From an uncultured Bacilli bacterium (lineage in GTDB: Bacteria; Bacillota_I; Bacilli_A; RF39; UBA660), in assembly GCA_934096705.1 (NCBI GenBank), contig CAKOMR010000001.1, positions 53,364 through 117,363 of the forward strand: DNA of 64,000 nucleotides. Direction: 5' to 3'. The position numbers were made by a program, and so were the translations under genes. The notes beneath the pieces were generated by a model. That model worked only from the letters and a program-made list of their open reading frames with translations, was not told the DNA's origin and searched no databases. How positions within the stretch are numbered: the first letter of the stretch is position 1; each line of letters starts with the position of its first letter. Below are positions 1 through 64,000 of this stretch, in pieces.

Positions 1-58
1 ATTATTAAAAGATAATACAGATTATAGTGGTTATATAGTTAAATTAGAAAATAATGTA

Positions 59-2695
59 GTGGCTGAAAATAATATTAATGCATCAATGATTTTGAATAAA
101 GATATTCCAGTTGGAAATTATACATTAAAAATTTCATATGATAATTATTCTTTTGATATAATTCTAACTGTTCCAGAGATTAAAACACTTCTTGGAAGTG
201 GTACAGAAACTGATCCTTATCAGATATATACTGAAGAAGATTTAAAACAAATACATTATTTATTAGATAAATATTTTGTAATAAAAAATGATATAACTTT
301 AACAGAAAATTGGGAACCTATTGGTAGTAAAAATAATCCTTTTAGAGGTTCAATAGATGGCGAAAATCATACTATATATAATTTGAATATCGATAGCAAT
401 TCTTCATCAGCAGTAGGTTTTATTGGTTATTATAATCCTAAATTTAATTTCGATTATTATGATGAAAATATAAATTACAAATCATATAGAGAAAAAAGTT
501 ATGTAAAAAATATTAATTTCAGTAATGCTAGTATTTCAAATAGTGGACCTGCGGGAATATTAATTGGTATGCTACTATATGATTCTTCCTATGTAAAGGA
601 AAGTGGAAAATTTAATTCAATGATGCATATAGAAGCTTCAAAATTTACGATTGATAATGTTTACTTTAAAGGTGGTAGCGTAAAATCTAAAATAGGGGAT
701 GCCGGAGTTATTGTGGCTAATGTTGATATAGTTCCAATTTCATATCAAACTCCATATTTAAATATTAATAAGGTTTTTTCTTCAACGGAAATAATTGGTT
801 ATAATTCCGGAGGACTTATTGGCTATGTAAATGATAGCTACAGAAGTGGAACGGGCATAATGCTCCAAATACAGATGACCAACATTCAAAATTCTGGAAT
901 AATAAATGTAAAAGAAAACGGATTTGAATATGATGAAAATAAAAGATTTTCTCCTGTAATTGGTTATATTAATAATAATGCAAATCTTAGTATAGAAAAT
1001 TTTATTATAAATAGTTCATTTAATGATCCAAAATATTTTTCAAATTATAAAGAATATAATAAATTATATGGATTAATAGGTTATTCCTCAAATCAATATA
1101 TTCAGGTTAAAAATGGCTATTATTTAACCAAGAAATATACTTATGATAATTATTATATTAAACAAATATCCACTACGGCAGATAAAATACTTGATAAAAC
1201 TCTTTATTCTGAGTGGACTGACTTTGATGATAACTGGGAATTAAAAACTATAGATGGTATACCTAGAATTCCTGTTTTAAATGGTAGTGACTTTGAATAC
1301 ATAAACGTCGATGATATTAATATAAAGTTATATGATGAATATTATATTTTTAATAATATAGATAAAGTTCAAGTTAAAAATAATAGTACTATAGAAATTA
1401 CTGAGAATGATAGTATTATTAATTTAGATTGGATAGATACAAATAACGATTATTACTTAGATGAATACAAAATTACCGCTATAAATAAAGGTACTGCAAA
1501 AATTCATTTTAAGAGTAATTATGATGGTTTTGAAAAAGATATTTTAGTAAATGTTACTGCAGATAAAGTGGATAATCCAGTAATCACATATTATAGTAAT
1601 TATAAAAATAATGAAAGTTATTCTGAAACACTTAATAAATTAACATCATTTAATATAAAAGATGCTATCTTTACAAGAAAAGGTTTTACATTTAAAGAAT
1701 GGAATACGCTTGCAAATGGCCAAGGAATAAGCTATAAAGCTGGTGAAAAAATAAATGATGGCATAGATGAAAATTTAAGATTATATGCTCAGTGGGAAGC
1801 AATCCATTATGCATTAAAATATGATGGCAATGGTGGAAGTGGTCAGATGGCTGGATATGATGATGTAACATTTGAACTAGCTCATGCAATTGCAATTTCA
1901 TATAATAAGTTTACAAGAGATAATTATAAATTTATTGGCTGGAATACAAAAGCTGATGGCACAGGAAAAAGTTATTCTGCGGATGGAAGTCTTAATGTAG
2001 AGGACTTTGCCGACTATTCTGAAAATAATGTATTAACTTTATATGCTCAATGGGAAAAACCAAAAGTAAAAATTACCTACTGTTTAGATAATAGTTGCAC
2101 AATAAAAAATGAAAAAGAATATGAAAAAGGACAGCTTATTAAAATTGATGAATGTACTATAGAAATGGCTGGATATTATTTTGATTCATGGAATACAAAA
2201 TATGATGGAACGGGACAAGCATATAATGAAGGTCAAGAAATAACATTAGACAATGATTTAATTTTATATCCAATATTTAAAGAAAGTTTTACATATTCTA
2301 TAAATGATTATTTGGTTAATGAAAATAGCAATATAATTAGCAAAATAATTGTAGGAACCACTGAAGGTGACTTTAAAAATCATATTAAGTTAGGTGTAAA
2401 TTATAGTGTAACTGTAGATACAATTAATAGTTTATTATACACAGGTGGTAAAACTAAAATATATAATATAAACGGCTTAGTTAAAGAATACGTAAATATT
2501 GTTATTGGAGATATTAATGGTGATGGTATAATAAACTCAGCAGACCTACTTAAAATAAGACAACATTTAATTGGTGTAAAAATACTTGAGGGAATATATT
2601 TTATGTCATCAGACATAAACTATGATAGTGTAGTAAATTCCGCAGACTTATTAAGAATAAGACAACATCTGATAGGAACTAAATTAATAGGATAG
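59..2695 (+). CDS. Large secreted/surface protein with C-terminal dockerin repeats and several Listeria-Bacteroides (Flg_new-type) repeats. Possibly 5' partial, since the frame is open back to window position 2.
   Basis: GTG start at 59, but the reading frame stays open to the window edge. There are two tandem dockerin-type Ca-binding segments, GDINGDGIINSADLLKIRQHLIG and SDINYDSVVNSADLLRIRQHLIG. Repeated FTFKEWNT..GQG..Y..G....LRLYAQWE modules are present. The N-terminus has a GSGTETDPYQIYTEEDL GLUG-like motif. Confidence 0.6.
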   Translation: MAENNINASMILNKDIPVGNYTLKISYDNYSFDIILTVPEIKTLLGSGTETDPYQIYTEEDLKQIHYLLDKYFVIKNDITLTENWEPIGSKNNPFRGSIDGENHTIYNLNIDSNSSSAVGFIGYYNPKFNFDYYDENINYKSYREKSYVKNINFSNASISNSGPAGILIGMLLYDSSYVKESGKFNSMMHIEASKFTIDNVYFKGGSVKSKIGDAGVIVANVDIVPISYQTPYLNINKVFSSTEIIGYNSGGLIGYVNDSYRSGTGIMLQIQMTNIQNSGIINVKENGFEYDENKRFSPVIGYINNNANLSIENFIINSSFNDPKYFSNYKEYNKLYGLIGYSSNQYIQVKNGYYLTKKYTYDNYYIKQISTTADKILDKTLYSEWTDFDDNWELKTIDGIPRIPVLNGSDFEYINVDDINIKLYDEYYIFNNIDKVQVKNNSTIEITENDSIINLDWIDTNNDYYLDEYKITAINKGTAKIHFKSNYDGFEKDILVNVTADKVDNPVITYYSNYKNNESYSETLNKLTSFNIKDAIFTRKGFTFKEWNTLANGQGISYKAGEKINDGIDENLRLYAQWEAIHYALKYDGNGGSGQMAGYDDVTFELAHAIAISYNKFTRDNYKFIGWNTKADGTGKSYSADGSLNVEDFADYSENNVLTLYAQWEKPKVKITYCLDNSCTIKNEKEYEKGQLIKIDECTIEMAGYYFDSWNTKYDGTGQAYNEGQEITLDNDLILYPIFKESFTYSINDYLVNENSNIISKIIVGTTEGDFKNHIKLGVNYSVTVDTINSLLYTGGKTKIYNINGLVKEYVNIVIGDINGDGIINSADLLKIRQHLIGVKILEGIYFMSSDINYDSVVNSADLLRIRQHLIGTKLIG

Positions 2696-2707
2696 AAAGG
2701 ATAAAAA

Positions 2708-3841
2708 ATGAAAAAGATAAAATTAATTTTAACTGGGATATTATCATTTTTAATAATATGCTTAAATGTAAATGCTGCTAGTGCTAACTTATCAGTTAGT
2801 TCAAGTAGTGTTTATTCTGGAGAAAGTTTTACAGCATACGTTAATATGAATGGAGCGGCAGCATGGAATTTACATGTTGCTGCGACAGGACCAGTAAGTG
2901 GTTGTAAACTTGATATTGCTGATGCTACATTGGATGCTCTTGATACAAATAAATCATTTCCAGTAACTTGCACATCGACTGGAGTGGGAACAATAACAAT
3001 TACACTTGCTGGAGATGTAACAAGTGCAAATGATGGAAATGCTGTAAATGTTTTGGGAAGTGCTTTGGTAAACGTTATAAATAAACCTGAACCAACTCCA
3101 ACGCCTGAGCCTACACCGACACCAACTCCAAAACCATCAACTCCATCAAAGCCTAATACACCGAGTACTCCTACAAAAAGTAGTGATAATACTATTAAAA
3201 ATATTGAAATAAAGGATATTAAAGATTTTGCATTTTCAAGCGATGTAACAAGTTATAATCTGAGCGTAGATAGTAAAATTTCAAAACTTGATTTAAATAT
3301 AACACTAAGTGATAATAATTCAGTTTATGATGTTTATGGTAATGATGATTTCAAATATGGTAATAATGAAGTTGTAATTAAAGTTACTGCGGAAGATGGA
3401 AGCGAAAAAGAATACAAATTAATTGTAAATCGTAAAGAACCAACTTGCGATGAAGGGTTAGTATTAAAAAACATTGAGATCAAAGACTATTATTTAAATT
3501 TTTATAAAAATAATTTTAAATATACCTTAAAAATTGCTAATGAAAATAAACTAAATATTAGTGTAGAAGCAAACGATGGTAATACTTATGAAATAATAGG
3601 AAATGAAAATTTAAAAAATGGTAGTAATATTGAAATTAAAGTAAAATCAGAAAACGAAAGTGTAAGTTACATAATAACTATTGAAAAGGAAAAAGGTCAA
3701 AATATTGCACTTACATGTGTACTTATCGCTATAATTTTAGTTGTTGTTGTGGCAATAATTATTTTACTAGTTAGAATGAATACAAATAAGAAAATAATTA
3801 ATAAGCAGAAAAGTGATATAGACGATTTATTTAATAAATAA
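2708..3841 (+). CDS. Membrane-anchored surface protein. It has a signal peptide, an N-terminal beta-sandwich domain (possibly cohesin-like), a Pro/Thr linker, two cadherin-like beta-sandwich modules and a C-terminal TM anchor.
   Basis: N-terminal hydrophobic signal, PEPTPTPEPTPTPTPKPSTPSKPNTPSTP linker, repeated IKNIEIKD...Y.L.V modules, and C-terminal IALTCVLIAIILVVVVAIIILLV followed by a basic tail. The start sits 13 nt after the previous stop. Confidence 0.5.
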   Translation: MKKIKLILTGILSFLIICLNVNAASANLSVSSSSVYSGESFTAYVNMNGAAAWNLHVAATGPVSGCKLDIADATLDALDTNKSFPVTCTSTGVGTITITLAGDVTSANDGNAVNVLGSALVNVINKPEPTPTPEPTPTPTPKPSTPSKPNTPSTPTKSSDNTIKNIEIKDIKDFAFSSDVTSYNLSVDSKISKLDLNITLSDNNSVYDVYGNDDFKYGNNEVVIKVTAEDGSEKEYKLIVNRKEPTCDEGLVLKNIEIKDYYLNFYKNNFKYTLKIANENKLNISVEANDGNTYEIIGNENLKNGSNIEIKVKSENESVSYIITIEKEKGQNIALTCVLIAIILVVVVAIIILLVRMNTNKKIINKQKSDIDDLFNK

Positions 3842-3877
3842 TCTATGATATAATAATTTTAAGAAAAGAGGTATATA

Positions 3878-4651
3878 ATGGAAAAGAAAGAATATTTAAC
3901 TGAAGAACATTATGAAAATTGGCAAAAGAAAATTAAACTAGCTTCATTATTAGTTTTAATAATAGGATTAGTAATAGGTATTACTCTTATATGTGTAGGT
4001 GTTAGTAAAGCTAAAAAAGGAAATGAAAATGTAAATAATTTGGTTGACGGAGTAAGTAATACTGTAAATAATGTAACAAATTCAACTGGTAAATCACTTG
4101 CGGAAATTCAAAAAGAAATTGATGAATTAGAAGAAAAAATTAATAACATCAATGATGAAAAGAAAAAATTACAACAAGAATTAAATCAAATTTTCAAAGA
4201 AGATATGGATTTTAGTGATCGTTATTATGAGAAACAAAGTGAAATTGAAGAAAAAGATAAAGAGATTGAAAAATTAAATATGGATTTAATTTACCTTCAA
4301 AAGGAAAGAATGACAGCTGAAGGTAGCAATCTAATTGCTGACTCAGGCTTTGATGATATCTTTAACACTGCAAAAGATACTATAAAAGAACAAAGTAGTA
4401 AGCAAAAAGCTGCACCTTATTATGTATTTGGTGGATTTGTAATATTTATTTCTTTAGCTATTTCCGCAGCACTATATATGCAAACAAAACAACGTGAATT
4501 AGTAGCCTATAAAGCACAACAATTTAGACCAATAGTGGAGGAAGGTATTGAAAAAACAACTCCAACTGTTGCAAAAAGTGCTGGAACTATTGCTGAAAAT
4601 ATTACTCAAGGCATTAAAGATGGCCTAAAAGACGATAAAGAAGAAAAATAG
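3878..4651 (+). CDS. Hypothetical coiled-coil membrane protein
   Basis: N-terminal and C-terminal TM segments flank a long E/K-rich coiled-coil region. The gene is followed by a terminator. Confidence 0.4.
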   Translation: MEKKEYLTEEHYENWQKKIKLASLLVLIIGLVIGITLICVGVSKAKKGNENVNNLVDGVSNTVNNVTNSTGKSLAEIQKEIDELEEKINNINDEKKKLQQELNQIFKEDMDFSDRYYEKQSEIEEKDKEIEKLNMDLIYLQKERMTAEGSNLIADSGFDDIFNTAKDTIKEQSSKQKAAPYYVFGGFVIFISLAISAALYMQTKQRELVAYKAQQFRPIVEEGIEKTTPTVAKSAGTIAENITQGIKDGLKDDKEEK

Positions 4652-4677
4652 TTGCTTTTAAAAAGCAACTTTTTTTT
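4650..4677 (+). terminator. Rho-independent terminator
   Basis: agttgcttttaaaaagcaact hairpin followed by a T7 run. Confidence 0.6.
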
Positions 4678-4724
4678 GAAACTTTTGCCTATATTTGCAT
4701 AAATTAAAATAGGAAGGTGATAAG

Positions 4725-5276
4725 ATGTCTAACTTTAAAGAAATCGTTACTAAAGCAATTATCGGCAAATGTAAAAAACGTCTTACAAGTAACTACGAGA
4801 TTGAATGTGAAGAAAAACCAAATACTATTTTAGGATGTTGGGTAATAAATCATTCTTTTAGAGGAGTAAATAATTTAGGAAAAGTAAATGTAACTGGAAA
4901 CTTTGATGTTAATGTTTGGTATTCATATGATAACGATACGAAAACTGCAGTTTGTACAAGAAAATTTAATTATTCAGATGTAATTAATGTTCCTTTAAAG
5001 GATAATAGTAAATTAAATAATGATTGTGATATTATTGTAAATGCTTTAAAACAACCTACAGTAACAGATGTTAAAATCAAAAATGATTTAGTAAATTTAA
5101 AAATTGAAAAAGAACTAGGAATTGAAGTTGTAGGAAATGCCACTGTAAAAGTTCAAGTTGAAGACGATTATGATGATTATGAAGAAGTATATGATAATGA
5201 AAATAATGATGAATTAAATATTAATGTTGATGATTTAAATGATGATTATTTAGAAGAGTCAACCAATAATAGTTGA
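4725..5276 (+). CDS. cotE: Outer spore coat morphogenetic protein CotE
   Basis: N-terminal two-thirds matches CotE (EIVTKAI..K.K....ILGCWVINH...NVWYSY.N.TKT), and the tail is poly-acidic as in CotE. RBS GGAAGGTGA lies upstream. Confidence 0.7.
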   Translation: MSNFKEIVTKAIIGKCKKRLTSNYEIECEEKPNTILGCWVINHSFRGVNNLGKVNVTGNFDVNVWYSYDNDTKTAVCTRKFNYSDVINVPLKDNSKLNNDCDIIVNALKQPTVTDVKIKNDLVNLKIEKELGIEVVGNATVKVQVEDDYDDYEEVYDNENNDELNINVDDLNDDYLEESTNNS

Positions 5277-5301
5277 CAGCAAAAAAGTAATATGATATAT
5301 T
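5273..5301 (+). promoter_or_regulatory. Sigma-A-type promoter for rpsP (TTGACA-17-TATATT)
   Basis: TTGACA at 5273-5278 overlaps the cotE stop codon. A 17-nt spacer precedes TATATT at 5296-5301. Confidence 0.45.
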
Positions 5302-5326
5302 AGTTGTGTAATTGAAAGGAGTAATT

Positions 5327-5626
5327 ATGGCAGTAAAATTAAGATTAAAAAGAATGGGTAGTAAACAAAAACCATTTTATCGTATTGTGGCTGCAGACAG
5401 CCGTAGTCCAAGAGATGGTCGTTTCATTGAAACAGTAGGAACTTATAATCCTATTAAAGGTAAAGAAGTTGTTACTATTGATGAAGAAAAAGCTTTAGCT
5501 TGGCTTTCAAAAGGCGCAATTCCTACTGATACAGTAAGAAGTATTTTCAGTAACCAAGGTGTTATGAAAAAATATGCTGAAAGCAAATCTTCAAAGAAAA
5601 AAGCAGAAAAAGTTAAGAAGGCTTAA
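5327..5626 (+). CDS. rpsP: 30S ribosomal protein S16
   Basis: [35 protein letters not shown]... is the S16 signature. ATG at 5327 is preceded by AAAGGAG, so it is preferred over the upstream TTG at 5312. Confidence 0.9.
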
Positions 5627-5628
5627 TT

Positions 5629-5874
5629 ATGGATATAAAAGAATATACTTCATTTTTAGTTAAAAGTATCGTAAAAAATCCAGATATGGTTAAAGTTGAA
5701 ATATTCGAAACTGAAGGTGAGGACCCTATATTAGAAATAATTGTTCATCACGATGATTTCGGTGCGGTTATTGGTAAGGGTGGAAAGATAGCTACTTCTT
5801 TAAGAACTATAATTCAAGCATATGCATTTTTGAATAAAATGCCAAAAGTTAAAGTAAATATTGATTCATTTTAA
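5629..5874 (+). CDS. KH-domain RNA-binding protein (YlqC/UPF0109 family)
   Basis: GAVIGKGGKIATSLRTI KH motif. It sits immediately after rpsP, as in the B. subtilis rpsP-ylqC arrangement. Confidence 0.8.
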   Translation: MDIKEYTSFLVKSIVKNPDMVKVEIFETEGEDPILEIIVHHDDFGAVIGKGGKIATSLRTIIQAYAFLNKMPKVKVNIDSF

Positions 5875-5910
5875 CAAAAAAAATACTTTTTAATCAAAGT
5901 ATTTTTTATT
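5874..5910. terminator. Bidirectional rho-independent terminator between convergent genes
   Basis: aaaaaaaatacttttt-aatc-aaagtatttttt hairpin flanked by A and T runs. Confidence 0.6.
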
Positions 5911-6130
5911 TGCAATGTTTTTCATTAAATAATTTAAAAGCTTCAGCAATTTCTCTATAATTTAAATCATCTAGATATTCTTCGTTATTTTCTTTTTTTA
6001 ATTTAAAAATTTTAAAATCTTCGGGATCAGTTTCATTTCCATAATAGTAATATAAATTTTCTTTTCCTTGAATACTTTCTATTTCAAAATAATCTTTACC
6101 ATCAATTTCTATAATATTTAATTCAATCAT
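5906..6130 (-). CDS. Small acidic protein, DUF1292-like
   Basis: 74 aa with IIEIDGKDYFEIE...DPEDFKIFKL...EIAEAFKLF, which resembles the DUF1292/UPF0473 pattern. Confidence 0.45.
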   Translation of the reverse strand: MIELNIIEIDGKDYFEIESIQGKENLYYYYGNETDPEDFKIFKLKKENNEEYLDDLNYREIAEAFKLFNEKHCK

Positions 6131-6144
6131 ATATATTTTTCTCC

Positions 6145-7002
6145 TTATCTATTAAGATCTAGTTTATCTAAGTCAAATACAAAATCAATTTTATCTTTAA
6201 AACTTACATTATCAGTAAAATCTTTACAATTAAAATATGGAATGATATTAGTTAAACAAATTGTTGATGCTTCATCAGTATATCCTTGAAGTACAAGTTC
6301 ATGGTGAAGGGCATCATAACTTGCTTGTGTAATTTCGCTATAGTTTGGGTTTGGTTCTCCATAAAGTTCTGTATCATCATATAGTGCTACCAAAGTTTTA
6401 CCTTCTTCGGGTTCATTTTTTATATAGCAATGAGACTCTTTTAATTTATCATATGCTTCATTGGATTTTTGATCTAGTTTTTCACAATAAGTATAACCTA
6501 ATGTTGCTCCAGCAACCATTGCAGTAGTTAGCGTTGCAATAGCAATTTTTTTAGTTGTTTTAATAACTCTTTTACGTCTTTCTAATTGCTTTTTAAACTT
6601 TTCATGTCTTTGTCTATTTTCTCTTTCTTCAGCACTTCTATCAAATACAACATCATTGCCAGATTCATATTTACCAAATTGTTTTAAAGAAAATTCCTTA
6701 ACTATATTATCAAGTTCATCTCTAGGAATAACTGTGCGCTCTTTTAAACCTTGTTTAACATCACGTTGGTGTCTTTCAACAATTTCAGTAAATACATCAA
6801 CAACTTTATCTTGGGGAATAACACTAGCAAATCCTTCAAGATCTTGCACATTTGTAATCCTTCCATCTTTAATATCTAAAAATTGTTTTTTGTTTACAAT
6901 TCCAAGCGAACTTCTTGGGACAGTTTGACCTTGAAATAATGCTTGAGCTTCTTCCAAAGGAATTATTCTTCCTGTTTTAGTATCATAAATTATTGTTTCC
7001 AT
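6145..7002 (-). CDS. Hypothetical bitopic membrane protein co-oriented downstream of sigK
   Basis: Cytoplasmic N-terminal domain, basic stretch, one TM (IAIATLTTAMVAGATLGY) and a Cys-containing extracytoplasmic C-terminal domain. It lies 53 nt downstream of sigK on the same strand. Confidence 0.4.
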   Translation of the reverse strand: METIIYDTKTGRIIPLEEAQALFQGQTVPRSSLGIVNKKQFLDIKDGRITNVQDLEGFASVIPQDKVVDVFTEIVERHQRDVKQGLKERTVIPRDELDNIVKEFSLKQFGKYESGNDVVFDRSAEERENRQRHEKFKKQLERRKRVIKTTKKIAIATLTTAMVAGATLGYTYCEKLDQKSNEAYDKLKESHCYIKNEPEEGKTLVALYDDTELYGEPNPNYSEITQASYDALHHELVLQGYTDEASTICLTNIIPYFNCKDFTDNVSFKDKIDFVFDLDKLDLNR

Positions 7003-7054
7003 ATTTATTATCTCCTATTATAAAAAGTATAGCATTTTTTCACTTTTAAATCAA

Positions 7055-7750
7055 TTACAAAGTCTTTTTATCTTTTATAAATTCTTTAAGCATTTTTGTA
7101 AGTGCTCGTTTTTCAATCCTTGAAACGTAACTTCTGGATATTTTTAACTCTTTTGCAATTTCTTTTTGAGTTTTTTCTTTTTCATTATTTAATCCATATC
7201 TTTTAATAATGATATCTTTTTCTCTAGAAGATAGTTTTTTTAAGTACATTTTAAGATATTCAATATTATCTTTTTTAGTAATATGCTCAATTAAATCAAT
7301 GCTTTTATCTTCAAGGACATCAATTAGGTTTACATCATTTCCTTCTTTGTCAAAGCCAATTGAATCAGATAAGTAAACATCATTATTACTTTTTTTATTT
7401 CCTCTAAAATACATTAGTATTTCATTTTGAATGCATCTTGCAGCATAGGTTGTAATTTTTGTTTTCTTATTATCTTTATAAGTATCAATTCCTTTAATTA
7501 GACCAATTGTTCCAATAGATATTAAGTCATCAGTCATATTTTCTTTAAAATCAAATTTTTTTACAATGTGAGCTACTAGTCTTAAATTATGCTCAATTAA
7601 TTTGTTTCTAGCATTATTATCACCATCAAGCATTAATTTTACATACTTTTCTTCTTCTTCATTTGATAGTGGCTCTAAAAAAACATTATTTGAATAACTT
7701 CCTGTAAAAAAAAGTAAGTCTTTTATAATATTTAATAAATTAAAAAACAT
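7055..7750 (-). CDS. sigK: Sporulation sigma factor sigma-K (pro-sigma-K), uninterrupted
   Basis: NKLIEHNLRLVAHIVKKF....DLISIGTIGLIKGI..Y......K..TYAARCI.NEILM and EKTQKEIAKEL.ISRSYVSRIEKRAL match SigK closely. A hydrophobic pro-sequence is present at the N-terminus. Confidence 0.85.
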   Translation of the reverse strand: MFFNLLNIIKDLLFFTGSYSNNVFLEPLSNEEEEKYVKLMLDGDNNARNKLIEHNLRLVAHIVKKFDFKENMTDDLISIGTIGLIKGIDTYKDNKKTKITTYAARCIQNEILMYFRGNKKSNNDVYLSDSIGFDKEGNDVNLIDVLEDKSIDLIEHITKKDNIEYLKMYLKKLSSREKDIIIKRYGLNNEKEKTQKEIAKELKISRSYVSRIEKRALTKMLKEFIKDKKTL

Positions 7751-7792
7751 ATTTCACTTCCTAATTAAATATATTTTTGATAAACTATTCTT

Positions 7793-8101
7793 ATGAAAAA
7801 GAAATTTACTATGATTGATGAAAACTTCATATGTGAAGTTTGCCAAAAAAAGGTTAATAAGCTTGGATATACCGCAAGAGATCATTGCCCATATTGTCTT
7901 TGTAGTAAGCACGTTGATAATAATCCAGGTGATAGAGAAAATAAATGTCAAGGTATTTTAAAACCTGTTGGAATAGAAAAGTTTAAAGATACTTATAAAA
8001 TAGTTTATAAATGTGAAAAATGTGGAATGTTTCATAAAAACATTATGGCAAAAGATGATAATTTTGATAAGATAATTGAACTATCTAAAAATAACTACTA
8101 A
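7793..8101 (+). CDS. Cys-rich zinc-ribbon protein, RNHCP-domain-like
   Basis: CEVC...RDHCPYCLCSKHVD...CEKCG. Divergent from sigK. Confidence 0.5.
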   Translation: MKKKFTMIDENFICEVCQKKVNKLGYTARDHCPYCLCSKHVDNNPGDRENKCQGILKPVGIEKFKDTYKIVYKCEKCGMFHKNIMAKDDNFDKIIELSKNNY

Positions 8102-8143
8102 AAAAATAATTTTTATGATATTATTTAAATAGGAGGATGCATA

Positions 8144-8755
8144 ATGAATAGAGTAGAAATAAAGGAATTTGCGAAAAAGAAAATTCAAGGACATTTATGG
8201 GATATTTGGAAAATAGCTTTAATGACTTATGGTATTTGTATTGGCTTTGGATTTTTAATTACTATTTTATTTGGCGAAGATGCTGCAGTGGTATCACTTA
8301 TTGGAGAAATAGTTTTATTACCACTTACTGTTGGTGTAACAAGTTTTTTAATAAATTTTGTAGAGGATAAAAATTTTGATTCAAAAGATATTTTTAATTA
8401 TTTTAAATCTTTTGTAAAAGTTGCAGGAACACTTTTACTTTGTGGTTTTCTAGTAACAATTGCAAGCGTATTTTTTGTAATACCTGGTATTATCTTAGCT
8501 CTTAGTTATTCACTCGTTCCAATTCTTTTAGTAAAAAGGGAAGACCTTGGAATAGTTGAGACACTAAAACTTAGTAGAACACTTATGAATGGCCATAAAC
8601 TTGATGCATTTGTTCTAAGTTTATCATTTATAGGCTGGGCTTTTGTAGGTGCTTTAACTTTAGGAATTGCTTATATTTGGATTTACCCTTATATGGCAGT
8701 AACATTTACTAAATTTTATTTAAATATTCTTGATAGTAGCAAAGAAGTGGCTTAG
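8144..8755 (+). CDS. DUF975-family integral membrane protein
   Basis: Multi-TM protein with GHLWDIWKIALMTYGI...FVIPGIILALSYSLVPILL topology, typical of DUF975. RBS AGGAGG lies upstream. Confidence 0.55.
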   Translation: MNRVEIKEFAKKKIQGHLWDIWKIALMTYGICIGFGFLITILFGEDAAVVSLIGEIVLLPLTVGVTSFLINFVEDKNFDSKDIFNYFKSFVKVAGTLLLCGFLVTIASVFFVIPGIILALSYSLVPILLVKREDLGIVETLKLSRTLMNGHKLDAFVLSLSFIGWAFVGALTLGIAYIWIYPYMAVTFTKFYLNILDSSKEVA

Positions 8756-8767
8756 AAAAGCCATTTT

Positions 8768-10153
8768 TTATATGATTTTTTTAATTTCTTTTATAAATAT
8801 TGAGGGATTATTTTTAGGTATTAATAAGTAAGACTTTATTTTACATCTAGTTATTGCAACGAAAAAAACACGTCTTTCTTCAGCATATGGAAAGTCATCA
8901 GCTTTACTGCTTACATACGATAAGATTGGATGATTTTCTATTTTATTTGGAATACCATAAGTTTTATTTGAAACATTTAAAATAATTACATAATCAGCCT
9001 CAAGGCCTTTAGCGCTATGAATGGTTAAGTATTTATAAATTTTATTTTTATAAGTTAGATTATCATTTTCAATATTAAAATCATCATCAATATATTCATA
9101 AATGTCTTTTTGATTTCTACCTAAAATTAAAATATTTTTTTCATTTAACATATTTAATAATTCTTTAAACTTCTTTTTAGGATTTAAATAATAAATTAAT
9201 TCTAAAGGTTTTTTTTCACTGAAAAACCCATGCATACTTTTATCAAGTTGATTTTTGTTTTTGTTAATAAACTTTGCACTTATATCGATAAGTTCTTGAC
9301 TAAATCTATAGGTATTAGCAAGTTTTAAAACTTTTAAATTATTAATGTACTTTGATAAATTTAAAAAAATAAATAAATCGCAACCAGAAAAATGATAAAT
9401 ACTTTGAGCGTCATCTCCGACTGCTGTAAAAATTGCTTTTGTGTTTTCAAGTATGACTTTAATTAAATTAAATCTTATTAGTGAAGTATCTTGAAATTCA
9501 TCGATAATAATATATTTAAAATTTTTATAATTATATTTTTTTTGTAAAATCTTCGTGGCAAGTAAAATCATATCATCAAAGTCAAGAGAATCAGTGCTAT
9601 TTTTTTCTTCTTCATATAAATAAAATATATCAAGTATTATCTTTATTAAATATTTATCATCTGCATTTTTTACCATATTTTTTAAATCATTAATTGAGTG
9701 ATTATTAGTTTTATATAAGTTTATAAATGTTTTAATAAGTTTTTTAAAAGAAATATATTCAATAGAATATTTATCAAGTTTTAAAATATTTAAGTATCTA
9801 CATAGTTTATCTTTATTTTTAATTGTTATTAAGTATTCATCAATAATATAGTCAAGCAAATTACTATCTGATATTTGATATTTAATAGTATTATATTTTA
9901 GTATATCTATAGCAAGTCTATGAAAAGTTGTGATAAATAAATTATTACCAAGTTTCTTTTTTAAATCATCAACACTTTTATTTGTAAAAGATATAAGTAA
10001 AATTTCACTTTCTAAAATATTTAATTCATTTATTAAATACCGAACTTTTTGTGCAATAGTAGTACTTTTACCACTTCCGGGGCCGGCGATAACCAAAGTG
10101 TTATCAGTTGAAAAAACTACTTTTAATTGAAATTCATCTAAGTTATTTGACAT
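8768..10153 (-). CDS. UvrD/Rep-family DNA helicase-like protein (short form)
   Basis: Walker A AGPGSGKSTT, UvrD motifs TFHRLA, IIIDEFQDTS, and a C-terminal FFVAITRCK. Confidence 0.65.
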   Translation of the reverse strand: MSNNLDEFQLKVVFSTDNTLVIAGPGSGKSTTIAQKVRYLINELNILESEILLISFTNKSVDDLKKKLGNNLFITTFHRLAIDILKYNTIKYQISDSNLLDYIIDEYLITIKNKDKLCRYLNILKLDKYSIEYISFKKLIKTFINLYKTNNHSINDLKNMVKNADDKYLIKIILDIFYLYEEEKNSTDSLDFDDMILLATKILQKKYNYKNFKYIIIDEFQDTSLIRFNLIKVILENTKAIFTAVGDDAQSIYHFSGCDLFIFLNLSKYINNLKVLKLANTYRFSQELIDISAKFINKNKNQLDKSMHGFFSEKKPLELIYYLNPKKKFKELLNMLNEKNILILGRNQKDIYEYIDDDFNIENDNLTYKNKIYKYLTIHSAKGLEADYVIILNVSNKTYGIPNKIENHPILSYVSSKADDFPYAEERRVFFVAITRCKIKSYLLIPKNNPSIFIKEIKKII

Positions 10154-10275
10154 AAGGACCTTTCCTCATATCATGCACGAAAAGTATAACAAATAATAAA
10201 TGGTGTGTAAAGATATAACTTTTAATATTTAATAATTATTTAGAAAATAGTATACTTAGATAGTAGGTGTAATTT

Positions 10276-10701
10276 ATGAGAAAAGTAAAAAATGTAATTG
10301 GCGTAGCCTTTATTGAAGATGGAAAACTTTTAATTGTAAAAAGTGTCCGTAGTAGTAAAAGTAATGTTTGGACTTTGATTGGCGGGGGCGTTGAAAGTGG
10401 TGAATCAGAAGTTGAGGCTGCTATAAGAGAAGTTAGAGAAGAATTTCATAATGGCTTTGAAATTCAAGAAGAAGATTTAAAACCATTGATGTGTTTTAAA
10501 GAAAGTGCCGCAAGTGACCCAGAACTTGATATAATAATGACTATGTTTTTGTGTAGTAAAAAAATTGATAAAGCATTTTTTACTAATCAAGAAATATTAG
10601 CATATCATTTTTATAAAATAGGGGAAAGTAAGTACAATTTGTCTTCCGCAATAAGAGATCATTTTATTCCTTTTGCAGTTTCTGAAGGATTACTTTACTA
10701 A
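10276..10701 (+). CDS. NUDIX hydrolase
   Basis: Nudix box GGGVESGESEVEAAIREVREEF. Confidence 0.7.
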   Translation: MRKVKNVIGVAFIEDGKLLIVKSVRSSKSNVWTLIGGGVESGESEVEAAIREVREEFHNGFEIQEEDLKPLMCFKESAASDPELDIIMTMFLCSKKIDKAFFTNQEILAYHFYKIGESKYNLSSAIRDHFIPFAVSEGLLY

Positions 10702-10729
10702 AAACTTTCAAAAAATTTAATTTTTAGTC

Positions 10730-10758
10730 TTGCAAGAGTAGGTTTTATATAGTATAAT
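10730..10758 (+). promoter_or_regulatory. Promoter for tRNA-Val/Thr (TTGCAA-17-TATAAT)
   Basis: Near-consensus -35 and -10 hexamers, about 30 nt upstream of tRNA-Val. Confidence 0.5.
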
Positions 10759-10789
10759 CATATTTGTTAGCGGAAATAAGCGCACTGAT

Positions 10790-10866
10790 GGGCGATTAGC
10801 TCAGTTGGTTAGAGCACCTGCCTTACAAGCAGGGGGTCATAGGTTCGAGTCCTATATCGCCCACCA
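10790..10866 (+). tRNA. tRNA-Val (anticodon TAC)
   Basis: Cloverleaf with acceptor gggcgat/atcgccc, anticodon loop cttacaa, T-loop ttcgagt, and encoded CCA. Confidence 0.9.
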
Positions 10867-10871
10867 TTAGT

Positions 10872-10947
10872 GCCGACATAGCGTAACTGGTAGCGCAACT
10901 GACTTGTAATCAGTAGGTTGGGGGTTCGACTCCCTCTGTCGGCACCA
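10872..10947 (+). tRNA. tRNA-Thr (anticodon TGT)
   Basis: Acceptor gccgaca/tgtcggc, anticodon stem actga/tcagt with loop cttgtaa, T-loop ttcgact, and encoded CCA. Confidence 0.9.
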
Positions 10948-10958
10948 TTATAATATAG

Positions 10959-10986
10959 AAAATCCCATATATTTGGGATTTTTTTG
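10959..10986 (+). terminator. Rho-independent terminator after the tRNA pair
   Basis: aaatcccatatatttgggattt hairpin plus a T run. Confidence 0.65.
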
Positions 10987-11223
10987 TGCTTTTATTTCTA
11001 CAAAAGTATGGTAATTTCCATATTTTCTATGTATTCCATGGTATTTTTAATTATATATATTTATCAGTAATTTATGCACTTTCGTTTATAATTTGCGTTT
11101 ATAAAACTAATATGCTTAATTTTTTTGATAGAGTATTGTCTATTTTGTTCTTTTATGTTATAAGTATAGTAGGAGAAGATTGACGCATAGTAAACATATA
11201 TTTTATGTAGAAAGGAGTATATT

Positions 11224-11661
11224 ATGAAATACATAAAAATATCTTTAGTGATATTTGCAATATCATTAACTTTGACTTCATTAAATATTTTTGGATTAGA
11301 TGGTTATGCTAGCTATGCTGCTATCGAAATCCCAGCATTTAGTAGTGAAAAAATAATGGAAACTGGCAATAAAACATATGATGGGTTACAATATTATTTT
11401 AATGCAGGTATAAGAAACACAACAACTGGGCAAAAAGGAAGTATTCAAGTTAAAACGAAGGGATTAACTGGAGTTGCTTCTAATTTAACTACAGGTTTTA
11501 TTACACTTGAGAGTCAACAAACTTCCACTTGGGGAGATAATGTAGAAAATATCTTTATTGGTACTTATCAGATAATTGGAAGAAGAAAGGAATTTACAAT
11601 TACTACTAGTGTACACACTGGAATTTGGTATTTAAATGATAATTTAGTGCCTAAAAATTAA
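11224..11661 (+). CDS. Small secreted protein (Sec signal peptide, Thr/Gly-rich mature region) preceding an ABC transporter
   Basis: MKYIKISLVIFAISLTLTSLNIFG signal and an approximately 115-aa mature part without Cys. RBS GAAAGGAG lies upstream. Confidence 0.4.
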   Translation: MKYIKISLVIFAISLTLTSLNIFGLDGYASYAAIEIPAFSSEKIMETGNKTYDGLQYYFNAGIRNTTTGQKGSIQVKTKGLTGVASNLTTGFITLESQQTSTWGDNVENIFIGTYQIIGRRKEFTITTSVHTGIWYLNDNLVPKN

Positions 11662-11706
11662 ATAGTTGATATTCAGCGTTAATCTTCTTAAAACAAAGGA
11701 ATTTAT

Positions 11707-12603
11707 ATGAAAAATAAAACAATTTTAATATCATTTATAATTATATTATCGATATGTTTTTATAACTGTTTTTCGGCGTATATTAACGATGTTAAGATAA
11801 AAAAACTATATGATAAGGTTGCACTTGAGTGTAAAAGTGAGAATAATACATATTCAGAATATGTTTGTAGTAAAGTCGTAGGTGAAGAAAGAAAAGTCAT
11901 AGATGTTTACACTTTACTTTATAGTTCATTAAATGGTGGATCTGAATTAGTATATTTTTTTCAAATACCAATAATTGTATCTGCAATATGGGTAGTGTCT
12001 AAAGAAATTAGGTCATCATTTGTTAAAAATTATACAATGAGAAAATCTTATAAAGATTATTTTAAGCATTTAATAAAAAAAGCATATGCAGGAATATGGA
12101 TATATCCTACGGTAATGATTTTACTTTTTATATTATGTGTAATACTTTCTGGCAATTTTAATTATCCAATTAATAATAATGGATGGCAGGTTAATTATTT
12201 AGAAAGATTTCCTTCCTTTTATACGGGATTTGTTTTAAATAAACTTTTTTTTAGTATTTTTTACGCTAACTTAGCTTTAATTTTTGCTAAGAAGAATAAA
12301 AGCGTTATCGTGGGTGCTCTTGAGGCAATAATAACTTTTTTTATAATAGGAATTTTTAATGAAACAATTATAGTAGGGTTAATTTTTAAAAAAATTCTTC
12401 ATATTGATTTAAATAGTGGCATAATCAATATTCTTGATTGTTTAGCGTATTTCGAAGTATATAATGACTATTTATATTTACTTGTTAGTATTGTTTATGC
12501 ACTTATTTCTTTTATAGTAGTTTATTTTATGTACAGAAATAAAGAAAAAATGGTAATTAATTGTGAAGAGTTGAGAGGTGGAAAGGAATATTATGAAGAT
12601 TAA
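11707..12603 (+). CDS. Polytopic membrane protein, probable ABC-2-type permease component
   Basis: N-terminal TM, an approximately 60-aa loop, then 5 hydrophobic helices. The gene ends overlapping the start of the ABC ATPase gene. Confidence 0.4.
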   Translation: MKNKTILISFIIILSICFYNCFSAYINDVKIKKLYDKVALECKSENNTYSEYVCSKVVGEERKVIDVYTLLYSSLNGGSELVYFFQIPIIVSAIWVVSKEIRSSFVKNYTMRKSYKDYFKHLIKKAYAGIWIYPTVMILLFILCVILSGNFNYPINNNGWQVNYLERFPSFYTGFVLNKLFFSIFYANLALIFAKKNKSVIVGALEAIITFFIIGIFNETIIVGLIFKKILHIDLNSGIINILDCLAYFEVYNDYLYLLVSIVYALISFIVVYFMYRNKEKMVINCEELRGGKEYYED

Positions 12604-13234
12604 ACTAGAACATGTTACAAAATCATTTAAAGGTATTGAAATAATAAAAGATGTTTCTACTACTTTTGAAAGTGGAAATATTTATGGATTAATAGGAAAA
12701 AATGGTTCAGGAAAAAGTGTATTTTTAAAAATGCTTTGTGGTTTTTATTTTCCTACGAGTGGAAGTATTTATTATAATGATGATAAATTAGATGTTAAAA
12801 ATGATTTCCCTAAAAATACTCGCGCTTTAATTGAAAATCCTGATTTTATTTCTGAATTAACTGGCTATGAAAATTTAAAACTTCTTGCGGATATTCAAAA
12901 TAAGATTGGGGATACTCAAATTTTTGAGGCACTTAAAGTTGTTAATTTATTTGATGAGAAAGATAAAAAATATAGTAAATATTCTCTTGGAATGAAACAA
13001 AAGTTAGGTATAGCTCAGGTAATTATGGAAGACCCTGAAGTTATGATTTTTGATGAGCCATTAAACGGAATTGAAAGTGATACTGCTATAAAATTGCGAA
13101 AATTTTTTATAGAGCAAAAAAATGCTGGTAAGCTTATTATTGTGGCTTCACATATTAAAGATGATATAAATCTTTTATGTGATACAGTTTATAAATTTGA
13201 AAATGGTAAGATATCTTATGAAGAGAATAAATGA
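12593..13234 (+). CDS. ABC transporter ATP-binding protein
   Basis: Walker A GKNGSGKS, signature-like YSLGMKQKLGIA, Walker B MIFDEP. ATG at 12593 with RBS GGTGGAAAGGA is preferred over the longer track start at 12578. Confidence 0.75.
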   Translation: MKIKLEHVTKSFKGIEIIKDVSTTFESGNIYGLIGKNGSGKSVFLKMLCGFYFPTSGSIYYNDDKLDVKNDFPKNTRALIENPDFISELTGYENLKLLADIQNKIGDTQIFEALKVVNLFDEKDKKYSKYSLGMKQKLGIAQVIMEDPEVMIFDEPLNGIESDTAIKLRKFFIEQKNAGKLIIVASHIKDDINLLCDTVYKFENGKISYEENK

Positions 13235-14591
13235 ATTTAAAAGAAATAAAATTTTTATTTTAAATAGTTTGAATGATTATAGATTTAAATTATATTTTTT
13301 GATAATTTTAATTCTTTCAATTTACTGTACGAGTTCTGTATTTAAATCTAATATATTTTTAGAAACTTATTATAGTTTTATAAATAGTTGGGTATTTTTG
13401 GTTTTAAGCTTTGTATTTACTATTGTGACACTTGATTTTTGCAAAAAATATAGTAATAAATATTCACTTATGATTAGGCATAAGAATAAATCTACATTTA
13501 TTAAAAAATTGATTTTTCCATTTTTCATTATTTGCAGTAGTATATTCCTAATTTTTTTATTATTAATATTTTCACTTTTGATAATCAAAAATGGGCCTTT
13601 ACCACATACATTTAAATTTGTTTACGATTTAAATATTTCTTTTTATTTAGTGTATGTAATATTAAGATTTTTTATCTTTTTAATGTTGTTTTCTTTTTTT
13701 ATTTATATGTGTTATTTTTTAGTAGGACCAAATATAACATTTGCAATTTACATTGTGATAAGTTTATTTCAATTTTTTTGTAGTAGTAATAAATTATTTT
13801 TCCCTTATTTTTTAAATGGTTTTTTATATGATAACTTTTTTATGGATTTAACTTATACAGTTGGAAATATACTAGTTTTTGAAGTACTTATTTATTTGAT
13901 ATATAAAAGTTTAAGTTTAAATAAAACTTTTATTGTTGGAAAAATAAAATTCATCTTTTTAAAATCTTTTTATTCTATTAAGAAGAAAATTAAAATTATA
14001 TTGCCAATGCTTATTTCATATATAATATTATTAATTTTTATATTATCTAATTATAAAAATTCTGGCTATTCAAGTGCTAATTTGTTTTATGGAAATATTG
14101 CTGAAACTGATTTATTGTTTTTGTTACAGAAAACAGTAAAAAGTTTTTTGACAATTTATATTGGTTATTATTTTATAGTTTCGGATTTAAATAGGGCAAA
14201 GGAATATCTTTTTTTAAGAATGCAAAAAAAGGACTGGTTTTTATATAAAAATTTATTTTTAACTATATCTATAATAATTTTTAAACTTGCATCTTTTGCT
14301 CTTTACATAATTTTAAAAAGTGTATATCACTATAATGATAGTGTAAATTTCATATTAGTAATTTCCGACTTATTTTACATATTAACTATTATAGAGCTAA
14401 TTTATTTTCTTATTTTTAGTTCTTTTTCTAAAATTAATATTTTAAAAATAATTTTATTCTTGTTATTCACTATTATTTATATTTTAAAAGGATTTTATAT
14501 AGGTCTTCCTTTGATAGTAATTTTATATTTCACATTATTTTTATTAAATTATGTTAAGACTATAAAAGGAAGCAATGTTATTTATTTTTAA
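13218..14591 (+). CDS. Large polytopic membrane protein (about 12 TM), putative permease partner of the ABC ATPase
   Basis: Highly hydrophobic 457 aa. The start overlaps the ATPase stop, which suggests translational coupling. The start choice is uncertain: the track gives 13179, while the ATG at 13218 fits the coupling. Confidence 0.45.
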   Translation: MKRINEFKRNKIFILNSLNDYRFKLYFLIILILSIYCTSSVFKSNIFLETYYSFINSWVFLVLSFVFTIVTLDFCKKYSNKYSLMIRHKNKSTFIKKLIFPFFIICSSIFLIFLLLIFSLLIIKNGPLPHTFKFVYDLNISFYLVYVILRFFIFLMLFSFFIYMCYFLVGPNITFAIYIVISLFQFFCSSNKLFFPYFLNGFLYDNFFMDLTYTVGNILVFEVLIYLIYKSLSLNKTFIVGKIKFIFLKSFYSIKKKIKIILPMLISYIILLIFILSNYKNSGYSSANLFYGNIAETDLLFLLQKTVKSFLTIYIGYYFIVSDLNRAKEYLFLRMQKKDWFLYKNLFLTISIIIFKLASFALYIILKSVYHYNDSVNFILVISDLFYILTIIELIYFLIFSSFSKINILKIILFLLFTIIYILKGFYIGLPLIVILYFTLFLLNYVKTIKGSNVIYF

Positions 14592-14637
14592 AAATATAAT
14601 TTTTATGTTATAATCATTTTAAGAAAAAGGTGATAAG

Positions 14638-15825
14638 GTGGATAAAAAAATTACGATAGGACTATTTAATGACTCATTTTTTCCAATGGCTGATGGCGTT
14701 ATTATGGTTATGGATAATTATGCAAGAAGATTATGTAAATACGCAAATGTTATAGTATTTGTTCCAGAGTATTTAACTAAAAAATATGATGATAGCGTTT
14801 TTCCATATAAAGTTGTTAGATGCCATTCTGTAAAAGTACCATTTTTGGATTATTCAGTCTCTGTTCCTAAAATAGATCCCAAATTTTCAAGAGAACTTAA
14901 TAAGTATAAACTTGATATAGTCCATATTCATTCACCATTTACAATGGGTAAGGCTGGGCTTGCCTATGCTAAAAAACATCATATTCCTTGTATTGCTACA
15001 ATGCATTCACAGTTTAAACTTGATTTTTTAAGAGCGGTAAAATCTGAAAAATTTGCAGATAAATTAACTAGCAATTTAATTAAAACATTTAATAAATGTG
15101 ATGAATGCTGGGCTGTAAATAAAGAGGTAGCAAGAATATATTTTGAAGATTATCACTATAAAACTATGCCTAGAGTAATGAATAATGCTACAGAAATGGT
15201 ACCTGTAGAAAATTATAAAAAGGCATGTGATTATATTAATAAAAAACATCATATTCATTCAAGTGAAAAAGTATTTTTATTTGTTGGCAGAATAAATAAA
15301 TTAAAAAATATATTTTTTATAGCAGATGCAATAAAAGCTTTAACTTTAAAAAATGTTAAATTTAAATTTAAAATGCTTTTTGTGGGAACTGGTCAAGATG
15401 AAGAAAAACTTGTAAGTTATATTCATGAACTTGGTATTGAAAAAAATGTAATAATGGTTGGGAAAATTACAGATAGAAAAGAACTTGCTTGTTATTATGC
15501 AAGAGCAGACTTATTTTTATTCCCATCAGTTTATGATGCATCTTCGATAGTTCAAATAGAATCCGCATCTCAAAAAACGCCAACAATATTTTTAGAAAAT
15601 ACTGCAACAAGTGCAACAGTAACAAATAATGTTAATGGTTTTATTAGTAAACCAACAGTAGGGGCTTTTTCAGATAAAATTATTGAAGTTATGACAGATA
15701 AAAAACTATATGACAAAGTAAGTGAGAACGCTTATATTGATTTATATAAAACTTGGGATAAAACTGTTGATGAAGTATATGATTTATATATAAATTTGAT
15801 TAGTAAAAACCATAAAAAATGTTAA
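14638..15825 (+). CDS. GT4-family glycosyltransferase (glycolipid synthase-like)
   Basis: Two Rossmann halves, DIVHIHSPFTMGKAG...FLFVGRINKLKN...ADLFLFPSVYDASSIVQIESA (E-x7-E region). Confidence 0.7.
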   Translation: MDKKITIGLFNDSFFPMADGVIMVMDNYARRLCKYANVIVFVPEYLTKKYDDSVFPYKVVRCHSVKVPFLDYSVSVPKIDPKFSRELNKYKLDIVHIHSPFTMGKAGLAYAKKHHIPCIATMHSQFKLDFLRAVKSEKFADKLTSNLIKTFNKCDECWAVNKEVARIYFEDYHYKTMPRVMNNATEMVPVENYKKACDYINKKHHIHSSEKVFLFVGRINKLKNIFFIADAIKALTLKNVKFKFKMLFVGTGQDEEKLVSYIHELGIEKNVIMVGKITDRKELACYYARADLFLFPSVYDASSIVQIESASQKTPTIFLENTATSATVTNNVNGFISKPTVGAFSDKIIEVMTDKKLYDKVSENAYIDLYKTWDKTVDEVYDLYINLISKNHKKC

Positions 15826-15872
15826 TAAAAATTAAAAATTTGCAAAAAAATAAAAAAAATGCTAAAAAAGTG

Positions 15873-15901
15873 TTCACAAACCTAATTTTTTATGATAAAA
15901 T
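15873..15901 (+). promoter_or_regulatory. Promoter for the tRNA-Tyr/Gln/Lys cluster (TTCACA-17-TAAAAT with TG extension)
   Basis: tgttcacaaacctaattttttatgataaaat. Confidence 0.4.
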
Positions 15902-15939
15902 CTATTATGTCTTTAGGGAAAGGAAACTTTCTAGTGTTT

Positions 15940-16023
15940 GGAAGGATAGCGAAGTGGCCAAACGCGGCAGACTGTAAATCTGTTCCTTCGGGTTCGATGG
16001 TTCAAATCCATCTCCTTCCACCA
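15940..16023 (+). tRNA. tRNA-Tyr (anticodon GTA), long variable arm
   Basis: Acceptor ggaagga/tccttcc, anticodon loop ctgtaaa, 84 nt with an extra arm, and encoded CCA. Confidence 0.9.
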
Positions 16024-16029
16024 TTTCAT

Positions 16030-16105
16030 TGCCTCGTAGCCAAGTGGCAAGGCATCAGACTTTGACTCTGACATTCCGATGGTTCGAATCCATCCGAGGC
16101 AGCCA
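16030..16105 (+). tRNA. tRNA-Gln (anticodon TTG)
   Basis: Acceptor tgcctcg/cgaggca, anticodon stem tcaga/tctga with loop ctttgac, T-arm gatgg-ttcgaat-ccatc, and encoded CCA. Confidence 0.85.
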
Positions 16106-16115
16106 TTTCAAATAC

Positions 16116-16191
16116 GTCCTGTTAGCTCAGTCGGTAGAGCATTTGACTTTTAATCAAAGGGTCTGGAGTTCGAATCTCCAACAGGACACCA
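16116..16191 (+). tRNA. tRNA-Lys (anticodon TTT)
   Basis: Acceptor gtcctgt/acaggac, anticodon loop cttttaa, T-loop ttcgaat, and encoded CCA. Confidence 0.9.
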
Positions 16192-16199
16192 TTTAAATA

Positions 16200-16224
16200 A
16201 TAATTCCGAAAGGAATTTTTTTTA
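16200..16224 (+). terminator. Rho-independent terminator after the tRNA cluster
   Basis: aattccgaaaggaatt hairpin plus a T8 run. Confidence 0.65.
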
Positions 16225-16282
16225 TGTCTGTTTTTCTTTTATTTTCCTTTAATTTATTGTATAATTTCTATAGGTGGTAATA

Positions 16283-17206
16283 GTGAAAGATGCAAAAGTA
16301 ATTTTCATGGGAACTCCAGATTTTGCTGTCCCAGTTTTAAAATATTTAACTAAAAATACAAATGTCGTTTTAGTAGTTACAAAAAAAGATACTTTTGAAG
16401 GAAGAAAAAAAGTACTTACTTTTTCTCCAGTAAAAAAAGTAGCTTTAGAAAATAATATTGATGTTATTACTCCTGATAAAATAAAAGATGCAGAGGAAAT
16501 AATTGGCGAAATTAATCCTGATATTATAATTACTTGTGCATATGGAAAAATAGTTCCAGAAAGTATTTTAAATATTCCTAAATACGGTTCTATCAATGTA
16601 CATGCTTCATTATTACCAAAATATCGTGGAGCATCTCCGATACAAACTGCAATATTAAATGGTGATGAAAAAACTGGCGTTACAATAATGTACATGGATA
16701 AAGGAATGGATACCGGAGATATAATTTCTATGAAGGAAATATGTATAGATCCTTTAGATGATTATTTAAGCTTAAGTAATAAACTTTCTATTTTAGGAAC
16801 GGATTTATTAAAAGAAACTTTACCAAGTATTTTAAGTGGTGAAAACAAAAGAGTTTGTCAAGATAATGAGAGGGCTAGTTATACAAGACTTATTACTAGA
16901 GACGATGAAAAAATTGATTTTAACAAAAAAGGAAAAGATATAATTAATCAAATAAGAGCATTTTCTCCATCACCTTATGCAAATTTTAATTTAAATGATA
17001 AAGAGATAAAAATTGTTAAAGCATCATTTATTTCTAAAAATGTTAAAGCACCTTATGAAGTAGAAGTAACAAAGTCATCACTTTCTATAACTTGCGCTGA
17101 TGGGATTATAAATCTTGAAATAATTAAACCATTTGGTAAAAATGAAATGAATATTAAATCGTTTTTAAATGGAATAGATAAGGATAAAGTTTATGTTAAT
17201 CATTAA
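16283..17206 (+). CDS. fmt: Methionyl-tRNA formyltransferase
   Basis: KVIFMGTPDFAVPVL start region and SLLPKYRGASPIQTAILNGD. GTG at 16283 is placed 5 nt after AGGTGG; the track start at 16274 overlaps the RBS. Confidence 0.85.
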   Translation: MKDAKVIFMGTPDFAVPVLKYLTKNTNVVLVVTKKDTFEGRKKVLTFSPVKKVALENNIDVITPDKIKDAEEIIGEINPDIIITCAYGKIVPESILNIPKYGSINVHASLLPKYRGASPIQTAILNGDEKTGVTIMYMDKGMDTGDIISMKEICIDPLDDYLSLSNKLSILGTDLLKETLPSILSGENKRVCQDNERASYTRLITRDDEKIDFNKKGKDIINQIRAFSPSPYANFNLNDKEIKIVKASFISKNVKAPYEVEVTKSSLSITCADGIINLEIIKPFGKNEMNIKSFLNGIDKDKVYVNH

Positions 17207-17825
17207 TTATATTAAAAAGAAAAAACCTGACAGTATGTTTATTAAAGTTTGGGAAAATAAAAGATTACATGCATTAATATGTTTAATATTATGGGCTTTA
17301 TTTATTGCTTTTGTACTTCTTATTTTAGGAAGTTTTGAAAAAGATACAAAAATCCCTTCAAATGATAATAAAGTAAATGAAGAAGAAAAAATTATCACGT
17401 TTGATGAAATGAAAGAAAAACTTCTACATAATAAATTTGAGTATAAATATAGTTTATATGTAAATAGTAAAAATATTTTATATTACGGAGTTAAAAATGG
17501 ATTAAATGATTCAGGATATAAAGAAGAAAATGATAAAATAATAAGGTATGTTATCGAAAACGAGAAAGAATATCAACTTATAATGAATACAAAAGTTGAG
17601 GTTAATAATTTATATGAAGATATAGATAAAAATTTTATTGATTTAAATTTTGTATTTTCTTTACTAGATAGTATGAATAAAGAAATTGATGAAGTTACGG
17701 AAAGTTTATATTATAGTAATGCTGAATTAAATGTTAAAATTAAAATTAATTCAGAAAATATTGAATCTATTGATATTTTAAAAGGTAATGATAGTTATTT
17801 TTTAGAATTTAGTAATGTTTTATAA
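17193..17825 (+). CDS. Hypothetical membrane-anchored protein (one TM, Asn/Lys/Glu-rich)
   Basis: TM LHALICLILWALFIAFVLLILGSF followed by a low-complexity domain. It sits between fmt and the rlmN block, where rsmB is often found. The start is uncertain (17193 or 17235). Confidence 0.4.
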   Translation: MLIINYIKKKKPDSMFIKVWENKRLHALICLILWALFIAFVLLILGSFEKDTKIPSNDNKVNEEEKIITFDEMKEKLLHNKFEYKYSLYVNSKNILYYGVKNGLNDSGYKEENDKIIRYVIENEKEYQLIMNTKVEVNNLYEDIDKNFIDLNFVFSLLDSMNKEIDEVTESLYYSNAELNVKIKINSENIESIDILKGNDSYFLEFSNVL

Positions 17826-17838
17826 TAATGGTGATTGT

Positions 17839-18585
17839 ATGAAAAAGTTTATGTTAGTATTTGTTAATTTGCTTACAATGGTAAGAATAATTGGTGTTTT
17901 TATGATTGTTCCAATATTTTTTACATATGGAGGAGTTAGTGCTGCGATTTTGTCAGTTGCATGTTATTTAACTGATTGTATAGATGGCTTTTTAGCAAGA
18001 AAATATCATGTAGCAACATTTTTTGGTAGTATGTTTGATGGCGTTGCCGATAAACTTTTTTCATGTAGTAATCTAATAATTTTATTTAAAGTAACAAGTT
18101 ACTCAATTATTTCTATTATATTTGAAATAGCAATTGTACTTGTACAACTTGTTAAATTTCAAAAAAATGTTAATATTCAATCTTCGAAACTTGGAAAAAT
18201 AAAAACGATTATAATGAGTATCACGGTAATTTTAATTTATTTAATTACTGATATTAAAAAACTTTCTTTTTTAGGAGATAAATTTATAAATTATATATTA
18301 TCCATAAATCCTGATACTTTATATTTCATTTTATTTATCCCACTTTACGTTTTTCAAATTTTAACATTGTATTCATATTTAAAATTTTTAAAAACTTATA
18401 ATTTTAAAGAAGAACATCATGCTCCGAAAGTGGATATTAAATTAAAACCTAAGACATCCATAAAAAATAGATTTGATAATTTCTGTACTTTATGGCTAAA
18501 TAATGAATTTTATGAAAAATATAAAGATTCTCAAGGACTTAGAGAAATACGTAAAAGTATAAAAAATAATGAGAGAGTAAAGTAA
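17839..18585 (+). CDS. CDP-alcohol phosphatidyltransferase family membrane protein (PgsA-like)
   Basis: Motif DCIDGFLARKYHVATFFGSMFDGVADK (D-G-x2-A-R...G-x3-D-x3-D), multi-TM. Confidence 0.6.
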   Translation: MKKFMLVFVNLLTMVRIIGVFMIVPIFFTYGGVSAAILSVACYLTDCIDGFLARKYHVATFFGSMFDGVADKLFSCSNLIILFKVTSYSIISIIFEIAIVLVQLVKFQKNVNIQSSKLGKIKTIIMSITVILIYLITDIKKLSFLGDKFINYILSINPDTLYFILFIPLYVFQILTLYSYLKFLKTYNFKEEHHAPKVDIKLKPKTSIKNRFDNFCTLWLNNEFYEKYKDSQGLREIRKSIKNNERVK

Positions 18586-18626
18586 AAATACTCTTTTTTT
18601 ATAGCAAAATATGATATAATTTTTTT

Positions 18627-19643
18627 ATGACAAATATTTTTAATTATTCAAAAACTCTTTTAGAAGAAAAACTTGTAAGTGATGGATATAAAAAGTTTAT
18701 GGCATCGCAAATTTTTGATTGGATTTATGATAAAAAAGTTTATAACCCAGATATGTTTTCTAATATAAAAAAAGAAAATATTGAGTATATTAAGAAAAAT
18801 TTTAGTTTTGATTTTATTGAAATGGAAAAAGTCGAGGAAGATACTTTAGTAAAAAAATTCTTATTTAAACTTAATGACGGAGAAAAAATCGAATCTGTAT
18901 TAATGGTTCATGATTATGGATTGAGTGTATGTATTTCTTCCCAAGTTGGGTGTAATATGGGCTGTAAATTTTGTGAAAGTGGTAGGCTTAAAAAGGTACG
19001 TAATTTGAAGACTTATGAAATGTTACAGCAAATAATTTTAATTTCTGATTATATAAAAAAGAGAATTGATAGTTGCGTAATTATGGGTATTGGAGAGCCT
19101 TTTGATAATTATGATAATGTAATTAACTTTTTAAAAATAATAAATGACCCAAAAGCCTTAAATATTGGAGCAAGACATATAACTGTGTCAACATGTGGAA
19201 TTGTTCCTAAAATAAAGGAGTTTGCACTTTTACCTTTGCAAGTAAACTTAGCAATTAGTCTTCATGCTCCAAATGATGAAATAAGAAATAAAATAATGCC
19301 AATCAGTAAAGCATATAGTATTAAAGAACTTATGGAGGCACTAGATTATTATTATGAAAAAACAAATCGAAGAATTACTTTTGAATATGTTATGTTAAAA
19401 GGTGTAAATGATTCAAAAGAATGTGCACAAATGCTTGCTAATCTTATTAAAGGAAAAAATGCATATGTAAATTTAATTGCATATAATGAAACTAAAAATA
19501 TTGATTTCAAAGAAAGTCCAAAAAGCACTATTGATGAATTTTACGATGTTTTGAAAAAAAATAATATAGATGTTACTGTCCGCCGTAAATTTGGCAATAA
19601 AATTTCGGCAGCATGTGGACAACTTCGTAGTAAAGAAGTATAG
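18627..19643 (+). CDS. rlmN: 23S rRNA (adenine2503-C2)-methyltransferase RlmN, radical SAM
   Basis: CNMGCKFCESG radical-SAM cluster motif. The C-terminal Cys is in GNKISAACGQL. Confidence 0.85.
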   Translation: MTNIFNYSKTLLEEKLVSDGYKKFMASQIFDWIYDKKVYNPDMFSNIKKENIEYIKKNFSFDFIEMEKVEEDTLVKKFLFKLNDGEKIESVLMVHDYGLSVCISSQVGCNMGCKFCESGRLKKVRNLKTYEMLQQIILISDYIKKRIDSCVIMGIGEPFDNYDNVINFLKIINDPKALNIGARHITVSTCGIVPKIKEFALLPLQVNLAISLHAPNDEIRNKIMPISKAYSIKELMEALDYYYEKTNRRITFEYVMLKGVNDSKECAQMLANLIKGKNAYVNLIAYNETKNIDFKESPKSTIDEFYDVLKKNNIDVTVRRKFGNKISAACGQLRSKEV

Positions 19644-19691
19644 TAAAATAAAAAAAATAATGATATAATGACAAAGAAGATAGGTGATGAA

Positions 19692-20438
19692 ATGAAAGCA
19701 TTTTATTTAACTGATGCTGGAAAAGTACGTAGTCATAATGAGGATAGTGTAACAATACTGAAAAATCAAAGTGGTGAATATCTTTTAATGGTTGCTGATG
19801 GAATGGGTGGCCATAGAAAAGGTGAGGTAGCATCCTCTATAGCACTTACTCATTTAGGTAAAAGATTTACTGATATAGCAAGTGTCGGAACAAAATATGA
19901 TGCGGTTAATTGGCTTAATGATAATGTAAATGAAATAAATAAAAATATACTTGATTATGCAAGTGAGCATGAAGATTCTACGGGAATGGGCTCAACACTT
20001 GTAGTAGCAATTCAAACAAAAGATTATTTAATTTTTGGAAATATAGGGGATTCTTCGGGATATGTAGTTAAAAATAAAAAACTTCATAAAGTTACAAAAG
20101 ATCATACTTTAGTAAATCTTTTGGTAGAGGCTGGTAATCTAACTGAAGAAGAAGCAAAATATCATCCAAAGAAAAATGTATTAATGAGAGCACTTGGAGC
20201 TACTGAAAAAGTTGAAATGGATATATTTGATGTTGATATGAATAATGAGGGCATCATGTTATGTTCTGATGGACTTACTACAATGCTTTCAGATGATCAA
20301 ATAGAAAGGGTTTTAAATGATGAAGAGCTTGATGCAAATGAAAAAGTAATTAAGCTTATTCAAAAGTGTAATGCTAGAGGCGGATTTGATAATGTTTCGA
20401 TAGCATATTTAGAGAAAAAGGAGGCTGATAATAAGTGA
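19692..20438 (+). CDS. prpC: PP2C-family Ser/Thr protein phosphatase (PrpC/Stp)
   Basis: LTDAGKVRSHNEDS...VADGMGGH...GMGSTL...SDGL motifs. ATG at 19692 is preceded by AGGTGA. Confidence 0.8.
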   Translation: MKAFYLTDAGKVRSHNEDSVTILKNQSGEYLLMVADGMGGHRKGEVASSIALTHLGKRFTDIASVGTKYDAVNWLNDNVNEINKNILDYASEHEDSTGMGSTLVVAIQTKDYLIFGNIGDSSGYVVKNKKLHKVTKDHTLVNLLVEAGNLTEEEAKYHPKKNVLMRALGATEKVEMDIFDVDMNNEGIMLCSDGLTTMLSDDQIERVLNDEELDANEKVIKLIQKCNARGGFDNVSIAYLEKKEADNK

Positions 20439-22210
20439 TTGCTAAAGGTCAAAAAATTTCTGACCGCTATCAAATAATAAAATCAATCGGTGAAGGTGGC
20501 ATGGCAAACGTTTATCTTGCCTATGATACCATTTTAGAAAGAAATGTTGCAGTTAAAGTTTTAAGAGGAGATCTTGCAAATGATGAAAAATTTGTCCGTA
20601 GATTTCAAAGGGAGGCTTTACAAGCATCAAGTTTGTCACATCCTAATATAGTTGAAGTTTATGATGTAGGAGAAGATAATGGCGAATACTATATTGTAAT
20701 GGAATATGTTGAAGGAAAACATTTAAAAAATTTACTTAAAAAACGTGGTAAACTTACTATAACTGAGGTTGTAGATATAATGCTTCAGGTAACAAGTGGT
20801 TTATCTGTTGCTCATGATAGTTACATAATTCATCGTGATATTAAACCTCAAAATATTATGATTTTAGATAATGGCCTTGTAAAATTAACTGATTTTGGTA
20901 TCGCACTTGCAATGAATTCAACTCAGCTTACTCAGACAAATTCAGTTATGGGCTCAGTTCATTATTTACCTCCAGAGCAGGCAAGTGGTAAAGGCGCAAC
21001 GCTTCAAAGTGATATTTATTCATTGGGAATACTTATGTATGAACTTCTTACTGGAAAATTACCTTTTAGAGGAGAAAATGCTGTAGAAATCGCTTTAAAG
21101 CATTTAAAAGAAAATATTCCTAGTATTAGAAAAGAAATTCCAGATATTCCTCAATCTATTGAAAATATTATTTTAAGAGCCACTGCAAAAAATCCTAAAA
21201 ACAGATATGCAGATGCAAGAGAAATGCATGATGATTTGGCAACGTGTTTAGATGAATCAAGAAAAAATGAAATAAAAATTAGTTATAAATATCCAGAAAT
21301 CGATTTGGATGATGGAAAAATGCTAAAAATAAAAAATGAAAAAGAAAATCTTACAAAGAAGGAAAGTGATGAGATTATAGCAAAGAAAATAACCCAAAAT
21401 GATATGCGTAAACAAAATAAAACATTAGTTGTTTTGATATCAATATTTACGGGAATTGTAGTATTAATAACAAGTATTGTAGTACTTCTTCCAAGAATTA
21501 CTAAAAAAGCGCAAGTTACAGTTCCAGACGTTTCTAATATGACCGTTGCAAAAGCTAGCGAATTATTAGAAAAAGAAGGTTTTACTGTATCTCCGGAACA
21601 AATTGAGGAAGAGGATGTAAAGGTAGAAAAAGGTAATGTTATAACTACTGTACCATCACCGGGAACAAAACACAAAAAAGGTTATGAAGTAACTTTAAAG
21701 GTTTCAACAGGAAATAAATCTTTAGAAGTTGAAGATTATACAGGTAAGAACTATTTAGAAATTAAAGGAAAACTTGAAGCTTATGGAATTATAGTTGAAA
21801 TTAAAGAAGTTGAAATTGAAGCTGATTCTGAGGATGAATATGAAACTAATATGATTATGGAACAATCTGTAAAAAAAGGCGAGTATTTAACAAGCGGAGA
21901 TAGAATTGAACTTTCAATACCATTAATTAAAAACTTATATCCAGATTTTACTGATGGTATTTATACAATCGTTGATGTAATAGATTTTGTTAGAGAATAC
22001 AAACTAAATGTAAAATATTTAGATAAAGATGGAAAAACTTTATCAATTAGTGATAGTAATGCAAATGAATATAGCGATTATAAAATTATTTCTCAAAATA
22101 GAAAAGCTGGAACTAAAGTTACTGAGGGAGCACAGTTAATTATTAAAATTGATGTTTCTGAAAAAAATAATGATAGTGAAAATAAAACTTGTGACGGCGG
22201 TTTATGTTAA
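20435..22210 (+). CDS. prkC: Ser/Thr protein kinase with C-terminal PASTA repeats (PrkC)
   Basis: Kinase motifs GEGGMANVYLA, HRDIKPQNIM, DFGIA. A TM is followed by PASTA-like repeats. GTG at 20435 overlaps the prpC stop, after AAGGAGG. Confidence 0.85.
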   Translation: MIAKGQKISDRYQIIKSIGEGGMANVYLAYDTILERNVAVKVLRGDLANDEKFVRRFQREALQASSLSHPNIVEVYDVGEDNGEYYIVMEYVEGKHLKNLLKKRGKLTITEVVDIMLQVTSGLSVAHDSYIIHRDIKPQNIMILDNGLVKLTDFGIALAMNSTQLTQTNSVMGSVHYLPPEQASGKGATLQSDIYSLGILMYELLTGKLPFRGENAVEIALKHLKENIPSIRKEIPDIPQSIENIILRATAKNPKNRYADAREMHDDLATCLDESRKNEIKISYKYPEIDLDDGKMLKIKNEKENLTKKESDEIIAKKITQNDMRKQNKTLVVLISIFTGIVVLITSIVVLLPRITKKAQVTVPDVSNMTVAKASELLEKEGFTVSPEQIEEEDVKVEKGNVITTVPSPGTKHKKGYEVTLKVSTGNKSLEVEDYTGKNYLEIKGKLEAYGIIVEIKEVEIEADSEDEYETNMIMEQSVKKGEYLTSGDRIELSIPLIKNLYPDFTDGIYTIVDVIDFVREYKLNVKYLDKDGKTLSISDSNANEYSDYKIISQNRKAGTKVTEGAQLIIKIDVSEKNNDSENKTCDGGLC

Positions 22211-23049
22211 AAGGACAAATAATAAATATTAATTCAAATAGATATAAGGTTTTAGCAAATAAAAAAGAATATATATGCACCGCAAGGGGTAAATTTAGAA
22301 ATGATAAAATTACTCCTTTAGTGGGCGATTATGTTGAGTTTGATGAAAAAACTTTACAAATGAAAATAATTTTACCTCGAAAAAACTTTTTAAATAGGCC
22401 AATGGTTGCTAATGTAGACATTGCGTTAATAGTTACCAGTGTAAAAGAGCCAAACTTAGATTTGAATTTATTAGATAAATTATTAATAATAATTTATTTA
22501 AATAATATTAAACCGGTTATTTGTTTTACTAAAGTAGATTTATTAAATAATAAAGAAAATGCTGATTTTTCAAAAATAAGAGCATATTATAGCAAATATT
22601 ATGATGTTATCGATAATACTGAATTAGAAAAATTTAAAAAAATTGCTCAAGGAAAAACCACTATATTATGCGGACAAACTGGAGCAGGAAAATCAACATT
22701 CATAAATAAAATTGATCCAAGTTTAAAGCTTGATACAAATGAAATAAGTAAAGCACTTGGAAGAGGCGTTCACACCACAAGAATGGTATCCCTTTATGAT
22801 GAAGGTGGATATTTTATTTGCGATAGTCCTGGCTTTAGTAGTATTTCACTTGAATCTTTTACAAAAGAAGATATCCGTAATGGTTTTGTGGAATTTGGTA
22901 ATTACAATTGTAAATATAGAGATTGTAATCATATTAATACCGAAGGATGTCAGGTTGAAAATAACAAAGAAATATTTTTAAGTAGATATGATAATTATGT
23001 AAGTTTTATAAAGGAGTTAAATGAAAGTCGCAGTAAGTTATTTAAGTAG
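22204..23049 (+). CDS. rsgA: Ribosome small-subunit-dependent GTPase A (RsgA/CpgA)
   Basis: Circularly permuted GTPase, VDLL...GQTGAGKST...DSPGF, and a C-terminal Zn motif CKYRDCNHINTEGC. Confidence 0.8.
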   Translation: MLKGQIININSNRYKVLANKKEYICTARGKFRNDKITPLVGDYVEFDEKTLQMKIILPRKNFLNRPMVANVDIALIVTSVKEPNLDLNLLDKLLIIIYLNNIKPVICFTKVDLLNNKENADFSKIRAYYSKYYDVIDNTELEKFKKIAQGKTTILCGQTGAGKSTFINKIDPSLKLDTNEISKALGRGVHTTRMVSLYDEGGYFICDSPGFSSISLESFTKEDIRNGFVEFGNYNCKYRDCNHINTEGCQVENNKEIFLSRYDNYVSFIKELNESRSKLFK

Positions 23050-23644
23050 TAATGATTATAAAAAATGTATAGATCAAATAGAGAATAGTAAAGCTAGTTT
23101 TATTCATGTTGATATGTGTGATGGAAATTACGTTGAAACTAATAATATTGATATGAATCAAATTTTAACTCTTTTAAGTAATACTAAAAAAAAATTAAAT
23201 ATTCATTTAATGGTAAATAATCCTTTAGATTATATTGATAAACTTAAAAATTTAAATGTAGATGTAATAACTATTCATAATATTAATAATGCTATTAACG
23301 TATTAAAATATATTAAATCACTTGGCATTAAATGTGGGATTGCTATTAATCCCAATGAAGATTTAAAAAATTTTGAAAAATATTATTCAATTGTTGATGA
23401 AGTGCTTGTAATGAGTGTTATGCCTGGCAAGGGTGGCCAAAAGTTTATAGAAAGTGTACTAAAAACAATTGATAGTTTAAATTTAGTTAAAGATATGTAT
23501 CATTTTGATATAGCAATTGATGGTGGCATTAATAACGATACAGTTAACTTAATAAAAAACAAAAATTTAGATTTATTAATAAGTGGTTCATATATTACAA
23601 ATAGTGATAATTATAATGAAAATATAGATAAATTAGTATCATAA
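23021..23644 (+). CDS. rpe: Ribulose-phosphate 3-epimerase
   Basis: HVDMCDGNYV, MSVMPGKGGQKF, IAIDGGIN motifs. Confidence 0.8.
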   Translation: MKVAVSYLSSNDYKKCIDQIENSKASFIHVDMCDGNYVETNNIDMNQILTLLSNTKKKLNIHLMVNNPLDYIDKLKNLNVDVITIHNINNAINVLKYIKSLGIKCGIAINPNEDLKNFEKYYSIVDEVLVMSVMPGKGGQKFIESVLKTIDSLNLVKDMYHFDIAIDGGINNDTVNLIKNKNLDLLISGSYITNSDNYNENIDKLVS

Positions 23645-23670
23645 GGTTACAAGAAATTGTAACTTTTTTT
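23645..23670 (+). terminator. Rho-independent terminator after rpe
   Basis: ggttacaagaaattgtaac hairpin plus a T7 run. A second hairpin, aagcctattttttaggctt (23681-23700), follows. Confidence 0.6.
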
Positions 23671-23716
23671 ATAAAAATAAAAAGCCTATTTTTTAGGCTT
23701 ATAATGGTCAATATAT

Positions 23717-24063
23717 TTTCTTAAAACTAATACATTTAAGAAAAAACGTTCCCATATTTTCGTACTATTACAATCTAATATTATCATATTTTTATAAAAA
23801 TTTGTATATATTATGAAAAAATTGTCAAAATTTGGTAAAAATTTATAATATTTAATCTAAAATTGCATAATTTTAACAAAAAATTTCTAGTCAAAAAAAT
23901 GGTCAAAAATTTTTAAATTTTTTCTTTTAAATACTTGCTAAAATAGATACTTTAAAAAAAATATTTTTGAAAATTTATAGTCAGATTTTATTTTTGTATT
24001 CAATTTAACCTTTATTTATACTGAAAACTGAAAACTTTTCTTAAATGTATTAGTTTTAAGAAA
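23717..24063. repeat. Perfect 28-bp inverted repeats (23717-23744 and 24036-24063) flanking a 291-bp promoter-containing segment; candidate invertible DNA switch
   Basis: tttcttaaaactaatacatttaagaaaa at 23717-23744. Its exact reverse complement ttttcttaaatgtattagttttaagaaa is at 24036-24063. A TTGTCA-16-TATAAT element (23822-23849) lies inside, pointing toward the gene at 24097. Confidence 0.6.
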
Positions 24064-24096
24064 GATGAGCCCCGTATTTATGGGAGAAAATGCAGT

Positions 24097-26322
24097 ATGA
24101 AAAAGAAAATGTTATTTTTATTAACAGGAATAGTAATATGCTTAGCTATTTTATTCGGCTTTTATTACAATAATAAAACATTTTCCTTAAATAAAAGCAA
24201 TGCTAAAAAAAATGAAAAAATTGATAAACAAATGGCAATATTACTCAAAAGGTATGGAACTGATGAGTATTTAAATGTAGATTCAGATGAAGTTCCTAAG
24301 GGAAGCTATGTACTTAACAAAGAAAAATCAAATTGCGAAAATGGTGGTTCTGTTGTTAGTTATAATACTAAAACTGGTGCTATTGCTTTATCAATTGTTG
24401 GAAGTGATAAGTGTAATTTGTATTTTGATGAAATTGCTACTTTTTCAAGCATTTGTGCTGATGAAGACGATTTGTACACATGTTATAATAACAAGAAAGA
24501 TAAATTTACTGATATTGATTCTGTAAGTGGACCTTATGCTGGAATGTATAGATATTATGGTAAAGATGTTAATAATTATGTTAGCTTAGATGGAATGCTT
24601 TTTAGAATTATTGGCATTACTGATGAATCAAAAACGAATACAGATGTAGCTTTAAATCGAGGACAATTAAAATTAATAAAACCAGAAATAATTGATACTA
24701 CTTCTTGGTCAAATACTTTTGTTGATACGATTTTAAATAATACTAGTATTATACCATCATCCTGGACTAATAAAATAACTAAACAAAAATTTTATGATAA
24801 TGATTTGGATAATAGTGGTTATGCTCCTGGTTACACTGCTGAAATAAAACTTAGTTTAATGTATGATGATGACTTATATTATAGTGTGAAAGATGGTGTA
24901 AATTATTGCTATGGTTCAGGAACTTGTGCAAATTCATGGCTAAATTATGGTTATAACGAATGGACTGGAAGTAGAGCTGGATTTGATGGTATATGTTGGT
25001 ATATTCTTTCTATTACTGCAAATGGAAGTATTACTGATACAGAGGAAACGTCTTCTTTGGCAAGAAGAATAGTATTTTATTTAAAACCTAGTATAAAAAT
25101 TACAGGTGGTACTGGAGAAAAAGATAATCCTTATATACTTGGCGATAGTAATAAAACGTATGATTTAATTGTTCAGCCAGTTGCTCCTAAAATAGTTTCT
25201 GTAGTAGCAAATTATGATAGTACTATAACTGTTAAAGCTACAGATGAAAATGGCCTTTCAAGTTATTGTGTTAATCAAAGTAGTACAGATACAAGCTCAT
25301 GTACATGGATTAATAACACAAACACTACTTTTACAACATCTGTAATTCAAACTCCAGGAGATTATTATGTACATGTAAAAGATGTTGATAATTTAATTAC
25401 TCATTCATCCAAAATTACAATAGTTGGAGAAACATTATATCAAAGATTATTAAAAAATGTTCCGAATGGACTTAACACAACAGTTAATTATGGAATGTAT
25501 CGTTTTGTTGGTAATATTACAGATGACGATACATCAAATGCTGGAAAACTTGATAATTATATTTGCCTTGGAGCATATGATAAAGCAACATGCGTTTCAG
25601 ATCCAGATAAATATATGTATAGAATTATTGGCCTTGTAAAAGAAGATAATACGGGAACTAAACATGAAGAGGGAGAAATAAAAATAATTAAATATACTAA
25701 AGTCGGCAAATATCATAAATGGTCCGGTGGAACTATGAATAATGATGGTTTTATTAATCAAAATAATTATTTAGATTCATCTTTATGGACTGGACGTGTA
25801 CTAATTGGAACTAGTCCCTGTAATGCTACAACAGCTGACAATAGATGTACTATTACTTGGAGTCAAAGTACACTTAGATACTCAAGTGGTACTGATTATT
25901 CATTAAATGGTCCATCAAATTCATTTTTAAGTAGTATAAATTTTAAAGACAAAATAATTAGTGTTAAATGGCATAATCCTAAGTCGACTACTTATTCAGT
26001 AGATACTGAGTATTCTAGCACTAATATTGGAAACACTAACTATATAGGCCTACTATATGAGAATGATTATAAACAAGGAGGTTCTTGGCTGAATAAGTCT
26101 GGCTATACACTATATAATTATGGGCTATACTATAATGGTTCATACCATTTCAAAGTTGGAACTACTCCGTCTTCAGTGGATGATTATTATCTATGGCTTA
26201 AATCAGATGGAAAATGGGATACATATGGACATAATTATGTTAAACCGGTATTTTATTTGAATAGATATACTACATATAAATCAGGGAGTGGTACTTACGC
26301 TGATCCATTTATAATCAATTAA
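24097..26322 (+). CDS. Large secreted/surface protein (741 aa), paralog of the 730-aa and 487-aa surface proteins, with two C-type-lectin-like end modules
   Basis: N-terminal TM/signal and Y/N/T-rich sequence. The Cys-bracketed module NKEKSNCENGG...GSDKCNLYFDE is shared with the 42948 ORF. Modules ending RIVFYLKPSIKITGGTGEKDNPYIL and VKPVFYLNRYTTYKSGSGTYADPFIIN parallel the VR end of the 51446 ORF. Confidence 0.5.
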   Translation: MKKKMLFLLTGIVICLAILFGFYYNNKTFSLNKSNAKKNEKIDKQMAILLKRYGTDEYLNVDSDEVPKGSYVLNKEKSNCENGGSVVSYNTKTGAIALSIVGSDKCNLYFDEIATFSSICADEDDLYTCYNNKKDKFTDIDSVSGPYAGMYRYYGKDVNNYVSLDGMLFRIIGITDESKTNTDVALNRGQLKLIKPEIIDTTSWSNTFVDTILNNTSIIPSSWTNKITKQKFYDNDLDNSGYAPGYTAEIKLSLMYDDDLYYSVKDGVNYCYGSGTCANSWLNYGYNEWTGSRAGFDGICWYILSITANGSITDTEETSSLARRIVFYLKPSIKITGGTGEKDNPYILGDSNKTYDLIVQPVAPKIVSVVANYDSTITVKATDENGLSSYCVNQSSTDTSSCTWINNTNTTFTTSVIQTPGDYYVHVKDVDNLITHSSKITIVGETLYQRLLKNVPNGLNTTVNYGMYRFVGNITDDDTSNAGKLDNYICLGAYDKATCVSDPDKYMYRIIGLVKEDNTGTKHEEGEIKIIKYTKVGKYHKWSGGTMNNDGFINQNNYLDSSLWTGRVLIGTSPCNATTADNRCTITWSQSTLRYSSGTDYSLNGPSNSFLSSINFKDKIISVKWHNPKSTTYSVDTEYSSTNIGNTNYIGLLYENDYKQGGSWLNKSGYTLYNYGLYYNGSYHFKVGTTPSSVDDYYLWLKSDGKWDTYGHNYVKPVFYLNRYTTYKSGSGTYADPFIIN

Positions 26323-26324
26323 AA

Positions 26325-26352
26325 AATTGTAAGAATTAACTTACAATTTTTT
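26325..26352. terminator. Bidirectional terminator between convergent genes
   Basis: aaaaaattgtaagaattaacttacaatttttttt. Confidence 0.55.
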
Positions 26353-26973
26353 TTATAATTTTCTATAAAGCCCAATTGCTATACCAAGTATTTTACAATC
26401 AGGTAAAATAATAGGGGACATTGTGTCATTTTCTGGTTGCAGTCTTATATGTCCATTTTCCTTATAAAATCTTTTTAATGTAACTTCATTTTCAAGAGTC
26501 ATAGCAACTACAATTTGTCCATTATGAGCACTATTTGTTTTTTTTATTATCACGTAGTCATTGTCATAAATTCCTGCATTAATCATACTTTCTCCGGAAA
26601 CATGTAATGTAAATACTTCTTCATTTTTAGGTATTAAACTTGCAGGTAAATCAAAAAATTCATTTGGTGTTTCAATTGCTGTAATAGGGGAACCTGCAGT
26701 AATTTTTCCAAGAAGCGGTACTTTAACAACATCTTCATTTCTTTCATCATATTCATTTTCTACGAGCAATGATATAGTTCTAAATTTATTATTTGTTGAA
26801 GTAATGTAACCTTTATTTTCTAAATTTTTTATATGAACAAACACTGTTGCTGGACTAGAAAGGTTAACACCATCGCATATTTCCCTTATAGTAGGGGAAT
26901 ACCCATATTTTGCGTTATATTTTTTTATATATTCTAAAATGTCATTTTGCCTTTTGGTTAATTTTTTATCCAC
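26353..26973 (-). CDS. lexA: LexA repressor
   Basis: N-terminal wHTH LTKRQNDILEYIKKY...GYSPTIREI, and a C-terminal S24 peptidase with GESMINAGI...VVAMT..EVTLKRF (Ser/Lys dyad). GTG start is preceded by AAGGAG. Confidence 0.9.
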   Translation of the reverse strand: MDKKLTKRQNDILEYIKKYNAKYGYSPTIREICDGVNLSSPATVFVHIKNLENKGYITSTNNKFRTISLLVENEYDERNEDVVKVPLLGKITAGSPITAIETPNEFFDLPASLIPKNEEVFTLHVSGESMINAGIYDNDYVIIKKTNSAHNGQIVVAMTLENEVTLKRFYKENGHIRLQPENDTMSPIILPDCKILGIAIGLYRKL

Positions 26974-27001
26974 TTTTTATCTTTCTCCTTTTGATATTTT
27001 A

Positions 27002-27078
27002 ATTTTACAATAGAAGTTGTAAAATGTCAAACAAATGTTTTTATTTTAATTGACACGAACAATTATTTGTATTAAAAT
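27002..27078. promoter_or_regulatory. Divergent lexA / small-ORF promoter region with a putative LexA (Cheo-like) operator
   Basis: Minus-strand TTGACA(27026-27031)-18-TAAAAT(27002-27007) for lexA. Plus-strand TTGACA(27051-27056)-16-TAAAAT(27073-27078). AAAC-aaat-GTTT (27029-27040) resembles GAAC-N4-GTTC and overlaps the lexA -35. A CGAACA half-site lies in the plus-strand promoter spacer. An 8-bp inverted repeat ttttacaa/ttgtaaaa is at 27003-27024. Confidence 0.4.
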
Positions 27079-27095
27079 TAAAAATGAAAGAGGCG

Positions 27096-27245
27096 ATGAT
27101 TATGTTAAAAAGATTATTTAAAAATTATGGAGTTATTTTATTATTTTATTTATTCTTAGTTTTATGTGTTTTTCTATTAAATGCAAGATACTCCGTACTT
27201 AATTCTCGCAGTGTTAAAAATATTTCTTATGTGGTTAATAATTAA
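27096..27245 (+). CDS. Small single-TM protein (49 aa) divergent from lexA; candidate SOS-induced cell-division inhibitor analog (YneA/SosA-like)
   Basis: Not in the ORF track because it is under 60 aa. ATG at 27096 lies 4 nt after GAAAGAGG. Sequence MIMLKRLFKNYGVILLFYLFLVLCVFLLNARYSV.... Its position between lexA and tkt matches the B. subtilis yneA locus. Confidence 0.3.
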   Translation: MIMLKRLFKNYGVILLFYLFLVLCVFLLNARYSVLNSRSVKNISYVVNN

Positions 27246-27292
27246 GTTTATTTTATAGGAAATTTATGATAAACTATAAAATAGGAAGTGAA

Positions 27293-29278
27293 ATGATGGC
27301 AGTAAAACCTAATGATATAGTTAATAATATTAAAATGCTTGCTCTTGATATGATAAATGATGCAGGAAGCGGACATCCAGGTGTAGTAATGAGCAGTATG
27401 CCGATTCTTTATGCATTATATAATAATGTAATGAATATTGTTCCGAGTAAACCTAATTGGATGAATCGTGATAGACTAGTCGTATCTTGTGGTCATGCAA
27501 GTGCAGCATTATATGCGATGCTTTATTATGCTGGCTATGATTATTCTATTGAAGATTTAAAAAGGTTTCGTGATATAGATTCATATGCGCCTGGCCATCC
27601 TGAACTTAATACTTTAATGGGAATTGAGTGTAGTACTGGACTTTTAGGCCAAGGTGTTGCAAATGCTGTTGGAATTGCTCTTGCTGAAAGGTATTTTGAA
27701 TCATTAGCAAGAAATGTAAATAGTAAGTTAAGTTTAGTTGACTATTACACTTATGTTTTATGTTCTGATGGAGATTTAGAAGAAGGTATAAGTTATGAGG
27801 CATTATCATTTGCAAGTGCTCAAAAATTAAATAAGCTAATTGTTATTTATGACGCAAATAAAGTAAGTATTGATGGTGATATTTCTAAAACGTTTACCGA
27901 AGACATTGAATCAAGATTTGACGCATTAGATTTTAATATAATTAATGTAAAAAATGGTAGTAATATTTCTAGTATAACGGATGCTTTAAAAGAAGCAAAG
28001 AAAAGTGATATGCCATCGCTTGTTATTGTTAATACTATTTTAGGCGATGGACTAAATGATGCAGGAACAAGTAAAGTTCATTCTGGCATAATTGATAATG
28101 AAGAAATGGTTTCTTTAAAGCAAAAATATAATATACCTTTAGAACCGTTTAGTTATGATGAAAAATATCGAAATATTGTAATTAATAATATTGTAAGTAG
28201 GATGGAAAAAACTTTTGATAAGTGGAAAATTATTTATGATATAGCACTTCAAAGTAGAGATAATAATTTAGTAAGTATGATAAACTTACTTGAAAAAGGA
28301 GAGTTTATTGTAGACTTTGATTCTACTAACTATCAAATTAATGATAAATATTCTGAAGAAGGCAGATTATCTAATCAGAAAGTTATGAATTTTATCGCTC
28401 CAAAAACTAAATTCTTTTTAGGAGGTAGTGCAGATTTATTTAAATCTACTAGATGTTTATTAACAAAGGATACTTTGATGTCTGATATAGATCCATTAGG
28501 AAGAAATATTGAGTTTGGTGTAAGAGAGCATGCCATGGGAGCAATTCTAAATGGAATGGCCCTTTCAGGATTAAGATGCTTTGGATCAACTTATCTGGCT
28601 TTTGCGGATTATTTAAAACCAGCAATGAGGATGAGTAGTATGATGAGTTTACCAGTTACTTATATTTTTTCACATGATAGTGTTAGCATTGGTGGTGATG
28701 GCCCAACTCACGAACCTATTGAGCAACTATCAATGCTTAGAACTATTCCAGGCATGGTAACATTTAGACCAGCAGATATTAACGAAATAATTGGTGCATG
28801 GGAATATATATTAAAAAATAAAACTACAGTATCTTTAGTAATAAATAAAGATAATACCAGTATTTTGAAACATACCAATGGTAAATATGTTAAATATGGG
28901 GCTTATATAGTAAGAAAGGAAAAATATCATTTAGATGGAATAATTGTTGCTACGGGATATGAAGTAACTATAGCTTTAAAAATTGCGGAAGAATTATTTA
29001 ATGAGGGTATTGATTTAAGAATTGTATCTATGCCTTCGATTGAATTATTCTTAAAACAAAATCCTGTTTATGAAGAAAAACTTTTACCTAAGGATGTTAT
29101 GACTTTTACTTTAGAAGCTGGTTCAACTTTATTATGGAATAGGTTTGCTACAAATCATAAATGTGCTTTGGGAATTGATACGTTTGGTGCTTCGGGAAAG
29201 AAAAACGATGTTTTGAAGTTTTTGGGATTTGATTATAATACACTAATTATGAAAATTAAAAATATGCTCGAAAAGTAG
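27293..29278 (+). CDS. tkt: Transketolase
   Basis: DAGSGHPG thiamine-diphosphate motif, GHAS..LYA, EDGPTHEPIE-like GDGPTHEPIEQL. ATG at 27293 follows AGGAAG. Confidence 0.9.
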   Translation: MMAVKPNDIVNNIKMLALDMINDAGSGHPGVVMSSMPILYALYNNVMNIVPSKPNWMNRDRLVVSCGHASAALYAMLYYAGYDYSIEDLKRFRDIDSYAPGHPELNTLMGIECSTGLLGQGVANAVGIALAERYFESLARNVNSKLSLVDYYTYVLCSDGDLEEGISYEALSFASAQKLNKLIVIYDANKVSIDGDISKTFTEDIESRFDALDFNIINVKNGSNISSITDALKEAKKSDMPSLVIVNTILGDGLNDAGTSKVHSGIIDNEEMVSLKQKYNIPLEPFSYDEKYRNIVINNIVSRMEKTFDKWKIIYDIALQSRDNNLVSMINLLEKGEFIVDFDSTNYQINDKYSEEGRLSNQKVMNFIAPKTKFFLGGSADLFKSTRCLLTKDTLMSDIDPLGRNIEFGVREHAMGAILNGMALSGLRCFGSTYLAFADYLKPAMRMSSMMSLPVTYIFSHDSVSIGGDGPTHEPIEQLSMLRTIPGMVTFRPADINEIIGAWEYILKNKTTVSLVINKDNTSILKHTNGKYVKYGAYIVRKEKYHLDGIIVATGYEVTIALKIAEELFNEGIDLRIVSMPSIELFLKQNPVYEEKLLPKDVMTFTLEAGSTLLWNRFATNHKCALGIDTFGASGKKNDVLKFLGFDYNTLIMKIKNMLEK

Positions 29279-29325
29279 TTAATTCGACATATTTTTTTTA
29301 TGATGTTTGTTAATATTAACATGAA

Positions 29326-29751
29326 ATGAGGGATATGATGAGAAAGTTTTATGTTTTTAATATTAATAAAGAAATGAGTGTACTTGCGAAAGATAGTCCA
29401 TATATGTTATATAAAAGTTTTGAAACAATTTATAATAGTAATAAAAAAGATTTAAATATGGCACAAAACCTTTATGAACAGATGGCTATGAGAATAAATC
29501 AAAATGTGATAAATCAAAAAATTTATGCAGCAAATAAAGATAATCAATTTTATTATTTAGTGGGAAATGTTCATCATTACTATAATAAATATAAAGGTGA
29601 AGAAGAACAGTTGACAGTTAAAAATTCTTTTTTATCTTCAGTGGGAAATAGTAACAATTTAGTTTTGCTTAAGTCTTTAACCAATTATAATTTTTTTGTT
29701 TGTGATTTTGAGAATAAGGATTATTTTTGGCTTGATGAGATTTGCTGTTAA
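29326..29751 (+). CDS. Hypothetical protein, possibly SirA-like (YneE family) sporulation inhibitor of replication
   Basis: Position tkt-X-yneF mirrors B. subtilis tkt-sirA(yneE)-yneF. The C-terminal CDFENKDYFWLDE resembles SirA ..DFNSKRYGWL.. Overall similarity is weak. Confidence 0.35.
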   Translation: MRDMMRKFYVFNINKEMSVLAKDSPYMLYKSFETIYNSNKKDLNMAQNLYEQMAMRINQNVINQKIYAANKDNQFYYLVGNVHHYYNKYKGEEEQLTVKNSFLSSVGNSNNLVLLKSLTNYNFFVCDFENKDYFWLDEICC

Positions 29752-29803
29752 ATATAGACAAAATAAAATATATTTAGTAAAATAATTTTGGGAGTGATAA
29801 ATA

Positions 29804-30013
29804 ATGGGAGCACAAATTGCTTGGGGCTTAATTGGCCTTGTTATAGGAATAGTAATAGGTTTTTTAATTGCTCGTATTACTACGAAAAAATTACTTGAGA
29901 AAAATCCACCTATTAATGAAAAAATGATTGAAGCTATGATGAGTGGAATGGGAAGAAAGCCTAGTCAAAAACAAATTAAACAAGTTATGAGTCAAATGAA
30001 TAGATATAAATAA
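29804..30013 (+). CDS. yneF: UPF0154 family small membrane protein (YneF)
   Basis: [56 protein letters not shown] closely parallels B. subtilis YneF. Confidence 0.7.
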
Positions 30014-30052
30014 TTTTTATATCTATTTTTTTATTTTTGTGAGATAATTAAT

Positions 30053-31066
30053 ATGGAGTGTGAGTATATGATTACAAATGAAAATGTTTTAAAAGAGCAA
30101 AAGGGAATTACTAAAAAAATAATTATATGGTTATTTATAATATTTGTAAGTATTGGTTTATTTGTTTTAGGGGATTATCTAAATGAAAAAGAAAAAAGTA
30201 AAGCTCAAAATTTAGAAACAATAATTACAAGTAAAGACGAAAATAAAGAGTCACTTCATACATATATTGAAGTTAAGAAAAATCCTTATAAATTTGCTGT
30301 ATCAAATGATACTACTGATGCATACTATCTTTTAACAGATGGAAATTATTTATATGTAGCTTATATGAGTATTGATGATTATAATAAAGTTAATGATGAA
30401 AATGATTATGATGGTAAAATTAAAATTGAGGGAATAACAGGAATACCATCATCCGATGTTAAAAATCTTGCTATCGAAACATATAATGAACTTTTTGAAA
30501 CACAACTTACAACTGCAGATTATGAATCATATTTTGGTGATGTTTATATCGATATGACTAAAGAATATAGTTCAAGTTCTGATGTTATAAATGTTATTGG
30601 ATTTATTACTCTTATTGTAGGCATAATATGTTTAATAGTAAATATAGCAAAGAAAATCAGTTATAATAAAAACATAAAAAAATTTTCTAGAGTAGAAATA
30701 AAACATATAAATGAAGAACTAAATAATCCAAATTCATTTTATTATAATTATGCTAAAGTCTACTTGACTGACAATTATATAGTGAGCATAAGTCTTCCAT
30801 TCTGTGTTATTAAATACGCTGACATTTTATGGATGTATAAACATGTACAAAGAACAAATGGAATTAAAACAAATGAATCAATTATTTTAAAAGATATGTT
30901 TAACAAGTCTTATAGCATTGCTTCAATGAGTCTTAGTACAAAAGCAAAAACTGAACAATTCGAAGAGATAATGAATACTATAAGCCAAAAAAATCCGAAT
31001 ATTTTAGTAGGATATACTAAAGAAAATATAAATGAATACAAAACAAAAATAAAAAGAAGAAAATAA
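30053..31066 (+). CDS. Hypothetical two-TM membrane protein
   Basis: TM segments at about residues 25-45 and about 180-200, with no recognisable motifs. Confidence 0.35.
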   Translation: MECEYMITNENVLKEQKGITKKIIIWLFIIFVSIGLFVLGDYLNEKEKSKAQNLETIITSKDENKESLHTYIEVKKNPYKFAVSNDTTDAYYLLTDGNYLYVAYMSIDDYNKVNDENDYDGKIKIEGITGIPSSDVKNLAIETYNELFETQLTTADYESYFGDVYIDMTKEYSSSSDVINVIGFITLIVGIICLIVNIAKKISYNKNIKKFSRVEIKHINEELNNPNSFYYNYAKVYLTDNYIVSISLPFCVIKYADILWMYKHVQRTNGIKTNESIILKDMFNKSYSIASMSLSTKAKTEQFEEIMNTISQKNPNILVGYTKENINEYKTKIKRRK

Positions 31067-31138
31067 AACTTCTTTTTTTTAGCAGTTTGACTTAAAATAT
31101 AATAAATGTTATAATACTAAGCAATTTTAGGGGGAACT

Positions 31139-32974
31139 ATGTTAAAGGTACTTAATAAAAAATATGAAAAATTACATATTTTTAATTTACCATTTAATAC
31201 ATTAATAGAACATGTATTTTCAAACAATTTATACTTTCTTTTTGATGATGAAACATTTTGCAGATACATAGTTGAAAATTTAAAAAAAATAGACTCAAAG
31301 TATTTATTAAAAATACTTTCTATTATAAATATAACAAAATATATTAGAATGGTTGATTTAATAGAAATATTTTATTTACTTGATGATGAAGAAAAAATGG
31401 CTTTATTAAATATGCCACATATTCAAAAATTTTTCTTTACAAAACATTTTTTAGGATATAAAGCACTTGATTTAAAACTTAGTAGTTTAGATAGTTATAA
31501 AAGACTTCTTGAACTATTTCCTGATGAAGAAAAAAGAGTAATCATTTTAAGGGGAATTAAAGATGAAGAATTTGTTGTAAATTATATTAAATCTTGTAAC
31601 TTTACTGAAAGTCATTTGTTTGGTATAGTTTCAAATTTTTCAAAAGATGAAAATATTATTCCTTTTCTTAAATTTTTTACATCCAATCATAGATCGTCAC
31701 TTATAATAAAAATGCATTCTGAAGAATATAAAAAAGCTCATTTTAATGAAATGGTTTTATCTGATCAATTAAAATTTATATTTACCCAAAATGATGATGT
31801 TAAATGTGAGTTTATAGAAAATGGTTTTTATCCAGAATATATTATTCCCTCATTAACAGATTTAAATAAATTATTTACTTACTTCTTAAGTTTAAAAACT
31901 TACGATAAACAACTTATAGTTTTACAAAAAGTAAAAGATGATAATATAAAATTCGGACTTTTTCAAGTAATGAATTTAGAAAATCATTATATTGATGTTC
32001 TTTTATATTTATATAGTGTTGTAACTACTTTGGAAGTTAAAAAGAAAATTAGTGGTTTAATTGATGACAAAGGTATTATTGAAGCATTAAAAAGTAGTAA
32101 AAAAAGTCCTAAGGTTCTTACTGATGATATAGAACTTCAGTTTTCTCCATTAGTAGATGAAAAAATGACAATTGGAATTGAACTTGAATGTTCAAATGCA
32201 AATAATGATGCATATATATCTATAAAAAAACTTTTGTCTAAATGGGAAATGAAAGAAGAAATAACTGTTCCAAATGGAGTTGAAATAACTTCTCCAGTTT
32301 TAAATTATAACCCAAAATCTTTAAAAGAATTAAAATATATTTGTTTGTTTTTACAAAGAAATAATTTTTCTGTAAATGAAAATTGTGGTGGACATATTCA
32401 TATTGGTTTTGATTATTTTGATGATATAGTGCAACTACAAATGTTTTATTATTTATATGTTTATTGTGAAGACATTATATCATTAATGGTTAATAGATGT
32501 GGCTCTATTATAAGACCTTGTGCTTTAACTAATGCAAGACCGATAAAAAGCATGATGATAAAAAATTTTGGAAAATATATGTCTTTTACAAATTTATCCA
32601 TTGAAGGTTTTGTTGCAACAATGAAAGAACTTCAACATGATAAATACACATCTGTTAATTTACAAAATGCATTATCACCTCAGAAAAATACAATTGAATT
32701 TAGAATACCTAATGGTGAAATTGATTTTGATGAACTTAATTATAATATAATATTTATTACGAGACTAATGAGTTTTTCAAAAAAAATATTTTCTGTTCCA
32801 TTAGATAGGAATACTTTAAGAAAAATACTTTCACTAAGTGAAATTACACAAATGACCGATAGAAGAGACATATTACTAGATTTGATGTTTACAGAAACCG
32901 ATTTAAAAAATGTATATTTTGATAGATTTGAAAGTAATTTAGAATTAAATAGAGAAATAAATCCAAAAATATAA
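31139..32974 (+). CDS. Large protein with an N-terminal helical-repeat region and a C-terminal putative amidoligase (Amidoligase_2/GS-like) domain
   Basis: C-terminal TIGIELEC....GVEITSPVL.....L......L......V.ENCGGHIHIG ... NTIEFRIPNGEIDFDELNYNIIFITRL matches the amidoligase_2 pattern (GxExE ... CG.HVH ... TiEFR.f.gT.d). Confidence 0.5.
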   Translation: MLKVLNKKYEKLHIFNLPFNTLIEHVFSNNLYFLFDDETFCRYIVENLKKIDSKYLLKILSIINITKYIRMVDLIEIFYLLDDEEKMALLNMPHIQKFFFTKHFLGYKALDLKLSSLDSYKRLLELFPDEEKRVIILRGIKDEEFVVNYIKSCNFTESHLFGIVSNFSKDENIIPFLKFFTSNHRSSLIIKMHSEEYKKAHFNEMVLSDQLKFIFTQNDDVKCEFIENGFYPEYIIPSLTDLNKLFTYFLSLKTYDKQLIVLQKVKDDNIKFGLFQVMNLENHYIDVLLYLYSVVTTLEVKKKISGLIDDKGIIEALKSSKKSPKVLTDDIELQFSPLVDEKMTIGIELECSNANNDAYISIKKLLSKWEMKEEITVPNGVEITSPVLNYNPKSLKELKYICLFLQRNNFSVNENCGGHIHIGFDYFDDIVQLQMFYYLYVYCEDIISLMVNRCGSIIRPCALTNARPIKSMMIKNFGKYMSFTNLSIEGFVATMKELQHDKYTSVNLQNALSPQKNTIEFRIPNGEIDFDELNYNIIFITRLMSFSKKIFSVPLDRNTLRKILSLSEITQMTDRRDILLDLMFTETDLKNVYFDRFESNLELNREINPKI

Positions 32975-32999
32975 AAAATTTGTTTACATTTCAAAAAAT

Positions 33000-33392
33000 A
33001 TGTTATATCATTTACTTAAGGTAGTGAAGATAATGAGTGATAATAAAAAAGTTTTAACATATTGCCCAAATTTTTATAAAATAATAGATTTCAAACCAAT
33101 TGCAAATGATGAAATAACGGATAAACTTATTAGAATGTATAAAGAATATATTTTTAAAGTTGATTTAAATAATGAAGAAAATATTTCTGAAATAAAAAGA
33201 TTAGATGAAGCTTTGTCAAAATATATTGATGATTATATTTTTAGAAAAGAATTAAAAAAACAAATTTTACTTGTTAAAGTGAAAAATGATTGTAAAGATA
33301 TTTTAAAATTTTTTGTTGATAAAATAATTTCTATATTTAATAATTATAAGGAAAGTAGTACAAGAGTTATTTATATATCAAGATGGATATAA
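33000..33392 (+). CDS. Hypothetical small protein downstream of the amidoligase gene
   Basis: ORF only. A possible alternative start is at MSDNKKV (33033). Confidence 0.3.
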   Translation: MLYHLLKVVKIMSDNKKVLTYCPNFYKIIDFKPIANDEITDKLIRMYKEYIFKVDLNNEENISEIKRLDEALSKYIDDYIFRKELKKQILLVKVKNDCKDILKFFVDKIISIFNNYKESSTRVIYISRWI

Positions 33393-33468
33393 AATAACTT
33401 TTTTTATGTTTTTTAATAATTGCATTGTTTACATATTTTTGCTATACTTATCATAGTAAGGAGAATGA

Positions 33469-34158
33469 GTGATGAACACAAAGATAAAGTTATCAAGAAA
33501 TGAAATGATTGTTACTTTTATTGCTATTTTTTTACTTATAACCCTTGTATCAGCTGCAACATTTGCATATTTTGGTTCTTTTTCTACGAACTTAAATAAT
33601 AAATTACACGTAAATATTACAACAGAAAATGGTGTTACATCAACATTTACTACGGGGGGAGCTATATTAAATTTAGAGGTACCTCCGGCAAGAATGAATC
33701 AACTTAATAATGGTACATTAGCTGCAAGTAGTAATGCTAATTTATCAGTTAAATTAAATTCTGCATCTCCGAGTATAAAAATGCAGTGTACTTATGATAT
33801 TGTTTTTGAATATCAAAATGGTTCTAAAGTATACGGTCTTGGTGATGAGGTAGTAACAACTGCTGGTGAAAAGGAAATTACTATGAAAGTTATTGGTAAT
33901 AGTGGAACTAATAAATTTGCTGAAGAAAAAAACTTTAATTTTAATACGGCAGATGGTTGGGTAAGCGCTACTTCTGGTAAAGGAGCAAACATTACTTTAG
34001 TTAGCGATGCCAAAATTACTAGTGAAGGTATAGAAAATGTTTCTGAGTGGAATTTTGAATTTAAATTCTATAATTTAGCAGCACGCCAAACTGGGCTTGA
34101 AAATAAAACTTTTGTGGGGAAAATATATGCTGTAAGTAAGGGCTGTATAAATATTTAA
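33469..34158 (+). CDS. Secreted protein with a SipW-cognate-type signal peptide, TasA/camelysin-like. It is a paralog of the N-terminal domain of the 51446 ORF.
   Basis: N-terminal region ...LVSAATFAYFGSFSTNL parallels the TasA/CalY GTFAFFSD SipW-type signal-peptide motif. It shares ..KMQCTYDIVFEY..G.KVYGLGDEVVTTAGEKEITMKVIG.SGTNKFAEEKNFNF with the 51446 ORF (..KCTYDIIFEY...TLQAIGPNGTSDYFEEKNFNL). Confidence 0.4.
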   Translation: MMNTKIKLSRNEMIVTFIAIFLLITLVSAATFAYFGSFSTNLNNKLHVNITTENGVTSTFTTGGAILNLEVPPARMNQLNNGTLAASSNANLSVKLNSASPSIKMQCTYDIVFEYQNGSKVYGLGDEVVTTAGEKEITMKVIGNSGTNKFAEEKNFNFNTADGWVSATSGKGANITLVSDAKITSEGIENVSEWNFEFKFYNLAARQTGLENKTFVGKIYAVSKGCINI

Positions 34159-34173
34159 TATTTACAAATGAGT

Positions 34174-34196
34174 AGTGGTTTGATACCACTTTTTTT
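34174..34196 (+). terminator. Rho-independent terminator
   Basis: agtggtttgataccact hairpin plus a T6 run. Confidence 0.6.
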
Positions 34197-34258
34197 GTGT
34201 AAAATTATAATTGAATATTTAATAAAAGTACGTTAATATTATTATAGAGAAGAGGCTA

Positions 34259-35815
34259 GTGATGAAAAAAACAAATAAAAAAACAAAAATAATTATAATA
34301 AGTATTTTAACTATTATTTTGATTATTGGAATTATAATAACAATCAAATCCAAAAAGAATTTGACTATAAATACAAATGTAAAAAAATTTGAGTCTGAAT
34401 ATAAAATGCTTGATAATAATTTACAATTATTAGATTTATATTTTTTAAAAGAGGAAAATAATGAAGAAAATATTGTTTATAGTCCAATTTCAATCAAATA
34501 TGCTTTAGCAATGCTTTCAGATGCGTCATTAGGTGATAGTAAAAGTCAAATTGATGCTGTTTTAGGTAAGTATAATTTCAAAAAATATGATAATAGTAAA
34601 AATGTTTCTTTTGCAAATGCCTTATTTATAAAAGATAGCTTTAAGCAGTATGTTAAAAATGATTATATAACTCAAATAAAAAATAAATATAATGGTGAAG
34701 TAATATATGATAGTTTTAATAGTCCAAATACTATTAATTCCTGGGTTTCTAATAAAACATTTAACTTAATAAATAATTTAATTGATGATGTTTCAAATAA
34801 TGATTTTATGTTAATAAATGCTCTTGCAATTGATATGAATTGGAACTATTTAATTCAACCAGTATTAACTGATAATAATAGTTCTGATTTTCAAAAGAAA
34901 ATATATGATAAAAAGCATTTTGATATATCAGCTTGGCATGTTGATTATCTTCATGAAGATTTAAATTCAATGTATATTAGTTCAATTGCTGCCGATGAAT
35001 ATCCTGTAATGAAATTCAATGATAAAGATGTAAGTTCTTTAAAGTTTGGTGCTTCAATTAATAATTATGATATTGTTAATGATTTAGGAAAAGAAAATAT
35101 TCGTAATGAAATCACTAAAGAATATGAGAAATGGGTTAGCGATGATTATTGTGAAGTTCATAAATATGAAGAAAGTAACACATTTGTCGATAAATTTATA
35201 AAAGAATTAGATTCAAATTATAAGGATATAGCAAGTTCAACAGATTTTAATTTTTATGTTGATGATAATGTTAAAGCTTTTGCCAAATACTTAAATGAAT
35301 ATAATGGTCTTAATTTAGAATATATTGGTATTATGCCTATAAATGAAAATTTAACTAGCTATATTAATACAGTAAAAGTTGAAGAAATAAAAAATATATT
35401 TAATAATCTAAAAGAAATAAAAATTGATAATTTTGAGAAGGGATATATTACACAAATCAAAGGAAATATTCCATTATTTAAGTTTGATTATGAACTTAAT
35501 CTCGAAAATGATTTAAAAAATATAGGTATTACGGACGTATTTAATGAAAATGCAAATCTTTCCAATTTAACAAATGAAAAAGCTTTAATTAATCCTGTTA
35601 TTCATAAAACTACGATTGAGTTTTCAAATGAGGGAATAAAAGCTTCTGCTGCAACTTCCATTGGAGGCTTTGGAGCAATAGATTGTAGTTTTGAACATTT
35701 ATATAAAGTACCTGTAAAAGTAATAGACTTGACTTTTGATAAACCTTTTATATTTTTTATCAGGAATATTAAAACAGGAGAAATTTGGTTTACTGGAGCT
35801 GTATATAGTCCATAA
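34259..35815 (+). CDS. Serpin-family serine protease inhibitor, membrane-anchored, with insertions
   Basis: N-terminal TM, then IVYSPISIKYALAMLSDASLGDSKSQI. Hinge/RCL NEGIKASAATSIGG. Canonical serpin C-terminus DKPFIFFIRNIKTGEIWFTGAVYSP. Confidence 0.8.
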   Translation: MMKKTNKKTKIIIISILTIILIIGIIITIKSKKNLTINTNVKKFESEYKMLDNNLQLLDLYFLKEENNEENIVYSPISIKYALAMLSDASLGDSKSQIDAVLGKYNFKKYDNSKNVSFANALFIKDSFKQYVKNDYITQIKNKYNGEVIYDSFNSPNTINSWVSNKTFNLINNLIDDVSNNDFMLINALAIDMNWNYLIQPVLTDNNSSDFQKKIYDKKHFDISAWHVDYLHEDLNSMYISSIAADEYPVMKFNDKDVSSLKFGASINNYDIVNDLGKENIRNEITKEYEKWVSDDYCEVHKYEESNTFVDKFIKELDSNYKDIASSTDFNFYVDDNVKAFAKYLNEYNGLNLEYIGIMPINENLTSYINTVKVEEIKNIFNNLKEIKIDNFEKGYITQIKGNIPLFKFDYELNLENDLKNIGITDVFNENANLSNLTNEKALINPVIHKTTIEFSNEGIKASAATSIGGFGAIDCSFEHLYKVPVKVIDLTFDKPFIFFIRNIKTGEIWFTGAVYSP

Positions 35816-35928
35816 TATTTTAAAAGGAAAAGTTTTTTTCTTTTTTATATGTAAAAATAAGTATAGTTTTATGAGTTTTAATTGTGAAGAAAAATAAAAT
35901 AAGTTACAATAAATACGGAGAGGTAATT

Positions 35929-36771
35929 ATGATTTTAGATGGAAAAAAAGTAAGAAATGAGTTACTTTCATTTTATGAAGAAAAAATAAAAAATGAAAGT
36001 ATGAAAATATGTTTGGCAATTATTTATGTTGGTGATGATAAGCCAAGCAAAGTATATATAACAAATAAGATTAAATATTGTGAAAAAGTCGGTATTAAAG
36101 TTATTTTATATGAGATGGATGCAAAAACAAAAGAAGAAAACGTTATTGAACTTATTGAAAAATTAAATGATTCGAAGGATATAACTGGAATTATATTGCA
36201 AAGTCCAGTCCCTAAAGAAATTAATTTTTCAAAATGTAGTAGCCGTATTAATCCAAATAAAGATATTGATGGTTTTACAAAGGAGAATCTTTATAAATTA
36301 GTTCATAGTGAAGATGGCCTTTTTCCATGTACATCAAAAGGTATTATTATGCTTTTAAAATATTATAATGTTACATTAGCAGGTAAAAATGTTTGCATTG
36401 TAGGAAGGGGAGATATTGTAGGCAAGCCTCTTATTTTTGAAATGCTTAATAATAATGCTACGGTTACAGTATGTCATTCACAAACTAAAAATATTTCTGA
36501 ACTTACAAAAAAAGCAGATATTGTTATTAGTGCTGTAGGAAGTCCACATTTAATAAAAAGTAATATGGTAAAAGATGATGCAATTGTTGTTGATGTTGGG
36601 ATAAGTATTATAGATGGAAAAATTATTGGTGATGTTGATTTTGATAACTTAAAAGATAAATGTACTTATATAACTCCGAACCCTGGTGGTGTTGGACCTA
36701 TGACTATTGCTATGATTATAGATAATTTGATAAAAGCATATTATATGCAAAAGGAGAATGTAAATGGATAA
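35929..36771 (+). CDS. folD: Bifunctional methylenetetrahydrofolate dehydrogenase/cyclohydrolase
   Basis: [13 protein letters not shown] start, [23 protein letters not shown] at 35929 follows GGAGAGG. Confidence 0.85.
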
Positions 36772-37984
36772 AAAAATTGTTGACGCTTTAGAAAAAGAAA
36801 GAAAAAGACAGGAAGACTCAATCGAACTTATTGCTTCAGAAAACTATGTTTCAAATGATATTTTGCATCTTCAAGGAAGCATTTTGACCAATAAATACGC
36901 TGAGGGATATCCTGGAAAAAGATATTATGGCGGTTGTGAAAACATTGATGAAATAGAAAGCCTAGGAATATCATATGTATGTTCATTATTTGGTGCAAAA
37001 TATGCAAATATTCAACCTCATTCTGGGTCAAGTGCAAATATGGCTGCAATAAGAGCACTTATTAATCACAAAGATAAAATACTTAGTATGGATTTAAATA
37101 ATGGAGGACATTTAACTCATGGTTTTAAAAGTAGTTTTAGTGGTATAGATTATGATGCACATTTTTACTCTTTAAATAAAGATACTGAGATGCTTGATTA
37201 TGATGAAATAGAACGTCTTGCTATAGAAATTAAACCTAAACTTATAATTGCTGGAGCATCAGCATATTCAAAAATAATTGATTTTAAAAGATTTAGAGAA
37301 ATAGCTGATAAAGTTGGAGCTTACTTAATGGTTGATATGGCACATATTGCAGGACTTGTAGCCGGAAATGTACATCCATCACCAATTCCATATGCGGATG
37401 TAGTTACGTCTACGACACATAAAACTTTAAGAGGCCCACGTGGTGGAATAATTCTTACAAATAGTGAAGAACTTATTAAAAAAATAAATAAAACTGTTTT
37501 CCCTGGAATTCAAGGAGGACCGCTTGAACATATTATAGCTGCTAAAACAGAGTGCTTTTATGAAGCATTAAGTGATGATTTTAAAATTTATGCTCAAAAT
37601 GTTATAAAAAATGCTAAGGCTTTATGTGAAACTTTAAAGGATGAAGGATTTAAAATTGTTTCAAATGGAACCGATAATCATTTGTTATTATTAAATGTAA
37701 AAAGTGTAAATTTGACTGGTAAAGAAGCTGAAGAAGTACTCGAAAAAATTAATATTACAGTAAATAAAAACATGATTCCAAACGATACTGAAAAATCTAC
37801 GGTAACAAGTGGTCTAAGACTTGGAAGTGCAGCGATGACTACAAGAGGACTTAATGAAGACGATTTTAAGAAAATTGGCTTGATAATTAGCAAAGCTTTA
37901 AAAAATACTAGTAATGAAAAAATATTAAATGATTTAAAATTAGAGGTAAAAAAAATAACTGATAAATATCCATTATGGTATTAA
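36764..37984 (+). CDS. glyA: Serine hydroxymethyltransferase
   Basis: [12 protein letters not shown]-lysine region [16 protein letters not shown]. Confidence 0.9.
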
Positions 37985-37994
37985 GGAGGTAAAA

Positions 37995-39413
37995 ATGGAA
38001 GTTAAGTTGTTAGGCTCAACAGATCAAAAATATATTGAAAGTCAAATTCAAATATGTGCAGCTGCAGGAAAACTTTCAAGAATGCCAGGAACAGTTTTTG
38101 ATGCAGTATATTCAATGAATGATCCTGAAAAAGCTCTAAAATTTGTAAATAGAGTTATTGGAATGGGACATACATCTACAATTGATCATGATTATATTGT
38201 GTTTGCCTTATCGAAAGTAAGCCCTTTAGTAGAACAAACCATTATTGAAGAAAGATTTTCTTCATTTACAATCAAGTCAAGAAGGGAAGTCGATTTTTCA
38301 AACGCAGGATTTTATGTACCAGACTTTCATACAAAAGATGGTAAGATATATTCAGATAATGATATTTTAAAAGAAAAATATATTAATTATATGAACTCTT
38401 TATTTGAAAAATATTCTGAGCTGGAAAGTGCTGGCTTTCCAAAAGAAGATGCTCGTTTTATATTGCCTTATTCATACCATTCAGAAATTATTATGGGACT
38501 TGATGGAACAAGTTTAAATAGGATGATAACTAATCTTACTAAAACAAAATATGCAAATATTACGGAGTTAAAAGAACTTGGCGAAAAGCTAAAAGAAATA
38601 GCCAGTCAAAGAGCACCTTATATTGAAACACTTCAAAGAAAAACACAAGAAAGTAAAAAAAGCCAAGCATATAACATTTTAAGTGAAGCAGGATTAAAAA
38701 AAGAATATACATCTTTAGAAGAAACAGTTTTATTATCCTCTACTGATGATATTGATAAAACAATTTTCATAAATGCTATTTGTCGTATGTTTGGTAAAAA
38801 TGTTTATGAAGCAAACTCTATATATGAATCTGTTGTAGCAAATGATGAAGACCTAAAACATAGATTAATGAAATCAATTTTTGAAGAAGTTAATAATGAA
38901 GATTTAAGACAAGTAAATTTTAGATTTCAATTATCTATTCCATTTGCTATATTAACTCATTATACACGCCATAGAAGACTTTCTTTGTCAATTCCTGATT
39001 TTTCTCCTTTAGTAGATTTAAGTCAGTATGAAATTCCACCAAAAATTGAAAATAGTGAATATAAAGATTTTTATAAAGAAATTTTTGCGGAAAACGAAAA
39101 AATTAAAGATGAATTTAAAGCATTAGGTATTCGTGATGAAGATTTAGTTTATTTTACCTTAAGTGGAAATAAAGTTAATGTAATTATTAATTTTGATGGT
39201 GAAGCCTTTAGATGGATTTGTCGTTTAAGGGAGTGTACTAAAGCTCAGTGGTGTATCAGAGAAAATGTTACTAAAATGCATGAATTACTAAAAGAAAAAT
39301 CTACTTATTATGTAGAAAATCTTGGACCTGATTGTGTGACAAAACATTATTGTGGTGAAGGAAAAGAATCATGTGGTAGACTTAAATTAATACTAAAAAA
39401 GGAGAATAAATGA
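37995..39413 (+). CDS. thyX: FAD-dependent thymidylate synthase ThyX, apparent tandem-domain form (472 aa)
   Basis: ThyX motif RHRRLSLS in the C-terminal half. A degenerate ThyX-like N-terminal half (..FTIKSRREVDFS). The genomic context is folD-glyA-X-tmk. Confidence 0.6.
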   Translation: MEVKLLGSTDQKYIESQIQICAAAGKLSRMPGTVFDAVYSMNDPEKALKFVNRVIGMGHTSTIDHDYIVFALSKVSPLVEQTIIEERFSSFTIKSRREVDFSNAGFYVPDFHTKDGKIYSDNDILKEKYINYMNSLFEKYSELESAGFPKEDARFILPYSYHSEIIMGLDGTSLNRMITNLTKTKYANITELKELGEKLKEIASQRAPYIETLQRKTQESKKSQAYNILSEAGLKKEYTSLEETVLLSSTDDIDKTIFINAICRMFGKNVYEANSIYESVVANDEDLKHRLMKSIFEEVNNEDLRQVNFRFQLSIPFAILTHYTRHRRLSLSIPDFSPLVDLSQYEIPPKIENSEYKDFYKEIFAENEKIKDEFKALGIRDEDLVYFTLSGNKVNVIINFDGEAFRWICRLRECTKAQWCIRENVTKMHELLKEKSTYYVENLGPDCVTKHYCGEGKESCGRLKLILKKENK

Positions 39414-40081
39414 AAGGAAAACTAATTGTTATCGAAGGAACTGATTGTTCTGGTAAAGAAACTCAAACAGCTTTGTTAGTAAAATATTTAAAAGAAAAAA
39501 ATGTAAAGGTTTTTAGCATGTCTTTTCCAAATTATGATAGTCCTACGGGAAAAATAATTGGTGGTCCATTTTTAGGAAAAAAGTATATTTGTGATGGCTT
39601 TTTTAAGGAAGGAGCTCCGAATGTTGATCCAAAAGTATCATCACTTTATTTTGCAGCAGATAGATATTATAATCTTCCTATTATTCAAAAAAAATTATCT
39701 GAAGGTTATACGGTAATTCTTGATAGATATGTGTATTCAAATATGGCACATCAAGCTGGTAAAGAAGATGACAAAGAAAAAAGACAAGAATTATATAAGT
39801 TTAATGCTACTTTAGAATTTGATTTATTAGGCCTTCCTCGAGCAGACAAAATAATATTTTTATACATGCCAGTTGAGGGAGCAAAAGCTCTTAGAATTAA
39901 TAGAACTGAAGCCCTCGATCAAAATGAGATGGATGAAGAGTACTTAAAAAAAAGTCAAAGAGCTTATTTAGAACTTTCTAAACTTTTTAATTATATTCAA
40001 ATTGATTGCTTTAAAGATGGCGAAGTACGTTCAATCGAAGATATATCAAAAGATGTAATTAATGCATACAATCAGGTATAA
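39410..40081 (+). CDS. tmk: Thymidylate kinase
   Basis: LIVIEGTDCSGKETQ P-loop, DRYVYSNMAHQ. Confidence 0.85.
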   Translation: MKGKLIVIEGTDCSGKETQTALLVKYLKEKNVKVFSMSFPNYDSPTGKIIGGPFLGKKYICDGFFKEGAPNVDPKVSSLYFAADRYYNLPIIQKKLSEGYTVILDRYVYSNMAHQAGKEDDKEKRQELYKFNATLEFDLLGLPRADKIIFLYMPVEGAKALRINRTEALDQNEMDEEYLKKSQRAYLELSKLFNYIQIDCFKDGEVRSIEDISKDVINAYNQV

Positions 40082-40176
40082 ATATAAAAATTTAAGCATT
40101 TTGCTTATTTTTTTTAGGCTAAAAAACTATACTATATTTGCCTATATTCATACTTTACTTATGAAGGGAGAAAAAA

Positions 40177-40623
40177 ATGTTATTTGATGATACTGGCTAT
40201 TTTAATAGCTATAGTGATATGCTTTATAATATTCCTGGATTTGATTTTGGTAAAAAGTATGAAGACAGTGCCACAGTTGAAAAAGGATTCTTAAAAGGAA
40301 ATATGTTTGATAATGAATATAAACCATATAAAAATTATACTTATATTATGCCGAAAATTAAGACAGAAAAAGATAAAGATTTATTAAAAATTATGGAAAG
40401 CTCATTTGCCATTAATGATTATGTTTTATGGCTTGATTTACATCCAAATGATGAAACTATTTTAAGTAAATATAAATCATGGTGTGAAAAACTTGAAATG
40501 CAGCTAAAAAAATATGAGGAAAAATATGGACCACTTTGTGATAATACTGGTAATAAATTTAGTACCTATAAATGGGTAGAAGGACCTTGGCCATGGGAAA
40601 GAGAGGATGCAAAATATGTTTAA
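40177..40623 (+). CDS. Spore coat protein, apparent CotJA-CotJB fusion
   Basis: The N-terminal part carries a CotJA-like GFLKGNMFDNEYKPYKNY. The C-terminal part is CotJB-like: YVLWLDLHPNDETILSKYKSWCEKLEMQLKKYEEKYGPL...GPWPWE. The gene directly precedes cotJC. Confidence 0.6.
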   Translation: MLFDDTGYFNSYSDMLYNIPGFDFGKKYEDSATVEKGFLKGNMFDNEYKPYKNYTYIMPKIKTEKDKDLLKIMESSFAINDYVLWLDLHPNDETILSKYKSWCEKLEMQLKKYEEKYGPLCDNTGNKFSTYKWVEGPWPWEREDAKYV

Positions 40624-41173
40624 ATATGATAAAAAACTTGCTTATCCAATATCTATTTCTAAAAAAGACTTAAAAATGGCAAAATATTTAATTACTCAGT
40701 TTGGTGGCCCGAATGGTGAACTTGGAGCTTCGATGAGATATTTTTCTCAAAAATTTACGATGCCCGATGATAAAGGAAGAGCATTACTTAATGATATTGC
40801 TACTGAGGAACTTGGTCATGTTGAAATGATTTGTGCTATGGTTCATGAACTTACTAAAAATGCCACAGTTGAAGAGCTTGAACAAGCAGGCCTTGGTAGT
40901 TATTATACTGAGCATGGAGTAGGAATATTCCCAGTAGATGCTACGGGTAATCCATTTACTTGTGCATATTTTGCAGTAACAGGTGATGTACTTGCAAACC
41001 TTTCTGAGGACATGGCAGCCGAAGAAAAAGCAAGAGCTACATATGAAGGATTAATTAACCAAACTAAAGATGAAGATATTATTGGACCACTATTATTTTT
41101 AAGACAAAGAGAAATTATTCATTTTAATAGATTTAAAGAACTATATGATTATTACAAAAACAAGGGATATTGA
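40607..41173 (+). CDS. cotJC: Spore coat protein CotJC (manganese catalase-like)
   Basis: KKLAYPI....DLKMAKYLITQFGGPNGELGASMRYFSQ..TMPD...ATEELGHVEMI matches CotJC. Confidence 0.8.
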   Translation: MQNMFKYDKKLAYPISISKKDLKMAKYLITQFGGPNGELGASMRYFSQKFTMPDDKGRALLNDIATEELGHVEMICAMVHELTKNATVEELEQAGLGSYYTEHGVGIFPVDATGNPFTCAYFAVTGDVLANLSEDMAAEEKARATYEGLINQTKDEDIIGPLLFLRQREIIHFNRFKELYDYYKNKGY

Positions 41174-41222
41174 TTATTCCTTTTTTTAAGCATTAATTTT
41201 CTTTATTATCATATATTTTAAT

Positions 41223-41744
41223 ATGAAAAAAATTATAAATTATAGCATTTTCGTAGCATTTATTTTGGGTGTTATTTTTTCTTTTGTATATCCATTTAAT
41301 ATTTCTAATTATAATTTTTTAATAAATGTTTTTTCTTTTAAAGCATTTTTTTATATTTTTACTCTTGCAATTTTATTTATAATTCTTCCTTTTTTTAGTA
41401 TAAATTTTTCTTTAACATTTTTACTTTTTGAAAGTTTTTCTTTTGGATATATCATTATACTATTTTTTAAAAACTTTGGTTATAAAGGAATTATTTTTAT
41501 TTTATTATTTACACTTATATTTAAATTAATTAATTATTTTATTTTATATTTACTTTCATTTTATTCATTTAAATTAATTAAACATATTTATTTAAATATA
41601 TTTTCTAAATATCGTAGAAATATCAATAATCTTCATTTATATATGAAAAAAATTACTTTGATGTCAATTATCTTTTTTATCCTTAATATAGTATTATTAA
41701 TATGTAGTAACTTTATTATTCCTTACTTAAAAAACTTGTTATAG
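41223..41744 (+). CDS. Hypothetical polytopic membrane protein (possibly SpoIIM/DUF95-like)
   Basis: Five predicted TM helices. Its position after the cotJ genes is the only functional hint. Confidence 0.3.
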   Translation: MKKIINYSIFVAFILGVIFSFVYPFNISNYNFLINVFSFKAFFYIFTLAILFIILPFFSINFSLTFLLFESFSFGYIIILFFKNFGYKGIIFILLFTLIFKLINYFILYLLSFYSFKLIKHIYLNIFSKYRRNINNLHLYMKKITLMSIIFFILNIVLLICSNFIIPYLKNLL

Positions 41745-41786
41745 TGTTTTTATCTCATTTGTGCTAAAATAACTTTAGTGATTTAT

Positions 41787-42893
41787 ATGAAAAAAGTTGT
41801 AATTGGTATGAGCGGTGGAGTAGATAGCGCTGTTGGAGCATATTTACTTAAAAATGAGGGCTATGAAGTAATAGGCCTTTTTATGCGTAATTGGGATAGT
41901 AATATTAATAATGATATTTTAGGAAATCCTAATGATACAAATGATATTTGCCCTCAGGAGAAAGATTATAATGATGCAAAAAAAGTTTGTGAGCATTTAG
42001 GCATTAAACTTTATAGAATAGATTTTATTAAGGAATACTGGGATTATGTATTTACTTATTTTTTAGAGGAACTAAAAAAGGGTAGAACTCCAAATCCAGA
42101 TATGCTTTGTAATAAATATATAAAATTTGATTTGTTTGTTAAAGAAGCAAGAAGACTTGGAGCAGATTTTATTGCCACGGGTCATTATGCTAGAATCGAA
42201 GGAAATAGACTTTTAAGAGCTAAAGATTTAAATAAAGATCAAACTTATTTTTTAGCAGATGTAAATGTAAATAATTTTAAAGATGTACTTTTTCCTGTTG
42301 GAGACTATACAAAACCAGAAATTAGAGAAATTGCTAAAAAAGCACAAATTCCTGTATTTGATAAAAAAGATTCTACGGGTATATGTTTTATAGGCGAAAG
42401 AAATTTTCAAAAATTTATGTCTAATTATTTAAAACCAAATCCTGGAGATATAATAAATGTAGAAACCTTAGAAAAAATAGGCACTCATACAGGACTTATG
42501 AATTATACAATCGGTCAAAGAAAAAATGTAGGTCTTTCTGGTGATGAAGAAAGACATTATGTTTGTGGAAAGGATACTAAAAAAAATATTTTATATGTAG
42601 CATACGGAGATTCAGAGTATCTATATTCTGATGAATGCATTATTGATAATGTAAATTTTATATCAAGTAAAAGGCCGTCATTTTGTACATGCAAATTTAG
42701 ATATAGAGGAGAGGATCATCCAGTTGCTTTAGAGTACTTAGAGGGTAATAAAATAAGGGTTATATATAAAGGAAAAGCTAAAAGCGTTACACCAGGTCAA
42801 GCATGCGTATTATATGATGGACAAGAGTGCCTTGGCTGTGGATTTATTGACAGCGTTTATAAAGATGGTAAAAAACTATGGTATTTAAATTAA
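41787..42893 (+). CDS. mnmA: tRNA-specific 2-thiouridylase MnmA
   Basis: PP-loop VVIGMSGGVDSAV, catalytic Cys region GICFIGERNF. Confidence 0.85.
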   Translation: MKKVVIGMSGGVDSAVGAYLLKNEGYEVIGLFMRNWDSNINNDILGNPNDTNDICPQEKDYNDAKKVCEHLGIKLYRIDFIKEYWDYVFTYFLEELKKGRTPNPDMLCNKYIKFDLFVKEARRLGADFIATGHYARIEGNRLLRAKDLNKDQTYFLADVNVNNFKDVLFPVGDYTKPEIREIAKKAQIPVFDKKDSTGICFIGERNFQKFMSNYLKPNPGDIINVETLEKIGTHTGLMNYTIGQRKNVGLSGDEERHYVCGKDTKKNILYVAYGDSEYLYSDECIIDNVNFISSKRPSFCTCKFRYRGEDHPVALEYLEGNKIRVIYKGKAKSVTPGQACVLYDGQECLGCGFIDSVYKDGKKLWYLN

Positions 42894-42947
42894 TTTTATG
42901 ATATTATAAGATAGTAGTACAATATTAATAGTAGAGAGGTTTTTTAC

Positions 42948-44411
42948 ATGAATAAAAATAAGTTTAAAACATTTTTAAATAACTTAAAAATTGCTTTTAA
43001 TAAAAATAAGAAAAAAAGTATTACTATTTTAGTTATTTTAATTCTTTCAATTATATCAAGTGTAACACTTATTGCATATTCTTTTTATGTAAATAGATCT
43101 CAAAATTTAATTATATCTGGTATTGCTTCGCTTGATTCAAGTGATGTAAAAATTGATATTTATAGAGAAGATCGTGATTCAAATGGTACAGGAATTGGAA
43201 CATATTCACTTTCATATTATGTTCCAGGGGAAACAACTTATACTTATAATACAAGTAAAACATCTTGCGATGATGGAGTGACTATAAATAGTTTTAGTAA
43301 TAGCGTTTTTGCTGTAAATGCTACGAAAAAAGGAAAATGCAAAGTATACTTTGATGCTATAGACGGCTATATCGAAGATTATGTTGTTAATTTATTTGTT
43401 CAACAAACTCCAGGAAATACTGATAATAGCAATTATAATCAAATGGGTAAATTGCCTAAAATAGAAACGGGATATCATTATATTATTAATTCTTCGAAAA
43501 CTAGTTGTAGCCCTACAGCAACAGTATCCATTTCAGGAACCAATATAGTTGTAGAAACAACACAAAAGACAACTTGCACAGTTTATGTAGATAAAGAAGT
43601 ATATACTGCGGTACCTACAATAAGTACAGTATCTGTAAATGGTTATAAAATAAATACAACAATTACAGATGATCTTGGGATTCAAGAATATGGATATAGT
43701 ACTAGTAATACTGTCGAACCATCAGTTTATAAATCGATTAAAGAATCCAAAACTGTTACGATATCTGATGTTTTAGAAAATGGAACATATTATTTGTGGG
43801 CTAAAAATCTAGCTGGAAATACTTCTGTATCATCTGCATTTACTGTTAGTGTTACATTAACATTTGCAATAAATGATCTTGGCGTTGGAAGTAATTATGT
43901 TTATGCAACATTTACTTCACCTACAGGTATTGGGGGATATGGAATTGCTTATGATCAATATACAAAACCAACTGTTCAAACACCTAATGATATGTATAAT
44001 GCAAAAGTGTATAAATTTTATGAATCGTTACCATACAATGGAACATATTATTTATATTTATACAATAAAAGTAATGCTTCAGTACATAAACAATTTACTT
44101 TAAAAACATCAACATCTCCAACAATATCAAGTGTTATGTGGTATGGTAGTACTGGAACAAATAAAAAGTTAGGGTTTACACTTAAAGATAGTCAAGGATT
44201 AGCTGGCTTTCAAGTTGTGTCTTCAATAAGCAAATATAGTAGTAATAACTGGCTAAGTATTAGTGGAACATCTTTAACAGTTCCGGATGGTTATGGCGAT
44301 GGATCGAGAAAATTCGGTTATATTGGAATGAATTATATTTTTGTAAAGAATGAGCTTGGCGAAATAACTTTTTATGCTAAAAAAGTTAGTAGCTCAAACG
44401 CAGAAATATAA
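42948..44411 (+). CDS. Secreted repetitive surface protein (487 aa), paralog family member
   Basis: N-terminal TM/signal. Two Cys-bracketed modules (TSKTSCDDGVTINSFSNSVFAVNATKKGKCKVYFD and SSKTSCSPTATVSISGTNIVVETTQKTTCTVYVDK) resemble the module in the 24097 ORF. The rest is Thr/Ser/Tyr-rich. Confidence 0.45.
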   Translation: MNKNKFKTFLNNLKIAFNKNKKKSITILVILILSIISSVTLIAYSFYVNRSQNLIISGIASLDSSDVKIDIYREDRDSNGTGIGTYSLSYYVPGETTYTYNTSKTSCDDGVTINSFSNSVFAVNATKKGKCKVYFDAIDGYIEDYVVNLFVQQTPGNTDNSNYNQMGKLPKIETGYHYIINSSKTSCSPTATVSISGTNIVVETTQKTTCTVYVDKEVYTAVPTISTVSVNGYKINTTITDDLGIQEYGYSTSNTVEPSVYKSIKESKTVTISDVLENGTYYLWAKNLAGNTSVSSAFTVSVTLTFAINDLGVGSNYVYATFTSPTGIGGYGIAYDQYTKPTVQTPNDMYNAKVYKFYESLPYNGTYYLYLYNKSNASVHKQFTLKTSTSPTISSVMWYGSTGTNKKLGFTLKDSQGLAGFQVVSSISKYSSNNWLSISGTSLTVPDGYGDGSRKFGYIGMNYIFVKNELGEITFYAKKVSSSNAEI

Positions 44412-44445
44412 TAATAAATAATAAATAATAAACATACTATTTATC

Positions 44446-44676
44446 ATGAATAGTATGTTTTTATCTGAAATGCAAGAAAAAGAAATTATATCAATAGAAA
44501 CAGGATTAAATTATGGACATATTGTTGATTGTGAAATAAATGAAGAAGGTAAAATAATTTCTTTTGTAGCGGAAAATCGAAAAATTTTTAAAAAGCCACT
44601 TAGTAATAATGAAGTAACTTTTACATACTTAGATATAGTTAAAGTAGGAAAAGATGTAATACTTGTTAAAGTTTAA
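44446..44676 (+). CDS. YlmC/YmxH-family PRC-barrel sporulation protein
   Basis: LSEMQEKEIISIETGLNYGHIVDCEIN.EGKII.....IVKVGKDVILVKV parallels B. subtilis YlmC. The start is uncertain (44446, 44455 or 44470). Confidence 0.5.
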   Translation: MNSMFLSEMQEKEIISIETGLNYGHIVDCEINEEGKIISFVAENRKIFKKPLSNNEVTFTYLDIVKVGKDVILVKV

Positions 44677-44698
44677 AAAATTGTTTATAATAAATAAT

Positions 44699-45172
44699 AT
44701 GAAAAAGAAAATTATTATTTATAGTGCATTAATTTTTTTGATTGATCAAATAAGTAAATTTGTATTAGATAAAGTTTTAGTTCTTGGAAAAAGCGTAAAG
44801 ATTTTTGATAGATTTTTATATATAACAAAAGTGTATAATGATGGAGTAAGTTTTAGTATGCTTACTGGTAAAAGATTTTTTATAATATTGATAAGTATTT
44901 TAATATTAGTTTTCCTATGTTTATATATGAAAAAATTTAAAAATAATAAACGTAATATAATTGCTTTTTCTTGTATCTATGGTGGACTAATTGGTAATTT
45001 AATTGATAGAATAATTCATGGTTATGTAATTGACTTTATAGATTTTTATATTTTTAATTACAATTATCCTATATTTAATATAGCAGATGCATCAATATGT
45101 ATTGGTGTATGTTTATTAATATATAGTATTTATTTAGGGGAAGATAATGAAGTTAGTAGTAAAGGAAAATAA
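44699..45172 (+). CDS. lspA: Lipoprotein signal peptidase II
   Basis: YNDGVSFSML, GNLIDRI, FNIADASI conserved LspA motifs. Confidence 0.8.
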   Translation: MKKKIIIYSALIFLIDQISKFVLDKVLVLGKSVKIFDRFLYITKVYNDGVSFSMLTGKRFFIILISILILVFLCLYMKKFKNNKRNIIAFSCIYGGLIGNLIDRIIHGYVIDFIDFYIFNYNYPIFNIADASICIGVCLLIYSIYLGEDNEVSSKGK

Positions 45173-46028
45173 TAAAAGAATTGATAAATATATAAGTGAA
45201 AACACTGAGTATTCAAGAAGCTATATTGAAAAACTTATAAAAAATGGATTAGTTTTAGTAAATGGTAAATCCACTATAGAAAGTTATAAAGTTTGTGAAT
45301 CTGATGAAATTGAAATAAATGATAACTTAGATAAAAATACTGGTATTAAGCCAAGTGAAATGAATCTTGACATTGTTTATGAAGATGATGATTTAATGAT
45401 TATTAATAAGCCAAGTGGGGTAGTTGTTCATCCTGGTGCGGGAAATTATGATAATACTTTAGTAAATGGACTTGTTAATTACACAAACAACTTAAGTAAT
45501 ATAAATGGTGATGTAAGACCTGGAATAGTTCATAGACTTGATAAGGATACTTCAGGCCTTATGGTTGTAGCAAAAAATAATAAATCTCATGAGTTACTAT
45601 CAGAAATGTTTAAAAATCATGATATAAAAAGGACATATGTTGCCTTAGCAAACGGAGTTATTCCCTATAATAAAGGAACTATTGATGTTCCTATTAAAAG
45701 GGATGATAAACATTTTGATAAAATGATGGCTTGCGAAGATGGTAAAAAAGCAATAACACATTTTAAAGTTTTAAAAAGATATAATAATTATACTTTATTA
45801 TCATTAAACTTAGAAACAGGAAGAACTCATCAGATAAGGGTTCACTTAGCATATTTAGGCTATCCTGTATATAATGATCCTGTTTACAGTGGTAAATCAT
45901 GTACTTTATTTGGACAATTTTTACATTCAAAAGAAATTGATTTTGTCCATCCAATAACAGGAAAAAAACTTCATTTTGAAGTACCATTACCAAATGAGTT
46001 TAAAGAGTTTATAGATAATTTAAAATAA
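45147..46028 (+). CDS. rluD: RluA-family 23S rRNA pseudouridine synthase (RluD-like)
   Basis: S4 domain N-terminus, HRLDKDTSGLMVVAKN catalytic Asp motif. Confidence 0.8.
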   Translation: MKLVVKENNKRIDKYISENTEYSRSYIEKLIKNGLVLVNGKSTIESYKVCESDEIEINDNLDKNTGIKPSEMNLDIVYEDDDLMIINKPSGVVVHPGAGNYDNTLVNGLVNYTNNLSNINGDVRPGIVHRLDKDTSGLMVVAKNNKSHELLSEMFKNHDIKRTYVALANGVIPYNKGTIDVPIKRDDKHFDKMMACEDGKKAITHFKVLKRYNNYTLLSLNLETGRTHQIRVHLAYLGYPVYNDPVYSGKSCTLFGQFLHSKEIDFVHPITGKKLHFEVPLPNEFKEFIDNLK

Positions 46029-46037
46029 GGAGAAGCA

Positions 46038-47174
46038 ATGGATAAAGTAAACGTTAGGAAACAAGATCAAATATTAATGAGTTTAGTACATTATTTTGTT
46101 ACAAAAGAAGGCTATTCTCCGATATTTGTTCAAGGTGTAAAAGATGAAATATGGCTTGAAAATGTTGATGGACCATATAGAATAATTAGAATTAATAATA
46201 ATTATATACATAATGAAGAACAATATACGTTTGAACAGTTTAAAATAAAAAACGTTATGAAACAAATAAAAAAGAAAACTTTATCGTTTTCAATTAATAC
46301 TTTAAATATAGATTTAAATGTTTCTGATAGAGTTAAAATTGAACCTAATAAGGATATAGATAATGTAAGTGTTCATGAACTTGAGGATATTAAAAAGAAC
46401 GAAGAAATTATTTCTGTATTTCCAAGTATTAAATCTGATTTATATGAAAGTGGTAATAGTTTAGATTTACTTTTAAATGTTACCAAAGACATAAATAATA
46501 AAACTGAAACAGATAATAAAAAGTTTGAAAAAATATTTTCTAAGAAAAAACTTGTTGTTACATATTTAATAATGCTTATATGTATTTTAATGTATGTTTT
46601 AGTAGTTTTCATGGGTGCAAGTAACAAAGCTTACCTTCTTTTAGGAGCTAATCTAAAAAGTCTTGTAAAAAGTGGTCAAATATATAGACTTATTACATAT
46701 GCATTTTTGCATGGCGGTTTAGTTCATTTAATAACTAATATGTATTCACTATATATCATTGGAAGTCAAATTGAAAATAATTATGGAAAATTAAAATTTA
46801 TTTTTATATACTTAGTAAGTGCTTTAACTGGAGGACTTCTTAGTGCAATATTTAATAATAATATAAGTATTGGTGCAAGTGGAGCAATTTTTGGTCTTCT
46901 TGGAGCTCTTGTATATTTTGGCTTTCATTTTAGATTATATTTATCAGATGCTCTTAAAACAAGAATTATTCCAGTTATATTAATTAACCTTTTGATTGGA
47001 TTTATGGTTACAGGTATTGATAATGCATGTCATATAGGTGGTCTTATAGGTGGATATTTAGCTGCGATGGCAGTAGGTATTCCTGAAGTTGAAAATAAAA
47101 AAGATAAAATTAATGGAGTAATACTTCTATTGATATATATAGCATTTATGAGTTATTTATTATTTTTTAGATAA
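46038..47174 (+). CDS. Rhomboid-family intramembrane serine protease with an N-terminal cytoplasmic domain (GluP/YqgP-like)
   Basis: Catalytic GASGAIFGLLGA and ...HIGGLIGGYL (Ser/His dyad) within a 6-TM core. Confidence 0.7.
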   Translation: MDKVNVRKQDQILMSLVHYFVTKEGYSPIFVQGVKDEIWLENVDGPYRIIRINNNYIHNEEQYTFEQFKIKNVMKQIKKKTLSFSINTLNIDLNVSDRVKIEPNKDIDNVSVHELEDIKKNEEIISVFPSIKSDLYESGNSLDLLLNVTKDINNKTETDNKKFEKIFSKKKLVVTYLIMLICILMYVLVVFMGASNKAYLLLGANLKSLVKSGQIYRLITYAFLHGGLVHLITNMYSLYIIGSQIENNYGKLKFIFIYLVSALTGGLLSAIFNNNISIGASGAIFGLLGALVYFGFHFRLYLSDALKTRIIPVILINLLIGFMVTGIDNACHIGGLIGGYLAAMAVGIPEVENKKDKINGVILLLIYIAFMSYLLFFR

Positions 47175-47215
47175 AAAAATACCTTAGTTTAGAACTAAAG
47201 TATTTTTTATTTTTG
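47175..47215. terminator. Bidirectional terminator between the rhomboid gene and rpmB
   Basis: ataccttagtttagaactaaagtat hairpin with flanking A and T runs. Confidence 0.6.
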
Positions 47216-47377
47216 TTTTTTATTAATTGTTTTTGCTTCTCTTGCAGAAATAATAACTTTTTCTCCATTTATAGTTTTCTTTTGAAGATTAGGCTTTTGA
47301 ACTCTTTTTGTAGCATTTAATGCATGAGATCTATTATTTCCTGATAAAGGTTTCTTATTAGTTATTTTAGTAGCCAT
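47207..47377 (-). CDS. rpmB: 50S ribosomal protein L28
   Basis: [34 protein letters not shown]. The minus-strand AAGGAGG RBS sits 8 nt before this ATG, so the longer track ORF (to 47416) is probably a 5' over-extension. Confidence 0.8.
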
Positions 47378-47496
47378 TAATTTGCCTCCTTTTTCATTAC
47401 CTTTAAACTTTAACATAATTAAAGGGAAAAGTCAATTTTTTATATAAGTTTTATATATATAAAAACCTAGTTATCTAGATTAAAATGTTTTTTTGT

Positions 47497-47509
47497 TATA
47501 TAATGAGTA
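47497..47509 (+). promoter_or_regulatory. Extended -10 element (TGtTATATAAT) upstream of ruvA
   Basis: tttttgttatataatgag, then GGGAGG RBS and ATG at 47524. Confidence 0.35.
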
Positions 47510-47523
47510 GGGAGGATTAAAAA

Positions 47524-48078
47524 ATGTATCGTTATATAATTGGAAAAGTTAAAGAACAAGAGGGAAATTTTATTGTAGTAGAATGTAATAATATTGGCTA
47601 TTTAATAAATGTATCAAACCCTTATTCTTATGAAATAGATAAAGAATATAAAATTTATTTATATAATCATATAAAGGAAGATGAAAATTCTTTATATGGC
47701 TTTAAGCTAAAAGAGGAACTTGATTTATTTTTAAAGTTAATAAATGTTAAAGGGTTAGGTCCTAAAATGGCAAATGGATTTTTTGCAACAGGCAGTGTAA
47801 ATGGAATAATCGATGCTATTAATAGAGAAAATGTTTTATATTTAACTAAGTTTCCTAAAATAGGTGAGAAGATTGCTAAGCAAATTATACTTGATTTGAA
47901 AGGAAAGGTTACTGCTGTAGATACAGGTAATATTTCTGATACAAGTAATGAACTTTATGAAGTACTTGAAAGTCTAGGTTATAAGACAAGTGAAATTAAT
48001 AAAGTTGTAAAAAATGTTTCTTCAGAGCAAAGCGTTGAAATGCAAGTAAAAGAGGCATTGAAACTATTATTGAGGTAA
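47524..48078 (+). CDS. ruvA: Holliday junction DNA helicase RuvA
   Basis: MYRYIIGKV...VVECNNIGYLINV, HhH motifs LINVKGLGPKMA. Confidence 0.85.
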   Translation: MYRYIIGKVKEQEGNFIVVECNNIGYLINVSNPYSYEIDKEYKIYLYNHIKEDENSLYGFKLKEELDLFLKLINVKGLGPKMANGFFATGSVNGIIDAINRENVLYLTKFPKIGEKIAKQIILDLKGKVTAVDTGNISDTSNELYEVLESLGYKTSEINKVVKNVSSEQSVEMQVKEALKLLLR

Positions 48079-48079
48079 T

Positions 48080-48592
48080 ATGAAAGTAGGAATAGATTTT
48101 GATAATACAATTGTAAATACTTTTGAAACATCTAAAAAATATTTAGATAAGTTTTTGCCTGATAATAATTTAAAAAGTTATCATGAACTGCCAAAAGAGC
48201 AAGAATGGTATTTTGTAGAGCATTATTTTAATGATATAACTAAAGATTTAACTCTTTTTGATAATGTTTTAAATGCTATAGACTTTTTTAAGAAAAATGA
48301 TATAAAGGTAGTTCTTATTACCGCAAGGGGAGGACATTATCCTGAAATTATCGAGGAAACTAAAAAATTTATAGAAAAAAATAATATACCTTTTGATGAA
48401 ATGATTTTTTCTGTCTATCCAAAAGGTAAAGAAGCAAAAGAATATGAATTAGATTATGTTATTGATGATAGTATTGATGTAGTAAATGATGTAAGAAATC
48501 ATGGAGTAAACGCACTTTTATATGGTGAAGATGTAAAAAACTGGCAAGAAGTAATTGATTATTTTGAGAAGGAGGTATTATGCCACGAATAG
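48080..48592 (+). CDS. HAD-superfamily hydrolase (5'-nucleotidase-like) inserted between ruvA and ruvB
   Basis: DxD motif [11 protein letters not shown] at the N-terminus, and a later VLITARGG. Translationally coupled to both neighbours. Confidence 0.5.
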
Positions 48593-49581
48593 TAGATGCA
48601 AATGAACAAAATGAAGAAATATTTGAACAAAATATAAGACCTCAACTTCTTGATGAATATGTTGGCCAAACAGAAATTAAAGAAAATATGCGTGTTTTTA
48701 TTAAAGCTGCAAAAATTCGTGGAGAAGTACTAGATCATGTTTTACTTTATGGTCCTCCGGGACTTGGAAAAACAACACTTGCTCACATAATTGCAAATGA
48801 AATGGGTACAAATATTAGAACAACATCAGGACCTGCTATGGAAAAGCCTGGTGATCTTGCGGCCGTTTTATCTTCGCTTGAACCAGGGGATGTATTATTT
48901 ATTGATGAAATACATAGACTCCCATCTTTTATTGAAGAAATATTATATCCAGCGATGGAAGATTTTGAACTTGATTTAGTTATTGGTAATGAAGGAAAAA
49001 GTAAAAGTATAAAAATCGATTTGCCTCCATTTACTTTAGTTGGAGCAACTACAAGAGCAGGTGATTTAACTTCACCACTAAGAGATAGATTTGGTATAGT
49101 AAATAAACTAGAGTATTATTCTTTTGATGAACTTGCGGGAATTATAAAAAGAACAAGCAAAGTATTAAATATGGAAATTGAAGATGATGCTGCTTTTGAA
49201 CTTGCCAAAAGAGCAAGAAAAACTCCGAGAATTGCTAATAGACTTTTTAAAAGAGTTAGTGATTTTGCTTTAGTTTTAGGTAATGGTAAAATTACCTTAG
49301 ATATTACTAAAGACGCATTAAAAAGACTTAAAGTTGATGACTATGGACTTGATAGTATTGATATAGAATATTTAAAAAGTTTAATTCAAAAATTTAATGG
49401 CGGACCTGTTGGTGTTGAAACAATTGCAACCTCAATTGGTGAAGAGGTATCGACAATCGAAGATGTTGTTGAACCATTTTTACTTCAGGAAGGCTTTATA
49501 AAAAGAACTAAAAGTGGAAGAGTTGCTACAAGTAAAAGTTATGATCATTTAAAGATTAGTTTTAATAGAACTTTGTTTTAG
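48580..49581 (+). CDS. ruvB: Holliday junction DNA helicase RuvB
   Basis: AAA+ Walker [15 protein letters not shown], Walker [11 protein letters not shown]. Confidence 0.9.
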
Positions 49582-49696
49582 TAAAACTAATCTTTTTGTT
49601 TATAATTTGAAAACCTTTTGCTAGTATATAATTGTCAGAGTTTTAGTAAGGAGAAGATGACCAATTTTTATAATGCTGGTACAGGTTTTATAAAAG

Positions 49697-49981
49697 ATGG
49701 AGCTTTTAAAAGAATTTTTAGTTTTGTTTATATCTAAAGTATTAAATATTTCTTATCATGAAGTAGATGATAATTTAGTTATATTAGATAATGGAATAAG
49801 TGATAATCTAAATGTAAAAAATAAACAAACGGATTTATTATATGAAAGTGTTGGCATAATAATAAACATCGAAGATAATGGAAGTATGACAAAAGTAGTT
49901 AAAGATAAAAATACTGCTTATATTTGTCAGCTTTATCTAAGGCAAATTAAAATAATTTCAGCTATTTATTACAAAATATAA
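49697..49981 (+). CDS. Hypothetical small protein upstream of sigG
   Basis: ORF only. Confidence 0.25.
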   Translation: MELLKEFLVLFISKVLNISYHEVDDNLVILDNGISDNLNVKNKQTDLLYESVGIIINIEDNGSMTKVVKDKNTAYICQLYLRQIKIISAIYYKI

Positions 49982-50119
49982 TTACAGATTTGTATTCATC
50001 TATTAGCTAAAATTTGTATTAATTCAAAATATTTTTATAGTGTGGAAAATTTTCCATACTTTTTTGTGTTTGAATAAAAAACTTTGTTTTTAATCAAAAT
50101 ATGTGTGAAAGGATGAAAA

Positions 50120-50896
50120 ATGAGTAATTACAAAGTTGATATAACCGGAATAAATACAAGTACTTTAAAATGTCTAACTCATGAAGAAAATGTTAAATTA
50201 TTTAAGATGCTTCAAAATGGAGATTTAAAGGCAAAAGAATATTTAGTAAATGGTAATTTAAAATTAGTTCTATCTGTATTAAAGGGATTTAATAAAAAAT
50301 CAATTAATCAGGATGATTTATTTCAAGTTGGCGTTATTGGCTTAATAAAAGCGATAGATAATTTTGACTTATCTTATAACTTAAAACTATCTACATATGC
50401 AGTTCCTTTGATAGCAGGAGAAATAAAAAAATATTTAAGGGATAATACACAAATGCGTGTTGCAAGAAGTATAAAAGATGATGCATATAGAATATTAAAA
50501 TTTAAAGAAGAGTATATTAGTGTTCATGGAAAAGAACCACTTTTTAGTGAAATAGCTTCATCTTTAGGAATAAGTGAATATGATGTAGGTTTTGCTTTAG
50601 ATGCCTTAAAAGAACCAGTAAGTATATTTGCTCCAATATATAATGATGGGGGAGATACAATTTATTTAGAAGATCAGTTAGCGGATACAAAAAGTGCAAA
50701 CTATGATAAAGATATGTTAATATCTATGTATAAAGCTTTAAAGAAAATTAAAGATAGAGAAAAGTCTGTTTTAATGGAAAGATATGTTATTGGTAAAACT
50801 CAAACTGAAATAGCAAATGATTTAAATATTTCTCAAGCTCAAGTATCAAGAATAGAAAAAACAGCTTTAGTAAAAGTAAGGAAACTTATTAAATGA
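50120..50896 (+). CDS. sigG: Sporulation sigma factor sigma-G
   Basis: YLVNGNLKLVLSVLKGF....DDLFQVGVIGLIKAIDNFDLS.N.KLSTYAVPLIAGEIKKYLRDN...PVSIFAPIYNDGGDTIYL...TQTEIANDLNISQAQVSRIEK matches SigG nearly block for block. Confidence 0.85.
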   Translation: MSNYKVDITGINTSTLKCLTHEENVKLFKMLQNGDLKAKEYLVNGNLKLVLSVLKGFNKKSINQDDLFQVGVIGLIKAIDNFDLSYNLKLSTYAVPLIAGEIKKYLRDNTQMRVARSIKDDAYRILKFKEEYISVHGKEPLFSEIASSLGISEYDVGFALDALKEPVSIFAPIYNDGGDTIYLEDQLADTKSANYDKDMLISMYKALKKIKDREKSVLMERYVIGKTQTEIANDLNISQAQVSRIEKTALVKVRKLIK

Positions 50897-51408
50897 TAGC
50901 GTTATGTATTCAAATATATTTTGCTAGAATTTTAGATGTTACATTAAATACCATAAGAACATTTTATACGTTAAAAGGAAAATCAATTATATCTACGATT
51001 ATTTCCTTTTTTGAGGTTTTAGTTTGGTTTTTAGTGGCAAGGGAAGCATTAAATATAAATTTAAATTCAGCGTGGATACCGATTAGTTATGCTCTTGGTT
51101 ATGCTACCGGTAATTTAATCGGTTCATTTATTTCTAATAATTATATCAAAACTGAAATAAATGTAACTGTCATTACAAAGAAAAATAATAATTTAATAGA
51201 TATTTTAAGGGATAATGATTATGAAATATCAATTATTGACTTAAAAAATAGTTTTGATAATATAAAAAAACAAATGCTTATTATTGAAACAAACAAAAAA
51301 GATTATAAAAGACTTGTTCATATAATAAAATCTTTTGATATAAACTCGTATATCATGGTAAGTGATATAAAGAAAATTGAAAAATATACCTTGGAAAAAT
51401 CATTTTAG
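50893..51408 (+). CDS. UPF0316/DUF2179-family membrane protein
   Basis: LNTIRTFYTLKGKSIISTIISFFEVLVWFLVA parallels the UPF0316 N-terminus. C-terminal DUF2179-like domain. Confidence 0.55.
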   Translation: MIALCIQIYFARILDVTLNTIRTFYTLKGKSIISTIISFFEVLVWFLVAREALNINLNSAWIPISYALGYATGNLIGSFISNNYIKTEINVTVITKKNNNLIDILRDNDYEISIIDLKNSFDNIKKQMLIIETNKKDYKRLVHIIKSFDINSYIMVSDIKKIEKYTLEKSF

Positions 51409-51445
51409 TGTGTTATCATAATTATTAGAAGATAGGGTATTAATT

Positions 51446-53638
51446 ATGAATAAATTAGATAAAAAAAGTTTAATTATTGTTATTTCATCAGTATTATTAA
51501 TAATAGCTGTTTCGGCAGTATCATTTGCCTTTTTAGGAAGTTTTCAAAGAACGCTTAATAATGCAAATGTAAATATCGTAGCTCAAAATGTTAATAATAC
51601 ATATTTTAATGTAACAAATAATGTATCATTTTCTTTAGATGTAGACCCAACAAAAATGAATGAAACAAATAATGGAAATTATGTGGCAGAAAATACGGCA
51701 ATACTCGATGTATCAATAAATCCAGCAGCAGATGGTTTAAGTGTCAAATGTACTTATGATATCATATTTGAATATGATTCATCTTCGAATATATACGGGG
51801 TAAGTCCAACCCCAGTAACCACAGGAGCAAGTAAAGAGCTTACTTTGCAAGCAATTGGGCCAAACGGAACAAGTGATTATTTTGAAGAAAAGAACTTTAA
51901 TTTAACAAGTAGGAAAAAAACAATAGTAAGTGGGGCAGAGATAGTAAATTCAATAGCAGATATGCCAACGACTCATAGATGGAAATTTGTAAATAGATTT
52001 TATAATCTAAATTTAGATCAATCAGCTCTAGCAAATAAATCATTTAAAGGAAGATATTATGTAGCAAATGTATCATGTGATAGATATGAAGATAATACAA
52101 TATATTCATTAATAAAAAATAGATATAAAAATAATGATACATATGTAAAACTATATAGTGAGTCAGATGCCAGCACATATGCAAATCCAGTATATTATTT
52201 TAATGGAGCAGTAGAAGATAACAATGTTCTTTTTGCAGGCTTTTGTTGGAAGATAGTAAGAACTACTGAAACTGGTGGAGTAAAAATGGTATATAATGGT
52301 ACTTTAATTGATACACCTAGTTCAGTAACACCTTTAGAAGAATCACAATATGTAAATGTAACTAATGATGCAACATATCCATATACATTTGATAGTACCA
52401 ATAAGACATGGACAAGTACAAATCATGATAATGATAAAACAGGAACAATAACTTTTACAGTTTCTGAGCCTGGAGATTATTATTTAAACTATACAGTGTC
52501 ATCAGAAACATGTTGTGATAAAGCAGAATTTTTAAAGGGTACTAACTCCCTAGGAAAATTCGCCAATTCGGGAACAATTGCTCTTACCGGGCTTACAACA
52601 TCAGATGTTATTACTGTAAAATATTCGAAAGATGGTTCAGCATCATCCGGAAGTGATAATGTAATATTTAGCTTAGGAAAAGCAATTGGTGAAGTTAAAA
52701 AATCATGTAATAACAGCGGTACAGCTACACAACTGGCAAGTACAAAAGCATTTAATAGTTCTTCTTCACCGGCATATGTGGGATATATGTATAACACAGT
52801 TTATAAATATTCAAGTAAGAGTATGTCATCACAATCAAATATAGTATTTGGAAATTCATTTAATTATAATAGTAATAATGGTACTTATACATTAACTGGT
52901 ACAAAAACAATAGTAACTTGGTCAAGTGGCTATAATACAATCAATAGTAATCATTATACATGTTTTACTACAGGAACAACATGTACATCACTTTATTATG
53001 TATATTATACAAATTCAAGTACTGCATATTATATAACGCTTTCAAATGGTAAATCGGTAGACGATGCATTAAATGAAATGTTATATGCAGATGATGTAAA
53101 TAAAACTGATAGTACAATAAAAGCATATATAGACACATGGTATAAAGACAACATGACAAGTTATACTGATAAACTTGAAGACACAGTATTTTGTAATGAC
53201 AGGACAATGTATAACCAATCAGCAAATGGATGGAATCCAAATGGAGGAAGTACAACAGAAACATTACGATTTAAAAATTATAATACCAATTATAGCTTAG
53301 CGTGTACAAATGAAACAGATAGATTTAGTGTGAGCAATAATAAAGCAAAATTAACATACCCAGTTGGTCTACTATCCGCACCGGAGGTGTGGCTAGCATA
53401 TAGAAATGCCAATTATAGTTCATATTATTTGAATACCGGTAATATGTACTGGCTTGCTTCCCCTATCAGCTTCAACAACAACAACGCCAGCGGCAGGTAC
53501 GTGGCCACCGCGGGTAACATAAGCGGCAGCAACGTCAGCATCATCAGTATGGAGGGCGTGCGTCCGGCCGTTTCCTTGAAGCCTGGCACCGGGTATACAG
53601 GTGATGGGTCGTATACAAATCCGTTCGTAGTAGAATAG
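51446..53638 (+). CDS. Large surface protein (730 aa): SipW-type signal peptide, TasA/camelysin-like N-terminal domain, and a C-terminal C-type-lectin-like domain carrying a DGR-type variable region
   Basis: N-terminus ...AVSAVSFAFLGSF. Homology to the 33469 ORF. C-terminus WLASPISFNNNNASGRYVATAGNISGSNVSIISMEGVRPAVSLKPGTGYTGDGSYTNPFVVE. The 3' end is strongly GC-rich relative to the genome and is repeated downstream with A-specific differences. Confidence 0.6.
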   Translation: MNKLDKKSLIIVISSVLLIIAVSAVSFAFLGSFQRTLNNANVNIVAQNVNNTYFNVTNNVSFSLDVDPTKMNETNNGNYVAENTAILDVSINPAADGLSVKCTYDIIFEYDSSSNIYGVSPTPVTTGASKELTLQAIGPNGTSDYFEEKNFNLTSRKKTIVSGAEIVNSIADMPTTHRWKFVNRFYNLNLDQSALANKSFKGRYYVANVSCDRYEDNTIYSLIKNRYKNNDTYVKLYSESDASTYANPVYYFNGAVEDNNVLFAGFCWKIVRTTETGGVKMVYNGTLIDTPSSVTPLEESQYVNVTNDATYPYTFDSTNKTWTSTNHDNDKTGTITFTVSEPGDYYLNYTVSSETCCDKAEFLKGTNSLGKFANSGTIALTGLTTSDVITVKYSKDGSASSGSDNVIFSLGKAIGEVKKSCNNSGTATQLASTKAFNSSSSPAYVGYMYNTVYKYSSKSMSSQSNIVFGNSFNYNSNNGTYTLTGTKTIVTWSSGYNTINSNHYTCFTTGTTCTSLYYVYYTNSSTAYYITLSNGKSVDDALNEMLYADDVNKTDSTIKAYIDTWYKDNMTSYTDKLEDTVFCNDRTMYNQSANGWNPNGGSTTETLRFKNYNTNYSLACTNETDRFSVSNNKAKLTYPVGLLSAPEVWLAYRNANYSSYYLNTGNMYWLASPISFNNNNASGRYVATAGNISGSNVSIISMEGVRPAVSLKPGTGYTGDGSYTNPFVVE
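53450..53575 (+). repeat. DGR-like variable repeat (VR) at the 3' end of the 51446 ORF
   Basis: 126 nt homologous to 53799-53918. Over the first 30 aligned codons there are 13 mismatches, and 12 fall where the downstream copy has adenine. Confidence 0.65.
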
Positions 53639-53679
53639 TGGAGTGGTAAAGTAGGTGCCAACACTTTATACTAGAAAAA

Positions 53680-53703
53680 CACCGGGAAAACCCTTTCCCG
53701 GTG
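53680..53703. other. GC-rich perfect hairpin (10-bp stem caccgggaaa/tttcccggtg, 4-nt loop) 42 nt past the stop codon of the VR gene
   Basis: Seen directly in the sequence. On the plus strand it is not followed by a T run; on the minus strand it is followed by TTTTTCT. Confidence 0.5.
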
Positions 53704-53798
53704 CGGCTGAAAAAACAACACGTAATTACAAACTGAATTTGGATTAAACATAATTTATGTTTGATTTAGGATTATATCGTATATAAGTGGACGCTTTT

Positions 53799-53918
53799 TG
53801 GCTTGCTTCCCCTAACAACTTCAACAACAACAACGCCAACGGCAGGAACGTGAACACCACGGGTAACATGAACAACAACAACGTCAACAATGCGGGGAGC
53901 GCGCGTCCAGCCATTTTC
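53799..53918 (+). repeat. DGR-like template repeat (TR): AAC-codon-rich copy of the VR
   Basis: Within its first 30 in-frame codons, 15 are AAC, against 6 in the VR. It is non-coding in context, although the frame runs to gaa-taa at 53919-53924. Confidence 0.6.
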
Positions 53919-54045
53919 GAATAAATTATTTAATTATTATTATAATTAAATAATAAATAATTTAGCTGAAATATTTAATATTTACAAATTTATCGTTATT
54001 TGTGGACAATTCTGATAAATGATGTTAAAATATTTATGACATTTT

Positions 54046-54072
54046 AAGTGGGCCTGCAATCCCACTTTTATT
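54046..54072 (+). terminator. Rho-independent terminator between the TR region and rimP
   Basis: aagtggg-cctgcaat-cccactt hairpin followed by ttattatt. Confidence 0.5.
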
Positions 54073-54094
54073 ATTAATTAAGAAGGTGATATAT

Positions 54095-54340
54095 TTGGAT
54101 TTTAGTAATTTAATGGAAAAAATCAATATTGCAGTTAAGGATCTTGAAATATTTGCATGTGATATTAAATATAAAAAGAAAGGCAAATATAATTTTTTAG
54201 AGGTAACTTTAGATAAAGTTGGTGGCATTGATTTAGATGAAATTGTTAAAGCAACTCATATAATTAATGAAGTAGTTGATAAATATTGTGATATTGAAGA
54301 AAGCTATATATTAGATATATCAAGTAAAGAAAGAGGTTAG
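54095..54340 (+). CDS. rimP: Ribosome maturation factor RimP, N-terminal domain only (C-terminal domain absent)
   Basis: NFLEVTLDKVGGIDLDEIVKATHIINEVVDKY..IEESYILDISS parallels the RimP N-domain through the LEVSSPG region. It stops 5 nt before nusA. TTG at 54095 is spaced after AGAAGGTGA; the track start at GTG 54086 overlaps the RBS. Confidence 0.55.
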   Translation: MDFSNLMEKINIAVKDLEIFACDIKYKKKGKYNFLEVTLDKVGGIDLDEIVKATHIINEVVDKYCDIEESYILDISSKERG

Positions 54341-54345
54341 ATAAA

Positions 54346-55458
54346 ATGAATAGTAATGAATTAATTAAAGCAATTAAGCTTGTAACTAAAGAAAAAAATA
54401 TTAGTGAAGATGTTATATATGATGGACTTACTTTAGCACTTACTACAGCATATAAGAAGAATTTTGATTCTAAAACTAATGTAATTGTTAAAATAAATCG
54501 TGAAACTGGTGAAATTAAAGTATTTTCTTATTTAGTAGTTGTGCCTGAAATTGATGAGGGTTCTGTAACTATAGATGAAGAAGGAAATGAAGTAAATGTT
54601 CCACCAGAGATTAATATTGATGCCCAAATACTTTTAGAGGATGCTCAAAAAATCGATCCAAAAGCAAAAATTGGTGACACTATTGAAAAAGAAGTTACTC
54701 CAAAAGATTTTGGACGTGTTGCAGCGGGAACTGCTAAACAAGTATTAACTCAAAAAATTAGAGAAGCTGAAAAAGAAAGTATCATTAATGAGTTTGCTGA
54801 TAAAGAGGGCGAAGTAATGGTTGGAATGGTTGCTATGGAAGACCAAAAAAATTATTACATTGATCTTGGTAGAACTCGTGGTATGCTTCCTAAAACTGAA
54901 ATTATTCCTGATGAAAAAATTACTATGGGTTCAAATATTAAAGTATATTTAACTAAAGTTACTTTAGGAGCTAAGGGACCAGTTATTATGCTTTCAAGAA
55001 AACATTATGGTTTTGTTAAAAGATTATTTGAACAAGAAATTCCTGAAATTATAAATGGAACTATTGAAATATATGCTGTTGTTCGTGAACCTGGTATTAG
55101 ATGTAAAGTTGCAGTTTATTCTACGAATGAAAGAATTGATCCAATTGGTTCATGTATTGGTGAAAAGGGATGTAGAATTGCAGGCATTTTAAAAGAACTT
55201 GGTAATGAAAGAATTGACTTAGTTTTATATAATGAAGATCCTGCTATATTTATTAAAAATGCTATGACTCCTGCTAAAGATGCAATTGTTAATATTTTAG
55301 ATGAAAAAGAAAAGAAAGCTTTAGTAATTGTAAATGATGATAATTTATCTCTTGCAATAGGCAAAAAAGGAAGTAATATAAAACTTGCTTCTCGTCTTAC
55401 ACATTATTATCTTGAAATTAAAACTCTTAGAGAAGTTAACGAAGAAGGAAATAAATAA
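54346..55458 (+). CDS. nusA: Transcription termination/antitermination factor NusA
   Basis: N-terminal domain, S1 and two KH domains, IGKKGSNIKLAS. Confidence 0.9.
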   Translation: MNSNELIKAIKLVTKEKNISEDVIYDGLTLALTTAYKKNFDSKTNVIVKINRETGEIKVFSYLVVVPEIDEGSVTIDEEGNEVNVPPEINIDAQILLEDAQKIDPKAKIGDTIEKEVTPKDFGRVAAGTAKQVLTQKIREAEKESIINEFADKEGEVMVGMVAMEDQKNYYIDLGRTRGMLPKTEIIPDEKITMGSNIKVYLTKVTLGAKGPVIMLSRKHYGFVKRLFEQEIPEIINGTIEIYAVVREPGIRCKVAVYSTNERIDPIGSCIGEKGCRIAGILKELGNERIDLVLYNEDPAIFIKNAMTPAKDAIVNILDEKEKKALVIVNDDNLSLAIGKKGSNIKLASRLTHYYLEIKTLREVNEEGNK

Positions 55459-55721
55459 TGAAAAAAATACCTTTAAGAACATGTGTTGTAACTAAAGAAA
55501 AATGTGAAAAACGTGATCTTTTAAGGGTTGTAAGAACTCCTGAAAAAACTGTTATTTATGACAAAACTGGCAAAAGTAATGGTAAAGGAGCATATTTAAA
55601 AAAAGATATTAATGTAATAAATAAAGCAAAACAAACTAAAATATTAGATAGAGTATTAGAAGTTAAAGTAGATGATAATATTTACGATGAACTATTAAAG
55701 GTGGCAAATGAGACCAACTAA
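55458..55721 (+). CDS. ylxR: YlxR-family (DUF448) RNA-binding protein
   Basis: KKIPLRTCVVTKEKCEKRDLLRVV...GKGAYL. Confidence 0.75.
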   Translation: MKKIPLRTCVVTKEKCEKRDLLRVVRTPEKTVIYDKTGKSNGKGAYLKKDINVINKAKQTKILDRVLEVKVDDNIYDELLKVANETN

Positions 55722-56229
55722 AGAAGAATATTATATGGCAATTGCTGAACTAGCTTCAATGAGAAGTACATGTCTTTCAAGAAAAGTTGGTGCAGTGGTT
55801 GTAAAAGATGATAATCCGATTAGTTTTGGATTTAATGGACCTGCAAGAGGAGTTACTCATTGTGAAGATTTAGGTGGATGCCGAAGAAGAGCAATGGATG
55901 ATTATGCTTCAGGAAAATATTTAGAATTATGTCCTGCCTCTCATGCTGAGCAAAATGCTATTGCTTTTGCAGCAAGACATGGTATATCAACTGTTGGAGC
56001 AACAATTTATGTAAATACATTTCCATGTAAAGATTGTATGAATTCAATTATCAATAGTGGAATTAAAAAAGTTGTCTTTAATAGCTCTTATGATGCAAAT
56101 TTATCAAAAGAAATTGTAAGTAGTGTTGATATAGAGGTTGTGAAATATGAAGGCAGAACACTGCAAGAATTATTAATTGAAACTGGCTATATTAAAATGC
56201 CTGATGAAGAAAGTGAAAGAAAAAGATAA
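55708..56229 (+). CDS. dCMP deaminase (ComEB-like cytidine/deoxycytidylate deaminase) embedded in the nusA-infB operon
   Basis: Zinc motifs HAEQNAI and PCKDCMNSI. The N-terminus parallels ComEB. It occupies the slot where L7Ae-like YlxQ usually sits. Confidence 0.75.
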   Translation: MRPTKEEYYMAIAELASMRSTCLSRKVGAVVVKDDNPISFGFNGPARGVTHCEDLGGCRRRAMDDYASGKYLELCPASHAEQNAIAFAARHGISTVGATIYVNTFPCKDCMNSIINSGIKKVVFNSSYDANLSKEIVSSVDIEVVKYEGRTLQELLIETGYIKMPDEESERKR

Positions 56230-56251
56230 ATAAAAGAAAGGATGGTTAACC

Positions 56252-58360
56252 ATGAATATTAAAGATTATGCAAAGGATGTAGGCTTATCAGTTGCGGAAG
56301 TACTTAGAAGGTGTAGTGAGTTAGGTATTAAAGCAGATAGTAATAGCGTATTAACTGATGATGATATCATTATGATTGATAACACTATTAATTTAATTAG
56401 TACTAATAAAGAAACTACTTATGAAGAAGAAGATCAAATTGATGATGTTGTTGAGAAAGTACTTCAAAGTGAAAATATTGATAAAACAAATTCACTTAAT
56501 TTAACTAATAAACAAAAACTTAAAAAGAAGGATAGTAAAGATAGCAGTGAATTTAAAAGTTTAAAGAAGCAAATGTATAAAAATAAGTCTAAACTTATGA
56601 GTAATAGTAAGGAAGATAATATTGTTATTTACGAAAATAATATGACTGTTAGTGATTTTGCTAATGCTTTAGGTATATCTGCTAACGATATTATTAAAAA
56701 ACTTATGAGTTTAGGTTTAATGCTTTCTATTAACGCTCCAATTGATTTTGAAAATGCTGAAATCGTAGCTCTTGATTATAATAAAACTTTAAAGAAAAAG
56801 GAAAGCCAAGATATAACTGATTTTGACAATTATGAGGTAGTAGATAATCCTGAGGATTTAAAAGAAAGACCTGCAATTGTAACAATTATGGGTCATGTAG
56901 ATCATGGTAAAACTACTTTACTTGATTATATAAGAAATAGTAATATTGCCTCTGGAGAAGCTGGAGGAATAACTCAAGCAATTGGTGCTTATCAAACTGA
57001 AAAAGATGGGCATAAAATTACATTCATCGATACTCCAGGACATGCTGCATTTACTCAAATGCGTGCAAGAGGAGCAAGTGTTACTGATATTGTAATTATT
57101 ATTGTTGGTGCAGATGATGGTGTAATGCCTCAAACTAAAGAAGCAATTGATCATGCTAAAAGTGCTGGTGTACCAATTATTGTTGCAGTAAATAAAATAG
57201 ATAAACCAGATGCAAACATTGAAAGAGTTTATACAGAAATGACTGAAGAAGGAATAACACCTGAAAGTTGGGGTGGAGATTATCCATTTATTAATATTTC
57301 TGCGAAGACTGGCGAAGGTGTTGATAAACTTCTTGAAACAATACTTGCTATTGCTGAAGTAAGAGAGTTAAAGGCTAATCCATCAAGGTATGCACTTGGT
57401 GCTGTTATTGAAGAAAAACTTGATAAAAATGTTGGTGGTATTGCATCATTCTTAATTTTAAATGGTACTCTTCGTTTAGGAGACCCAGTTGTAGTAGGTA
57501 CTACTTTTGGAAAAATTAGAACTATGAAAAATGATCGCGGAGAAAGCATTGTTGAAGCAGGTCCTTCAACTCCAGTAGAAATTACAGGACTTAATGATAC
57601 TCCTAAAGCTGGCGATAAATTTATGGCCTTTGAAACTATTGAAGAAGCTAAAAATGTTGCTATAAAAAGAAAAAATATTGAAAAAGAAAAGAGCAATGTA
57701 AAAAGAAATCTTTCTTTAGATGAACTTTTTGATAGCATTAATGCTGGTCAAAAAGAAATCGCTGTTGTTTTAAAAACTGATGTAAGAGGTAGTGAAGAAG
57801 CAGTTAAAAATGCTCTTGAAAATATTAAAGTTGAAGATGTTAAAGTAAAAGTTATCCGTAGTGGTATTGGACCAATATCAGAAAGTGATGTAGTTTTAGC
57901 AAGTGCAAGTAAAGCTATAGTGATTGGCTTTAATGTTGTTGCGTCTAACGATGCTAAAGTTATGGCTAAAGAATATGGAATTGAAATAAGACTATATACA
58001 ATAATTTATAAATTAGTGGAGGATGTTGAAGCTGCCTTAACTGGTATGCTTGATCCTAAATTCGAAGAAAAAATTATTGGAACTGCTGAGGTAAGACAAA
58101 TATTTAAATTTTCTAAAGTTGGTAATATTGCGGGTACTTATATAACTGATGGAATTGTAAAAAATAATGCTAATGTTAGAGTTATTCGTGATGGTAGAGT
58201 TTTAACTGAAACAAAAATTGCCTCAATTCAAAGAGGAAAAGATCAAGCTAAGGAAGTTAAAAAAGGCTTTGAATGTGGTATTACTTTAGAAAAATATGAT
58301 GACTTTAGAGAAAATGATATTTTCGAAGTATATGTAATGGAGGAAGTAAAACGTGCCTAG
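56252..58360 (+). CDS. infB: Translation initiation factor IF-2
   Basis: G-domain GHVDHGKTTLLD, DTPGHAAF, NKID, and a C-terminal beta-barrel domain. Confidence 0.9.
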   Translation: MNIKDYAKDVGLSVAEVLRRCSELGIKADSNSVLTDDDIIMIDNTINLISTNKETTYEEEDQIDDVVEKVLQSENIDKTNSLNLTNKQKLKKKDSKDSSEFKSLKKQMYKNKSKLMSNSKEDNIVIYENNMTVSDFANALGISANDIIKKLMSLGLMLSINAPIDFENAEIVALDYNKTLKKKESQDITDFDNYEVVDNPEDLKERPAIVTIMGHVDHGKTTLLDYIRNSNIASGEAGGITQAIGAYQTEKDGHKITFIDTPGHAAFTQMRARGASVTDIVIIIVGADDGVMPQTKEAIDHAKSAGVPIIVAVNKIDKPDANIERVYTEMTEEGITPESWGGDYPFINISAKTGEGVDKLLETILAIAEVRELKANPSRYALGAVIEEKLDKNVGGIASFLILNGTLRLGDPVVVGTTFGKIRTMKNDRGESIVEAGPSTPVEITGLNDTPKAGDKFMAFETIEEAKNVAIKRKNIEKEKSNVKRNLSLDELFDSINAGQKEIAVVLKTDVRGSEEAVKNALENIKVEDVKVKVIRSGIGPISESDVVLASASKAIVIGFNVVASNDAKVMAKEYGIEIRLYTIIYKLVEDVEAALTGMLDPKFEEKIIGTAEVRQIFKFSKVGNIAGTYITDGIVKNNANVRVIRDGRVLTETKIASIQRGKDQAKEVKKGFECGITLEKYDDFRENDIFEVYVMEEVKRA

Positions 58361-58700
58361 TTTAAATGTAAAAAGAGTGGAAAGTGATATTGAAAAATAT
58401 ATTCCAATTATATTGCAAAGGGAATGTCATGACGAACTTTTAAAAACTGTTACAATTACTGGATGCAAACTTGCAAAAGACTTTAGTTTTTGTAAAGTAT
58501 ATTTTACTTCTTTATCTGATTTAGATAAAAAACAAATTGAAAAAGAAGTTAATGAAGCAAGTCCATTTATAAGAGGAAAACTTGCATCCTTAATTGAAGC
58601 AAGAAATATTCCATTTTTAAAATTTACTTACGATGAGTCAATTGAATATGGAAATAAAATTGATGATATAATAAAACAAATTCATAGTAAAGAAAACTAA
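58353..58700 (+). CDS. rbfA: Ribosome-binding factor A
   Basis: RVESDIEKYIPIILQRE...TITGCKLAKDFSFCKVYFT. Confidence 0.8.
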   Translation: MPSLNVKRVESDIEKYIPIILQRECHDELLKTVTITGCKLAKDFSFCKVYFTSLSDLDKKQIEKEVNEASPFIRGKLASLIEARNIPFLKFTYDESIEYGNKIDDIIKQIHSKEN

Positions 58701-58718
58701 CTTTTTCATGGGGGTTAT

Positions 58719-59321
58719 ATGGTTATTGGAAAAAGTAATGTAAATCGAAGAATATTACGTCAAGTATGTACTATTGCTTATGATTATAGTTCATATTTTT
58801 GTAAAACAAATTTACTTGCACGTATTTCTCAAAAAGAGATGCTGTATGAAAAGGATAATTATGTACTAAAAAAATTAGATCCTAATTATCTTTTTGTTTG
58901 TGATATGAAAAGAAAATTAAGCGAAGGTGAGCTTGTTGCTCTTTTTGCTGATAGTGGAAGAATTATTGCATTTACTATATTTTCTTATGAAGATGGAATA
59001 TTATCTATGTCTGATATCATGGTAAGAAATTTTGAGGGTTTCGAAGAAAAATCAAATTATGTATTAAGAAATATTTATAATTTGTTTTTAAAATGCGCTA
59101 GTGATGAAGCATTATGTATGAGCCCATCAATTATTGATGCTGATTTTACTTATTTAACTGATTCATTAGAAAGCGTTTTATTTCTCGACGATTATCAAAA
59201 CGTTGGTTCATCTTATAGAAAAATTATCATTAATAAATTAGAAAACTTAAGTGAAAAAGAAAGGAAGGGCATTATTTTTATAGATAGTTATGGAAGGAAT
59301 CGTATTAATAAACAAAGATAA
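58719..59321 (+). CDS. Hypothetical protein between rbfA and truB
   Basis: ORF with an RBS-like GGGGG upstream and no recognised motifs. Confidence 0.35.
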   Translation: MVIGKSNVNRRILRQVCTIAYDYSSYFCKTNLLARISQKEMLYEKDNYVLKKLDPNYLFVCDMKRKLSEGELVALFADSGRIIAFTIFSYEDGILSMSDIMVRNFEGFEEKSNYVLRNIYNLFLKCASDEALCMSPSIIDADFTYLTDSLESVLFLDDYQNVGSSYRKIIINKLENLSEKERKGIIFIDSYGRNRINKQR

Positions 59322-60129
59322 AAATAAAACTAGTAGAGATGTAGTTAATGAATTAACTCATATTTTTGGTACAAAAAAAATTGGTCATACAGGAACTTTA
59401 GATCCTATTGCTACAGGTGTTTTAGTAGTATGTATAGGAAAATATACAAAACTTGTTAATACTTTAGTAAGTCTTAAAAAAGAGTATATTGCTACAATTA
59501 AGCTTGGAATTAAAACAGATACCTTAGATATTACAGGAAATGTTTTAGAAAAGCGTGAATGTAAAGTAGAAAAAGAAAAACTTTTAAATGAATTTAAATC
59601 ATTAATCGGAGAGTTTAAACAAACTGTACCAATTTATTCTGCGAAAAAAGTTAATGGCAAAAAACTATATGAATATGCAAGAAATAATGAAAGTGTTGTA
59701 CTTCCTGAAAATATAGTTAATATTTATAACCTAGAACTTTTAGAGTATAAAGATGATGAAATTAAAATAAAATGTAATGTATCAAAAGGCACATATATAA
59801 GAAGCTTGATTCAAAAAATATGTGATGATTTAAATGTTATTGGTACTATGAGCGATTTAGTTAGAACTAAGCAAGGTATTTACGATATAAGTGAAAGTTA
59901 TACTGTTGAAGAAATAAAAAATGGTAATTTTAAAATACTAAAAGCTAAAGATATTTTAAATTATAAAAATTACAATTTAACTGATGAAGAATACCAAAGA
60001 GTAAAAAATGGTAATCATATAAAAGTTAAGCTTAACGATGAAAATTTAATATTATTATATGATAATAAAGAAATAGCTATTTACAAAAAAAAGGATGATA
60101 TTTACATTCCAAGTATTATGTTAATCTAA
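59290..60129 (+). CDS. truB: tRNA pseudouridine-55 synthase TruB
   Basis: GIVLINKDKNKTSRDVVN...GHTGTLDPIATGVLVVCIG. Confidence 0.85.
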   Translation: MEGIVLINKDKNKTSRDVVNELTHIFGTKKIGHTGTLDPIATGVLVVCIGKYTKLVNTLVSLKKEYIATIKLGIKTDTLDITGNVLEKRECKVEKEKLLNEFKSLIGEFKQTVPIYSAKKVNGKKLYEYARNNESVVLPENIVNIYNLELLEYKDDEIKIKCNVSKGTYIRSLIQKICDDLNVIGTMSDLVRTKQGIYDISESYTVEEIKNGNFKILKAKDILNYKNYNLTDEEYQRVKNGNHIKVKLNDENLILLYDNKEIAIYKKKDDIYIPSIMLI

Positions 60130-60178
60130 AATATTGCAATTTAATTTTTAACATGTTAAAATTAAAGAGAATAAAGAG

Positions 60179-61063
60179 GTGTTTATAGTGAAAGACTTTA
60201 TTATAAATTTATACGCAAATAAGTATTTTCCTATTTATTTAGGAGTAGTAATTGTTGTTTTACTTATTGCGTTTTTTGTTGTCTTCTTTTTAGGCAAAAA
60301 GGACCAAAAGAAAATCGAGGAAACTCAAAGATTAAATGCTGAAGCAATTAAAAAGGCAAGTGAAAATGGTAGTGCTCCGGTTAAAGAAACTATTCCGGTA
60401 GCTGAAAAACCAATTACTCCAGCACCTCAAGTTAAACCTGCTATACTTCCTAATACTCCAGTGCAGCCTAATACCGTTACTAAGGCAGTTCAAAATGCTC
60501 CAGTAACGCCAATGGCTATGCCAAAAGCTGAGCAAGCACCAAAAGTTACTATTACTCCAACTATGCCAACAGTAAATTCTGTAAAAATAAATGAAGTAAA
60601 ACCAGCTCCAGTAGTAAATGAAACTATAAATAATATTCAGAAAAGTGCTCCTATAGTGGAACCTACTAAAGTTGAACCTATTAAACCTGCACCAGTACAA
60701 AAGGAAATAAAGCCAATAATTTCTGAACCGATTAAAATAAATGAAATACCAAAAACTGAAAATAAAATATCTAACGAGGAAACATACCATGTTAAAGAAG
60801 TAGATAAATTTAAAAGTCTTGCTTCTTCAATTGATAAAGATTTAACTGAACTTGAAAATATGAAACAAACTATAAATACTATTCCTAATAATGAAGTAGC
60901 AAATAATATTGCTAATACAAAAGTTGTTAATAATATTTATAGCTCAGTATATGTTCCTAAAAAGGAAGAACCTATTAAAGAGGAAAAACCTATTGAAGAA
61001 GACGATTTTGATTTTGAAGAAACAATGAATATTGAACTTCCTAAATTAAAAGATGATAAATAA
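60179..61063 (+). CDS. Membrane-anchored proline-rich low-complexity protein
   Basis: N-terminal TM, PAP/PVxxP repeats, acidic C-terminus. Confidence 0.4.
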   Translation: MFIVKDFIINLYANKYFPIYLGVVIVVLLIAFFVVFFLGKKDQKKIEETQRLNAEAIKKASENGSAPVKETIPVAEKPITPAPQVKPAILPNTPVQPNTVTKAVQNAPVTPMAMPKAEQAPKVTITPTMPTVNSVKINEVKPAPVVNETINNIQKSAPIVEPTKVEPIKPAPVQKEIKPIISEPIKINEIPKTENKISNEETYHVKEVDKFKSLASSIDKDLTELENMKQTINTIPNNEVANNIANTKVVNNIYSSVYVPKKEEPIKEEKPIEEDDFDFEETMNIELPKLKDDK

Positions 61064-61064
61064 T

Positions 61065-61088
61065 GTACCTAAAAGGTACTTTTTATTT
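61065..61088 (+). terminator. Rho-independent terminator
   Basis: gtacctaaaaggtac hairpin followed by ttttattt. Confidence 0.55.
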
Positions 61089-61165
61089 GACATAAAAAAG
61101 TAAATATATGTCAACTATCATTGCCAAAAGTTTAATTTTTCATTATAATATTTTAAGGTGATGGT

Positions 61166-63070
61166 ATGGCTAAATATGATGAATCATCTATAAAAATTCT
61201 TGAAGGACTTGAAGCCGTTAGAAAAAGACCTGGTATGTATATTGGGTCAACAGATAAACGAGGGCTTCATCATTTAGTTTGGGAAATTGTTGATAATGCA
61301 ATAGATGAAGTTATAAATGGATATGGCAATTATATAAAAATAATAATTAACAAGGATAACTCTATTACTGTAGCGGATAATGGACGTGGTGTTCCTATTG
61401 GTATGCATGCGTCTGGTAAAAGTACTCCAGAGGTTATTTATACAATACTTCATGCAGGAGGAAAATTTACTGAAGATGGCTACAAAGTTTCCGGAGGTCT
61501 TCATGGTGTTGGCGCTTCAGTTGTTAATGCTTTAAGTAAGCAAATGACTGTTGTTATTTATCGTGATGGAAAAATAAGCCAAATTGATTTTGAAAATGGA
61601 GGAAAAGTAAAAAATTCTTTAAGAACTATTGGAGAAAGTAAAAAGACTGGTACTATTGTTAAATTTAAACCAGATGATGAGATATTTAAAAATCTTCAAT
61701 TTTCATATACAACAATATGTGAAAGAATGCAAGAAAGTGCCTTTTTACTTCCTGGTCTAACTATCGAAGTAATTGATGAAGCAGATGAAAAAGAAGTTAA
61801 ATATCATTATGATAATGGACTTACAAGTTTCGTAGAATATATTAATGAAGATAAAACCCCTCTTCATAAAGTTATTAATTATAATGGCGTAAAAGGTGGA
61901 ATTGATGTAAATATTGCTCTTCAGTATACTGATACATACCAAGAAACTATTTTATCATTTGTTAATAACGTTAAAACTAGTGATGGAGGAAGCCATGAAG
62001 TAGGTTTTAAAACGGGTATAACTAAAGCATTTAATGATTATGCAAAAAATAATGGTATTTTCAAAGGTAAAGATTATTCTCTTGATGGTGCTGATGTAAG
62101 GGAAGGATTAACTGCAGTAATAAGTTTAAAAATTCCGGAAGAGTTACTCCAATTCGAAGGACAAACGAAAGGAAAACTTGGAACTCCTGAAGCAAGAAGT
62201 ATTACTGAAAGTATAACTTATGATAGTTTGAAATTTTATCTTGAGGAAAATAAAGAAGTAGCCTTAAATATTTTAGAAAAGGCTATGAAAAGTAAAACTG
62301 CAAGAGAGGCTGCTAGAAAAGCAAGGGAAGAAGCTAGAAACGGAAAAAATAAAAATAAGATAGAAAAGAATTTGTCTGGAAAACTTGCTCCAGCGCAAAG
62401 TAAAAATCCTAAAATTAATGAATTATTTTTAGTAGAAGGAAATTCTGCTGGTGGTAGTGCAAAAGGTGGAAGAGACCGTAAATTTCAAGCAATTTTACCT
62501 TTAAGAGGTAAAGTTATTAATGCTGATAAAGCTGCAAGCGAAGAACTTTTTAAAAACGAAGAAATTAATACTTTAATATATACAATTGGAGCTGGCTATG
62601 GTCAAAATTTTGATATAACAGAATCAAATTATGATAAAGTAATTATAATGACCGATGCCGATGTCGATGGAGCTCATATTCAAATACTTCTTTTAACGTT
62701 TTTCTATCGCTACATGAGACCACTTATTGAAACTGGACATTTATATATAGCAATGCCTCCATTATATAAACTTGATTATAGTAAAAAAAGATTTTATGCT
62801 TATACTGATGAAGAATTAAATGAAATAAAAAGAGAAAATTCTGGTAAATACTCTATTCAAAGATATAAAGGTTTAGGTGAAATGAATCCAGAACAACTTT
62901 GGGAAACTACTATGAACCCAGAAACAAGAATGCTTATTAGAGTAAATATTACTGATGCTGCTTTAGCAGAAAAAAGAGTAAGTACACTTATGGGAGATAA
63001 AGTTGAACCAAGAAAAGAATGGATTAATGAAAATGTTGTATTTACTATGGAAGATGATTATAGGGGATAA
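61166..63070 (+). CDS. parE: DNA topoisomerase IV subunit B
   Basis: GHKL ATPase motifs and a TOPRIM domain. ParE is preferred over GyrB because of the short N-terminus and the ParC-type gene immediately downstream. Confidence 0.8.
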
Positions 63071-63072
63071 TT

Positions 63073-64000
63073 ATGGAAAATGAAATATTAAAAAGAATCC
63101 AAGACTATGCACTCGAAGAAATAATGGGTGATCGTTTTGGTAAATATGCAAAAGAAATAATTTTAGATAGAGCAATTCCCGACGTAAGAGATGGTTTAAA
63201 ACCTGTTCAAAGAAGAATACTTTATGCAATGTATAAAGCGGGTAATACCTCTGATAAAGGGTATATTAAATGTGCAGCTACAGTTGGAGATGTTTTAGGA
63301 AAATTCCATCCACATGGTGACTCATCAGTCTATGATGCAATGGTAAGAATGAGCCAGTGGTGGAAGCAAAATCATATTTTAGTAGATATTCATGGTAATA
63401 ATGGTTCTATTGATGGAGATGGTCCTGCAGCATATCGTTATACTGAGGCAAGACTTGCCAAAATAAGTAATGAACTTTTGGGTGATTTAGATAAAGAAAC
63501 AATATCATGGGCACCAAATTTTGATGATCGTTTTCTAGAACCAACAGTTCTTCCAGCAAAATTTCCAAACTTACTTGTTAATGGTACAAATGGTATTTCT
63601 GCGGGATATGCTACAAATATTCCTCCACATAATTTAGGAGAAATTATTGATGCCACAATAAAAAGAATTGAAAATCCTAATTGCCGTAATGAGACTATAT
63701 TTGAAATAGTTAAAGGCCCAGATTTTCCAACTGGAGGAATAGTTGAGGGAAAGCAAGGCATTTATGATGCTTTTACAAAAGGTAGAGGCAAAGTAATTGT
63801 ACGCGCCAAAACTGAATTTAAAAAAGAAAAAGGTAAGGAGCAAATTATAGTAACTGAAATACCTTTCGAAGTTAATAAAGCTTTACTTGTTTCGAAAATT
63901 GATGCTATAAGAATTGATAAAAAAATCGAAGGCATAAGCGAAGTTAGAGATGAAACAGATAGGGAAGGCTTAAGAATTGCTATTGATTTAAAAAATGGAG
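63073..64000 (+). CDS. parC: DNA topoisomerase IV subunit A, 3' partial (runs off the window end)
   Basis: [60 protein letters not shown]. Not in the ORF track because no stop codon falls in the window. Confidence 0.85.

Follow-up and report, generated by a model that had tools for sequence, protein, structure and literature searches.

A 291-bp segment of non-coding DNA directly upstream of a gene for a 741-aa membrane-anchored protein occurs in both orientations in natural gut communities, and we consider it very probable that this segment is a site-specific inversion switch carrying the promoter of the gene, which in the 64,000-nt stretch of DNA analyzed here (the window) would stand in the state where its conserved promoter candidate, P2, points away from the gene (P2-OFF). 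The host is a spore-forming member of the Bacilli with ~26% G+C, known from metagenome-assembled genomes (MAGs) only. The switch is preceded by the genes for PP2C, PrkC, RsgA and Rpe, and on its other side come the 741-aa gene, LexA (opposite strand) and transketolase. A switch at this position had been guessed from the letters of the window in a preliminary description; it has now been seen in both states in nature, as one of about 20 related switches that could be placed in uncultured Bacilli of human (including Hadza) gut metagenomes. The features of the switch region, in window coordinates, are the following.

23643 to 23671, plus strand: predicted intrinsic terminator of rpe, with stem AAGGUUACAA/UUGUAACUUU followed by a U run (RNA fold and sequence).
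23672 to 23700, minus strand: predicted intrinsic terminator, AAGCCUA-loop-UAGGCUU followed by UUUAUUUUUAU (RNA fold).
23716 to 23744: gene-distal recombination site, 29 bp, TTTTCTTAAA-ACTAATACA-TTTAAGAAAA, with the perfect arm at 23717 to 23744.
23745 to 24035: invertible segment, 291 bp, present as its exact reverse complement in contigs L002 and L004.
23780 to 23808, minus strand: P2, a family-conserved promoter-like block, TATACA-17-GATAAT (alternatively TG-a-TAATAT).
23822 to 23849, plus strand: P1, a candidate promoter, TTGTCA-16-TATAAT, scoring 11/12 and facing the gene in the window orientation.
24036 to 24064: gene-proximal recombination site, 29 bp, TTTTCTTAAA-TGTATTAGT-TTTAAGAAAg, with the perfect arm at 24036 to 24063.
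24065 to 24096, plus strand: fixed leader with a conserved CCCCGTATTTATGGG motif and a Shine-Dalgarno sequence, GGGAG, at 24082 to 24086.
24097 to 26322, plus strand: gene under putative control of the switch, 741 aa, with a transmembrane helix, an N-terminal module, beta-rich domains and DUF6273-like endings.

The two arms are 28-nt inverted repeats of 100% complementarity around 291 nt that contain no gene, with 33 nt between the right arm and the ATG at 24097; the coordinates, the complementarity and the gap given in the preliminary description were all reproduced. Across the 64 kb window the 28-mer occurs in these two copies only, with up to 3 mismatches allowed, and 100 dinucleotide-preserving shuffles yielded no match, none being expected by chance. 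The layout is that of an inverton, with inverted repeats around a short intergenic segment beside a gene. Each arm is also internally palindromic (TTTTCTTAAA-N9-TTTAAGAAAA), the palindromy extending modestly beyond the arms, and the two window arms differ solely in the direction of an asymmetric 9-nt spacer, ACTAATACA versus TGTATTAGT. No Rfam families or tRNAs were found in the switch region. Both hairpins 3′ of rpe had been read as insulating the switch from read-through, which holds for the first (23643-23666 plus a T run), a plus-strand terminator for rpe; the T run of the second (23682-23700) stands solely on the minus strand, and this hairpin should therefore stop leftward transcripts leaving the switch, not rpe read-through. 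The distal side of the switch is bordered by terminators of both directions.

Public assemblies were queried with the exact 741-aa and Rpe proteins, and orientations were read from the assembled contigs. A 150-kb contig from a Hadza gut metagenome (L001/L003, ERZ4561110) matches the unaltered window exactly, while two further contigs become exact substrings of the window only after 23745-24035 is reverse-complemented: L002 (2706 nt, Logan ERR7747140), spanning 67 nt, the right arm and the entire gene, and L004 (1165 nt, Logan ERR7738223), spanning rpe, the left arm and 157 nt further. In these two independent runs the breakpoints of the flip fall exactly at the repeat boundaries and the remaining DNA is identical, so that both orientations exist in natural populations at 100% identity; the predicted invertibility is borne out. 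Since these orientations come from assemblies, and the flipped contigs at this locus are short, one might suppose that there is no programmed switch and that errors of assembly, or rare RecA-mediated recombination of chance repeats, produced the flipped contigs. We regard this as scarcely credible: the 28-nt arm is shorter than the assembly k-mers (k = 31 assumed for Logan), so that the flipped junctions must presumably derive from reads, the flip is exact in both runs, the expected number of chance matches is zero, and the same site architecture recurs across many loci and species, with its own spacer for each pair and with both states seen repeatedly.

This recurrence was found with the arm, its half-sites and the encoded proteins. 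In MAGs of low-G+C Bacilli, about 20 switches built on the same half-sites were found immediately 5′ of genes that have the N-terminal anchor module in common, and most of these switches have an invertible core of only ~90 nt. An arm scan of 185,579 reference genomes returned one locus, L005 (MAG CAKONC010000001.1), where a 291-bp switch, 84% identical, lies 5′ of an 814-aa gene in the orientation opposite to the window. A metagenome scan with the half-sites around any spacer gave 104 matches, mostly single chance palindromes, together with eight loci where a second inverted copy lies ~119 nt away; all eight are directly 5′ of genes whose products share with the 741-aa protein its N-terminal anchor and its ~110-aa module, at 35-46% identity. 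Ten further loci came from a homologue look-up with the L005 protein. An exact 25-mer of the arm had no match in JGI metagenomes and IMG/VR, and the 5 single sites that the half-site pattern retrieved in IMG/VR were judged chance matches. Opposite orientations of one locus were found in L038 versus L075, in L059 versus L093, and in L123, L126, L127, L129 and L130 versus L124 and L125, seven contigs that all encode an identical 796-aa protein. No switch accompanies P0002, an ortholog from another lineage that is 56% identical to the 741-aa protein.

Several individual loci deserve separate mention. L073 has two family genes side by side, each behind a ~90-nt switch of its own (3856-4002 and 5617-5763), with different spacers and in opposite states, which fits independent switching of neighbouring genes. 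In L122 (7940-7968), L132 (2940-2968) and L133 (2940-2968), otherwise near-identical in DNA to L005, the proximal 9-nt spacer is exactly reverse-complemented relative to L005; the arms are therefore direct repeats between which inversion is impossible, and these could be naturally locked (or excision-prone) switches, for which a hairpin-loop flip is a possible origin. In L131 (9871-10001; GCA_021628585.1, JAJXSO010000002.1) the inverton-controlled gene is interrupted at an A-rich tract, AAAAAAAAGAAAACAAAATAA, which cuts its N-terminal 39 codons off from the main ORF; a frameshift, an error of sequencing or a second switch, of the slipped-strand kind, may lie behind this. A motif, CC(C/T)-N-GTATTTA(Y)G, recurs 5-10 nt from the recombination sites: it stands on the gene side and at the promoter end of the invertible DNA (24070-24084 and 23750-23762 in the window), and in the small switches it stands in the distal flank (L038, L050, L059, L063, L073 and L075). 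The motif may serve as a leader hairpin or as a site for an accessory protein.

Alignment of the 22 arms of 11 switches resolves the grammar of the recombination site. Between loci, conservation covers the 10 outermost positions at either end of the site, and the central positions vary. Within pairs, the 9-nt spacer is identical in 8 of the 11 switches (6 mismatches in 99 positions), and the half-sites hold 27 of the 33 mismatches (27 in 220 positions). At one locus for which both states are available, the inner half-site has a variant form, TATAGGAAAA, that moves with the same end of the invertible DNA while the outer half-sites stay with the flanks, which places strand exchange within the spacer. 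Spacer position 1 is T and position 9 is A in most members, which gives an 11-7-11 reading of the site; otherwise it reads 10-9-10. Core sites of tyrosine recombinases consist of inverted 11-13-bp elements around an asymmetric overlap of 6-8 bp, and the overlaps of the two partners must be identical. The sites described here have this geometry, with inverted half-sites around an asymmetric spacer, and on comparative evidence their overlap is identical between partners and contains the point of exchange; from the site geometry we infer that a tyrosine recombinase acts on them. Serine invertases of the Hin/Gin/Cin type use a 26-bp hix site (12-2-12, with a 2-bp core) and have the invertase gene and an enhancer inside or adjacent to the invertible DNA. 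Such a system was rejected, given the 29-bp site, the odd 9-nt spacer, the 291 bp without a gene and no resolvase-family match nearby. A Pfam search of most window ORFs of at least 90 aa, repeated at E up to 1 for those without a match, revealed no recombinase, and neither did Pfam within 10 kb past either window end or on the neighbours of the relatives' switches, in agreement with the earlier remark that such enzymes are often encoded elsewhere.

The question of which orientation expresses the gene depends on two divergent promoter candidates, whose −35 elements are 14 nt apart (23808 versus 23822) and which both pass a consensus scan. P1, the promoter on which the preliminary description relied, was recovered on the plus strand at 23822-23849 as TTGTCA-16-TATAAT facing the gene, whereas P2, on the minus strand from 23808 to 23780, runs towards rpe and the minus-strand terminator and scores 9/12 by simple consensus. 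In an alignment of five 291-bp-type switches, P2 is the longest invariant run (28/29 positions) and P1 is invariant at 17/28 positions, its −35 element matching at 3/6 in L005 and L122 and its −10 element being lost in L134. P1 belongs to ~200 nt of inserted DNA that only the 291-bp type has and that the ~90-nt switches lack. In the latter, the best promoter-like site occupies one fixed position in 8/9 cases, the exception being the degenerate L063, and has the form of P2: a −35 element TAGnnn (TAG(T/A)nn), 17 nt, TGnTATTAT or TATAAT, then a conserved TTAATAGTAAGATACGTAAATA. Among relatives at the PNPase locus, P2 faces the intact gene in 5/5 contigs, three of which are the locked L122, L132 and L133, from different samples, whose arms are in direct orientation and non-invertible. 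An intact gene fixed with P2 towards it argues that this is an expressing state. The conservation of P2, its direction in the window and the locked relatives all speak against the earlier statement that the window is presently ON; the window most likely represents the P2-OFF state, and its orientation is probably either OFF or driven by P1 as an alternative promoter.

The model of the preliminary description, in which P1 is the sole functional promoter and the flip turns the gene from ON to OFF, draws on the rarity of its score. The whole window holds 9 sites scoring 11/12, the six on the plus strand all lie 5′ of a same-strand gene start (five at 11-102 nt, P1 at 248 nt), shuffling of the 291 bp produces such a site in 3.4% of cases, and no terminator lies between P1 and the gene. 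With such a score, rare in the window and in shuffles, P1 may be a genuine promoter, and the gene may be expressed in the window orientation. Nevertheless, its place in an insertion that the ~90-nt switches do not have, the poor conservation of its hexamers and its pointing away from the intact gene in all five PNPase-locus contigs, including the three that are non-invertible, make P1 improbable as the only promoter. The best consensus promoter in AT-rich DNA can evidently indicate the wrong switch state.

Somewhat more room is left for a promoter swap, in which both back-to-back promoters work and the gene is transcribed either way with different strength or regulation, so that inversion would tune expression rather than silence it. 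The divergent arrangement, the near-consensus P1 and the conserved P2 are compatible with it, and so are the leaders of ~245 nt (P1) and ~100 nt (P2), which fold differently around the Shine-Dalgarno sequence, although these RNA folds do not discriminate ON from OFF. Most family members, however, have space for one promoter only, and the other 291-bp-type switches have a weak P1 or none, and we hold the swap to be a tentative alternative. The arms with their flanks also fold as strong hairpins in the leader, and this raises the thought of a switch whose promoter is external to the invertible DNA and whose leader acquires a terminator in one of the two orientations. Clostridioides difficile cwpV works in this way, its promoter being outside the invertible DNA and its OFF state arising via a leader terminator (PMC2784873). 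For the window this is highly unlikely, as the rpe-side terminators leave only 15 nt before the distal site, no promoter-like site was detected in that gap, and neither orientation creates a G+C-rich stem followed by a U run; a leader switch of the cwpV type was rejected, with neither an outside promoter nor an orientation-specific terminator found.

The preferred reading, an inversion switch with P2 as its promoter, could operate as follows. The half-sites TTTTCTTAAA(T) and (A)TTTAAGAAAA, inverted around an asymmetric 7-9-bp spacer, would be bound by a recombinase encoded elsewhere in the genome, which would exchange strands inside the spacer; as the two spacers are oppositely oriented, the exchange would flip the intervening 291 bp. 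In the window orientation, transcripts from P2 would leave the gene behind and stop at the minus-strand terminator (23700-23672). After inversion, P2 would face the gene and give a leader of ~100 nt with the proximal site as a hairpin. P1 may sustain some transcription in the window orientation, in which case the switch would exchange promoters without full silencing.

The 741-aa product is, as a reasonable inference from its predicted features, a surface protein. Its first part is a transmembrane helix (residues 2-28), read as a membrane anchor, and it also contains the conserved N-terminal module of ~110 aa and, twice, a DUF6273-like 'RPVFYL..G.G...P' ending; its relatives carry DUF6273. The protein itself has no Pfam match and no PDB sequence match. 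Its structure model (pLDDT 66.8) shows the N-terminal helix followed by beta-rich domains, with weak fold matches in PDB to Ig/FN3-like folds and to the Thomasclavelia ramosa IgA peptidase (E 1.4e-4). The 133-aa N-terminal module alone, used as query in an index-limited word-index search, had no matches. A 487-aa ORF elsewhere in the window (42948-44411), without a Pfam match, is weakly similar to this module (tblastn E 0.008) and may be a distant family member without a switch. Two other genes of the window are of interest in themselves. The first, at 59-2695 (full gene at L008:5615-9988, 1457 aa), encodes a Peptidase_C1 domain, Listeria-Bacteroides repeats and a type I dockerin, with a gene for a cadherin-like protein next after it; a dockerin is unexpected in a small, low-G+C Bacilli genome. 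The second, at 34259-35815, encodes a 518-aa protein with a serpin domain, and bacterial serpins are uncommon.

A second kind of variation, of the DGR type, touches the same protein family. At 53450-53540, the 3′ end of a 730-aa gene (51446-53638), lies a VR that differs from a TR at 53799-53889, just downstream of the gene, at 13 positions, of which 12 are TR adenines, and the TR/VR pair proposed earlier is thus upheld. No reverse transcriptase lies beside it, as no RVT match was obtained among window ORFs of at least 90 aa or in 10 kb beyond. The 730-aa DGR target had been called a paralog of the 741-aa protein, a relationship that their marginal similarity (E 0.055) does not sustain, and no variable region was found in the 741-aa gene. 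The further idea that two variation mechanisms act on one family does hold in relatives, there on the same gene. The ~800-aa genes controlled by the invertons of L005, L122, L132, L134, L131 and L123 have an internal region that matches the window TR (gene nt 1308-1418 in L005), with mostly A-specific differences, for example 18/21 in L122, and a search downstream of these genes found no adjacent TR. Judged by these patterns, the relatives' genes would be both phase-variable and DGR targets. In another Hadza strain, L011:931-2730 encodes a 599-aa protein in place of the window's 730-aa DGR target, which indicates strain-level turnover at this locus.

Such a combination of an inverton and a DGR-type region on one gene would be an unusual stacking of two variation mechanisms, and it suggests strong host or phage pressure on the protein family. 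A broader reading, which we put forward as no better than a cautious possibility, is a lineage-wide phase-variation system in uncultured low-G+C gut Bacilli, where one trans-acting recombinase would serve a conserved, lox-like 29-bp site, locus-specific spacers would prevent cross-recombination, and many surface-protein genes would be switched individually, some of them also hypermutated by a DGR from a remote template, with the 291-bp version swapping promoters. In a host without genetics, the grammar of the 29-bp site offers a handle for counting ON and OFF states in metagenomes, for searching for the recombinase and for defining its regulon.

Invertons occur widely and have been catalogued in large numbers, among others in Firmicutes from human metagenomes (PMC11602134). 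In the mpl (P35) family of Mycoplasma penetrans, each surface protein gene has its own invertible promoter immediately 5′ of it (PMC10502178). The family described here resembles mpl in its low-G+C Bacillota/Mollicutes-type host and in its small, per-gene switch, with adjacent switched genes in L073, and it differs in that mpl encodes lipoproteins rather than transmembrane-anchored proteins and has no sequence relationship to it. The mpl repeats are short (~12 bp), whereas the repeats here are 29-bp lox-like palindromes. In C. difficile cwpV, inverted repeats of ~21 bp surround ~195 bp located 57 bp 5′ of a cell-surface protein gene, and the cwpV and flgB switches depend on RecV, a tyrosine recombinase encoded elsewhere (PMC2784873, PMC5386303). 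The Gram-positive gut host, the layout and the remote recombinase are shared with cwpV; the differences are that the promoter candidates here lie inside the segment, that no comparable leader terminator occurs, and that the repeats are perfect and internally palindromic. Escherichia coli fimS (FimB/FimE) and the capsule switches of Bacteroides fragilis under Mpi control are likewise invertible promoters with short inverted repeats and tyrosine recombinases. Mpi is one enzyme serving many dispersed switches, and the fim recombinases are encoded beside their switch, which has 9-bp repeats. Neither system has the 10-9-10 palindromic site found here, and both belong to other organisms and act on other target proteins. 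The likeness to loxP, FRT and dif is one of geometry alone (11-7-11), without sequence similarity, with spacers that differ between loci here and with no Cre, Flp or Xer homologue linked to the sites. A limited literature search found no description of the present switch family or of an inverton and a DGR on one gene, and the family is apparently undescribed. What sets it apart from the known systems are its lox-like sites with locus-specific spacers, possibly its dual promoters, and its overlap with DGR targets.

Follow-up and report, generated by a model that had tools for sequence, protein, structure and literature searches.

Domain-shuffled, probably surface-exposed proteins with an invertible promoter and a diversity-generating retroelement in an uncultured gut Bacilli bacterium

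Four genes scattered among core genes of an uncultured gut Bacilli bacterium encode proteins with recognizably shared parts, which raises the question of whether they form one family and what the proteins do at the cell surface. A preliminary description took them for paralogous TasA-like fibre proteins or adhesins with SipW-type signals and lectin-like ends, one phase-variable and one hypervariable. The window (the whole stretch of DNA analysed, 64,000 nucleotides) originates from a human-gut (Hadza) metagenome, and its host is a spore-forming bacterium with a GC content of 26-27%. Pfam annotation of the ORFs revealed that the window also encodes core genes, spore-coat genes, LexA and NusA. 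The four genes, here A to D, are all present in the window's ORF list with their translations, all on the forward strand, and each has core housekeeping genes on both sides. In another species the D orthologue has a conserved position, flanked by the same core genes, and the place of C is occupied by a 487-aa ORF, a candidate counterpart by its position.

Three pairs of proteins have modules in common. B (33469..34158; 229 aa, or 228 aa if the start is the ATG at 33472) and D (51446..53638; 730 aa) share a 190-aa N-terminal domain, to which the resemblance previously noticed between them corresponds. A (24097..26322; 741 aa) and C (42948..44411; 487 aa) share a Cys-bracketed module, and A and D share ends of the DUF6273 (C-lectin-like) type. 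Module profiles gave no common module for B and A or for C and D; the single cross-match, of a mixed D N-terminal profile to C (E = 1.6e-6), we attribute to the inclusion of C-type N-termini in it. All four sequence observations of the preliminary description are statistically upheld, and its “paralogous family” stands in part: the sharing is significant, but it describes a network of shuffled modules rather than one family. This shuffling is visible among the homologues of D (at least 1,649 matches), in which the same head is found behind B-type, A-type, C-type and ...SYAYFKVS-type N-termini. Two relatives with a C-type N-terminus (P0064 and P0074) have a D-type lectin-like C-terminal domain. 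We consider it probable that A to D are lineage-specific, heavily expanded surface or secreted proteins built from shuffled modules, with an inverton, a diversity-generating retroelement (DGR) and, in a first class, a SipW-cognate signal.

In the class 1 export module (B and D), a conserved hydrophobic signal, which ends in (S/A)(A/V)(T/S)FA(Y/F)(F/L)GSF, would lead into a beta-sandwich of 190 aa with a disulphide bond. B is the stand-alone form of this N-domain, with an export signal at aa 1-33 (ending ...VSAATFA) and a beta-sandwich at aa 34-229 that includes the invariant C107 and C226. Its AF2 model (pLDDT 68) has a transmembrane helix at 10-33, a low-confidence linker at 26-45 and nine strands. 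D, as judged from its translation, homologues and AF2 model (pLDDT 82), has a B-type signal at aa 1-28 (...AVSAVSFA), a B-type N-domain at aa 29-214 and a DUF6273-related head at aa 215-730. The N-domain family comprises 1,200 clusters at 50% identity. The domain is N-terminal throughout and frequently stands alone in proteins of 200-250 aa, and half of the members have long C-terminal extensions. The N-terminus of the relatives is ultra-conserved (...VVGATFAYF), the hydrophobic segment being better conserved than the mature domain.

In the class 2 export module (A and C), one or two Cys-bracketed modules of 60 aa would come after a plain transmembrane helix. Ig-like spacers are probable further modules of the proteins. 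Translations and pairwise and profile matches place in A a transmembrane helix (aa 5-25), a Cys-bracketed module (aa 41-115), a first DUF6273-like domain (aa ~149-349), an Ig-like spacer (aa ~356-443) and a second DUF6273-like domain (aa ~450-741). C has a transmembrane helix at aa ~24-46, and its remainder behind the Cys-bracketed part is ~270 aa, beta-rich and Ig-like, without a lectin-like end. The Cys-bracketed module, as described earlier, is detected between A and C pairwise (E = 8e-4). An iterated profile of the module of A matched no window ORF besides C, which it found twice, at aa 84-138 (nt 43197-43361; iE 4e-9) and aa 158-216 (nt 43419-43595; iE 1.6e-6), and C therefore has two such modules in tandem.

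The two DUF6273-like domains of A align to one another (E = 1e-4), and its homologue P0150, which matches A over aa 353-740 (E = 8e-19) and aa 149-349 (E = 2e-5), scores above the Pfam DUF6273 gathering threshold (30.6 vs 23.5 bits). Homologues of D match the last 55 positions of the DUF6273 model with 21.6-23.4 bits; A and D themselves did not reach the threshold in the Pfam search. The ends of A and D match weakly in pairwise comparison (E = 0.055). A profile of D residues 600-730 (121 homologues) matched A alone (full E = 3.4e-7), landing exactly on the internal (aa 278-348) and C-terminal (aa 705-741) modules named in the preliminary description. DUF6273 has been described as a C-lectin-like DGR target domain (PMC10743442), and the matches of the homologues, together with the DGR variable region at the end of D, agree with the lectin-like ends proposed earlier. 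Foldseek with the full-length D model returned generic beta-sandwich matches only and did not confirm a lectin fold structurally. We infer that these ends are C-lectin-like ligand-binding heads, of which A would have two, D one large one, and B and C none. The head of D has an inserted beta-sandwich (aa ~288-420, nt 52307-52705), which is likely the part of the model that matches a phage protein of 157 aa with a serine protease VesC annotation (TMt 0.60).

The gene called hypervariable is D, the target of a DGR with a variable region (VR) and a template region (TR) that differ in an adenine-specific manner. The VR (53450..53570, forward strand) encodes aa 669-709 of D, from WLASP to GVRP. The TR (53799..53920, forward strand) begins 160 nt 3′ of the D stop codon. 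This non-coding, AAC-rich stretch reads WLASPNNFNNNNANGRNVNTTGNMNNNNVNNAGSARP in the frame of the VR. Their 91-nt core is 86% identical, and 12 of the 13 mismatches are TR adenines. In other genomes, TR adenines explain 10 of 12 differences to the VR of an orthologue (L032) and 17 of 22 to that of a paralogue (L024), and D paralogues and orthologues vary in precisely the VR stretch. A GC-rich hairpin with a 10-bp stem and a 4-nt loop (53680..53703, forward strand; dG -11.7 kcal/mol, z = -4.3) lies 42 nt after the D stop and has no T-run after it. By analogy with the BPP-1 DGR it is possibly a target-recognition hairpin, or else a terminator stem. The DGR would rewrite the ligand-binding loop of D. 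Neither a reverse transcriptase nor Avd was found in the 51 kb upstream or the 10 kb downstream of D and the TR, and the reverse transcriptase may be provided from another place in the genome.

D resembles DGR proteins with a C-type-lectin fold or DUF6273 (Bordetella phage Mtd, Treponema TvpA and the phage “tentaclins”; PMC10743442) in the position of its VR, at the very C-terminus of a DUF6273-related domain, and in its AAC-rich TR, the adenine-specific VR/TR differences and the GC-rich hairpin after the VR. Unlike these, D is chromosomal and among core genes, its TR directly follows the target with no reverse transcriptase or Avd nearby, its ~515-aa head has the inserted beta-sandwich and follows a fused N-terminal domain whose signal looks SipW-type, and many scattered paralogues apparently derive from a near-identical TR.

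The gene called phase-variable is A, which has an inverton upstream (23717..24063) that occurs in both orientations in public metagenomes. Perfect 28-nt inverted repeats (23717-23744 and 24036-24063) enclose 291 bp, giving 347 bp with the repeats, and are the window's sole exact inverted repeat of at least 18 nt with a gap of 80-700 nt. In the metagenome of another sample (L002) the 347-bp segment is the exact reverse complement of that in the window, between flanks of 100% identity; a second locus (L001) has the orientation of the window. The inverton includes a sigma-70-like promoter (23822..23849, forward strand; TTGTCA-16-TATAAT, 11 of 12 consensus matches), which faces A in the window, presumably the ON orientation, and A may be switched on and off by the 347-bp invertible promoter. 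Related repeats are found upstream of paralogues in another species; the consensus is TTCTTAAA(A/T)CTA(A/T)TACATTTA, and we know of no recombinase that fits it. Inverton-controlled surface proteins are familiar from gut bacteria, as in the cwpV switch of Clostridioides difficile and the capsule promoters of Bacteroides. The inverton of A is like these in its perfect repeats with a strong promoter-like site facing the gene, its two orientations in public assemblies and the related repeats at paralogues, but differs in that no recombinase gene is adjacent. No recombinase, reverse transcriptase, SipW or LepB-type peptidase was detected in the window or in ~745 kb of close-relative loci.

The N-terminus of A and C is a plain transmembrane helix plus Cys module, and so a SipW-type signal can apply to B and D only. 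For these the claim is supported indirectly: relatives match the TIGR04088 model and proteins of sipW loci share the signal, but B and D themselves miss the model, which the preliminary description had suggested applying, even at E ≤ 10. Their motif ends in GSF, the usual ending being S/T-D/A. TIGR04088 is matched by 12 of 145 family relatives, more frequently than any other NCBIfam model; P0294 alone exceeds the curated cut-off (20.9 vs 19 bits), and one relative carries a SipW-like-signal name in IMG. In three related low-GC gut contigs, genes for Sec11/SipW-type peptidases (SGSMVP...THRI...KGDAN; human SEC11A match, E = 1e-5) are located 3-6 kb from genes with a near-identical signal, whose products start MEKKN.(I/V)LLTVIAV(A/S)TLLVAVVGATFAYF. 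A sipW gene is nearby in just 3 unique loci among 80 metagenome loci, and its neighbour proteins have the signal alone in common with the B family (mature domains E > 1 after signal removal). With a TasA sequence checked against PDB 8AUR, hhalign aligns ...GATFAYF in register with ...GGTWAAF, the cleavage site of TasA. As noted before, the window has no SipW-type peptidase gene, according to a motif scan, tblastn with a SipW homologue and Pfam on ORFs of at least 90 aa (outside 29326-29751, 49697-49981, 63438-63761 and opposite-strand ORFs nested in annotated genes). Judged by sequence, the class 1 signal is most likely a diverged SipW-cognate signal, and a Sec11/SipW-type peptidase with its gene elsewhere would cut it after ...TFA.

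Fibre formation by the family is plausible. The stricter reading proposed at first, in which B-type proteins assemble by donor-strand exchange into a true TasA/BsaA-type, SipW-dependent matrix fibre or pilus, with D-type proteins as its built-in adhesive subunits, appears to us somewhat doubtful. It is consistent with the signal evidence (TIGR04088 matches, IMG name and sipW loci), with the occurrence of the N-domain both stand-alone and fused in each MAG, and with tandem arrays of 2-4 B-family genes in about one third of metagenome loci (several of these being one locus from different assemblies) and in L039. The post-signal stretch has low confidence in the AF2 models of B and D and would suit a donor strand of the kind that TasA and BsaA have (PMC9674648; PMC11580942). 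A 194-aa protein of the L113 sipW cluster matches the TasA N-terminal motif in register (E = 8e-4) and, with its signal removed, is weakly similar to the B-family mature domain (E = 1e-4). Bacteroides type V pili with DGR-diversified adhesive tips (10.1101/2024.11.15.621889) offer a functional analogue, also from a gut commensal and also with an N-terminal domain both small and stand-alone and fused to a DGR-diversified lectin-like head; but the phylum differs, B and D have neither a lipoprotein signal nor the type V pilin fold, and polymerisation of B-type proteins is hypothetical.

Against true TasA-type fibres, a kinship of the mature domains with TasA or camelysin is not supported. B and D have no Peptidase_M73, TasA or BsaA match in Pfam or NCBIfam, a B-family profile search of the PDB did not retrieve TasA, hhalign aligned the signal peptide alone (mature-only probability 0.09%), and TasA is absent among the 50 best Foldseek matches in the PDB. 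B is also monocistronic amid unrelated genes, without a sipW or tapA-like partner. In comparison with TasA, CalY and BsaA (TIGR04088, TIGR04090; PMC9674648, PMC7395162, PMC11580942), the family shares the in-register motif ...G-x-T-(F/W)-A-(Y/A)-F, relatives matching TIGR04088, a near-identical signal in the sipW clusters of related contigs, and small, beta-rich proteins frequently in tandem arrays. It differs in that B and D fall below TIGR04088 detection, in mature domains for which no match to TasA was detected in sequence or fold, in its conserved disulphide pair, in having no adjacent sipW or tapA, and in the long C-terminal extensions of half of its members.

Slightly less probable, and in our view unlikely, is that the class 1 proteins start with an ordinary Sec signal or an uncleaved signal-anchor, with A to D as monomeric membrane-tethered receptors and FAYF as an aromatic membrane-interface belt. 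Ordinary AXA-like sites and an unusually conserved hydrophobic part could indicate a retained anchor, as the hydrophobic segment outdoes the mature domain in conservation like a retained functional helix. Aromatics directly follow the helix also in A, C and other paralogue classes (FGFYYNNK, IAYSFYVNR, SYAYFKVS, LTYNIYQNK), the N-termini weakly match models of single-pass membrane proteins such as FliL, MAG1140 and SAG1386, and TIGR04088 misses B and D. However, motif and helix hardly vary, although the mature domains are 25-35% identical, a pattern typical of signals that a dedicated processing enzyme recognises; proteins of sipW clusters bear a near-identical signal, and relatives match the curated TIGR04088 model.

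It is very improbable that the conserved helix is the polymerising alpha-1 helix of a pilin, as in archaeal type IV pili. The architecture is helix plus beta-sandwich, and the sole PDB returns of the family profile are archaeal pilins (8TIB, 8FJS, 6W8X and 6NAV), with ...VVGFAFGLFGAF paired with ...VVGATFAYFGSF; but these matches lack significance (E = 1.1-8.9, with high compositional bias), neither a G(-1)/F(+1)/E(+5) prepilin site nor a consistent archaeal (K/R)(G/A/S) site is present, and no pilus-assembly ATPase or prepilin peptidase occurs in the loci read (Pfam neighbours in L001-L004 and L031-L039; ORFs of L033, L113 and L110). An origin as prophage remnants, by capture of phage receptor-binding proteins by the chromosome, is the least credible alternative: DUF6273 is common in the tail proteins of phages, and DUF6273 and DGRs are frequent in receptor-binding proteins of gut phages, but genomic context disfavours it, with core housekeeping genes around A to D, the D orthologue keeping its chromosomal position in another species and no phage genes in the window, and the proteins have N-terminal export signals and the TR is unmatched in a viral contig collection.

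We conclude that the family represents undescribed, lineage-expanded variable surface adhesins made of parts of known kinds. Two independent devices would generate the variation, the 347-bp invertible promoter for A and the DGR for D. By flipping the promoter of one protein and rewriting another by retroelement, the cell would be able to vary its binding.

Four genes in the window, here called A (24097-26322, 741 aa), B (33469-34158, 229 aa), C (42948-44411, 487 aa) and D (51446-53638, 730 aa), encode the surface proteins considered here. In direct scans, none reached a Pfam or NCBIfam threshold and no match was meaningful. The surrounding DNA has 26.7% GC overall (22-33% in 2-kb windows), its genes lie mostly on one strand, and it encodes housekeeping functions (rpe, lexA, tkt, folD, glyA, thyX, mnmA, lspA, ruvAB, nusA, infB, truB and parE) and spore-coat proteins (cotE, cotJB/JC). 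A Hadza human-gut metagenome contains the sequence as well, on a 150-kb contig. Besides A-D, and unrelated to them, the window encodes two likely surface proteins: one of 878 aa (59-2695) that combines Listeria-Bacteroides repeats with a type I dockerin, and one of 377 aa (2708-3841) with a cadherin-like beta-sandwich.

B aligns to residues 1-214 of D with 39% identity (pairwise E=7e-43), and a profile of this N-domain matches only B and D among the window ORFs. A and C share a Cys-bracketed module (pairwise E=8e-4); an iterated profile of the module from A detected it twice in tandem in C (iE 4e-9 and 1.6e-6) and matched no other window ORF. The end motif linking A and D is weak in pairwise comparison (E=0.055), and a profile of the final 130 residues of D found A alone (E=3.4e-7), at both an internal and the terminal position. 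All the shared modules reported in the preliminary description are thus real, and the internal and terminal copies of the end module in A were hit at exactly the positions it had named. The same description regarded the four genes as one paralogous family, and here only the module sharing holds. Module profiles revealed nothing in common between B and A or between C and D, and a match of the D N-terminal profile on C was rejected, as it came from a sub-alignment with mixed types of N-terminus and vanished with a clean profile. Because the links are pairwise (B-D, A-C and A-D), the four genes are a set of shuffled modules rather than a single family. In the homologue lists, the C-terminal 515 residues of D recur with 60-88% identity behind at least four N-terminal types, including those of A (MKKRFILLITGIIICLG...) and of C (homologues P0064 and P0074). 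C has no lectin-like head in this genome; P0064 and P0074 have one.

A and C have neither the FAYF motif nor an AXA-like site at their N-termini, which resemble plain signal-anchors with the Cys module after them. Just downstream of C are lspA (signal peptidase II) and a rhomboid intramembrane protease gene (44663-45172 and 46038-47174). The rhomboid could in principle process single-pass anchors like those of A and C.

A word-indexed search found only nine relatives of B; a full HMMER scan with a profile of 17 N-domain sequences returned 1,200 cluster representatives (50% identity), 455 of them at E<=1e-10. The domain is N-terminal in every match, and many matches are stand-alone proteins of 200-250 aa. 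Two cysteines are conserved (C107 and C226 in B numbering), as is an FYNL...Q..L..K.F.G motif at the C-terminus. The N-terminus is the most conserved part of the family, and most of its distant members start with MEK(K/R)NT.LLTVIAVATLLVAVVGATFAYF. Around B itself, a serpin gene (34259-35815, 518 aa) lies directly downstream and an Amidoligase_2 protein (31139-32974, 611 aa) is encoded upstream, an arrangement unchanged in four contigs with an identical B protein (L001-L004).

The signals of B and D had been described as SipW-type. Neither protein, nor any of eight close relatives, matched the SipW-cognate signal model TIGR04088 (cut-off 19 bits), even at E<=10. Across 145 N-domain relatives, TIGR04088 was the NCBIfam model matched most often (12 hits). 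Ten members scored singly gave 15.4-20.9 bits, with one (P0294) above the cut-off, and another indication comes from IMG, where one member is named [quoted passage not shown] The assignment therefore stands for the family and not for B and D individually. Our reading of these sequences is that the N-terminus shared by B and D belongs to the SipW-cognate class, and that their own signal is a diverged version, ...FA(Y/F)(F/L)GSF.

Motif scans and tblastn detected no Sec11/SipW-type peptidase in the window, as noted before, or in ~745 kb of related loci. We retrieved 80 metagenome loci with the conserved signal, and three independent ones (L113/L114, L109/L110 and L119; GC 27-28%) carry a peptidase gene 3-6 kb downstream of the signal-bearing gene. 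The signal of the genes near it, MEKKN.(I/V)LLTVIAV(A/S)TLLVAVVGATFAYF, is near-identical to that of the B/D class. The peptidase has the motifs SGSMVP or SPSMEP, THR(I/V) and KGD(A/N)N, and matches human SEC11A with E=1e-5. Each cluster (L113 10001-16204, L110 10001-16773 and L119 10001-14001, all on related low-GC gut contigs) encodes a small protein with an MEKKN...GATFAYF signal, TasA-like proteins and the Sec11/SipW-type peptidase. The clusters also encode proteins with an ...ISFAYFTSG signal whose N-terminal motifs are like that of TasA (match to TasA with E=8e-4). We rejected the first genes of the clusters as full-length members of the B family: with the signal removed they gave E>1, and therefore only the signal is claimed as common. 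The sole cluster protein that keeps weak similarity to the B family without its signal is a 194-aa TasA-like protein (E=1e-4). Two TasA-like proteins of these clusters (802-866 aa) contain long arrays of DxDGDGxPD calcium-binding-type repeats, and the L110 cluster is split by a McrBC-like insertion.

No similarity of A-D to TasA was detected beyond the signal, and the kinship of the mature domains with TasA/camelysin that had been suggested gains no support. Pfam and NCBIfam searches with A-D gave no match at E<=1 to Peptidase_M73 (TasA/camelysin) or TIGR04090 (BsaA), the latter being matched by 2 of the 145 relatives at E~1e-3. Profiles of the B/D family did not find TasA in the PDB, nor did Foldseek return it among the 50 best PDB matches of the B model, which were only low-TM generic beta-sandwich matches. 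In hhalign comparisons with TasA (a sequence identical to PDB 8AUR residues 28-261), the signal peptide alone aligned, in register with the cleavage site between TWA and AF (probability 1-7.5%), and removal of the signals left no significant similarity (probability 0.09%).

The C-terminal heads of A and D had been called C-type-lectin-like, a view favored by their relatives. Published models present DUF6273 (PF19789, Pfam gathering score 23.5 bits) as a C-type-lectin-like domain, which in phage "tentaclins" is a target of diversity-generating retroelements (DGRs) (PMC10743442). A and D gave nothing against this model at E<=1. P0150, a homologue of A, passes it with 30.6 bits over model positions 20-171 of 172, and the two DUF6273-like regions of A match each other (E=1e-4) and each align to the DUF6273 region of P0150. 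Three homologues of D scored 21.6-23.4 bits, below the cut-off, over the final 55 model positions, which contain the motif WLxSP...GVRP(A/S). DUF6273 matches were found in 3 of the 145 N-domain relatives. In the AF2 model of D (pLDDT 82), a TM helix and the B-type beta-sandwich (residues 32-214) precede a large alpha/beta region, into which another beta-sandwich is inserted at ~288-420. Foldseek searches of the PDB and BFVD with the full-length model gave only low-TM generic beta-sandwich matches, except for one local match (rank 4, TMt 0.60) to a 157-aa phage protein, which probably corresponds to the inserted beta-sandwich. Searches of the PDB with three alignment profiles gave nothing significant. 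With no structural match to the heads, it is DUF6273 and the DGR that point to their lectin fold.

The DGR evidence is at the 3′ end of D, in line with the earlier suggestion that one of the four is hypervariable. Its variable region (VR; 53450-53570, + strand) has a near-repeat in non-coding DNA 349 nt downstream, the template region (TR; 53799-53920), which is AAC-rich and translates to WLASPNNFNNNNANGRNVNTTGNMNNNNVNNAGSARP. The two share a 91-nt core with 86% identity, and 12 of the 13 mismatches fall at TR adenines, which occupy 35 of the 91 TR positions (binomial chance ~1e-4). Such an adenine bias is characteristic of DGR template/variable repeat pairs and identifies D as a DGR target. 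Beyond the stop codon of D lies a GC-rich hairpin of 10 bp. TR adenines also explain differences to VR-like stretches in other genomes, 10 of 12 in an orthologue (L032) and 17 of 22 in a paralogue (L024), and across dozens of paralogues the hypervariable part is that between WLASP and GVRP. At 52001-54000, where the VR, the TR and the 3′ half of D lie, GC rises locally (0.33 vs ~0.26) and GC skew drops.

DGR cassettes have a reverse transcriptase, usually with Avd, beside the TR, and this is not the arrangement at D. Pfam and scans for YxDD and SQxxAN motifs detected no reverse transcriptase in the window, and neither it nor Avd occurs in the 51 kb upstream of the TR or the 10 kb downstream. 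Pfam annotation of neighbours revealed none within 10 kb of the orthologue of D or of two paralogues, and a check of 33 loci also found none. The exact TR sequence had no match in viral or JGI metagenome collections. As no reverse transcriptase lies near D, its orthologue or its paralogues, the enzyme would act from a distance. The VRs of many scattered paralogues and orthologues fit a near-identical template. In combination with a local TR that has no nearby reverse transcriptase, this suggests that the DGR acts in trans over long distances.

Expression of A appears to be controlled by DNA inversion. The 453-nt spacer before the gene contains perfect 28-nt inverted repeats (23717-23744 and 24036-24063), the sole such repeat in the window, which enclose a strong promoter-like site facing A (TTGTCA-16-TATAAT). 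In L002, a contig from a different sample, the 347-bp segment lies between flanks 100% identical to those of the window but is itself the exact reverse complement; L001 matches the window in orientation. DNA inversion is thereby seen directly at the population level, which bears out the earlier suggestion that one of the four genes is phase-variable. Simple-sequence repeats were rejected as the cause, as the window has none (no A/T run >=10, no G/C run >=7 and no microsatellite), so the invertible promoter segment (inverton) accounts for the phase variation instead.

Very similar inverted repeats lie at an equal distance upstream of paralogues with A-type N-termini in another species (L035 and L036). 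The consensus is TTCTTAAA(A/T)CTA(A/T)TACATTTA (~9620-9970 in L034-L036 and 23717-24063 in the window), and related repeats flank ~300-bp segments (297-304 bp) upstream of the paralogues P0047 and P0077. L034 and L035 have one gene and its downstream genes in common and differ in their upstream genes; the junction in L034 carries one repeat only, which is oppositely oriented. Invertons at different loci may have recombined here, or the repeat may mark a join made in assembly. No recombinase gene was found in the window. Judging from the related repeats, the invertons may form a regulon served by one recombinase.

The B-type domain may polymerise into fibres. B-family genes often stand in tandem arrays of 2-4, and each MAG has stand-alone and head-bearing forms of the N-domain side by side. 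Moreover, the stretch after the signal is predicted with low confidence in the AF2 models of both B and D, by analogy a possible donor strand, as the donor strands of TasA and BsaA give such segments (PMC9674648; PMC11580942). However, the hydrophobic helix is so highly conserved that a retained anchor would fit as well. A type IV pilin identity is very unlikely, given that archaeal pilin matches in the PDB profile search had E>=1.1 and that the N-termini listed contain neither a prepilin site (G-1, F/M+1, E+5) nor an archaeal class III signal. One array, at L039 (3635-7596), consists of four consecutive B-family genes (211, 220, 214 and 208 aa). It is preceded by a protein of 377 aa, the N-terminus of which (...TSYASIFSIKTNSSAQTITSGTLSV) is similar to the N-terminal motif of TasA, and it adjoins glycosyltransferase and polysaccharide deacetylase genes. 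This array may be a matrix locus.

Extended to the whole set, polymerisation would make the B-type domain the basis of a new SipW-dependent branch of donor-strand-assembled surface fibres in low-GC gut Bacilli, with lectin-headed subunits gated by invertons and diversified by a single trans-acting DGR. We consider this full scenario unlikely. Under it, the inverton family would gate the heads individually, and the reverse transcriptase of the one DGR would lie far from its many dispersed targets, of which at least one has kept a template nearby. Such fibres, if they exist, would give Gram-positive bacteria an equivalent of the DGR-diversified tips of type V pili.

The DGR-targeted C-lectin-like head, the inverton-gated surface protein and the SipW-class signal are known kinds of part. 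As far as we searched libraries and papers, there is no description of their combination in one shuffled family, the size that this family reaches in an uncultured gut lineage, its N-domain and Cys module (both unannotated), or a TR with no reverse transcriptase nearby. The family has no Pfam or NCBIfam assignment and no name in public records, and human-gut and rumen metagenomes contain thousands of its lectin-headed proteins. The conserved signal linked to SipW-type peptidases, the inverted-repeat consensus and the TR apart from its reverse transcriptase are handles that make fibre assembly and trans-acting DGR activity directly testable. In this little-known uncultured lineage, phase variation by DNA inversion and DGR mutagenesis converge on one shuffled set of surface proteins, a repertoire that is probably central to attachment to host glycans or other microbes, or to evasion of phage or antibodies.

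What the first reader, a model, noticed from the sequence alone, without database searches (positions are those of the whole stretch)
53450..53924. DGR-type hypermutation signature: the 3' end of the 730-aa surface-protein gene and a downstream AAC-rich copy differ almost only at adenines
Seen in sequence. A 126-nt stretch at the gene's 3' end (53450-53575; WLASPISFNNNNASGRYVATAGNISGSNVSIISMEGVRPAVS) recurs 220 bp downstream as a 120-nt copy (53799-53918). Aligned in frame over the first 30 codons, there are 13 mismatches. Twelve sit where the downstream copy has A and the gene copy has T, G or C: atc/aac, agc/aac five times, tac/aac, gcc/aac, gcg/acg, ggc/aac. The one exception is ata/atg. 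The downstream copy has 15 AAC codons in 30, against 6 in the gene copy. Both copies are strongly GC-rich in a genome of about 27% GC. The 3'-most 30 nt diverge by non-A changes (gagggcgtgcgtccggcc versus ggggagcgcgcgtccagcc), which would fit an IMH / IMH* pair. Established knowledge: diversity-generating retroelements copy an AAC-rich template repeat (TR) through an error-prone reverse transcriptase into the C-terminal variable repeat (VR) of a C-type-lectin-fold target, mutating only TR adenines; the ..NN..G.Y....G.RPV.. ending of the encoded peptide is typical of such VRs. Inference: the in-gene copy is a VR and the downstream copy a TR. No RT, Avd or HRDC gene lies within 10 kb or anywhere in this window. 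The RT is therefore remote and acting in trans, or this is an orphaned or decayed DGR remnant that could still be mobilised by an RT elsewhere. Either case is unusual for a Firmicute chromosome wedged between sigG and rimP-nusA.
Basis: partly seen in the sequence, partly recalled or inferred. Interest (0 to 1): 0.93.

Follow-up and report, generated by a model that had tools for sequence, protein, structure and literature searches.

The report
Hypermutation cassette that lost its enzyme
The repeat pair is a real diversity-generating retroelement (DGR) template and variable region in a surface-protein gene of an uncultured gut Bacilli bacterium, but the cassette is cut off just after the template and has no accessory gene or reverse transcriptase, so it is most likely a recently orphaned, decaying remnant rather than an unusual working system.

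Summary
Window 53450-53540 and 53799-53889 are a 91-nt, 86% identical direct repeat. Twelve of 13 mismatches sit at adenines of the downstream copy (P=2.5e-5). Eight different variable repeats (VRs) from other genomes also differ from this template repeat (TR) mainly at its adenines: 143/310 A sites against 50/620 other sites. The DGR reading is therefore right.

Searching with the TR-encoded peptide found homologous complete cassettes in related gut bacteria. Their order is target(VR), conserved hairpin 1, hairpin 2, TR, conserved spacer, Avd-like gene, DGR-type reverse transcriptase (RT; IGxxxSQ, YMDD). The window matches this layout up to about 60 nt past the TR. The spacer is then degenerate and cut, and the rimP leader follows.

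No RT or Avd-like gene lies in the 64 kb window or 9 kb beyond it. Three near-identical strains carry identical VR and TR. VR and TR here differ at 5 non-adenine sites plus a 6-nt indel, against 0-1 in complete cassettes. The local TR also departs from the TR implied by the species' VRs.

Best reading: an orphaned DGR module, a known kind. Trans use by a remote RT is possible but less likely. Interest is moderate to low.

The parts
51446..53638 (+). Target gene: a 730-aa predicted surface protein with an N-terminal hydrophobic anchor. Its C-terminal module is weakly DUF6273-like.
   Evidence: ORF and translation. More than 1,649 homologues, several paralogues per genome. DUF6273 at E=1.4e-4, 22.2 bits, below the 23.5 cutoff; 7 of 26 family members match at E<=0.01. 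The last 289 nt are 50% GC against 29.5% for the rest of the gene.
53450..53572 (+). Variable repeat (VR), 123 nt. It encodes WLASPISFNNNNASGRYVATAGNISGSNVSIISMEGVRPAV and includes a 6-nt insertion (about 53535-53540) relative to the TR.
   Evidence: 16 mismatches at TR adenines and 5 elsewhere. The VR is identical in L001 and L027.
53680..53703 (.). Hairpin 1: CACCGGGAAA-ACCC-TTTCCCGGTG, a 10-bp stem with a conserved 4-nt loop, 42 nt after the stop codon. It is a candidate DGR target-site hairpin or cruciform.
   Evidence: The same element follows the target gene in L030, L031, L032, L036, L037 and L039. Covariation, counted over six sequences (window, L030, L031, L032, L036, L037): 6 of 10 pairs show compensatory changes and 98% of cells are paired. 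On the + strand it is not followed by a T-run.
53741..53773 (+). Hairpin 2 and conserved TR-upstream box: GGATTAAAC...GTTTGATTTAGGATT.
   Evidence: Aligned with L031, L032, L033, L036 and L037 immediately upstream of their TRs. It is part of the fold.
53799..53915 (+). Template repeat (TR), 117 nt, with 15 in-frame AAC codons in its first 30 codons. The frame reads WLASPNNFNNNNANGRNVNTTGNMNNNNVNNAGSARPAI and runs on to a stop at 53922-53924.
   Evidence: TR-encoded ORFs 80-87% identical to it sit next to Avd-like and RT genes elsewhere. The TR is identical in three strains.
53916..53979 (+). Degenerate, truncated remnant of the TR-downstream spacer (8% GC). The junction with the normal rimP upstream region lies at about 53980.
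   Evidence: The alignment with complete cassettes shows only TTATAAT.AA and AATTTAGCT retained. The conserved GTGAAACAGGTACAATTCTATGA box is absent from the whole window. From 53980 the sequence matches the TR-less allele L002.

Best explanation
This is the 5' two-thirds of a diversity-generating retroelement cassette. The full cassette type runs target gene (VR), hairpin 1, hairpin 2, TR, non-coding spacer, Avd-like gene, reverse transcriptase. In this strain lineage everything 3' of the TR has been lost: most of the spacer, the accessory gene and the RT.

Shown:
- The VR and its sister VRs in paralogous and orthologous genes differ from this TR mainly at TR adenines.
- Homologous complete cassettes exist in related bacteria.
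- The window lacks an RT, an Avd-like gene and the conserved spacer.

Inferred:
- The VR was written in the past by adenine-mutagenic retrohoming from this TR or from a near-identical master TR.
- The module can no longer diversify from its own TR. It is now a fossil that is starting to decay, and the target gene continues as an ordinary, recombining surface-protein gene.
For: (1) Adenine-specific VR/TR signature. In the window, 12 of 13 mismatches are at TR adenines (P=2.5e-5). Eight distinct VRs from other genomes and metagenomes show 143/310 A-site against 50/620 non-A mismatches, each with Fisher P between 6e-4 and 5e-8.

(2) Homologous complete cassettes. The TR peptide retrieves ORFs called on TRs. 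L032, L036, L037/L038 and L039 show target, hairpin 1, (hairpin 2) TR, spacer, a 115-122-aa accessory gene and an RT. The RT has PF00078 and phrog_1423 hits, IGAM(T/S)SQ and YMDD. Their VR/TR pairs have 16-22 A-site mismatches and 0-1 non-A mismatches.

(3) The window aligns with these cassettes through hairpin 1, hairpin 2 and the TR. It then keeps only a degenerate roughly 60-nt spacer stub before the rimP leader.

(4) No RT or Avd-like coding sequence occurs in the 64 kb window or 9 kb beyond it.

(5) Signs of decay. Non-A VR/TR mismatches are 5/78 plus a 6-nt indel here, against 2/231 in complete cassettes (P=0.012). At columns 97-98 the local TR has GG where the VRs vary and other TRs have AA. 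At column 104 it has C where 4 of 5 VRs have T.

(6) VR and TR are identical in the window, L001 and L027, which come from independent samples.

(7) A second, independent RT-less target-TR module (L031) is even more decayed, with 11/75 non-A mismatches.

(8) In the Bordetella prototype, the non-coding segment downstream of the TR binds Avd and is required for processive cDNA synthesis (PMC6182149).
Against: - The TR is still fully intact: 15 AAC codons and an open frame. Hairpins 1 and 2 are also intact, which would not be expected after long neutral decay in a 27% GC genome.
- The three strains with identical VR are almost clonal (5 scattered SNPs plus one 9-SNP patch in 22 kb), so their VR invariance is a weak test.
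- Only 73 kb of one 150-kb contig could be inspected.
- Many sister VRs have no TR nearby (L002, L003, L005-L009, L012). DGR action in trans has therefore occurred in this lineage.
- The spacer requirement is known only for the Bordetella phage element.
Confidence: 0.68

Rival explanations
1. The module is a working satellite. The TR is transcribed, possibly as a read-through 3' UTR of the target gene. An RT-Avd pair encoded elsewhere in the genome reverse-transcribes it in trans, so the VR is still being diversified at a low rate.
For: - TR, hairpin 1 and hairpin 2 are intact.
- There is no + strand terminator between the stop codon and the TR.
- Sister VRs lacking any nearby TR still match this TR, so trans action happened in this lineage.
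- Avd, TR and RT work in trans experimentally, and remote targets are documented (PMC5758913).
- A second RT-less target-TR module exists (L031).
- The window VR's first 91 nt have only one non-A mismatch.
Against: - The conserved spacer downstream of the TR is lost. In the prototype that segment is what restricts and enables cDNA synthesis (PMC6182149).
- The VR is identical in three samples.
- Non-A divergence and an indel separate VR from TR.
- The local TR disagrees with the TR inferred from the species' VRs.
- No RT or Avd lies within 53 kb upstream or 20 kb downstream.
- No second TR of this group was found in GTDB representative genomes or JGI metagenomes.
- Every related RT recovered carries an in-frame stop or a deletion.
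Confidence: 0.22
2. The VR now in this gene was not written at this locus. It was imported, together with the hairpins and the TR, by recombination or gene conversion from a complete cassette or a paralogue. The local TR was never used here. This is a variant of the remnant reading.
For: - The same sigG-rimP locus carries three very different alleles in one species: 730 aa with TR, 813 aa without TR, and 599 aa with an AT-rich C-terminus that is not VR-like.
- N-termini are mosaic among homologues.
- A 9-SNP conversion patch separates two near-clonal strains at 53106-53186.
- The 3' 289 nt, the hairpins and the TR are GC-rich against the AT-rich gene body.
Against: - There is no sequence homology at the 3' junction that would explain the end point.
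- The evidence cannot distinguish this from in-situ deletion of spacer, avd and RT.
- The first 91 nt of the VR fit the local TR very well.
Confidence: 0.3
3. This is not a DGR at all. It is a plain duplication of the gene's 3' end, and the non-coding copy drifted by AT-biased mutation (G to A), which mimics an adenine-specific pattern.
For: 12 of the 16 A-site differences are A in the downstream copy against G in the gene. That is the direction expected for GC-to-AT drift in a 27% GC genome.
Against: - There is no matching C-to-T excess: 0 in the first 91 nt.
- A/T and A/C differences also occur.
- The A sites fall on the first two bases of in-frame AAC codons.
- Eight independent VRs vary at the same TR adenines with different bases.
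- Homologous TRs sit next to Avd-like and DGR-type RT genes, with pristine A-only differences.
Confidence: 0.02

Closest known systems
Bordetella phage BPP-1 DGR (mtd VR, avd, TR, spacer, brt), the prototype
   Same: - A TR/VR pair whose differences lie at TR adenines.
- The VR sits at the C-terminal end of a ligand-binding surface protein.
- AAC-rich TR codons.
- A GC-rich 8-10-bp hairpin with a 4-nt sequence-conserved loop downstream of the VR (PMC3240598).
- A conserved non-coding segment after the TR in the clade's complete cassettes (against PMC6182149).
   Different: - The window has no avd, no RT and no intact spacer.
- The clade's gene order is target-TR-avd-RT, not target-avd-TR-RT.
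- The hairpin loop is ACCC rather than GRNA. The hairpin lies about 105 nt from the VR end rather than 4-34 bp.
- No IMH/IMH* pair is evident.
- The accessory protein has no detectable similarity to Avd families.
DGRs with DUF6273 (C-type-lectin-like) targets in gut Firmicute phages and prophages (tentaclins, PMC10743442; Faecalibacterium prophages, PMC11792537)
   Same: The VR maps to the C-terminal end of a DUF6273-like module. The habitat is the gut Firmicutes.
   Different: - The DUF6273 match here is below Pfam's threshold (22.2 against 23.5 bits).
- The element is chromosomal, between housekeeping genes, with no phage context.
- It has no RT.
Chromosomal DGRs with multiple or remote targets (survey of Wu et al. 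2018, PMC5758913)
   Same: One TR sequence accounts for VRs in several dispersed paralogous genes. Trans action on remote VRs is an established DGR property.
   Different: In the described cases the TR stays next to the RT and it is the targets that are remote. Here the TR sits with a target and the RT is missing.
Complete sister cassettes found here: L032 (GCA_016295205.1), L037/L038, L036, L039
   Same: They share hairpin 1, hairpin 2 and the TR (80-87% peptide identity), as well as the target family and the VR frame.
   Different: They keep the spacer, an Avd-like gene and an RT of about 500 codons. Their VR/TR pairs show 0-1 non-adenine mismatches, against 5 plus an indel here.

Membership tests
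Diversity-generating retroelement (DGR) | A TR/VR pair of about 100-150 nt whose mismatches are nearly all at TR adenines | tested here: met
   12 of 13 mismatches over 91 nt (P=2.5e-5). 16 A-site against 5 non-A mismatches over 117 nt (P=1.1e-5). Eight VRs together: 143/310 against 50/620.
Diversity-generating retroelement (DGR) | A DGR-clade reverse transcriptase (IGxxxSQ, YxDD) encoded next to the TR | tested here: not met
   No PF00078 hit in any window ORF of 200 aa or more. No motif context. No tblastn hit with the clade's RTs in the window or 9 kb beyond. The feature is met only in homologous loci L036, L037 and L039.
Diversity-generating retroelement (DGR) | An accessory protein (Avd or equivalent) in the cassette | tested here: not met
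   tblastn with the three Avd-like proteins of sister cassettes finds nothing in the window. Those proteins themselves match no Avd family, so 'Avd-like' rests only on their size and position.
Diversity-generating retroelement (DGR) | A non-coding RNA segment flanking the TR that is needed for cDNA synthesis (the spacer) | tested here: not met
   The spacer conserved in L032, L033, L036, L037 and L039 is reduced to a degenerate stub. Its GTGAAACAGGTACAATTCTATGA box is absent from the window. Its function in this clade is inferred from PMC6182149.
Diversity-generating retroelement (DGR) | A GC-rich hairpin or cruciform downstream of the VR (target recognition) | tested here: inconclusive
   A 10-bp hairpin with a conserved 4-nt loop and 6 of 10 covarying pairs is present. 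However, the loop is ACCC rather than GRNA, and the hairpin lies about 105 nt from the VR against 4-34 bp in the described cases. Several sister VR genes lack it.
Diversity-generating retroelement (DGR) | The VR varies between strains or within populations while the TR is invariant (evidence of activity) | tested here: not met
   VR and TR are both identical in the window, L001 and L027. These strains are nearly clonal, so the test is weak. Another VR of the family is identical in five metagenome contigs that differ by 0.4-5% elsewhere. No read-level data were available.
C-type-lectin-fold / DUF6273 DGR target proteins | The VR lies in the C-terminal part of a CLec-fold (DUF6273) domain | tested here: inconclusive

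The most novel reading that the evidence does not exclude
RT-less 'target plus TR' modules are not debris. They would be functional satellites of a distributed DGR. Each would carry its own TR, transcribed with the target gene, and would be served in trans by a single RT/Avd-like unit elsewhere. The output of that unit would be throttled by the in-frame stop codon seen in the same RT linker in all three full-length RT genes (four loci) recovered for this clade. Such modules occur at least twice independently: this window and L031.
Probability: 0.1. Interest if true: 0.75.

Novelty: new member of a known kind. Interest (0 to 1): 0.4.

Why it matters
RT-anchored DGR finders miss TR/VR pairs that have lost their RT, so remnants like this one go uncounted. 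This locus gives a dated snapshot of how a DGR dies. The RT and accessory gene are gone and the TR is still pristine, while the VR is frozen and beginning to drift.

It also identifies a large, multi-copy, DGR-shaped surface-protein family in an uncultured human-gut Bacilli lineage, along with conserved non-coding elements (two hairpins and a spacer) of its DGR clade.

For annotation, the practical message is that the gene's C-terminal hypervariability between paralogues has a retroelement origin, even where no RT is nearby.

Tried and rejected
- An exact TR 32-mer search in GTDB representative genomes and IMG/VR gave 0 hits.
- A degenerate VR/TR 5' pattern found only VRs in GTDB genomes and JGI metagenomes, plus chance hits in Treponema and Schlesneria, and no second TR. 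It found nothing in IMG/VR.
- Phage and plasmid BLAST of 53430-53990, an IMG/VR search for hairpin 1, and a protein-pattern scan of IMG/VR with the C-terminal domain all found nothing. A phage or plasmid origin is therefore unsupported.
- Rfam found no family in 53300-54150.
- Looking for an RT next to paralogues failed. L002, L003 and L030 have none within 10 kb.
- An AAC-rich stretch in L003 (19735-19979) is just an Asn/Lys-rich linker of another protein.
- A PDB sequence search with the C-terminal profile found nothing.
- Two AlphaFold runs gave low-confidence models, and the fold searches were not significant.
- The IMH/IMH* idea was rejected because intact sister cassettes have identical GC-rich 3' ends in VR and TR.
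- The reading of hairpin 1 as the target gene's terminator was rejected for the + strand, because no T-run follows it. It looks like a terminator only on the minus strand.
Full report
**1. The observation**

The window holds a direct repeat of 91 nt at 53450-53540 and 53799-53889, 86% identical with spacing 349. blastn gives E=4.6e-25. I counted 13 mismatches. Twelve have A in the downstream copy (9 against G, 2 against T, 1 against C). One, at 53521, has A in the gene copy. With 35 adenines among the 91 downstream positions, 12 or more of 13 has P=2.5e-5.

So is the GC contrast: TR 0.53 and the gene's last 289 nt 0.50, against 0.267 for the window.

Beyond 53540 the gene copy has six extra bases. 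They read as a tandem duplication of the TR's TCAACA, with each unit mutated at a different adenine. With that gap, homology continues to 53572 and 53915. Over 117 aligned columns there are 16 A-site and 5 non-A mismatches.

**2. Context**

The window comes from a human-gut metagenome contig, Hadza sample ERZ4561110, 149,907 bp. The organism is an uncultured, sporulation-capable 'Bacilli bacterium'; the taxon name comes from the titles of the GTDB MAGs.

The gene (51446-53638, 730 aa) lies between a sigma-70-family factor plus a DUF5698 gene and rimP-nusA. It has no Pfam family at full length. It does have more than 1,649 homologues, with several paralogues per genome. Their C-termini share the frame WLASP-x-GVRP-VSLKPGT-SGDGSYTNPFVVE, with a hypervariable stretch in between.

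**3. The TR explains many VRs**

I took VR DNA from an orthologous allele (L002), from paralogues (L003, L005-L007, L009) and from metagenome contigs (L012 and others). I aligned each to the window's TR. Every one differs from it preferentially at TR adenines. The total is 143 of 310 A sites against 50 of 620 other sites, with individual Fisher P values from 6e-4 to 5e-8. Simple drift cannot produce this result. It shows that this TR, or a near-identical one, templated the whole VR group.

No second TR of this group was found. Neither an exact TR 32-mer nor a degenerate VR/TR pattern found one in GTDB representative genomes. The degenerate pattern found none in JGI metagenomes or IMG/VR, and the exact 32-mer found none in IMG/VR.

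**4. No RT here**

- No window ORF of 200 aa or more has an RVT_1 hit.
- No YxDD/IGxxxSQ context exists.
- The contig shows no RT for a further 9 kb downstream (L029).
- tblastn with the clade's own RT and Avd-like proteins is negative.

**5. Complete sister cassettes**

A protein search with the 45-aa peptide encoded by the TR frame returned eight short ORFs that gene callers had placed on TRs elsewhere. Some are 80-87% identical to it and some begin with the same MFDLGLY upstream peptide. Their contexts, together with those of RT fragments found from them, reveal the full cassette.

- L032, L036, L037/L038 and L039 show this order: target gene with VR; a 10-bp hairpin with loop ACCC (hairpin 1); a second conserved hairpin box (hairpin 2) in L032, L036 and L037, with only a divergent counterpart in L039; the TR; a conserved non-coding spacer (TTATGGTGAAATTT...GTGAAACAGGTACAATTCTATGA...); a 115-122-aa accessory gene; and an RT of about 500 codons.
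- The RT has PF00078 and phrog_1423 hits, IGAM(T/S)SQ and Y(V/I)RYMDD.
- In these cassettes VR and TR differ at 16-22 adenines and at only 0-1 other positions.

They are canonical DGRs, with the order target-TR-accessory-RT.

**6. What the window is**

In a multiple alignment the window matches these cassettes through hairpin 1 (53680-53703), hairpin 2 (53741-53773) and the TR (53799-53915). After that it keeps only a degenerate, 8% GC stub of the spacer. From about 53980 it continues as the normal rimP upstream region found in TR-less alleles. The conserved spacer box is absent from the whole window.

At the same chromosomal locus other strains carry different alleles. L002 has an 813-aa allele whose VR is collinear with this TR. 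It has no hairpins or TR and an ordinary terminator. L028 has a 599-aa allele with an AT-rich C-terminus that is not VR-like.

The module is therefore a cassette truncated after the TR. It arose either by in-situ deletion or by import of a truncated piece. I cannot tell which.

**7. Active or fossil?**

Evidence for a fossil:

- (a) In the Bordetella prototype, the RNA segment downstream of the TR binds Avd and is what permits processive cDNA synthesis (PMC6182149). That segment is lost here. Extending the requirement to this clade is an inference.
- (b) Non-adenine VR/TR mismatches are 5/78 plus an indel here, and 11/75 in a second, independent RT-less module (L031: target, hairpins, TR, argS). 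In complete cassettes they are 2/231 (P=0.012 and 5e-6).
- (c) Column by column, the local TR has GG at positions 97-98, where the species' VRs vary and other TRs have AA. It has C at position 104, where 4 of 5 VRs have T. The local TR is therefore not exactly the template that wrote these VRs.
- (d) VR and TR are identical in the window, L001 and L027, which come from different samples. These strains are nearly clonal, so this is weak evidence.
- (e) Another VR of the family is identical in five contigs that differ by 0.4-5% elsewhere.

Evidence against a fossil:

- The TR and both hairpins are intact.
- The first 91 nt of the VR fit the TR almost perfectly.
- Trans action clearly occurred in this lineage, because many VR genes have no TR nearby.
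- I could inspect only 73 kb of one contig.

I put the orphaned-remnant reading at about 0.68 and continued trans use at about 0.22. A non-DGR duplication with AT drift is effectively excluded.

**8.

The proposed IMH/IMH* pair is not supported. Intact sister cassettes have identical GC-rich 3' ends in VR and TR. Some sister VRs carry the TR version of that stretch.

Hairpin 1 is a better candidate for a target-site element. Across the six lineages counted it has 98% pairing, and 6 of 10 pairs show compensatory changes around an invariant ACCC loop; the same hairpin is also present in L039. It resembles the GC-rich stem and 4-nt-loop hairpin required for BPP-1 homing. It differs in loop consensus (GRNA) and in distance (about 105 nt against 4-34 bp) (PMC3240598). 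Its role is inferred, not tested.

**9. Comparison and novelty**

This is a DGR by origin. It is a new member of a known kind, but an incomplete one. It meets the TR/VR criterion and fails the RT, accessory-gene and spacer criteria. Remote targets are well known (PMC5758913). A TR left beside a target without its RT is less often described, partly because DGR finders start from the RT. It is what cassette erosion would be expected to leave.

Interest is moderate to low for the finding itself (0.4). The side observations on the clade deserve a separate look: recurrent RT-less modules, single in-frame stops clustered in one RT linker, and the conserved hairpins.

Noticed in passing
L037 nt 1503-1505 (also L038); L039 about nt 2399-2401; L036 nt 10412-10414: All three full-length RT genes recovered for this DGR clade (four loci, L037 and L038 sharing the same one) are interrupted by exactly one in-frame stop: TAA at codon 122, TGA at codon 124 and TAA at codon 138. 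All three fall in the same roughly 17-codon linker between RT motifs 2a and 3, and the remaining roughly 500 codons are intact. All 40 database hits to the RT N-terminus are 175 aa or shorter. Chance clustering is about 1e-3. This could be programmed read-through, an on/off switch, a split RT or convergent inactivation.
   Followed up: partly
L031 1650-2550 (JGI 3300028591, contig Ga0247611_10003175): A second, independent RT-less module runs target gene, hairpin 1, hairpin 2, TR (with a duplicated copy of the gene's 3' end), then directly the T-box leader and argS. Its VR/TR pair is more decayed: 16 A-site and 11 non-A mismatches.
   Followed up: partly
L033/L034/L035 (Logan SRR25571510 and others), nt 300-1576: A TR, spacer, Avd-like (109 aa) and RT unit has no adjacent target gene. 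Its RT is a 184-aa remnant with an internal deletion between two SKY(Y/F) motifs. Its TR matches a different VR subgroup (the ...SGW... type, for example P0033).
   Followed up: partly
window 53680-53703; L030 about 10288-10313; L031, L032, L036, L037, L039: A conserved hairpin (10-bp stem, invariant loop ACCC flanked by AAA/TTT) lies about 40 nt after the stop codon of target genes. It is also present where no TR follows (L030). It is absent after many other VR-bearing paralogues, which end with ordinary AT-rich terminators.
   Followed up: yes
window 53106-53186: Nine of the 14 differences between the near-identical strains L001 and L027 over 22 kb cluster in 81 nt inside the target gene, upstream of the VR. 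This looks like a gene-conversion patch from a paralogue.
   Followed up: no
L036 11520-17181; L037 2623-7634: In two complete cassettes the RT is followed by a cluster encoding a Flg_new/CLIPPER-domain protein, two S26 signal-peptidase-like proteins, small unknown proteins and (seen only in L036, the L037 contig ending earlier) a sortase, possibly a surface-fibre assembly operon. The RT's C-terminus has a weak MutS_I-like match.
   Followed up: no
window 24097-26322: A 741-aa ORF with no Pfam hit shares only the extreme C-terminal tail (VKPVFYL...GSGTYADPFII) with the target family. It may be a distant relative that is not diversified.
   Followed up: no
window 54086-54340: The rimP gene is only 81-84 aa and has the RimP_N domain alone. 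The same holds in all related strains.
   Followed up: no
window 34259-35815: A 518-aa bacterial serpin (PF00079, E=7e-45). An amidoligase_2-domain protein lies nearby at 31139-32974.
   Followed up: no
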